Both the position numbers and the translations under genes were made by a program. The notes under the pieces are model-generated. The model did not search any database and was not told where the DNA came from. It saw nothing but the letters and a program-made list of their open reading frames with translations. A stretch of 37,700 nucleotides of DNA from Choristocarpus tenellus KU-1152 (Eukaryota > Protista > Phaeophyceae): contig CAXNAD020000037.1 in the NCBI GenBank assembly GCA_964200185.2, forward strand, positions 1 through 37,700, given 5' to 3'. This document shows, piece after piece, positions 1 through 37,700 of the stretch (within the stretch, counting starts at the first letter, position 1; each line of letters begins with the position of its first letter).

Positions 1-65
1 CCTCTAAGATACTTTCACTCTAGATCCTGGGGGCAGAGTGGCCTTGGCGGCTCTCCTTGTCTCAC

Positions 66-352
66 CGTCGTGGTTCATGTTGCTGTGTAAGTCACGCACG
101 TGTGTGCTCACAGACCTTCTACAATTAACTTAAAAAAGATGTCCGGAAATCTTGCTTTTTTTTCGGTATCACCACTCCAGGCAAACTTGGGCAGCTACGT
201 ACCCCCGACCAGGTTTCTACAAGGAGTTCGGTCAACCACTTCATTTTTGTCCGTTTGAAGTCTTCACCTTCAAAACTGCGCTGGAGATGTTCCACCGCGT
301 TTTTACCATTATTTGATCGGGACATAGGTCCCGTTCTCCGAAGCCTGGGCAT
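66..352 (-). CDS. Possible 5' exons of a divergently transcribed gene of unknown function (exon 352-203, 17-nt exon 82-66; continues off-window)
   Basis: ATG at 352 (MPRLRRTGPMSRS...LVETWSG), GTACGT donor at 202, ttacacag acceptor ending at 83, GTGAG donor at 65; CpG-rich context. No recognisable domain. Confidence 0.35.
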
Positions 353-854
353 TCGCGCATACAAACCCTTAAAAGCTCTTGTCATTCCCTTTTATTTGAT
401 ATATGCAGTCCTGTATGACTGTTTTGGCGCTCCAATGAAAAAAGATTGCCACAGAGGGCAAAGCTACTGGTACCACCTTATTAGGTCCACGAATCATAAC
501 GAATCAATGGTCAATAACTCATCAATACAAAATACAAGGCTGTAAGATCGGATGTAGATGTAAAGATATGTAGGGGGGAGAGGGGCGGAAGGCTACAGTA
601 CGAGAGGGGTGGTAGGCTACGGCAGGAAAGGGGCTGTCAAATCCCGTTTACGACAGATAGATAGTGTCCATCACAACACAAGTAGCTCTATCAGTACGTG
701 TCATGCGTGTTACGGTGGAGACACGAGAGAGATTGTCACTAAGGGGCTTGTTAGATTATTGGGATGCTTTCCTAGATCCATGGGGTGTAGGGCCTAGCTA
801 GTTTGGAGGCATAGGAGGGCAGTGATGTAGAATAGATAGTAAAATAGTAAATAG

Positions 855-1838
855 ATATCTTTCACATTTACGACAACTGTTACTTTTTCAGGGGTTATTC
901 TGATATGTGATTGGCTTTTCATTGTTTTTTCTCTTGACACATCTACAAAATGTTAGAGGGCATAAAAATAAAAATACGAGAGACTGTCGAAATATTTTGA
1001 TTTTAATTTTTTGAAGATTGGAGGTATAACATCAATGTACGCATGACATCTACGACACTGCTACCCATACAGGGGCCCTTGTGATATTGGTTCGACTTTA
1101 TACCTGACACACCTGAAAAATGTCAGAGGGAATAATAATATGTATTTTGAAGATGTTATCATCGAGAAGAACGAGGAGGTGAACGAAACACATTATATTA
1201 TTATGCCCTCTGACATTTTATGGATGTTCTAGGGGAAAAAAATAATAAAAACTATTCACATGTCTCAAAAATCCCTAAAGAAGTAACAGTTGTCACAAAA
1301 GTTAGAAATGTTGATCTATTTTCTATTTTACTACTCTCTATGTGGTACTACTGCCTTCCTGTGTCTTAAACCTGTTCATCAAAAGGTGTCATGGTATGAG
1401 TTCAGTATTTTGGACTTTAATCCGCTGCACTATAGCATTTCGATGACATTAATCGCTACTGTATATATATATTGTTATGCTCTCTTAACATTTCGCAGAT
1501 ATGTCAGGTAAAAAGCCAAACCAAACCATTATCACAAGGACCCCTGTAAATGTAGCAGTTGTCGTAAATGTGAAGGATACTTTTCTAAAATCTATGTACA
1601 ATTTGAATTGCACCTATACTATAACACTCCCTTACATGTTGGTACTTCCTTCCGGAATAAATATTGGTATGCTCTCTTAACATTTTGTAGATATGTCGGG
1701 GAAAGTGCCAAACCAAACCAATATCACAAGGACCCCTGTAAATGTAGCAGTTGTCGTAAATGTGAATGGTACCTTTCTAAAATCTATATAAAATCTGTAG
1801 CACCCCCTTAATTGTTGGTACTTCCTACCGGAATAAAA
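855..1838. repeat. Modular foldback/inverted repeat cluster: five diverged copies of a ~110-140 bp unit
   Basis: Core TATGC(C/T)CTCT(A/G)ACATTTT...ACCCCTG...GTA(G/A)CAGTTGTCGTAAATGTGAA on - at ~855-970 and ~1040-1140, and on + at ~1197-1305, ~1471-1661 and ~1662-1838 (the last two form a close ~190-bp tandem). Confidence 0.85.
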
Positions 1839-2196
1839 TGTAACATAACTTTTGCAAGCTTCGTTCTTGTGCGGGAACGACCCATGTGATAGACTCTCTG
1901 GATGAGGGTTAATTCTCATATAGATTGGGAGGCGTGAAAAGTAAGTTTGAAATGGGCTGTCATGACTGTGGAGGATCGCTAGTGCAAAGTTGACCAAGTC
2001 GCATTTGACAGGGTTCAAAAACCTTGTGAAACTGTCAAAGTGGGTGTTGATTGGGATGCCTAGGACAGAGACCCCCTGTCGTTTGAGTGGCTCGCTCATC
2101 CCATTGTCACCCATCGGTCCCAATTCTTCACCCAAGAAGAAGTCTGTCTGGGGCCCAGACTCAAACACCACAACAAAGAACAGCATGATGGTGTGA

Positions 2197-2900
2197 TGGC
2201 GCAATGCCTGAAGTCAATAGGGCGCAAGACTCAGAGGCCTCAGGAGAAGGCAGTGGCCATCACGGAGGACTTCAGAATTTCCTGAATCACTGCATTCCAT
2301 GATATGAAGGAGTATGATAGTCAGATCGCATGGGGTGAATGCATGGACCTTCTACAATGTTGCAAGGGGCGATGTGGCTGCCACACAAGTATCCTCAACA
2401 TTTGGGGTGTCCCAATGGTACACCACACATTCTTTTGCAAATGGGTGGCCAAGCTGGGGTCCCCCTTGCCTCATTGTGGGATCTGTACAAGCTCAAGAAT
2501 GTGAAGGTCGAGTGATGGATTAAACCCGTCCTCTCAGACCAACAGAAACCCAACAGGGTGAGTTTCGTCATCAGCCACTCGCACAGGAGGGGGGGAAGTG
2601 GGGTATTAGTGGACGATCTGTATGGCTGGGTGCATGTAGACGAGAAGTGGCTTTACATCCTCGAAGATGGGCAAGGTGTGTACCTGCACCCCACTTAGGA
2701 CCCCCCCAAATCCCCATGACCACAGAATAAGTGTTACATTACGATAATGTTCCTTGAAGCAGTGGCCACCCTAGGAAGAGCACTCCAACAGGTGTGGTTC
2801 GGTGGGAAAATCAGGATCTGGTTAATCGTAGACATTAAGGTCTCTCAGTGCTCCAGCAAACACTGCCACAAGGGCACTTTTAGGTTTTTGTGCCAGCCAG
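2197..2900 (+). mobile_element. Decayed Tc1/mariner transposase, plant-type DD39D (Soymar/Osmar-like) group
   Basis: Across stops and frameshifts it reads KGRCG, WIKPVLSDQQK, WVHVDEKWLY (first catalytic D, around 2630-2650), IMFLEAVA, WFGGKIRIW and QCSSKHCHKGT, matching the family motifs IKPxLT, HIDEKWFY, KVMFLxAVARPR, FDGKIGxWP and KRSSxNRxxGT. Truncated before the QQDNA motif. Confidence 0.88.
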
Positions 2901-4199
2901 TGAACAGGGGGATGTTTGAGCTAGCTGTAGATGTGTAACTGTTACATCTTCGATCTACAACATGAATGGCAAACAGGGAATTATGCAGTTCCTAATTTAA
3001 GAAAGCACCACACGCCAGGGCCCTAGTAGATAGCATTATAGGAACAGATACACCACATTCTAGGCCATCCATCCCATCACTAGTATGTTCAAAACATATA
3101 AATTGACTACAGGAGGTAGAAGGAAGGAGGGGTGGTCTCAGATGCCAGATACAAATATTATCATCCACTACTACTCAGCCTCTATACGAATAGCTACTGC
3201 GATCTTTAATCTATGTTACACCTTGCTCCTGTCCATGGAGTACATCAGGAGACGTAGTGAAAAACCACCTTCGAGAATGTCCGCAACACAAAAAACTCAG
3301 TATCTTGCTTGAAACCACAACTATCATTCAACTTCAATCTTCCTTATCCCTCACTCCTTACATGATATATGCGATTATCTCTGACTTTATGTGTTGATGT
3401 ATGATTTAGGTACCCTTTGTTGGACATGATGAACCCACATTTAGTCTATTATCGGCGTAGTAGTAGTGTTGTAGATGTTTAGTTTTGTTTTGGATTTCCA
3501 ATAATACGTCTACAAAACAATGTTATGTAGGTTAGGAAGGATCTTTTGTGGTCGGATGTTCCCATACTTTTGTTATTTCATTCCTTTTTATGTTCACTGA
3601 CATTTATTCCCTTATAGATTATGTGATCACAGATTTAGGAGACACATGTCAACATCTTTTGACAACAAAGGATGAAGGGAGAAGTCGATTTTAGATCACA
3701 TGAGACACTTGTTTTTGATTAGGAGAAGAAGAGAAGGGTAGAATGGATCTTTTATTGGGTGTATGTTCGAAGTGTGGTTTGATAATACTATATTGTTTAA
3801 AATAGTCGTTTTTTTGTGTTGTTAGAGACATTTTTTACTTGACACAGCAACATCTTACCACAACAATGAATAGGAGGTATATTTTTCCATTATTCCTAAT
3901 CAAAAATCAATTGGTTGGTCGGCAGAATCGGAGTCGGATAGACTTATGATTCGTTGAGACTGGTATGAACTGAAAATGTTCGAGAGAAGAAAGAACAAAC
4001 AAAATCTAAGATCTCCACTCCTACTTTTTTAGACATCCATCCGTCCAACGTTCTTGGTTGCTTAGGTTGGTGAACAAGGACAGAGTATAAGAAATAGGTA
4101 CCAAAATGAACATCATATAGCATTGCCTTGCGTGACTTGGACACATACGGGGAAAGGATAGACAAGTCATCTGGAGAGTGGAAAATACTGTCAACACTC

Positions 4200-4400
4200 C
4201 GCAATAGAAGATTTAGTTACCAAAAGCGCCAGGAAGAGTGTGTCAAGAGATAGACTTGCCACAGGAGAGTGGTCGACCTTGGGGCGGATTGTTTGACCTC
4301 TAAGGAGGAGGCAGGCGTCAGCGCCGTGCCATCCCGCCTTTACTGGAAATTATAGCTATGAAAGGCAACAAAGGGTTTAGTAAGTTTTCCGCGAGTCAAG
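4200..4400 (-). mobile_element. Ty1/Copia reverse transcriptase relic (element remnant may span ~4.0-5.3 kb)
   Basis: Minus strand with one stop and one frameshift: YNFQ*RRDGT / ACLLLRGQTIRPKVDHSPVASLSLDTLFLAL, resembling the RVT_2 segment WVFKxKRDG..KARLVARGxxQRPGVDY..SPVA...RxFLAL. Confidence 0.55.
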
Positions 4401-5814
4401 GTAAGCGATCTTGTCCAGTCCTCAGAATTTGGACTAGTTTTAACGACAATTGCGGTGGAGTGTGCTTGGAAGAGATGGAAGCTTGAATTTTCAATATTTC
4501 ACTATGGCTAGGTGTTTTTGTTTTCGTTTCCTAACCCGAACCTCATAATTTGTAGGCCTTCTTTAAAAGCTATGGGCTCCTTTTGTTTACATGCCACTCA
4601 TCCGACCTGGTGTATAGGTCCTTCATTCCTACGTCCATGAAGTCCCACCAACTTTTGCCTACTTGAGTTCAAGCAGATATTCCGCGTTGATATTGTGTTC
4701 GTATCGTTAAGGTTGTTGTTGTCGAAGTTGCTGGACAGTTCCATCTGTTGCATGTCAATCTTTGCTCGGTCATGCATCGGGTCTTCGATGAGAACGGGCA
4801 TAGGAAACCACCAACAAACCCATACTCTTTTTATCATGGGCACGTCGCCAACATATTGGCTTGAGCATCAGGGGATACGTTTGGTGGTGGGAGGTTCGAC
4901 ATGTGAAGTTTCTCTCCGTTTACTGACCCTCTTGTGGTAAAGCCGAGGATTTCCCGACTACCCCGACATTCAAGGTTTACAACCACTGTCGATGGCATGT
5001 TACGGGGGGAGAGGTAGAAGTGGTTTCACGGCAACTGAGTGCTGTGCTTTTTCCTGTAGCCGACTTCTTGGAATTTTTCTTGTAGGGATAGGCGTGGCTC
5101 AAGAGTTTAGCATGTGCTTGAGTTCAAGCCCCACGTGTCAACTCATGTGTCATCTCCCGTGTTTTTGAACGCCTTGGTAGAAACTATAATGCATGTCCCC
5201 ATGCAGATTCGATTTTCTCTCTGTACTTCTCCACCTTGAACTCGGAGCACCTTCTCTGTACAGTGAAAACCTCACCACCTCCATTATTTCCTGTCTGTTA
5301 GCTTTTGTTTAATTGAAGTACAGATGTACAAAAAACAGTTACAAGTCCTGTGAAGGTATCTTCTGCAGTAGCATTTCAAAGTAGGGGGTTGAGCGAGTAA
5401 GGGAAGTGAAAGAATCCTTGGCAGGGTTGATTTGATAATTTGTGTAAAGATATTTTGACATGAAACCTTCCTACAACTTGCCTTTGTAGAAAATCTGTCC
5501 TGTCCTTGTAATGGAAGTGAAAGCAGATACACTTATGTTGTTGAGGTATGTAAGAGATGGGGCCAGGGCTAGGCTTTTGCAAGGGTGTACCGCAGATGTG
5601 GAGATGAAAGTACAGAATACACAAAATATGTGTCTGCTTTGTGTTGTGACATGATAGTTATTGTGCAATTTTAGTTGTTAAAAAAGTTAAAAACCTTGGA
5701 TTCTTCGTCTGAATGATCAGAAGATCTTGAAACATGCTCACATTTGCTTGCCTTTTCTCTGCCCCATTGTTTAAACCCCCAACTTGACTCTAACGCTCTG
5801 CAACAGATGGTGAT

Positions 5815-5968
5815 ATGGATGCAATGGAGAATGGAAGCGCAACCTCTAGGGCTAGGCTGACGAAAGGGGATCGCTCAGATAAGTATGCTCCGCTTGGGGG
5901 AGGTTACGAAGGTTCAGAAACATCGGAGATATCTGCTGGACCTGAAAAATGGAGGCGTGTTCGAAGAG
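5815..5968 (+). CDS. Probable first coding exon of the GRAM/CNB gene (MDAMENGS...KWRRVRR)
   Basis: Acceptor caacag ends at 5806 after a ctaac branch-like site; GC-rich coding-like frame; GC donor AG|GCAAGA at 5969 gives phase 1, matching the exon at 8731. The acceptor implies a further upstream (UTR or coding) exon. Confidence 0.55.
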
Positions 5969-8900
5969 GCAAGAGGAACAATGGTGGATGGACTTGAGGG
6001 GTGGGGGGAGGGGGAGATGTGGTTTTTCTGGAACTAAGCGTTGCTTATTGAAGTGCGACAGACTGAGAATATTTTTGTATGTCAGTTTTTGATTGAGACG
6101 TGACTGTATGTGTGCGTTGATGTCAACAGATAGTTCTGTTTGATACTGTACTGTGTGGGGTAGTTGGTACTGGGTGGCCCTTGAGTAGAGCGCTGATGTC
6201 TGTCCTACTGAAGTAGAGCAAAATTTTGTTTGGCTACTCAATGTCAGTGAGATTATTTTGAAGATGGAGATGCTCTTTCTGCCTTCTCTAGGGTAAGACA
6301 AAAAAATGTGTATGCTTGATGTTGACCTGAGATAGGGACATGAAATAGTCAAGGGTTAGGGTTCAGGTTTGGGATAGGGTTTGGTTTAAGCATTAATGCC
6401 ACAAGGATAACAGGGCTACCAAATCCTTTGTATCATAATCCTATGCCGAAAGGAGTCTCTCTCTTGATGTATACTTCTCAGTGAATTGCAGGTAGCCCCC
6501 CCCCCTCCCTGTAGAAACTCTGATCTAAGAGATGACCAAATCCATTCTAATGTTGAGGTGCTGATTGTGTTGTGCTCCCCTCCTTTTCCTTCTCTGTTGC
6601 ATATATGTTTCTAGTCCACCTGAGCAAGACTTTGAGTTAGAAAGACTTTGAGCTATAATCGATTTTGGAGTAGGGGTTGACTTTCAGACCTGATTGTTAG
6701 GTTTTGTATGGTTCTTAGATGGCGGTTTATGCAGTTGGTGGAATATTAAAACATGGACTATGCTGACGTCTAGGGTTCGTTAAAGACTGATGCAGTGGTT
6801 CATTATTTTTGCTGTGAACCACACCCCCTTGCTGGACCTCTCAGTATGGTGCTTTCCTATGTACCCAGCAAAGCATGTTGTGTGTTGAATGATCATATCA
6901 ATCATGGTTTTGAACAATTGTGAACTTCCCCACACAGTTACCAGCGTAGTGGTGTGTGCCTAAGGCCTAACCCTAACCCTTGTGCAATCTTGTACTCCAC
7001 TACAGCTCTAAGAAAAGAGAATAGTCACTGTTGATTTGAAACAGTAATCTTACTAGAGTGTAGTATCTGGGAAAGAGATGCATGTGCTGTGGATGAATTG
7101 TAAGGATTAGGGTTAGGGTTAGGGTTAGGGTTAGGGGTTAGGGTTAGGGATTAACTTAACTTCTGGATACCCTGGCAACTTGGTTTGAAGGACTTGAATG
7201 TAGAGTAGATAGCACTTTGACGCAAATCCATATGGAGCGGATCCGATGCCATGTTTTGTTTCTTTACTTTGTTCACAGACATGAATTCCGTTCCAGGAAA
7301 TTCATCCCCCCTGAATCTGGGCCTTCCAGAAAAAAGGACTCTTCACAAGTTTCCCCAACCCTAAGTGAAAATAACTCAGGACTGCTAGAACAATGACTCA
7401 GGATACCTGATAAGTAATTAAGGTGATAGGAAATTACTTCCTTTTATTTTTCACATGAAAGTACCATCTTTTTCAAGGAACGTCGACAAAATTGGACGTT
7501 GGAGTTCTGAATGATTGGAGGCGTGTTGAATTTGCTCAGGAACGGCTCTCGATCAATGATGGGAACAGGTGTCAATCAATGATGACGGACACAAACCAGA
7601 CAGGCATTTCTGTGGTGAGGCAGAGGCAGAGAGAGGTCAATTTACGACAGTACGCCATTACATTATTCTCTTTATTACCTGAGTCATTGCTATCATTAAC
7701 ATTGCTATCTTTAACAGCAGACAGTCACACCATATGATACTGTTAGAGTTAGGGTTAGAGGTTGAGAGTTGAAGTAAACTCAGTCAGTGGTGACTTTTTT
7801 GTTTGTTTTGGGTCCCTCTGACTTTGTGGTGAGACCTGTCTGGAGCTCTCTGTCCCCATCTGTGGTGGTGTTCTCTTATTATGTATTGTTGTTTTTGGTA
7901 TCAATTGGATTTTTTGAATCAACGTCAACATGCTTGATTGGAGTTAGTGTTAGGGCAGTGTAACATGTTCCACATATTTTGTCAAAGCTTTTGACATTGT
8001 GCCGTCCCATGGAAAGGGTTCAAATGCACATTTAGCAACTACCCCTTCTCTGATTTTTGAGTAGTTATTCTATTACCAACATGCCACTTCCAGATTCATC
8101 ATAATATTTGTGGGAAGATTCATATTTTTATTTAATACGGAGTAGTAGTTGGTATGGTTTCTCTCTTTTTTTTTCACTACTTGTTTTCTTTTCTATCTTG
8201 GAGTAGTGTTTCTGTATTTTTGAGCAGTGTGTATTGCCTTCTTTTGACTGTCTTTCAACCAAGGGTTAGAGTTAGGGTTAGATTAATGTGAACAATAGTA
8301 ATAATTACATTAACAATAACATTCATAATATTAATAAATCAGTCCAGTGAAGTCAACAGAGATCTGAGGAGGCAATAAGCAGGAAGAAGAGCCCAAAAAG
8401 GGCATGTCACCAGTTAAGTTCACAGAGATCAAGAAAATATGTATTCAGAAATAAGATGACGACTCAAGTTTCACCTCCAGCATCGGGACCGTAAGATGGA
8501 GCACACGTGCACATGTATTTGAGAGCTTCTATGTAAGGTTAAGTGCTTCCATCTGCTAGGTACAAGCTGCTATCATCAACTCCAAGAAGAGTGTCTTCGC
8601 TTAGGCAAGGGCATCCGGTCCCCTTCCCCATACATATTTTCAAGACTGTTCTAAGAACAATAATACTACTACCGTATGCAGCATTTTATTCATTTCACAA
8701 TAATTGTGCATTTTATTTCATTTTCCACAGGGGCACATGTGAGCTACCAGCCCTTTGATGTGGAGGATTACCAGGATGCCCAGGAAGAAGAGTCACAGGG
8801 GCCCAAGCAGTTCCCCCCCCCTTCAGAGACCAACGATGACTCTAAGAACTGGCCGAAGAGCTGTCCCTTCCTGCACCTGAAGTTTGATGAGTTTTCTATC

Positions 8901-11900
8901 CAGGAGAAGTGCAGTTTCATAGCGTTCTCGTACTACTACTGGTACTTTCTCACATTTGTGCTACTCTTCAGTCTCATGAGTGCCATCGTGACATCGCTCA
9001 TCTCACCCTCTCCCAAGGTTTGTTGGAGTATACAGAGAGGTGTTCCTGTGTTGTGTTTGGAGTTAGGGTTTGGCTTTTGTGTTGTCATTTTGTTGTCCTT
9101 TGTGCATTGTTACACCAGACCACTGTCGATACGTCATTGGTCCACTTTTTCCTTATCCTTGTGTGTTACTTTGATTTTTTTTCTTATCGGTGTATGGGGT
9201 TAGGGTTAGGGCTAGGGTTAGGACTAGGGTTAGGGAAGGAAGAAGTGTGTGCTCACCAGCTCCTTGAAATAACCTAGTCCAACCCTAACCATCAATAGCA
9301 ACCCTCATGCTGTGATCACCCTCATTTTCCCAGTCGGTCTTATTCCTAACCCTAGCCCTAGCCCTAACCCTAACCCAAACCCAAACCCTAACCCAAACCC
9401 AAACCCAAACCCAAACCCAATTTATTTTAATGACAAAACTGTGGCAGGCATGGCCCTACCTCTTACTCTAGTCTTCCTAGAGGAATCCGTTCAGGTCCTA
9501 ATATCATATCAGACCCTAACCCTAACCCTAATATCATATCATACCCTAACCCTAAGCAATTTGGTTCGTAACCCTGGTCCTCATTTTCTCAAACCTGGAC
9601 CCTGGCAGGCCTAAGCAAGGCCTGTGTACATGCATCACTGTCAGTTACACTGTGTTGTTACTAATAGTCATGCCTCAATTAACTCTGACCTCATCAATTT
9701 CTATTTGTAAGTATTTCAATAGTCCTGCCTCACAGGTATAATACCTGTCCAATTGTTGTACTGTAGTAGCCATAACCCTCTTAATTATTGACAGTGACAT
9801 CCTTTACTGTAACCCTGATGCTAAGTACCAATTTTTTTGTAACTCCAACTTGAATTTATAACAGATAGCACAATATAGCCCTAACTCTATCCATGGTATA
9901 TACACAAACATACATAAACCCTAACCCTACATATATACGGTATTGAATCGTCCAATGAACTTAAAAAGCTCTAATATTACTAGTTTCATTTCCATTTGCC
10001 AAAATGAGCAAGTCTAATTAGCGCCTGGCCCTAACCCTAGCCCTAACCCTGTTAACCCTCCTTCATTAATTGTGATCCACAATGTGTGTTGTGTGTGATG
10101 TGTGATGATTGTTGTGCAGGAGGAGACGGTGTACTTGGCTTTTGTGTTAGCGTTCATTGGCTTCTGGTGGTTCTTCTTCGGGCACTTCCGATTGGTAAGC
10201 ATGGGTCAGGGTCAGGGTTAGGGTTAGGGTTAGGGTTGGTAAGTAACAAGAATTTTGTCTCTAATTGAATGTATTACATCAACATGAATATAGTTACAAT
10301 TCATTTTTTACCACAGTAGTAACAGTCATAATGCCATTTTCAACATACAAATCCAACCTTTAGCCCTTGCCCTAACTCTCAGTGTAAAAATGCTCTCATG
10401 TGTTGATTTCTTACTCGTATGACTCTAGATTTTTGGTTTGATGAATAGTGGGGTGTTGTAAGGGCTCAGGCATTTGCTTACATTAGATGCAGTTATTCGC
10501 TGTGTAGAGTTCTTCAAGATATGCGTATCAGGTGTGTCAATGTGTGTCAATGTATGATAGCCTTGCTGTGTATGGTACAATATGGTACAGTGCATGCCAT
10601 GGATTAGGGTTAGGGCATAAATATATTGATTTGATTCGTTGAGTTAGGGTTAGGGTTAGGGTTAGGGTTAGGGTTAGGGTTAGTCTTAGTGATAAAAGTA
10701 TTTAGTAGAAACCTGTTCATGTGCCTTCCTTTTTGGCTATGTGTCAAAAAGAAGAAAAAACTTAGGGTTAGGGTTAAAGACATGTAAGACATGGTGTATG
10801 CTCTACCATGTAAAGGAGGTTAGTTCCATGCGACCTGTACCAGCTGGATGTAGCACTCACCGTCCCTAACTTGATACTGTATTGTATTGTATAGATGTAT
10901 TGTATAGATGTATTGTATAGATGTATTGTATAGATGTATTGTATAGATGTATTGTATTGTATAGATGTATTGTATAGATGTACTGTATAGATGTATTGTA
11001 TAGATGTATTGTATAGATGTATTGTATAGATGTACTGTATAGATGTATTGTATAGATGTATTATATAGATGTACTGTATAGATGTACTGTATAGATGTAT
11101 TGTATAGATGTATTGTATAGATGTATTGTATAGATGTATTGTATTGTATAGATGTATTGTATTGTATAGATGTATTGTATAGATGTATTGTATAGATGTA
11201 CTGTACCTGATATGTCCGCACTCTACCTAACGTGTTTGATGTTGTCAGCTGTATTCAGCCATGCGTTATCGCAAGTCAGTTCTGTACACCCTGTACCAGC
11301 TGGAGACCATTGTGATCTTCTTCTTGGCTTGCTATCAGATCTTCAGTTTGATGGGGAGTATGACTCTGGTAAGTCATTTGAATATATGATGCATGGTACT
11401 GCCTTTGCAATGCCTATGTAGATCAAGCGTTGTTATTTGATGGGTTAGGGTTAGGGTTAGGGTTAGGGTTAGGGTTAGGGCTAGAAAACACCGGAAGTGG
11501 TCATCAATACATACATACATACATGATATACATATATATATATATATTGATATATAACATGTCAACCTAGTATTTATTAGTATAATATACATACATATTT
11601 TGATAACGTGTGAAGCTAGTATTTATTAGTGGTATAGTAGTGATAGTGTGGAACTCACTGGTAGATGGATGGAACAAGGTCTCTATTATTTAAAAGGAAT
11701 ACTCTAACAGTTAATATTTGTTTTGGTACACTGGACTGTGAATGGCAAGCGAAACTCCCTCTGGTGTATCCCACCTATTCTCTCCACTATTGTACTTTTA
11801 TACCAGCAGTGATTCCTTGTTGACAAGAATTCACATCTGCCCACTTTTGGCACAAGACATGGTCAAGGTTAGCAGGGCTAGGGTAAGGGATTGCTTGCAC

Positions 11901-14900
11901 CCTTTCCTTGACGTAGATCAGGGTTAGGGTTAAGAATTGATTGTACCTTTTTTTGTCTTGTCTGTGACTTAACCCTAAGTAGTTGAGTAGATGAGTCACT
12001 CCTCCAAGAGTGATTGGAGGCGTTTTGAACATTTTCTCGTTTCCTACTCCCAGAAAATCTGATTCTAGAGGATGATGAGTGCCAAGGGGTGGTGGCTTGA
12101 TCCTAACCCTAACCCTATTTCTTTGTGTTGAGAGCAGTATTCTAGCTCTACAGGTAGCATTAATGCATGAGAGGTTAAATATTGAGGTAGTATTAATGTA
12201 CCACTGTACCAGAAAAGAAGGAGGTGGCATGTGTATCTGCCCAAATGGTACAGTGGTGCATGAATACTTTGTAGTTGATACGCTTGGCCAGCTTCTCCTA
12301 TCCTCTCCTGACATGTTGACTTGAGTTTTTCTCCTCACCAGCCAAATCTTGTAGAAATATTCATTGGGAATGTACTTAGCAAGAGTATTGCCTATTGTAG
12401 AGCTATTCACTTAGAAAGAGTATTGTCTGTTAATTTGGCATGTTCAATGAATTCATGCAGGGAGGGTATTCCGTTCTAATCCCTTATGTGTTACTACTAG
12501 TAGTCACTGGTTACCCTTCTCAGGTTTTGAAAAAATGAGCAGCTCACCCTGGGTGGGGTTGCACTTTTACTACTACTACTGCTGCAAATATTAGGTTTGA
12601 TTGAATCGCCTTCATTCAACCAAGTGTGATTGAAGTGTGATTGAAGTGTTGAGTGATGTTTTTTGATCGACCATTTTTAGCATCAATGTGTGCTGCTCAC
12701 TCTGCTTGCTGGGTGCTTGCTGGGTGCTTGCTGGGTGCTTGCTGGGTGTGGTGATTTGTGTTCCTCAATCTGTGCTTTGCATGTACGTTTCGAAAATATT
12801 GAGCTCGTTGCTTTGAAGTTTTTTTTGATAGCTGATTTAACTTCTATTTCCACGTTTTTCAACTTCTGGTTCTCAACACTGTTGATAATCATTACCCATG
12901 GTTCCAATGTATACATTATTCCAGAGTAGTTTTTTTTTGTTTGTAAGGTGGTTGCTGTTCCTACCACTCTATAACTAACAATGTACCACATGTACAATTT
13001 TCAATCCTAACCCTAACTGCAATGTATGGAGTAGGATACCCCACGCTTCTATCATCTTATATCTCCCACGACCATTCCAGTATTAGTCCTGACACACTGA
13101 CAAACACACTTTACAATGTGTCTCTGATCTCTCTTCTGTCCTATCCCCAATCCCTAACCTTAACCCCTACCCCTCACAACTCTTTGCAGTTGCTAGCTCC
13201 GCTGGCGCCTGGGTCCCCGGTCCCGGTTCGCCAGAATCCTGGTTTAGCGGTAGTGACTCTAGGAGTGGGAGCAGGACTGTGGTTCATCGTCTTGTTGTGT
13301 GGGTTCTACCAGATTAGAAAGGTTAGGAATAGGGACTAGGGTTAGGGATTAGTATTATATTTGGCTTTTTCGATATGGTAGTGTAGTATTTTAGCAAAAG
13401 ATGGGCTATCTGATTGATGGATTGATGGTTTGATTGATGGACTGTTGTATGTTGTGCCAATATGTTTTAGAGGTGAAGGTAATTAATGCTGAGGATTTGA
13501 AGTGTGCGTTCCTATACAATAATGGATTAGTATTGACAATGGCATATTGGTGTTGTGTATTATTTTGTTAATATAAGTAGGGTTGGTTGGGAACAGGGTT
13601 AGGGTTAGGGTTATAGCAATCTTTTTTTAAAACTGCAGTATTGAAGTACTCTTGTGTTGTTTATACATAGATCCAGTGTGTGCCCTATGATAGCTTCATC
13701 CACCTTTCAATCCCCAAGCACTATCTTTAGTGTACTGCATTGCCTTGAGATAGCCTCAACCCTATAAAGATTGTCCTGTCATTACTATAGTGCCTTAGCC
13801 TGTCCAAACTCTGAAATCTCCTGGAGTGTACCGTCCTATGTGTAGGTAGGTTCATCATACCTCATCACTCACCCTGGAGTGTGTACTCCCCCGATCCTAT
13901 CCTTTCTTTGCTGGACTGACACAACCCTAACCCTACCCCCTCATCTCTGTAGCAACTATCAATGTTACCTCAAAGCTAGTTGTCTGGTCTACCATACTAT
14001 TGTGGTCATTTTGTCATCTAAGTCCTAATTGTACCTAACATTGATTCAACCACAGTACCAGTTACAGCACAACTTTCTAGACCATTGATCCATTGTACCA
14101 CCTCCCACCCTATTGAATCAACTACCATACCATGGTACCACCATGGTACTAGCACTTCTGGTCAAACCACTGTCCCACCAAACGTACCTCTTTTTTGTAT
14201 ATGATATTTTATGGTTCTACCCCTAACCCTAACACACCCTGTACTGTTTTGTTTGACTGAACCGTAACTTTTCTGTTTAAAAAATATTAATATTTTGACA
14301 GGCACACTACTTCAAGAGCCTTCCTCTGTCCATCGAGAGGTCCATCTACCTCAAGGAAATAGCACCGGTCAGCACTTTTTATCTTTGTATTTTTTAGAGG
14401 TTACACCGATTCAATATTTTCTGTCAATAATGTGTAGGTGTAATTTGAAATACTGGTATTAATATACCAATTGCCTGTGACTTGATCCTGTTTTTGTCAT
14501 TGATCAACCAATGTGAGTAGAAATGTTGGACTAGTTTATTATTTGTTTTTGTATATATACTGTATTAGTTATGATAAAGGTTTGAAGATGAAATGTTATT
14601 CCGTCTTGAGTGTATATGAGATGCGTTGATGATTTGAATTTATATTATTGAGTGTTTTTTTTTAATGCTTAAATCTCTTTGAAACGAGTTACTATTTTTG
14701 TAAATGATTATAAATTTAACTTAAATTAAAAAAAAGTTTGTTCTAGATTATGTATTTACTAATGTTTTGTGTGTTGTTTGTTTTTCTTGTTCATGATAGA
14801 AGCAACAACCCCTAAGATGTGAGTTCTTTCCTCTGTTAGTGTCTTTTGGTTGATTTTGTTATTTCGAGCAACTGGTTATCTTAGCTGTCAAACTAGTATG

Positions 14901-17900
14901 TTGAAGATAATGAACATATAAAAATGGAAGGCTTACCTTTGATTATTTATTTGTGTGTATTTGGTGCTTGTTTTCCTAGATTTTTCTTTGTGGTGTGCCT
15001 ATGGTACCTTCCTGATCTGCGTGTTTTGGCGCACATTTTGACGCACGTTTTGATGCACGTTTTGATTGTAGTCAAGTACAAATTAATTCAACTGTGCATG
15101 GGAGTTTGTGAGCCGTCTTTCTTGCTTTTCTATCATATCAATATATATATATATATATATATTATACCACACCATGTTATTACTAATATAATATATTCAG
15201 GGCGTAGAGTGATGAGAACTTAGGGTTAGGGTTAGGGCTAAAATCCATCAGATACTTAGGTGGTAGAGAAGTGAGACAGGGGTCTTGAGTTAGACCAAGC
15301 AAAGGTTGAAACCCTGGAATCAGCATTTTTACTTGCATGTTCCTGAATACCCAGCTGTGATTGAATGATAGACCAGTCAGAACATGAAGCACTCCCCTGA
15401 TTGACTGGTTGGTTACTGATTGTTTTGGGGTCACTGCGAGCTGGTTGTGCGTCTGACACTTACCTTGTGAAGTACTTGACTGACCACAATGGGTGGTCTG
15501 CCTGTGAAACTCCCACACATGTCTGAATGTAGTCTGGCCCTAAGCATAATTGTCCAACAGATGTAGAATGGGCCCTGTACCTGAAAGAATACTTTTTTGT
15601 TGTTTGATTATTGTGTTATTTGGATTCTAATTGTGTTTGCTGTTTCTATTGCTATTATTATATTAGGCTATTTTAATCTGTATATTTTCTATTATCATTA
15701 ATAGTTAATTATTTGTGTTAGGATTAGGGTTTATTAGGGACTTTTTATGTACTTGATGTGTAGTAGTGTGTACTGACTACTTCGGCTCATTTTTTTGTTC
15801 TTAAGACTTTATGTGCATGTTGCATTTTTTTATGAATGTGTTCCCATACTATATAAGTAGAACACAAACATATATTTATGTATATACACATACATATGCA
15901 CCTCTAGATTTTTTGCAAAAAGTTAAATACTGCTTTTCCCTTTTTGGGGTGGTGGGTTTTGTAAATCTCAGGGAGGCGTGGAGATCCAGCAGGCGCGGTT
16001 CTCATCATGGCTATTGGACAAGTTCCGTGAAAAACCAGACAGTCCCTCGCAACCCACTAAGTGTGGCATGCTCCAGGGGAAGGTAAGTCAAGCACTACCC
16101 ACTTCTTGACTTATGACAAGATTTGATGAGATGTAATGAGATGTGACAACTTCTAGTGTTATATTCCTGTTTTGTGAAGAGACTATTAGATTGAAGAGCT
16201 GATGCAATATATATATATATACATTTATATTATTTGTATGTTGATATGATAGTACCACAAAGCAGTGCATTGGACGTATAATTGTTAAAAGTGGTCTGAA
16301 GCTCTTATTATGTGATAGTACTGCTACCAATACTACAGTGTAATAGTGTTGCACCCTAGCCCTATTTTAAATACTTTTATCACTGTTGATACTTTTAATT
16401 TTGTGACAGCATCTTAGACTTTTGAACAATGTTATCTCAGGGACAGGGGCTATTAAAGTTCATTTTGTTTATTTTTGGGTATTTAAGAAATCCTTCTGCT
16501 GACAGGCACCCACTCCCATGCCTGAAATCTACCCAACCAGTCCTTTGAAAGAGATTGATTCTAGAAGTGAATACAAGCATTTGTCCACATAAGTGTGAAT
16601 CCAACCTTGAGAGTGGTAGAACCAGTATACTATTAAATGTAGGAGAAGGCACTCTCAGGAGAACTGAATAATCAATACCATTCCCCTCCAATGTACATAC
16701 ACACAGGATGTGCCTGATATCAGGACTAGTTAGTAATTCTGTGTTGAAGTCTTTCCGTTGGATTGTTATCATTTGTGAATAGAATGAAGAAACATTGTTG
16801 GTAGGCCATGGACTGTAGGGACTGTTAACATTTGGGTTAGGAGCTTGTGGTGATAGTACTGTTGAATTGATATTGGTTGATAGTTGGGTTGGGGCTAGGG
16901 TTAGGGTTAGGGCGGTTTTCTGATGTAGTGTGTGTATGTATGCTCTGTGTTGGGGATCTGAGAGAGGCACTATTATTATTATTATTATTATTATTAAGTT
17001 GTAGGTGTTAGTATTAGTGGTACTTGTGTTCATGATTATTGTATAGTGGGTGACTCTTTGAGGTGTTGATACTGTAGTTAGTCCCTTGGTGAAATTGTAA
17101 TATCTCATAGTCCTGATGGACAGCACAGGTTTGTTTTTTACTTTAATTAGGTGATCCCTACCATCTTTTTAAGAGTATGGGTTAAATAATAAAGTGCTAT
17201 GGTGTATGTTTTATTTTTTTGTATTTTTGAATAATCTTTTTTTAAATCTCAAGCCCTATTACAGTTTCAAGTCATTGTACTTCCGAGAAATATTGTGTAT
17301 TGTTGTTACAAGTTTGTTCTAACTTAATTTTATTGTGATAACTGTGAACCCTTACCCTAACCCTAACACAGGACCTTTGGCTACAAGGCATGCTAACACT
17401 GGAGACAGTGTACTTGGAGTTCAAGGCTGATGTCCATATCTTTGACCACTTTGTCCATGAGAGATACCACTATCAGGTAATGGGTAATGACACTATCAAT
17501 GATATTAACAGTGTTAATGATAGTAATAATGTTTATGATATTAATGATCATTCACTGATGCAGTCGATGAAGGATAGTGTACTGTTGAAGTTCTACTATT
17601 AATGATGACTGACTGATGCAGTTGGTGAAGGATAGTGTACTATTTATGTTGAGGTCTATGTTTTTTGTAGCGTGTGATATGATGATACCCCAATCTCCAA
17701 CCCTGAAATGTATGATATTGTTATTTTTTGGCATACATACCGTGTGCTAGAGTTAGGGTTAGGGTTATTAGCTAGAGTTATTGATTTTTTATTTACCTAG
17801 AATTGTGATGCAACTTGGTCTATCACCTACTGAGGTAGTATGGTAACAAGAAGCAACCTGCAGTCATGCACACTAACCTTAAGCTGTACTTGATTGATTT

Positions 17901-20900
17901 TGGAAATAAAAATAAAACTTCATTTTAAGAATATTATTGTGAGACTAGTGGTGAGACTAGCGTTAATAAGGTTAGTGGTGGGACTGTGATACTCTTGTAT
18001 ATATATATTTTTATCATTTTTGAACTTGTAAGTAATAAAAATAACTGACAAGAGTACAACCTGCTTCCTGCGTATCAGTTTTTTTTATGCATTTTTTTTT
18101 AATGTTTTTCTCCTGCTTTTTAATAAATAATTTAATAAATGATTTCCAGGATGTGCTTGCTGTAAGGAGGCAAGGGACTAGTTGTATGGTGTTCAAGATT
18201 GTACACCCCACCAAGAGACAACTGGATGACCTGGAGATAGTGTTTGACTTCCAAGATCCCAAGATATGTGCTTCAATGTACAAGGTTGGTTAATGCCTTG
18301 ATGCCTTGTAACAATAATAAAATAATTAGTATGAATGTGCATTTTACTGTTTTTATTTATTCAGCAGTAGAGTCAGAGGTGGTGATGAGTGAATGTGTGT
18401 TAGTGTGTGTGTGACAGGTTGTTTCTATTGGTGGAATTGTTGCTTTTTTTATTATGGGTATGATAGCATGTACAGTGATAGCTTGTACAGTCAAGTTTTT
18501 ATACTTGGAGTGATTGGAAGTACTTGCAAGTGGGATATAGGCACTTGGTGCTCATGTTGTGTTGCATCATGAATACTTCAAGACACATTTGCAATCTTTC
18601 CATTCAATGTTGTTGATAGACCCTAACCCTACAACCTGAATGACAATCACACAGTTGTACCTTTCGTGTGTGTACCTTACAATAACAAATAAGACTTAAC
18701 TCATGTAAGACTTCATCTTCTATATGTACCTTAAATTGACCAAACCTTGTTACTTGTGTACAATTGTACCTTTTCGTATGTACCTCAAAACAACCAACCC
18801 TGATCACTCATGTGTGATTATACCTTTTATGTGTGTAAGATATACCCTAAAGTGACCAACAAGTTGGAATTGCACCCTCACCATCTTACCTTGCATTGCC
18901 ATCTTAGGGGAAGGTTCGTTTTGGCAGTTTCAAGGTTGATATTTTAAAAACCTGTGCAGTATTGACCATAGGCATGCCTGAAATTCCGACAAATTCGATT
19001 GGTAGGGTATGGCTGCAGAAGATAGCATTTGCTGTGTGAACACATTTTTAGCTGATAGTTCCCTCCACAGAGTAGTGATACCTGCCATGAAGACTCAGTG
19101 ACAGTGCCCTCTTAGATGTTATCACTCTTGTCTGCCCTAACCCTAACTACTCAAAACAAGAGAAATGTAATAACAGGTGCAGGGGACACTGTGTAGAGTA
19201 TCTGAATTATTGTGTTGTATCATTCCTAATCTCTTTGTTTTTTATTATTAATGTCCCTGTTTTATGTTGCAATAGTTCCATTTGTATTTTTGTTGGTGTG
19301 AAACCCAACAGTTCAATTAGCCTCAGCACAACTCATTGGAATAGCCCAATATCTGAACTGAACAATTTTGGTTCATTTAAAATAATTAATATGATTCGAA
19401 TAATGACAATTATGACCAAGAGGTGTCTATTAAACATGGATTCTTTTTTTTGGTAATCTGCCCTACTCTTTCTTACTCTTTCTTACTCTTCCTACTATTT
19501 CTACTCTTTCTTACTCTTTCTACTATTTCTACTATTTCTTACTATTTCTACTATTTCTACTATTTCTACTATTTCTACTCTTTCTTACTCTTTCTTTCCT
19601 AACCCACATCACTCTCGATTGGCCTCAAATGCCTTCATCATGCCTCTCTCTTCCAAATCTTCCCATTATTAATCTTTTTGTCAAAACCTTTGTGGGTATT
19701 TGTTTTCAAAGAGGGGGAGAAATCTCTGGAGGCGTGTGGGGAGGAACATGGACCTTCTCCTCAAAGAACGGACTAGGAAGCTGAAGAAACTCAGGAGGGC
19801 TGGCAGGGGAGTTGAACTGGACATGGAAGAACCTGACCTAGTGGAGGTTAGCACTAGAGATAGGATGGGAACAGTAATGTACCTGGGTGTGGTGCCTGTG
19901 GTGCCTTTTCATGGATGATATTTTCCGTTGTGTTATGTTGTGTATTATGTTATTATTTTGTATGTTGAGTTGGTTCTTTGATGTGCCTGAGCAGTGAGGG
20001 CCATTTGTGTTAATGGTGGTATGATGTGGCTTATTCTGGAAGAAGGGATATGTGTTTTTAGGTCTCTCAGAGGGTCACAAGGTGATTCGTTTGTTGTATT
20101 GTAGCAGGTGAGGCCTTCATTGAGGTTTTGTGTTGTTGGGTTAGGGTTAGGGTTAGCATGAGTGCTGTTTAACTGGATGTTTGATTTTAATGTCCTCCCT
20201 ATTTTTTGTTTATGGTAATATGGTTGGTGATATACCCCATCCTACTTTACTCAGTATGATCAGAAGATGGAGGTAACCCTAACCCTAACCCTTACCGTTT
20301 CAAACATTGGTACATCTTAAAGGACATGTTGGAGAAGAAGCATGTTCATTACACTGTGTAGTGTCTACCGATATGATCTGCATGTCTTTGATACATTGTA
20401 TATATATGTTTGTAGGTAGTCCAAAATTAAAATAACATAATCTTGTATTTTGATGGTGATAATTATGAAGAAATATATACATACCAAGTGTATAAGTACC
20501 AAGTATATACATACCAAGTATATATAAATATCAAGTATATATAAATATCAAGTATATAAATACCAAGTATTTAAATATCAAGTATATAATACCAAGTATA
20601 TAAAGACCAAGTATATAAATATCAAGTATATAAATACCAAGTATATAAATATCAAGTATATAAAGACCAAGTATATACATACCAAGTATATAAATACCAA
20701 ATATATACCCGTAGGTAAAACGTGCTTGAGCAGATAATAGGTATTGTACCGTCTATGTAGACCAATAAAACAGTCTGTGTTAAATCTAGCCAATAGGGTG
20801 AGTTGAACTGTCTATATCCATCAAAAGAGTACCCCTCATGTTAGACGCAGTGGTTTCTTTTGCATATCCATTTTTTCTGTGACCATTGGTTTGAGAAGAC

Positions 20901-23900
20901 AAATCTAGTCTGTGATATAATGTTGATATTAAACCACATGAATCCACCAATAGGATGAGGTTATCTGATCGTCACACCGATAGATTCAGGCTGTTTGATT
21001 TCTGCACCAATAGAATTCGCCTATTTGTTTTTGTTCTATGTTTTTTTTACCTATTCATGACCAACACAGTGCTAGCACCTTGCAGCCCCTATAGTTTACA
21101 TCATGCCAATAGTACACCTACCAATCTCTGTGCAACCGGTCTCTCTAACCCTAACCCTAACCCTAACATTTTATTATTTTTTCTGTAACTACCGTCTCTA
21201 TTCATTGTCTCTATTCAATATCTCTATTCAATTCAAGGCCTTCAACAAGGCACGCCGGATGGAGACTAGGGAGCGTCTGGATGATCACATGGTAACCTAC
21301 AAGGAGTGGCAGAAGGTTCTGGAGGGAGTTAAGGTGAACAAGAGTGGGGGTGGGTTTTAGTTGAGATTAGACCGTATCTTATCCATGTGTGTACCTTTTC
21401 ATTACAACTTCGTTTTTGTATGTAATATATGTGAAGTATGGTGCTTGCCTATTCCAATAACCACTGTGTTTTGTATAAGGTACACCCTGTACCCTTTATG
21501 GATTATGTTGGCTTCGTTACCTTGATGCAAGGGTATCATTTTGACTAGTGTTCATTTATGTGGCTTGTTTTCGGAATTATCTCTTCTTTTTTTTCAGAGA
21601 AGCTCTCTTGCTGTAATTCACATAGACCTTTATTAGAATTTACTCCTCTTTTTTTCAAAGATTGAAAAAGAGAATGTTTTTTTGTGTATGGTAGAATTTG
21701 TTGCCATATATGTTTTTTTTTTCTTTTCTTGTAGAGATTTTTTGTTTGTTTGTTTGTTGCTGACTAGCTCGGAACGGATTGGTGCTGTGGATTGTTCCTA
21801 CTGCTCTAACAGATACATGTGTTGACTGAGGGACAAACCCTTCTTTCAACTGGAGAGGAATTCACCTCTGTCTACCATGTTGCTCAGGGGTCCATTGATG
21901 TGAGAGGGAGGGCCTTTGGCTGCATACTACGGTCTTGTCTGGGTATTACATTGTATATTCATTCCTTCTATGTGCCGGGTATGGTGTTGGAACCAGAGTC
22001 GTTGTGTTCTTTAATTCAAAGTAAAACCCTAACCCTAACCCTAAAACTGTGAATGTGCCATTATCAAGATGGGTGGAACCATCGTGTCAGTTTGGATTTT
22101 TTCTCACTACTTTTTTTTTTATTGACCAGTTTTTTTTATTAAGAATACAAATGAGTGAGCTAGTAAAATATTGAAGATAACCTGGGGTTAGGGTCCAAGT
22201 TGAGAGATCGAGACTGAGGTTATTATTTTATCCATTGTTTTTTATTTTTGAGTTGTTGTAGACAAGACTTTAGTAATTTTTTATGTTCATTATTCCAGGT
22301 AAATGAGCAAGTGGACATAGGCTCTACTCTAGGCGACAGTGTGTCTGACCTGTTGGCAACACCCAAGCGTAATGGCCATGCAGCATATGAATCAGATCTA
22401 CATGGGGATGGCAGGGAACAACAGTCCTACGCTAAGGTCAGCTGTGCCAAACTCTTTCATGTTCTGTACTTTTTCAAGCAGGAGGGTGGAGAGGGGGAGG
22501 TGGAGGTGTTCTCTGGTACTAATAGCGAAGGTTGGGTTAGGGTTAGGGTTAGGGTTAGGGTTAGCTTTTTTCTTTGAGGTAGTAAGTTTTTTGGACAGGT
22601 AGGAGGGGGGATTTGGAGCACATTGCGGTTCAGGAGAAAATGCAACTGAGGTAGATACTGAGTGGAAGCCTTCCTTTTGCTTCTTTTTTTGTTTGATTTT
22701 GTTGTACCCTAATTTGTCTGACTAGTTTGCTTCTGAGGTACTGTGAGAGTGGATGTATATGTTTGTTTCAATCATGTTTGATGGTGTTTCATGTACCAAG
22801 TATTTGATATGGACATGCAAAGGTACTATACTGTACCTTAAACTGACTTGAATAGGTGGAAGGGGTCTATGAAGATGTTTAGCATGGTCAGATGCAAACT
22901 TTATATGATTTACTTAATGCATGACCGCAATCACTTAGAACTGATAGGGCAAGCACTTTTCTATTTTAACTTGGGTGTTGCTTATCTCATTCTGACTACA
23001 ACCCTAACCCTAACCCTTATGGTTCAAGGTTACTATTTGTAGGTAATACTTTATGTATGAGTGTATTTTTATGTATGTATATGTTTATGTTTTTGTCAAC
23101 CAAAAATCTGTCTACACTGTCCTTAGCCCCATTTCTATCCCCTTGGAAGTATTCACGTTGTCAAAAGAGGTGATGTGATGTGTACATGGACACTGTCTTC
23201 ATCTCTAACCCTAACCCTAACCCTAACCCTTATGGTTTTTGTGTTGTTTGGCAGGCGTTGGCGAAGCGGCAAGGAGTGAATCGGATGGAAGAGGTGCATC
23301 AATTTGACCCAATAAAACTTAAATGGATTCCTTGTGTTGATGAGTTGTATGTATGTATGCATGCATGCATGCATATATTTGCAAGTTTACTGTATGTGTG
23401 TATGTGTGTATGTGTTGTGCTTGTGGTATAATGATATTCTGATATGAATGGACATGACTCTGTTTAGATACAAACAACTCTAACCCAATAATATTTATAA
23501 TAAAAGCAGTAGTATAGTTGATGTCATACCACTGCACCAGGTTTCATGTTGATTTAAGTGTATTGTTATTTTTATGTTCAGTCACTTCTGATGCATTTTT
23601 TGTCTTATTTGTGTATGTCCTGCTGGCTACTTGGTTAACCCTAACCCTATGTGGTTAAGGTTGAAGGTATGAACTAGTTTCACTGATGTCACTGGTGTGA
23701 ATAATTTCACTATCCCTAACCCTACGGATATTTTCGCTGACAAGATTAATGTCATAAATAATGTCATGATTAATAATATCACAGGATTCTCAAATTGAGT
23801 ATGAGGACCCAGAGGATGTTCACAATAATATTTTACAAGATGACAGTGGATCGTCTGAGGTAAGTAATATAATTCATTATAGGGTTAGGGTTAGTTCTAC

Positions 23901-26900
23901 TATTAGTAGCAATAGGAGCAAATGGTGGTTATGTTGTTGTGCTTGTATGTCAAGGGCTTGAGATATCATGCCATGCCACCAGGTGGGGGGGGGGTTTGAT
24001 ACAGTTAATAAGGTTAGGGTTAGGTGTAAAGTGAGGATTTTCTTAGTGAAATTTTATTGACTTGAGCATGTGTTTGGTGTATGGTGTTAATTGTTGGGAA
24101 AGTGCTTTGGGGTAAAACATTTAACTTTTTGTTTTATTTTCTATTTTTTTTAGCATTTGTACAAATATTAATGAGTTCTTACTCACCTTACAAGGATCTT
24201 AATGTTTGTTACAATCTGTGATTATTGGTTGTTGATTGTTGGTTATTGATTGTACAGGAGAGCAGTGAGGAGGAAATGGATGATGATGTCAGTGATAGGG
24301 ATGATGAATCAGACTTCAGCAGTGACTTGTACACCAACCCTGGACCGGAGATGGTGCTCCTGGGTACCCTTCGCAAGGTGAACATTATCGCTGGAGGCCT
24401 CTTTTGTGCTCAGGAACATCTTTCACTATGAATCCTCCAATTGTGGTAATAGTAGTGATTTGTTGTAAATATTTGTGGGTAAGGTGGTATCTTCTTTAAA
24501 AGCTTAGTTGCTACAAATATGTTTGCGGGAATCATTAATATATCTTGTGAGTTAACAATCTTGAGAAAGGGATAGACCGTTGATTTTTGTTCTTATTCTG
24601 ACTCTGTAGTTGTCAGGTTGGGGTAGGGTAACTGCTTCATTAATTACACAAAAACCAGTTGTGACATTATAAAATGATTATGTAAATGTGTAGGGGTTTT
24701 TTCTTACAGCCAATATGTTAGGTGGTTGAGACCCTCTCAAATGATTACTCTATGCTTTCCTTCCATTCCTAACCTTAACCCTAACCTTAACCCAATGAAC
24801 TGATATGGGTTGATTGTGCACATTTATGTATCAAACCCTAACCCGTGTGTATGGATGTCATGCATTTATAATGATTCGGTTTTAGTTAGGTTCACATTTT
24901 TTTTTAAATTTCATTAGTATTTAATCACACACAAAATTTACCAGCATTTCTCACTCCTATAAGGGTTACACCAAACAAAACCAATTCGTAGGGCTGGATA
25001 CTATGACTGCTATTTTAATTTTAATTTTTCTTCCCTAATCTATTTTGAAAATATAAAATGAAATACAAAAAAAAATGCAGGACGACATCTTTGGAGTAGT
25101 ACCATTCTTGCTGTCAAAGGAGAACCAGGTGCCCACTTCTGGTCTGAATTTCACAGCCAATGATGATAACACAGTGGTGTTCTCAGTGGATACTGCATTC
25201 CTCAAGGGAGAGCTGCTCAAACCTAAGAAGGATATTACCTCTGCCTTTTACAAGTATCTTGCTGTCATTTTGGGGGAGAGGACAGAGGCGGCGGAGGATG
25301 CAATGTTCAACCGTAAGGTGTGTGATCAAATATTTATTCTTTGTAGGTGTGGTGTGTATTGTTTATTTTTGTTGAAATCAGTTGCAGAGCAGTGATTGTC
25401 TTGTGCTATGTAATAGGGTTAGGGTTAGGTTTAGGGTTAGGGTGAGTAAGTAAAAATTGAGTAGTGTATTTCTAGTTCCTTGAGCTATGCTTGAAATCAG
25501 TACAGAGTTTTTGGATAGTAGAATCTACTGAATTTGGTATTGTTTATAGTTGATTTGTTACTGTTATCGATTTTGATGGTGCTATTTTGATACATGATAT
25601 TTTGATGTATAATATTTTGATACATGCTATTTTGGACAGGTGCGAGAGAAGCGTTTGGAGGTTGCCAGGCTGGAGGAGGAGATGCTGGCAGCACAGTGGC
25701 AGGCAGAAGAGGAACAGGGCATTGGGGCAGACCCAGAAAAGGCCGGGGAGGCAGCCTTGGTACAAGGGACCATGACCAGGGACCAGGTATGCATGTGCAC
25801 GTCTGTATTGACATTGACACTGATGCCAGGCAGGGGGTTTGTTGGTTAGGGTTAGGGTGAGAAGCAGTAATGTTTTTTTCAAGTTGTGACATTTAGGTTG
25901 ACATTCAAATGTTGCCTTCTATTTCTTCATGGGTGGAAACAGAGCCAATTTTGGTCATGTTTGTGAGCAGTGTGTTTTCAAAATGGTGAAATGGCTGACT
26001 TTGTTTTGTGGATATTTTTACCATTAGTTAGCATCCTATTTCTTTTTCTTAGTATTATTAGTAATAAAGTCATAATGTGTGCTCTTCTTCTGTCCCTAAC
26101 CTTAACCTGAGGCAGACCAAAATGCCTGTACAAATATTGGGTTGATTGATACTTAATACAATGTTTACTTACGGGATTCTATGTGATCATTTTTGTTCTA
26201 AAATATATATTTGTGCCATATAGAGGTAACTTGAAGTAGTTGGTAGTTCTTTTTCTATTCATTTGATCAGGGTTAGGGTTAGGGAGGATATTGTACTATG
26301 TTCGCTTCTGTTACTATCGTTATTGCAAGGTTTAGTATTAGAGTTGGTACTAATGACTGTCACTGTGTGTGTATGTGCTTTGTATGTTTGTTGGTATGTT
26401 TGTGTGTGTGTGTGTTCAGGATATTCGGCAGCTGTTCAATTTCACTGCCACCGAGCATGTTGCTAGGGAATTCAAGGGACGCTATGTGTACTTTGACCAG
26501 GCAGAGAAAAAGGTGAGGTACTATCAAAGGTCATACTCTTCCACTAATAGTTGGAGTAGTTATTGTTACATCTTAAAGGGTAATGGGGGAGGCTGTATGT
26601 GAATGCCATCTCAGAGGGGGTGGCATTGAGTTTGAAGGTCCTCTATGACTGCGTTGTGGTGTTTATTTTGGTACTCCTGTGGAAGGCTATTTGGGATGTG
26701 TTCACAGATAACCTTTTTTGTACAGGTTTGTGCTCATTGCGGTTGTTGACTCTAACCCTAACCCTTTTCAGTCATGGACGTGGTCTATAATGGTCAAGGT
26801 CCTTAGAAGGCCTTTAAACCAAAAGGGATAAAATGGACCCCTCTTTTTGTTCATTCCACTTCAAACAACAAGAAACATTTGGTTAGAAGAATGAAGACCT

Positions 26901-29900
26901 TTACACATGCTTTATCTACTGATAGAGTAGTTTATACAGCCAATAGGATTGCATGCATGGATTGTGTGCAGGTGATAGAAAAGGGTGATGGTGGCCTTAA
27001 TTAACCTATCAGTATTAAAAAAACTGACCCCTGTGTGATCGAGATTCATTATATACCTTCAATGGTATCAACCTCACCCTTGTACCAACCCACTGTCCTC
27101 ATCTTTGCCAGAAGCAATATCTGATTTTTTTTTAAATGGCAACTTGACAGAGACTGGAGGTCTATTTTCCTCCCTGGTGGTGGTGCTATTAATGGCCCTG
27201 TCCCTGTTTGTTGCTGTTGTCTTATTTGTGCCTATAATACATGCCAGGTTTTGCATGAGGAAACTGGCGTGCTTATCCATGTTTGATTAAATTCTTGTGG
27301 GAATGTGTTGCGTTACATTGTCACTGATAGGATAATATTATGAAGTTAGGGTTAGGGTTATATGTTCAGAAGAGGAGGGGTTAGGGTTAGGGTTAGGTTT
27401 AGGGTTATCACCTCATTACCATGAGTACTCTTATAATATTTGTTGTGGGGTGACTGGAAACATAGAAGGAATTGGTATTATTTTAGAATTTGTGTAGTAA
27501 TCTTTGGGTTGAATTGAGAGATAGCTTTGAATGGAGCCATAGTTCCGAAGAATCATATCCTTGGTAAAACCTTTTTTTGCCCAGTATTCCCTTCACTATT
27601 ATCTTAAAAATATCATGGGTATGTAAGGTGTGTATATATTTTTGCAACTTTGGAAGTTGTGGATTTTTCATTTTTTTCTTGTGGAGCTGAACTGATGTTG
27701 AGGAATGTATCACTCCTTGGTTTAAATTGATATATTTTTAATATGTTACATTCCAATAGATAATTTTTAATTCTTATTTCCGTCCTAATTTTTTTTTAAT
27801 GTTTGTTGTACAGGAGGTGAAGATCACAGGTACCTTCTACATTACCACCCACTACTTTGCATTTGCTGGAAAGAAGATAGTGGATGTCAGTCACCTTGAG
27901 ATCAACCGGCAGTTCAAGGTGGGACATAGCCACAGTCAAATATTTACAAATATATATACATATGTTGTATATATATTTGGGAATGAAGTGTGGGGATGCC
28001 CTGATAGGACAGGGAAGGATATTCCCTGACTGGAGCTTTTTTTCATCTTCAATATTTTCTTTTTTATTACTGTATGTACACTGTATTCCACTGTATGTAT
28101 GCATATTGTATTCTACTGTATGCGTGAAGCTTATGTTATGTGTGTTATGTGTGTTCTATCTCCAGTATCAACTGATGCCAAAAGGTAGATTTTATAGTAA
28201 TAATATAATGTGTTAGAGTTATTATAAGTATTAGTAGTGTGTTTAAGGTAAATGGAGTTGACTGTTATTTGGACAGCACTATTATGACAATAATATCATC
28301 TTGGTATTTTCAAACATAATAGTGATTAATCGACTTGGCCTTGTCAAAGAGGATCAGCAACAGAATTAAGAACAAATGTCCACAGGGGGGGGTGACATAT
28401 TTGTTGCAAGGAGTGTTGCTATCATTGTCTATTTGATGTGTTTTGTAGAAGTTGATTTAAGAATAGCTTGCATGTATAGAAGGACGATTGGATGTGATCT
28501 GGTGCTCTTGACCTGTTGTGTATGGTTCATGGAGCTCTAGAGGTCTGAGCAGAATGCTCTCAAATTCAACTGTGGGAGATAAGCTAAGACGGGCTGGGTA
28601 ATGCATTGACTATGTGGTTCACATGTTTGATGCATTATCAGCAATGGCAGTGATCTGTAGGCTGTCCTGCCCTTCTTTTGCCCGTCAGTGGCATAGATAG
28701 TTTTAATATTTTAAACAAAATCACACATTGTTTTGGTGCATTATTATTAATATGTTGTTGCTGGTTCTGGTGCTGTTATGTGTGGTGTTTTTCAATTTGT
28801 GATATTTATGTTATTTATGATATTACTATTGTTGGTGCTGTTGATACTAATATTGTTGGTGCTGCTACTGTTCAGGATGTGATGCGTCACGATGAGGTTA
28901 TCACAATTCGCTATGCAGGCTCCAAGGGTGTACTCTTCACAAACTTGAGACAACAGAGGAAGCTCTTTGAGGTGAGATTGTAATGTCTTGACCACAATTG
29001 AATACTGTCCTATGAATGGTATATATTGAATAGTAGGATTAGTTGTTGGTGTTGATTGTACTGGATCATTGTACTAGGATCAGGAAGATGGCCATGGTAC
29101 CATTTTAATGTTTATGTATGTACATATTTCAAGGTGTACATTGATTTAAATGACAAGCAGGCTGCTTAGTGTGTATCTTGTGTCTGTCAAGGCATTTTGT
29201 GTACCTCATCATGTCATCAAGAGAGGTGTTGGGAGTTGATGTTTACATTTCTTTTCTGGATAATAGCAGTCTAGGGTTAGGGGTTTTGCCTCTCTGTTAA
29301 ATTGTTTTTATTCTCATTTTATTTTTATGTTTTTTTGTTGGGTGCATTAACTGCTGAGTGTCCGAACGGAGGGGTCTTGGTGATCATGTTCTATTCAAGG
29401 GGAATTGCTTTCATGTATTTGTAATAATGTGCTACAGTATGTATATGAGATTGTGGACTGTGTAATGGTAGTGAGCCATCTGAAAGCATGTATTGATTAA
29501 TTATATGAAAGTTTTGTATCAATACATACACATGAATATGTTTGCTTCTTGTGTATATTCCTTGAGCAGTATTCTAATTCGTTGTATGTGTTTATTGTGT
29601 ATATATTTTTATTTTGTACTATTCAATATTATGTATTGAATTCTGTGCATTCCTTGAGCGGTATTCCTATTCATAGTATGTGTGTATTGTGTGTACAGTT
29701 AATGCACCAATCCATGTTAAGGATATATTGTTGTGTTGATTGGTGCTGTATATATGTATTTTATTATTTATTTCCTCTTGTACCATGTGCCCATTCAACT
29801 GTTTGAATATTTTTTAGTAAATTGTTCCGTTATGATCTTAATGTTCTTAACATAGTGCTGTCCTTTTCGCATGTCACTAAACAAAACCAATACTATATTC

Positions 29901-32900
29901 CCCATACTGCAATCATAGTAATATAATAATATAAAGGGTGACGGGGTGACAATAATAATAATGATAATAACAGTAGAAATGCTGGAGTGTTCTGTGCTTT
30001 GATAAAATTTGCTGTTTTGTTAATTTTTGTTGTATGTTTTCATTACATCTTTTCTTTTCATCTGCCAGTACTTAACACTGCTGCAGCTTTACTTGTTCAA
30101 AGTGGGATCAGGGTTAGGGGTATTGTATGTATTGTATTGTATTGTGTGGTTTTAACTTGGGTGTGTTTTTGTTGCAGGTGAAGTCAGCCAATAGCAGGGA
30201 GGTCTTTTTCCGTGACTGCATGTCGAAGTGGAAGAGAGAGGATGAGGTGACCAGCAAGGAGATGCGAAAAACACTTAGGCGTAAGATGACCAGACTCAGT
30301 CTTGGATACCTCAACCAGGCAAGGACAGGGGAAGAATATGCAATTTTTTTGCTCAGTCGCATTTTTTTGGTTTAATATCATTATGTGTGTACTCAGTATC
30401 ATCATGTGAAGAAGGGGCTTACTACCTGAAGGGTGCATTCATACATCTTCTGGCAGTTTTGCATTGGATTTTATTTTGTAACCCCTTTGCAGTTTGCTGC
30501 ATTATGTTTTTTTAGGGAAGAGTTTCCTGCATGGTGGAGGTGTTACTAGAGAAGAGAGCACGCCTGAGAAAAGTAATGATTTAACTCATTTTTACTTCAC
30601 AAATTACCACAAATTGCTGTCTTTTTTTTAACAGACGGAGCAACTGACGCAGAAGAGCATTGGGGTACTCATGTCAGACATGTCTGAGAAGGAGAAGAAG
30701 CAGCTATTTGCTGGCAGCGTCCCCATTGGCCTCAACCGTAATCAGGTGAATTGTGTGTTTTAGTGATAGAGGTAAGGTTAGATTAGGGTCAGGGATGTAC
30801 GATTGTAATGTTGATGATGTTGTGTAGCAATTACAATGGTCATGGCTTACGTTAGTAGTACCTAAGTTGATAGGGTTAGAGCTGTCTGCCACTAGATTTT
30901 AATGTAATCAAGATGTTAATAGAGCTTTTTATGACGTATGACAAGAAACATTCCACTGGTCTGAATATTTTTTTGACTAGCCCTTCCACTGTCATGTCCC
31001 TTCACCACACAGCGCTGAAGTAGAATTAAGAGGGGTCAGGTTACCACCTGGGTTTTTTTTGTTGGTATGATGTAGCAGCGAACACCTTTTTGTAGCATGT
31101 ATTGGTATGATAGACTTAAAACACCCAACTTCAACAAAGTGTGCACCAACGGAATGTGAATGTGAAGACATATCCAAACATTATATGAGATCAAAGGTGT
31201 AACACACAAACTATTGTCATCTTTGGGTTCAGTTTATTGCCTCTTGGCAGGGCGAGGGTTGGGGTTCCTGATATCTCTCTCAATCATGACATGCCTCCAT
31301 TACCATTATTCTATATCTTTAGATGTCAGCTCTGCAATACGCTTATCCTTGTGTCATTCTAGCCTACCTAACCCTAACCCTTTGGGTGTGATTTTTTTGC
31401 TGTGGCGATGATACGGTGATGTGGTCAGGTGGTTATCGGTGAGCATAATTTCAACGACAATCTGTACCTTCTGTGCACTGGTATTGTCAGGGTACAGCGA
31501 GTTCAGGTGAGTTAGAGTTAAGGTTGTTCATGTCCATTACGTCAAAGAACCAGACAGTGTAACAAAGGTAGATATTTATTCCATGGATGTTGATTAGTGG
31601 GTGGAAGATTGAAGTCAAAGTGTTGTTGGTACTTGTGACGTAGACTTTTGCATTTCATTTTATTTTGTTTCATTTTTGACAAAACGCACGATTTTATTTT
31701 ATTTTGCAGTATGGTGATATGATGTATTATGAGTTGGTTGAGCGTTTGAATTTGGATCATGCTTTCTTGTGTTGCATAATATTCTATGTAGACTTCCTAC
31801 TTGGGAAAGGACACTGCTTGTTTTTTCTATCATGGATTTGAAAAATATGTGTTTGTATATATTTGTTATAGTTCTGTTAGCTAGTATTCACACTCACACC
31901 AGCATTGTTCAGTGAATTCATCCCTTAGGTAAATCATATTTATATTGATAATGATGCAATGACCTGACTATGTTCAGTGTTCTTGATAGCTGTCAGTCCA
32001 TAGTTGTGAGAATCTTGCACAGTCTGGTTCACTCCTAAACAAGGAAATTTGTCAGGCATGTCTCTGTCAAAGAGTCTTAATCACCAGTATTTACTACCTC
32101 TTGGATCAAATTTTTTCAGACTTGAAAAAAAACATATATGCTCGTCTTGCATTTTCTTGAAGGATTTTCTAGAAGGTATGTGGTGTAATTGTTGGTTATG
32201 TCAATTTTACCAATTGAGGATAGCTTCTAGCCTACTACACAAAAAGCATGTGAATGATTTTTTCCACTCCAGAGTACTTGGTATAGCGAAAAGGAAGAAG
32301 TAAATATTATTTGCCTAGCCTTGGGCGGTTATTGCAATTTTCAATTCTAGTTGATTTTTAATTACTCTTCTTTAGATCATTTAATTGGTACTTACCAGAA
32401 CTTGTGGTTGACAGCACTATGGTAACATGATGTTTTTGATAGCTACAATAAAATTCGGGATGTCGTGGCATTGGTTGGTCTCCTAACCCCCTTTAGGCCT
32501 TGACATGGTTAGATACCAGCACTTTGCATTGCGTGACTACTTTGACTTTGGCTATTTAGTGTAAGATATAATGTAAGATGAGGCATTAAGCACTCAACAT
32601 GCTATATCACCTTTGATTCCTTCACAACACCTCCATGTTGACTATTGTGAACTTAGACAGAAGTACTAGTCCAAATCAACCAAGTCTCCCCCTCAATATG
32701 ATACATAATATGGGTCGTTGTAATTATTTTGGTTACCTACGACATGGTGTTATTTCTTGAATGATATTTTTTGTCAATTTTTATGCTGTCGATTTATCAA
32801 GATGGGAGTTTATTCAATAGTACAATTACAAGTAGTCAGGATTTGAGTTTTTTCAGTTCATCACAATTGCTGAGGATCTATCACCATTATTTCAACAAAA

Positions 32901-34153
32901 GCATAGAATTGATGACATGAAGTATCAACTATCTAACATAAACGGTACATATTTTACCTTCACAGTAACCTTCTAACCCCCCATATGCGATTGGCTTGAA
33001 TCTCTAACCCCAACCCTCAAAATTGGTGGGCTTCCTTTTTTTGTCTATATTTGCTAACCCTAACCCTGATTATTGTCCTTATCCTGCTGCGGCAGTGGTC
33101 TCCTGTGCTCCCTATTTGACAGCCTTCTTAACCCCTGTTGCAATACTCTTTTCTTGTGTGATGTTTACCTCCATCTCGTCAATGCACTTGTTTGTCCAGG
33201 AGCATGTGTCCAATGTCATGGATAGTGGAAAGGCTTTGGATCGTGTGGTGTTCCAAGAGATACACTCAGGGGAGATTTTCGGGTTTGACTCATTCCTGAC
33301 GGGTTCACCTGCCTACAGCTCTATAGTGGTGGACTCTGAAAAGGCAGTGGTAAGTATCAATATTTCTGTCAGCGAAAGGATAGGGTTAGGGTTTATTGAT
33401 GCTATCATTGAGAGGATGCGACAGGTCCTTGAGTTTAAGAGTGTTAGCAACATAATGGAAGAGTGCATTAGTTGATGGACTTCAAAATTTGAGTATTTAC
33501 ATGAAAATGATTTAGATGTAAGTTCTCAAAATCAAGGAGATCTAAGTTTAATATTTACAGTATGGATAACTCTAGTTTTTAAAGTGATTTTTCTAATTAT
33601 TTTATTAAACAGTTAGAAGAACTAATCTAAATATTTATATTGTTATTTTAGTATTTCAGGTCAACATGCAGAAATTAATATTCAAGAAATGACAAATAAA
33701 GTTGCTATTGGTTTCGAACCAGCAATGTTCTAAATAGAAAAATGGATTATGAGTGCGTCACCTCATTTTAATGAATTAATTTTTTACTCTTAAATTTTAT
33801 TTTAAAATTAAAAATATAAATACTTTTATGACAAATTCAAATGAAGTTAGAAATATTATTAGCCAGGTAACGATACAAGGTTAGAATTCTCATTCTAGTG
33901 GAAGATACGGGTTAGAGTTGACCTGTCTTCTATCCTATTGTCAGGAGTGTACCATTACACCTCAAGCCCTGAATCCTGGACTCCTCTTATATTTTTGTGT
34001 TACAATATTTTGCAGGTTCGATCCTGTACAAAAGAGCAGATCATGGCCAGGCTCCGGGAAGACCGTCGCCTTGCGAGCAAGTTCTACCGAATTGCTGCTG
34101 TTAGCATTGCGTCTCGCCTCGCTGAGATTAGCCCCCTTGATATCTACCTTTGA
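5815..34153 (+). CDS. Multi-exon gene (~26 exons, ~1,026 aa): ~4-TM membrane protein with tandem GRAM/PH-like and cyclic-nucleotide-binding (CNB/CAP_ED)-like domains (TM-GRAM-CNB-GRAM-CNB)
   Basis: Exons 5815-5968, 8731-9017, 10120-10194, 11339-11368, 13190-13321, 14302-14367, 15972-16082, 17372-17476, 18150-18284, 19712-19846, 21238-21333, 21813-21899, 22299-22436, 23255-23293, 23785-23859, 24258-24377, 25081-25317, 25640-25786, 26420-26512, 27814-27918, 28876-28971, 30178-30318, 30635-30745, 31429-31506, 33200-33349, 34016-34153 join into one stop-free frame (3081 nt including TGA). CNB motifs: GQTLLSTGEEFTSVYHVAQGSIDV...LGTLRKDDIFG and LYLLCTGIVRV...EIHSGEIFG. GRAM motif: IRQLFNFTATEHV...ITGTFYITTHYFAF. 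The 5' end is the least certain part. Confidence 0.85.
7478..7614 (+). CDS. Possible optional exon (TSTKLDVGVLNDWRRVEFAQERLS...)
   Basis: tttttcaag acceptor is in frame with exon 5815-5968 and a gtgagg donor lies at 7615, but that donor is phase 0 and incompatible with exon 8731 unless a weak GC donor at 7604 is used. Confidence 0.3.
8731..9017 (+). CDS. Exon: acidic linker and first TM helix (YWYFLTFVLLFSLMSAIVTSLI)
   Basis: ttttccacag acceptor, aag|gtttgt donor, open frame. Confidence 0.85.
10120..10194 (+). CDS. Exon: TM helix (EETVYLAFVLAFIGFWWFFFGHFRL)
   Basis: tgcag acceptor, gtaagc donor, 75 nt, phase 0/0. Confidence 0.85.
10876..11205. repeat. 13-bp minisatellite (TGTATAGATGTAT)n, intronic
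   Basis: Directly visible, >20 units with TGTAC and extra TGTAT variants. Confidence 0.97.
11339..11368 (+). CDS. 30-nt exon (IFSLMGSMTL), part of a TM helix
   Basis: Pyrimidine tract plus atcag acceptor, perfect gtaagt donor, phase 0/0. Confidence 0.7.
12704..12748. repeat. 11-bp tandem (GCTTGCTGGGT) x4
   Basis: Directly visible. Confidence 0.9.
13190..13321 (+). CDS. Exon: TM helix (LAVVTLGVGAGLWFIVLLCGFY)
   Basis: tctttgcag acceptor, aag|gttagg donor, GC-rich. Confidence 0.85.
14302..14367 (+). CDS. Exon (AHYFKSLPLSIERSIYLKEIAP)
   Basis: ttttgacag acceptor, gtcagc donor, phase 0/0. Confidence 0.8.
15972..16082 (+). CDS. Exon (GGVEIQQARFSSWLLDKFREK...CGMLQGK), start of GRAM/PH-like module 1
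   Basis: ctcag acceptor, aag|gtaagt donor, 111 nt. Confidence 0.8.
17372..17476 (+). CDS. Exon, GRAM/PH-like module 1 (DLWLQGMLTLETVYLEFKAD...)
   Basis: ccctaacacag acceptor, cag|gtaatg donor; QG-x-L-x-L...YLEF resembles the GRAM 'QGRLYIS.NYLCF' motif. Confidence 0.85.
18150..18284 (+). CDS. Exon, GRAM/PH-like module 1 (DVLAVRRQG...ICASMYK)
   Basis: ttccag acceptor, aag|gttggt donor. Confidence 0.85.
19463..19594. repeat. 9-10 bp minisatellite (TACTATTTC / TACTCTTTCT)n
   Basis: Directly visible. Confidence 0.95.
19712..19846 (+). CDS. Exon, basic helical linker (RGRNLWRRVGRNMDLLLKERTRKLKK...)
   Basis: ttttcaaag acceptor, gag|gttagc donor. Confidence 0.8.
20474..20708. repeat. 15-bp minisatellite (A(C/T)CAAGTATATAAAT)n
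   Basis: Directly visible, ~15 units. Confidence 0.95.
21238..21333 (+). CDS. Exon, lead-in helix of CNB domain 1 (...MVTYKEWQKVLEGVK)
   Basis: ttcaag acceptor, aag|gtgaac donor. Confidence 0.85.
21813..21899 (+). CDS. Exon, CNB domain 1 beta1-3 (IHVLTEGQTLLSTGEEFTSVYHVAQGSID)
   Basis: ctctaacag acceptor, gtgaga donor; matches the CNB pattern G-x-x-h-h-x-x-G...hYxhxxGxh. Confidence 0.85.
22299..22436 (+). CDS. Exon, insertion within CNB domain 1 (VNEQVDIG...QSYAK)
   Basis: ttccag acceptor, aag|gtcagc donor. Confidence 0.8.
23255..23293 (+). CDS. 39-nt exon (ALAKRQGVNRMEE)
   Basis: tttggcag acceptor, gag|gtgcat donor, phase 0/0. Confidence 0.7.
23785..23859 (+). CDS. Exon, acidic insertion (DSQIEYEDPEDVHNNILQDDSGSSE)
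   Basis: cacag acceptor, gag|gtaagt donor. Confidence 0.8.
24258..24377 (+). CDS. Exon, acidic insertion and return to CNB1 (ESSEEEMDDD...VLLGTLRK)
   Basis: gtacag acceptor, aag|gtgaac donor. Confidence 0.85.
25081..25317 (+). CDS. Exon, CNB domain 1 C-terminal half (DDIFGVVPFL...AFYKYLAVILGER)
   Basis: tgcag acceptor (A-rich upstream), aag|gtgtgt donor, 237 nt open. Confidence 0.9.
25640..25786 (+). CDS. Exon, coiled-coil-like linker (VREKRLEVARLEEEML...)
   Basis: ggacag acceptor, cag|gtatgc donor. Confidence 0.85.
26420..26512 (+). CDS. Exon, GRAM domain 2 start (DIRQLFNFTATEHVAREFKG...)
   Basis: ttcag acceptor, aag|gtgagg donor; F-x-x-F...E pattern of the GRAM N-terminus. Confidence 0.85.
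27814..27918 (+). CDS. Exon, GRAM domain 2 core (EVKITGTFYITTHYFAFAGK...)
   Basis: gtacag acceptor, aag|gtggga donor; GxxYITxxYxxF GRAM motif. Confidence 0.9.
28876..28971 (+). CDS. Exon, GRAM/PH fold 2 (DVMRHDEVITIRYAGSKGVLF...)
   Basis: ttcag acceptor, gag|gtgaga donor. Confidence 0.85.
30178..30318 (+). CDS. Exon, PH-fold terminal helix and linker (VKSANSREVFFRDCMSKWKRE...GYLNQ)
   Basis: ttgcag acceptor; GC donor CAG|GCAAGG at 30319 (alternative GT donor after 30246). Confidence 0.8.
30635..30745 (+). CDS. Exon, CNB domain 2 lead-in (...LMSDMSEKEKKQLFAGS...)
   Basis: ttttaacag acceptor, cag|gtgaat donor. Confidence 0.85.
31429..31506 (+). CDS. Exon, CNB domain 2 (VVIGEHNFNDNLYLLCTGIVRVQRVQ)
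   Basis: gtcag acceptor, cag|gtgagt donor; LYLLxxGxVxV CNB motif. Confidence 0.85.
33200..33349 (+). CDS. Exon, CNB domain 2 (…EIHSGEIFGFDSFLTGSPAYSSIVVDSEKAV)
   Basis: tgtccag acceptor, gtaagt donor; GEIFG motif. Confidence 0.9.
33470..33870 (+). other. Probable organelle-derived (plastid-like) insertion in the last intron
   Basis: Abrupt A-rich, AT-rich block with AT-ending codons: end of a broken ORF SISGQHAEINIQEMTNKVAIGFEPAMF* (33650-33733), an AT spacer, then a new ATG at 33828 (MTNSNEVRNIISQVT). Layout is operon-like; gene identity not established. Confidence 0.4.
34016..34153 (+). CDS. Terminal exon, CNB2 C-helix (…LASKFYRIAAVSIASRLAEISPLDIYL*)
   Basis: ttttgcag acceptor, TGA at 34151-34153; helix parallels CNB1 'SAFYKYLAVILGER'. 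Confidence 0.9.
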   Translation, partial: VRSCTKEQIMARLREDRRLASKFYRIAAVSIASRLAEISPLDIYL

Positions 34154-36334
34154 GGAGAGAGTAGAGCAACAAAGTGCAGTACGGAAGTATGTATTGTTGG
34201 TGTCCCTGGCAGTTGAAGGGATGCTGAACCAATTGGCTGAGATTGACTGGGCTGTTGTTATATAGAAGGCACCTTTGACCTTGGCTAGAAGGTGAATACT
34301 GTGGGAGGAGGTTAATTGTGTAGCGACTTGGGGAAATAGCACCTCTTCCCCCTTCCCTCCTCTTCCCTCCTCCCCATCTTTTCTCTCATTTTCCAAATAT
34401 TAACTGTGAAGAGGACCATTAAATGTTTCCTAGTCGCAAGTTGGTGCATGTCAGGTTATTTGCTTTGTTAGGGTGGTGCAACACCCTAATTTTTGTTCCT
34501 GGTTAGTTGTGGATCCATTTATTGTATGATAATGAGCTGCACTGTTTAAGGCAGGGTTGTGTGATTGGTCCTCACCTGTAGCCCATCTTTCCGTTTGTGG
34601 GTGAAGGGGGAATTGCCTTCACCTGTGATGCATGTTAGATGACGAAGAATGTTGCTGCCGCTATGTGAAATGAAAATCAGGAACTTTTGGTTGCCAACTT
34701 CAAAGAATAGGAGTGCCCTGCTGGCCCCTAGACTACTTCGGCAGCTGCAAATTCAATAATGATTAAGTATCACAGGGGGTGGGTGTGGGAGTGGGGATGA
34801 GGGAGGGCTGTCTAACTGTGGAAACTTCAGCTCGTCAGGAGGGTGGGCACAGCAGTTTTGACTGCTTTCTCATGCCTTACTGTGGATAGGTGGAGTAGTT
34901 TTACGTACACCATCTGAAAGACAGTTGTGCATTACTTGGGAAGATGGCAGTGGCTGGTAGTATGGGTATGTTGTTTTTGTTTTGATTTGAATTGGTTGGG
35001 TGGGTCTTTTCATGTCATTTTGTGTTGTGAAATGTGGAGGAGGAAGCAAGCGTATGATGTTACTGTTGTTTGTTTGAGGTCTTCGCAAGAGTAGTAAGAG
35101 AGTATACACAAGAGGGGGAGCACAACGGTGTGTTCTGATTTTTGGGGTTTTTTCCGTTTTCTTCTTTGTATCTTGCTTTTTGTGGTCCTCAATTGCAGAA
35201 ATGGGTTGTTTCGACAGGAACTATGGTACAAAAAGGCAGTGTAACCTGGCGGACATGAAGGGCAGAAGCAGGCTGAGCCTGAGTTAGGTGTTGTGGCACA
35301 TCTTTGTTGGGTGAGGAGTTGATGAACTAAGAAGTCAATGTTGGAAGCAAGGGTTACACTCCAACTTGGGTAGAATGCCAACCAACCGAACAAAGAGCTT
35401 GTTAGAAGGGAAGAGATTATTCTTTATGAAGTGATTCAGATTTTTTGTGGTCTATTTGTTGTTGGTGGTGTTCATCATTCCACTTGGTCTAGATGAGGCA
35501 GCACACAGCCACACTACACAGACAGGCTGTGCTCAGTGTAGTGGCGAAAATAGCTCATGGTGCAGTATCTTCCTCATTTAGTGCTACTGGTTGAACTATC
35601 ACGTCATTTGTTTTTACATATAGCAGTTGATGATGGACTTGTTTTTCCAGGGATCTCATTATATGTCTTTTTATGGAGTCAAGGAGATGGTCTGTGTTTT
35701 GCTGCTACTACTTAATGGGTACAGCAGAATTACTGTTTACTCCCTCTTTCAAAGCATAAGGACTACATGATGATCAGTGACATGCAAGTAGTTCGCTGGT
35801 TGGGAATGATGTATTTGTCCATGAGGGAATCCCTGTTATTTATTTTACTCCAAAATAGTACTATGCTTTGTTCTCCTATACCGTGGATATTATGATCACG
35901 TTGGCATTTTACTTTCACATTATTTTCTACCTTCGGCTGACGACATGACAAGGAATATTACATCTTATTTTTGCGGTCCGCACGTATTTATTATAAAAAT
36001 ATTAAATATATTGCCATGCAGGCTGTTTCTGAGGCTGCCTATACAAATCTTTCTTATTCATTAGTCTAACAGTCCAGTGTTGCCCAGGCAACTCCAAAAG
36101 TACCAGTTGTGGGAACCGCAGAAGCAACACACCAGTTTTTTTAGGTCAGAGTGAGTCATTCACACCTAAAATGAGAGTCAGACAGTAGTTAGTCAAGAAG
36201 CCCGATGCGGGAAGGGGTAAGGGCATCACTACGTGGACGTGATGTGTTAAGATAGTGGTCGTGGTCCTTAGGTAAGGCCCACGATCCTCCTTGAACCCTC
36301 CCTGAAGCCTTGGTAAGAGCATCAGCGAAGAAAA

Positions 36335-36955
36335 CTAGGTTGTTTGACATGGTTGGGGCGGAGTTATCTGCAAGTACTCCAAGAAAAATGGGCCATTGGC
36401 AGGGTCTCCAAGTTTCTTATGAATGCATTCCATGGTTTTAACACAATCTTGATAATGCATGTTGAGGTTGCAAGAGGTTCTGTGTTGCTGCTGCCTACTG
36501 GATTGCGACTCATTCGACTCAACTCGTGTATGCAACTCATGAATTTCCCTTCACAACTGCACCTTGACATCTCTGTACCGACGTACCATACTCAAGCTAT
36601 TCCTCTGAAATGGCCTGGGTGATACAGACATGTGTGGAGAATAATAATCCCTGGTCTGACGGTGACGTTGAGGTAAACGGGTGCGGCCTCTGCGTTCTTC
36701 TCTGGTCCTCCGTCCGTATTGATGAGAGTACCGGTCCCGGGATCTCGACCTGGAGCGAGATCTGCCACGAGTGGAAGACCTAAAACAAACGTGTTCTCTG
36801 CGCCTGCCTTGATGTTCAGCAGAGTGGACACGGCTGTGATCAAAATTTCCTTGAGGTGTGGTACTGGGCTGGAATATCTCGGAATCGTCGATTCCTTGGA
36901 GAATCTGTGGGTCGGAGACGACCTCAACTTCTTGCGAATACTATGAGCCAGACAT
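36335..36955 (-). pseudogene. Decayed ~207-codon ORF with an Arg/Ser-rich tract (pseudogene or retroelement ORF1/gag-like relic)
   Basis: Single frame MSGS*YSQEVEVVSDPQILQ...RSSTRGRSRSRSRSRDRYSH...DVKVQL*REIHELHTRVE...GPFFLEYLQ with only two internal stops (TAG, TGA); preceded by an acceptor-like ccctttatctcccag. Confidence 0.5.
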
Positions 36956-37700
36956 GTCTGCGAACCTGGGAGATAAAGGGCAAGGTGACACACAAAACGA
37001 GAATAGGGATGTGAGTAGGTGAATGCAGAACAATTAACTACCTAAGCAACATCTCGACCATGGCGGTCAGAGACCACTTGTTTTATGGCTATAGGCAGAT
37101 GATGTGGCGATCAGTTGTTACTCGTTTTACGGCTATAGAAGGATGATGGTTCCCTCGGAGCCACAGATGCCATCACACCCCTGAAGACGACAAGGCCAAG
37201 AAGAAGAAAATCCCGGAGACGACGAATCAAGACCACAAACCCAAGCAGAAAGAAATATATATCCTGGCAAATGTAGGAAGCTACCACTAATCCTAGGCAC
37301 TGAGGTGAATACTGGGTATTCCCTCCAGTTTGGAGAGAGGTGGTAGGACCTCCATGTTACAGCACACTCCAGAGTTCACCTCCACAGGATGTGTAACTCA
37401 AATTGAACGACCTTAAAACGACGCTATGGGGACATTGCCCTTGGTAACAGTTTGTTGGGTGTCGGACAGCCTTCTCTTGATACTCCAACTCAGTGCGTAG
37501 CTCAAAGCTCGACTCAATGTTTCGTTCAAGATAAAGACTGTTTTAAGAGGGGTTATGGTTTTGACCAAAAGTCCTTTTTGTTATTTTCATCTTCCACTCG
37601 ATTTCTTTGGCCTTCTATGCAACTGCTGCATACGTACTCCAATGACCCAAAGTATCTGGGAGGGGGGGGGGGTCTACACCAGGGTGTCCATTTGGACCAA

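Follow-up and report, generated by a model that had tools for sequence, protein, structure and literature searches.

Introns of a single gene in the brown alga Choristocarpus tenellus KU-1152 are crowded with short telomere-type repeats whose orientation appears to follow the splice sites: TTAGGG (G) arrays after donors and CCCTAA (C) arrays before acceptors. This locus raises the question of whether the two complementary repeats guide splicing, for example by pairing across the intron, or whether they have been sorted by orientation for more ordinary reasons. We analysed a 37,700-nucleotide stretch of the assembly (contig CAXNAD020000037.1, forward strand; hereafter the window) and compared it with other loci and with genome-wide counts. 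We judge it somewhat better than an even bet, at a probability of roughly 0.55, that ordinary splice-signal constraints sorting telomerase-type insertions by orientation explain the polarity, and we prefer this reading to repeat-guided splicing. The arrays do not reveal a new splicing mechanism.

Gene structure and the arrays

Support for the gene (Table 1) comes from RNA and from orthologues. A spliced RNA contig of 1544 nt, from the RNA-like run X3, covers positions 8729-14300+; it matches introns 9018-10119, 11369-13189 and 13322-14301 base for base and also defines intron 10195-11248. The tblastn matches to orthologue P0001 (893 amino acids) are collinear from residue 1 to 885 along positions 11261-34141 and support 21 exons, and a second orthologue, P0004 (1020 amino acids), gives a collinear tblastn match along the gene as well. 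Exons 23255-23346 and 23785-23859 are predicted only. An additional 5' exon lies upstream of 8731. Pfam searches of single exons, one by one, returned almost no matches, with exon 8731-9017 matching SCAMP, and a 7-state coding HMM recovered just 7 of 24 exons.

The introns in the original prediction proved exact where they could be checked, that is, for the four introns covered by the RNA contig and the 21 exons supported by the orthologue. The match to P0001 added an exon that had been missed (18150-18288) and moved one wrongly placed acceptor from 33123 to 33200. Every array that had been listed is present, as judged by TRF, an exact-tract scan and inspection of the sequence. The exact-tract scan of the window gave 66 tracts, each 9-41 nt long, and the TRF arrays match the repeat at 92-100%. 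Within the gene the tracts occur at about 1.6 per kb, and none overlaps any of the 25 exons. Across the genome (164 Mb), GGGTTAGGG 9-mers occur 38,256 times, compared with about 2,000 for a reversed-motif control, a 19-fold excess. From these features of the sequence, the arrays are probably short interstitial telomeric sequences (ITS), scars that telomerase would have left when patching chromosome breaks.

At least six intron positions are common to this gene and its array-poor orthologue in L051, indicating that the arrays are secondary insertions. Because of these shared positions, and because brown-algal introns are reported to be mostly ancient, the birth of the introns from telomere-capped insertions was rejected. 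The introns of the L051 orthologue are strongly diverged from those of this gene. We also rejected the idea that the G-before-C order arose by head-to-head "double healing" of a break: head-to-head array junctions are far too rare (15 sites, none in the window). Tail-to-tail junctions number zero.

Table 1. Coordinates of the gene, its array-bearing introns and individual arrays in the window
Feature	Position	Strand	Details
Gene for a SCAMP-GRAM-cyclic-nucleotide-binding-domain protein, at least 25 exons	8731-34141	+	Spliced RNA contig; tblastn of orthologues P0001 and P0004; their Pfam domains
Intron	9018-10119	+	RNA-confirmed; G arrays 9062-9070, 9197-9235; C arrays 9281-9555, 9917-9929, 10029-10050; AG-free zone 77 nt
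Intron, G arrays only	10195-11248	+	RNA-confirmed; G 10214-10237, 10604-10683, 10762-10776
13-mer tandem repeat in intron 10195-11248	10883-11205	+	
Intron	11369-13189	+	RNA-confirmed; G 11442-11480, 11920-11932; C 11970-11978, 12102-12117, 13006-13017; degenerate C at about 13152
Intron	13322-14301	+	RNA-confirmed; G 13337-13347, 13595-13613; C 13923-13935, 14221-14233
C array	17354-17367	+	Ends 4 nt upstream of the acceptor of exon 17372-17483
C array	21145-21167	+	70 nt upstream of acceptor 21237; next AG downstream is the acceptor
Intron, reversed order (exception)	21900-22298	+	C 22025-22044, then G 22185-22194; shortest AG-free zone, 23 nt
Intron	22437-23254	+	G 22534-22564 (+97 from donor); C 23000-23017, 23205-23230 (-24 from acceptor); downstream exon predicted only
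G array	23880-23894	+	20 nt downstream of donor 23860
Further donor-proximal G arrays	25414-25443, 25844-25858, 33381-33393	+	
Intron, reversed order (exception)	26513-27813	+	C 26752-26765, then G 27345-27407; arrays all interior
G tract (exception)	30110-30119	+	58 nt upstream of acceptor 30177, at upstream edge of 58-nt AG-free zone
C array	31367-31381	+	47 nt upstream of acceptor 31428; next AG downstream is the acceptor

Array orientation near splice sites

We merged tracts of the same type lying at most 60 nt apart, which gave 48 clusters in 24 introns. Within 100 nt of a donor the ratio of G to C clusters is 9:0, and over the same distance from an acceptor it is 1:7 (Fisher 4e-4; permutation of orientation labels 3e-4); the noted placement of TTAGGG after donors and CCCTAA before acceptors is therefore real within the window. 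With supported exons only, the ratios are 8:0 and 1:5 (Fisher 0.003, permutation 0.001), and with tracts of at least 12 nt only, 7:0 and 0:5. The donor of intron 13322-14301, GTTAGG, itself sits within a degenerate G array. The exceptions that had been named are borne out as well, namely the reversed order in introns 21900-22298 and 26513-27813 and the G tracts at 26269 and 30110. The polarity is restricted to about 150 nt from splice sites; among arrays that lie more than 150 nt from both intron ends, the two orientations do not differ in position (medians of relative position 0.41 vs 0.47, p = 0.31).

Polarity in the window owes more to an excess of the "right" orientation than to a shortage of the "wrong" one. 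Against uniform placement, G clusters near donors (9 observed, 2.6 expected, P = 6e-4) and C clusters near acceptors (7 observed, 2.5 expected, P = 0.006) are in excess, and the deficits are smaller, both for C near donors (0 observed, 2.45 expected, P = 0.08) and for G near acceptors (1 observed, 2.75 expected, P = 0.21). A purely purifying filter cannot make an excess, so positive retention, local break hot spots or a winner's curse in the choice of window is needed. The window was chosen post hoc from about 1,600 scanned windows. A 24-nt array pattern hits the genome 2,344 times, and 9 of these hits fall in the window, which spans 0.023% of the genome length and is a 17-fold outlier in array density.

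Our genome-wide results are pattern counts only. Motif-anchored counts without controls were dominated by chance motif matches and same-strand composition, and exon-side controls made them interpretable. An artefact was also removed, since arrays beginning ...CA|GGGTTAGGG themselves generate an acceptor-like motif. Around the acceptor-like motif TKKNCAGG, C arrays number 579 on the intron side and 481 on the exon side (p = 0.003), and G arrays number 650 and 746 (454 and 500 with a motif variant that excludes abutting arrays). The resulting ratio of ratios is 1.33-1.38 (z = 3.2-3.9, or about 2.7 allowing for multiple rows per array). Around the donor-like motif AGGTRAGT, the G:C counts are 118:55 downstream and 85:44 upstream; this roughly twofold G excess on both sides reflects a G-rich strand context. 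The donor-side orientation effect was not replicated genome-wide, in what is a weak test (ratio of ratios 1.11, z = 0.4), and beyond the window just the acceptor-side bias replicates.

Individual loci elsewhere in the genome are mixed. At kinase loci with known exons, one near-splice array is consistent with the polarity rule and three are not, and on contig C4 the corresponding numbers are one and two. A splice-aware dynamic programme found no polarity on contigs C3-C5, but the same programme, though serviceable as a guide to exons, lost the signal of the window itself (p from 0.015 to 0.3-0.6), so its null result on those contigs is uninformative. Two other contigs were C1, which is plastid-like with a GC content of 25%, and C2 (83 kb), which is without arrays. 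Contigs C73, C74 and C172 are, like the contig of the window, rich in arrays.

These counter-examples, the null donor-side count, the post hoc choice and the outlying array density all fit the view that there is no general polarity and that the window is a chance extreme, picked out by readers primed for CTAAC before acceptors. We consider this very unlikely, because at the cluster level, with homology-validated exons, the window gives p values of 3e-4 to 1e-3, and because the acceptor-side bias replicates in independent genome-wide data.

Splice signals and the sorting of arrays

The zone before supported acceptors is unusually poor in AG. AG-free zones there have a median length of about 60 nt (range 23-173), whereas from a random intronic position the first AG comes after 14 nt in the median. 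For eight acceptor-proximal C tracts, which lie in seven introns, the first downstream AG is the true acceptor. The AG-free zones of the window contain these eight C tracts and no G tracts, and G tracts occur at the zone edge. A clear exon on contig C4 shows a similar arrangement, with G arrays 46 and 113 nt before the acceptor followed by about 48 AG-free nt. The original prediction had raised, as a simpler alternative to pairing, the exclusion of AG-containing TTAGGG near acceptors; the tracts in the window and the genome-wide counts both support it.

We suggest that ITS entered pre-existing, mostly ancient introns in either orientation, and that the copies surviving near splice sites were then sorted by two ordinary and independent constraints. 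On the acceptor side, TTAGGG, which carries AG in every unit, would be unable to occupy the AG-free zone between the branch site and the 3' splice site. The opposite strand, CCCTAA, lacks AG, is rich in pyrimidines and includes the canonical branch-site core, CTAAC; it would be tolerated there and may be used.

On the donor side, the sense strand is in general rich in G and T. In masked (non-repeat) intron sequence, the GC skew is +0.28 to +0.32 in the first fifth of introns and about 0 at the 3' end, G makes up 24% of the first tenth and 16-18% of the last fifth, and in-register 3-5-mers show the same 5'-to-3' gradient as the skew. It had been objected that AG exclusion would leave the absence of C arrays near donors unexplained. 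AG exclusion does leave that gap, but the gap is largely filled by context, given a GC skew of about +0.3 and the 2:1 G excess on both sides of AGGTRAGT. G-strand repeats would fit a G/T-rich sense strand and C-strand repeats would not. This sorting may be selection, with G-runs acting as known intronic enhancers and CUAAC as a decoy branch site, or it may instead be seed-primed telomerase addition that favours the G-rich strand.

Mutation might even account for the polarity at both ends. Telomerase would extend 3' ends that are in register, so that the G/T-rich donor side seeds G arrays and the antisense GTTAG at CTAAC seeds C arrays. Seed dependence is documented for mammalian ITS, 78% of whose insertions show 1-6 in-register nt at the break (PMC7215372), and in masked sequence the ratio of G-register to C-register k-mers is 2.5-3.2:1 within 100 nt of donors and 0.5-1.5:1 near acceptors. 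Such seeds predict ratios of about 3:1 near donors and 1:1 near acceptors rather than 9:0 and 1:7, and in absolute terms the favoured seeds are no denser beside splice sites than they are in the interior, so seeding leaves the excess near splice sites unexplained. The abrupt stop of G arrays at the edges of AG-free zones also points to selection. A purely mutational origin of the polarity is thus improbable.

Alternatively, the arrays may have been exapted independently at the two ends, with acceptor-side C arrays as working branch sites or pyrimidine tracts and donor-side G arrays as working enhancers under positive selection. This overlaps the constraint-based explanation and differs from it just in claiming function. 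The excess of intact arrays over uniform placement is what it would predict, as are the C arrays lying 4-80 nt from an acceptor with no AG between, the recurrence of CTAAC or CTAAT in the last 100 nt of introns, and a 17-nt C array 22 nt upstream of an acceptor in the orthologue from another brown-alga-like genome. Intronic hnRNP A/B and F/H sites stimulate splicing in animals (PMC1326234). Introns of this gene that lack arrays, though, have AG-free zones just as long, making the arrays dispensable; in addition, a rough genome estimate finds true splice sites without any excess (for each AGGTRAGT motif, downstream G arrays are at about 1.3 times and C arrays at about 0.6 times the genome average), and other loci supply counter-examples. 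We therefore regard exaptation as possible but doubtful. A similarly tentative standing applies to recruitment in a subset of introns, in which the tandem CUAAC of CCCUAA would serve as used branch sites and UUAGGG after donors as putative enhancers. If such recruitment is true, a by-product of DNA repair supplies ready-made, orientation-specific splicing elements, and the excess of intact, correctly oriented arrays beside splice sites is a footprint of selection.

The more striking proposal was that UUAGGG near the 5' splice site pairs with CCCUAA near the 3' splice site, looping the intron out and joining its ends. The two array types are perfectly complementary, cross-intron pairing is predicted in introns 13322-14301 (11 bp) and 22437-23254 (24 bp), and teleost (GU)n/(AC)n introns offer a precedent (PMC4691745). 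The proposal nonetheless found no support. Of the 10 introns with donor-proximal G arrays, 4 also have an acceptor-proximal C array, against 4 of the 14 introns without them, and the two features were independent across introns in an earlier annotation (Fisher p = 1). Twelve of the 21 array-bearing introns have one orientation only (eight G only, four C only), and one of these, intron 10195-11248, is spliced exactly in the RNA contig. Minimum-free-energy folds bridge both splice sites in 2 of 24 introns; in the others the pairing is interior or absent, and in most two-type introns it is local and interior. Genome-wide, at spacings of 10-70 nt, G-to-C pairs (370) are as common as C-to-G pairs (348). 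Looping therefore seems most unlikely. Under the constraint-based reading, base-pairing between the array types would be unnecessary, and arrays deep in introns would be left unsorted.

Comparison with known systems

This genome amounts to a natural insertion experiment in which one 6-nt repeat has landed thousands of times in introns, either way round. Read one way it carries AG and a GT-like motif, and read the other way a branch-site core, so the surviving copies and their places report on splice constraints in brown algae, a lineage whose splicing code has received little study. Among these constraints are how long the AG exclusion zone is, how far decoy branch sites are tolerated and how G-rich the surroundings of the 5' splice site are. 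The work also addresses whether intronic telomere repeats interact with splicing, a question raised by mammalian ITS, whose effect on splicing PMC7215372 leaves open.

The arrays resemble mammalian ITS (Nergadze et al., PMC2246262; PMC7215372), which are likewise short, near-perfect internal TTAGGG arrays, mostly intronic, never exonic and found in both orientations, with a seed-dependent insertion logic to which that of the arrays may be likened. The arrays here are far denser, and the orientation of mammalian ITS relative to splice sites is unanalysed.

Long AG-free runs between branch site and acceptor, with AG-containing sequence allowed just outside, are shared with the AG exclusion zones of Gooding et al. 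(2006, PMC1431707). Human exons with such long zones form a special class whose branch points are distant, whereas here almost all introns of the gene have a long zone, and the zone filters the orientation of one repeat family.

The donor side recalls the G-run and UAGGG splicing enhancers bound by hnRNP F/H and A/B (PMC1326234), with which it shares a concentration of G-triplet-rich sequence on the downstream side of 5' splice sites; the UAGGG of the arrays is the hnRNP A1 consensus in that system. Unlike those enhancers, the G-richness here is also a property of non-repeat sequence, and an enhancer role in brown algae is putative.

The structure-dependent introns of teleosts, with (GT)n and (AC)n repeats at opposite ends (Lin et al. 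2016, PMC4691745), resemble those of this gene in carrying complementary simple repeats that are polarised between the 5' and 3' ends. The hallmark of the teleost introns, co-occurrence of both repeats within one intron, is missing here; the majority of introns have one repeat type or none, and order at short range follows no rule genome-wide.

The host gene and the polarity of its arrays

The contig (37.7 kb, from an assembly of 164 Mb in 27,310 contigs) was taken whole as the window. Its + strand carries one gene, not several, at 8731-34141, with at least 25 exons and a product predicted from orthologue domains to contain SCAMP, GRAM and cyclic-nucleotide-binding domains, an unusual combination. 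The sequencing run X3 behaves as RNA, and a spliced X3 contig of 1544 nt joins 8729-9015, 10118-10193, 11248-11367, 13189-13319 and the stretch from 14300 on, each junction having the GT..AG form. This contig defines intron 10195-11248 and shows that introns 9018-10119, 11369-13189 and 13322-14301 had been predicted exactly to the base. With a single exon as the search query, we retrieved orthologues of 893 and 1020 aa, one of which is known as an intronless 3.2-kb transcript from two JGI samples. A tblastn of both against the window gave collinear matches with abutting query coordinates, which back 21 exon calls, add one exon and shift one acceptor; prediction alone stands behind two other exons (Table).

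Exact-tract and TRF scans recovered every array listed in the original prediction, which held that TTAGGG on the sense strand (G arrays) follows donors and CCCTAA (C arrays) precedes acceptors. When same-type tracts no more than 60 nt apart were merged, the 24 introns held 48 clusters. Of those at most 100 nt from a donor, 9 were G and 0 C; of those at most 100 nt from an acceptor, 1 was G and 7 were C (Fisher 4e-4; orientation-label shuffling 3e-4). The G:C counts were 8:0 at donors and 1:5 at acceptors without the two prediction-only exons (p = 0.003 and 0.001), and 7:0 and 0:5 for tracts of at least 12 nt. Polarity is therefore confirmed in this gene, and the exceptions to it noted earlier are also real. 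Farther in, at over 150 nt from the donor and from the acceptor, G and C arrays were positioned alike (medians of 0.41 and 0.47 in relative position, p = 0.31). Because far arrays are unsorted and near arrays sorted, the polarity is a splice-site-proximal effect rather than a whole-intron gradient.

Features located in the window and elsewhere
Feature	Location	Remark
Exon	window 25081-25317	query of orthologue search
Exon	window 18150-18288	added by orthologue tblastn
Acceptor	window 33199/33200	shifted by orthologue tblastn
Exons	window 23255-23346, 23785-23859	prediction alone
Tandem repeat, 13-mer TGTATTGTATAGA x25	window 10883-11205	intronic; a minus-strand exon of the coding model at this position is actually this repeat
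Tandem repeat, 9-mer CTACTATTT x14	window 19463-19595	intronic
Tandem repeat, 15-mer TATATAAATACCAAG x15	window 20474-20707	intronic
Head-to-head junctions, examples	C73:64-85, C172:17734-17755, C260:10903-10924	other contigs of the genome; 12 more sites
C array of orthologous gene	L051 (GCA_964200425.2), 6425-6441	17 nt

AG-free zones at acceptors and composition at donors

Nearly all introns between 9018 and 34015 have a long AG-free stretch before the acceptor (median about 60 nt, range 23-173), compared with a median of 14 nt to the next AG from random intronic positions. For eight acceptor-proximal C tracts, which lie in seven introns, the true acceptor is the first AG downstream. Since TTAGGG has one AG per unit, it cannot sit within an AG-free zone; CCCTAA has none and includes CTAAC. 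G tracts are found right at zone edges, as at 30110-30119 (at -58, before a zone of 58 nt), and on contig C4, G arrays lie 46 and 113 nt before the acceptor of a clean exon, with about 48 nt free of AG after them. Just before the acceptor the sequence is rich in U and G (tgttgtgcag, gtgtgttcag), where a classic tract would be C/U, and together with the long zones this suggests that branch points in this alga are normally distant.

Genome-wide, we counted arrays 10-70 nt to the intron or exon side of the acceptor-like motif TKKNCAGG, with the exon side as internal control. C arrays numbered 579 on the intron side and 481 on the exon side (p = 0.003), and G arrays 650 and 746, or 454 and 500 in a variant dropping arrays that create the motif themselves. 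The ratio of ratios was 1.33-1.38 (z = 3.2-3.9, or about 2.7 once several rows per long array are allowed for). The acceptor half of the polarity thus holds beyond this gene; exclusion of AG, together with the resemblance of the C strand to a branch site, explains it, in keeping with the simpler alternative raised originally, that AG-bearing TTAGGG is excluded near acceptors.

The genome-wide bias did not extend to the donor side. Within 60 nt of the consensus donor 8-mer AGGTRAGT we found 118 G and 55 C arrays downstream and 85 and 44 upstream, both about 2:1 (ratio of ratios 1.11, z = 0.4), in a weak test, as the motif shows no over-representation (12,555 sites, against 16,989 of its reversed control) and most matches are therefore not donors. 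This rarity suggests avoidance of strong cryptic donors. With telomere-like sequence generously masked, intron GC skew fell from between +0.28 and +0.32 over the first fifth to about 0 over the last, and short k-mers followed this gradient, their G-register to C-register ratio being 2.5-3.2:1 close to donors and 0.5-1.5:1 close to acceptors. What the AGGTRAGT counts do show is a scarcity of C arrays wherever G and T dominate the strand. It had been argued that AG exclusion leaves the absence of C arrays near donors unexplained; G/T-rich context can account for much of it, and the donor half is best taken to reflect a G-rich setting. Telomerase insertion that depends on a seed (PMC7215372) would convert such a compositional gradient into an orientation bias; selection that favours G-runs and disfavours decoy CUAAC sites would do the same.

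On the sense strands of window 8700-34100 and of C4 10-34 kb, T exceeds A and G exceeds C (AT skew about -0.15, GC skew about +0.2). Across C4 and a set of kinase loci there are about two G arrays on the sense strand for every C array; this excess is a general transcription-strand asymmetry of the repeats.

Excess near splice sites and the pairing model

Under uniform placement in the pooled introns of the window, G arrays near donors (9 vs 2.6 expected, P = 6e-4) and C arrays near acceptors (7 vs 2.5, P = 0.006) were in excess, while C arrays near donors (0 vs 2.45, P = 0.08) and G arrays near acceptors (1 vs 2.75, P = 0.21) were fewer than expected. The excess of the right orientation outweighs the lack of the wrong one, which does not fit a pure filter. 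Seed density showed no rise near splice sites. The excess reflects positive retention, breaks clustered at exon edges, or a selection effect. In long arrays the window is an outlier by a factor of 17, and it was flagged for its striking look. Outside it the rule is loose: of the near-splice arrays, 1 follows it and 3 do not in 29 kinase loci of known strand, and 1 does and 2 do not on C4. The sole array within the orthologous gene at L051, from a relative of high GC content (53%) whose introns are short, is a C array 22 nt before an acceptor, a single cross-species case that agrees.

It had also been proposed that UUAGGG:CCCUAA pairing loops introns out. Among 21 array-bearing introns, nine have both types, eight G only and four C only, so that 12 are single-type; intron 10195-11248 has only G arrays, yet is correctly spliced in the X3 contig. 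Co-occurrence did not exceed independence, as an acceptor-proximal C array was present in 4/10 introns with a donor-proximal G array and 4/14 without. On folding, G and C tracts paired in every intron with both, as expected, but the predicted duplex bridges the intron ends in only two (13322-14301 and 22437-23254). Genome-wide, GGGTTAGGG was followed by CCCTAACCC at 10-70 nt spacing at 370 sites, compared with 348 in the opposite order, so there is no general G-before-C rule. A pairing system is not supported.

Origin of the arrays

The window gene and its L051 orthologue, whose short introns are nearly without arrays, share at least six intron positions, and brown-algal introns are reported to be >90% ancient. 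The arrays are thus later insertions rather than relics of intron birth. Perfect palindromic head-to-head junctions, (TTAGGG)nTTAA(CCCTAA)n (GGGTTAGGGTTAACCCTAACCC), occur at 15 sites genome-wide and are a rare separate class; no site has the tail-to-tail form, (CCCTAA)n(TTAGGG)n around a spacer of 0-4 nt. Head-to-head without tail-to-tail bears the mark of ends that were extended by telomerase and then folded back or joined end to end.

Arrays are spread very unevenly, with about 1.6 tracts/kb on the window contig, 0.5/kb on C3-C5 and 0.25/kb in kinase loci. Contigs C73, C74, C97, C156, C172 and C197 recur in all pattern lists. A dispersed repeat family (C799, C2865, C4330, C16050, C23510, C26612, C336) ends in ...GAGTSAAAGTAYCTTAGGGTTAGGG, so telomere repeats are joined to a multi-copy element. 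Contig C1 (120 kb, GC 23-27%) has no tracts and has the appearance of the plastid genome; C2 (83 kb, GC 42%), with no tract of at least 11 nt in its first 40 kb and two 9-mers in all, may be foreign or organellar DNA within the assembly.

A full-text literature search did not find such an orientation bias reported. The arrays may actually be used as branch sites or enhancers, which, if true, would be a more interesting outcome than sorting alone. Overall, the arrays are probably scars of interstitial telomeric sequence that known splice constraints have sorted: a neat variation, itself new, on familiar elements.
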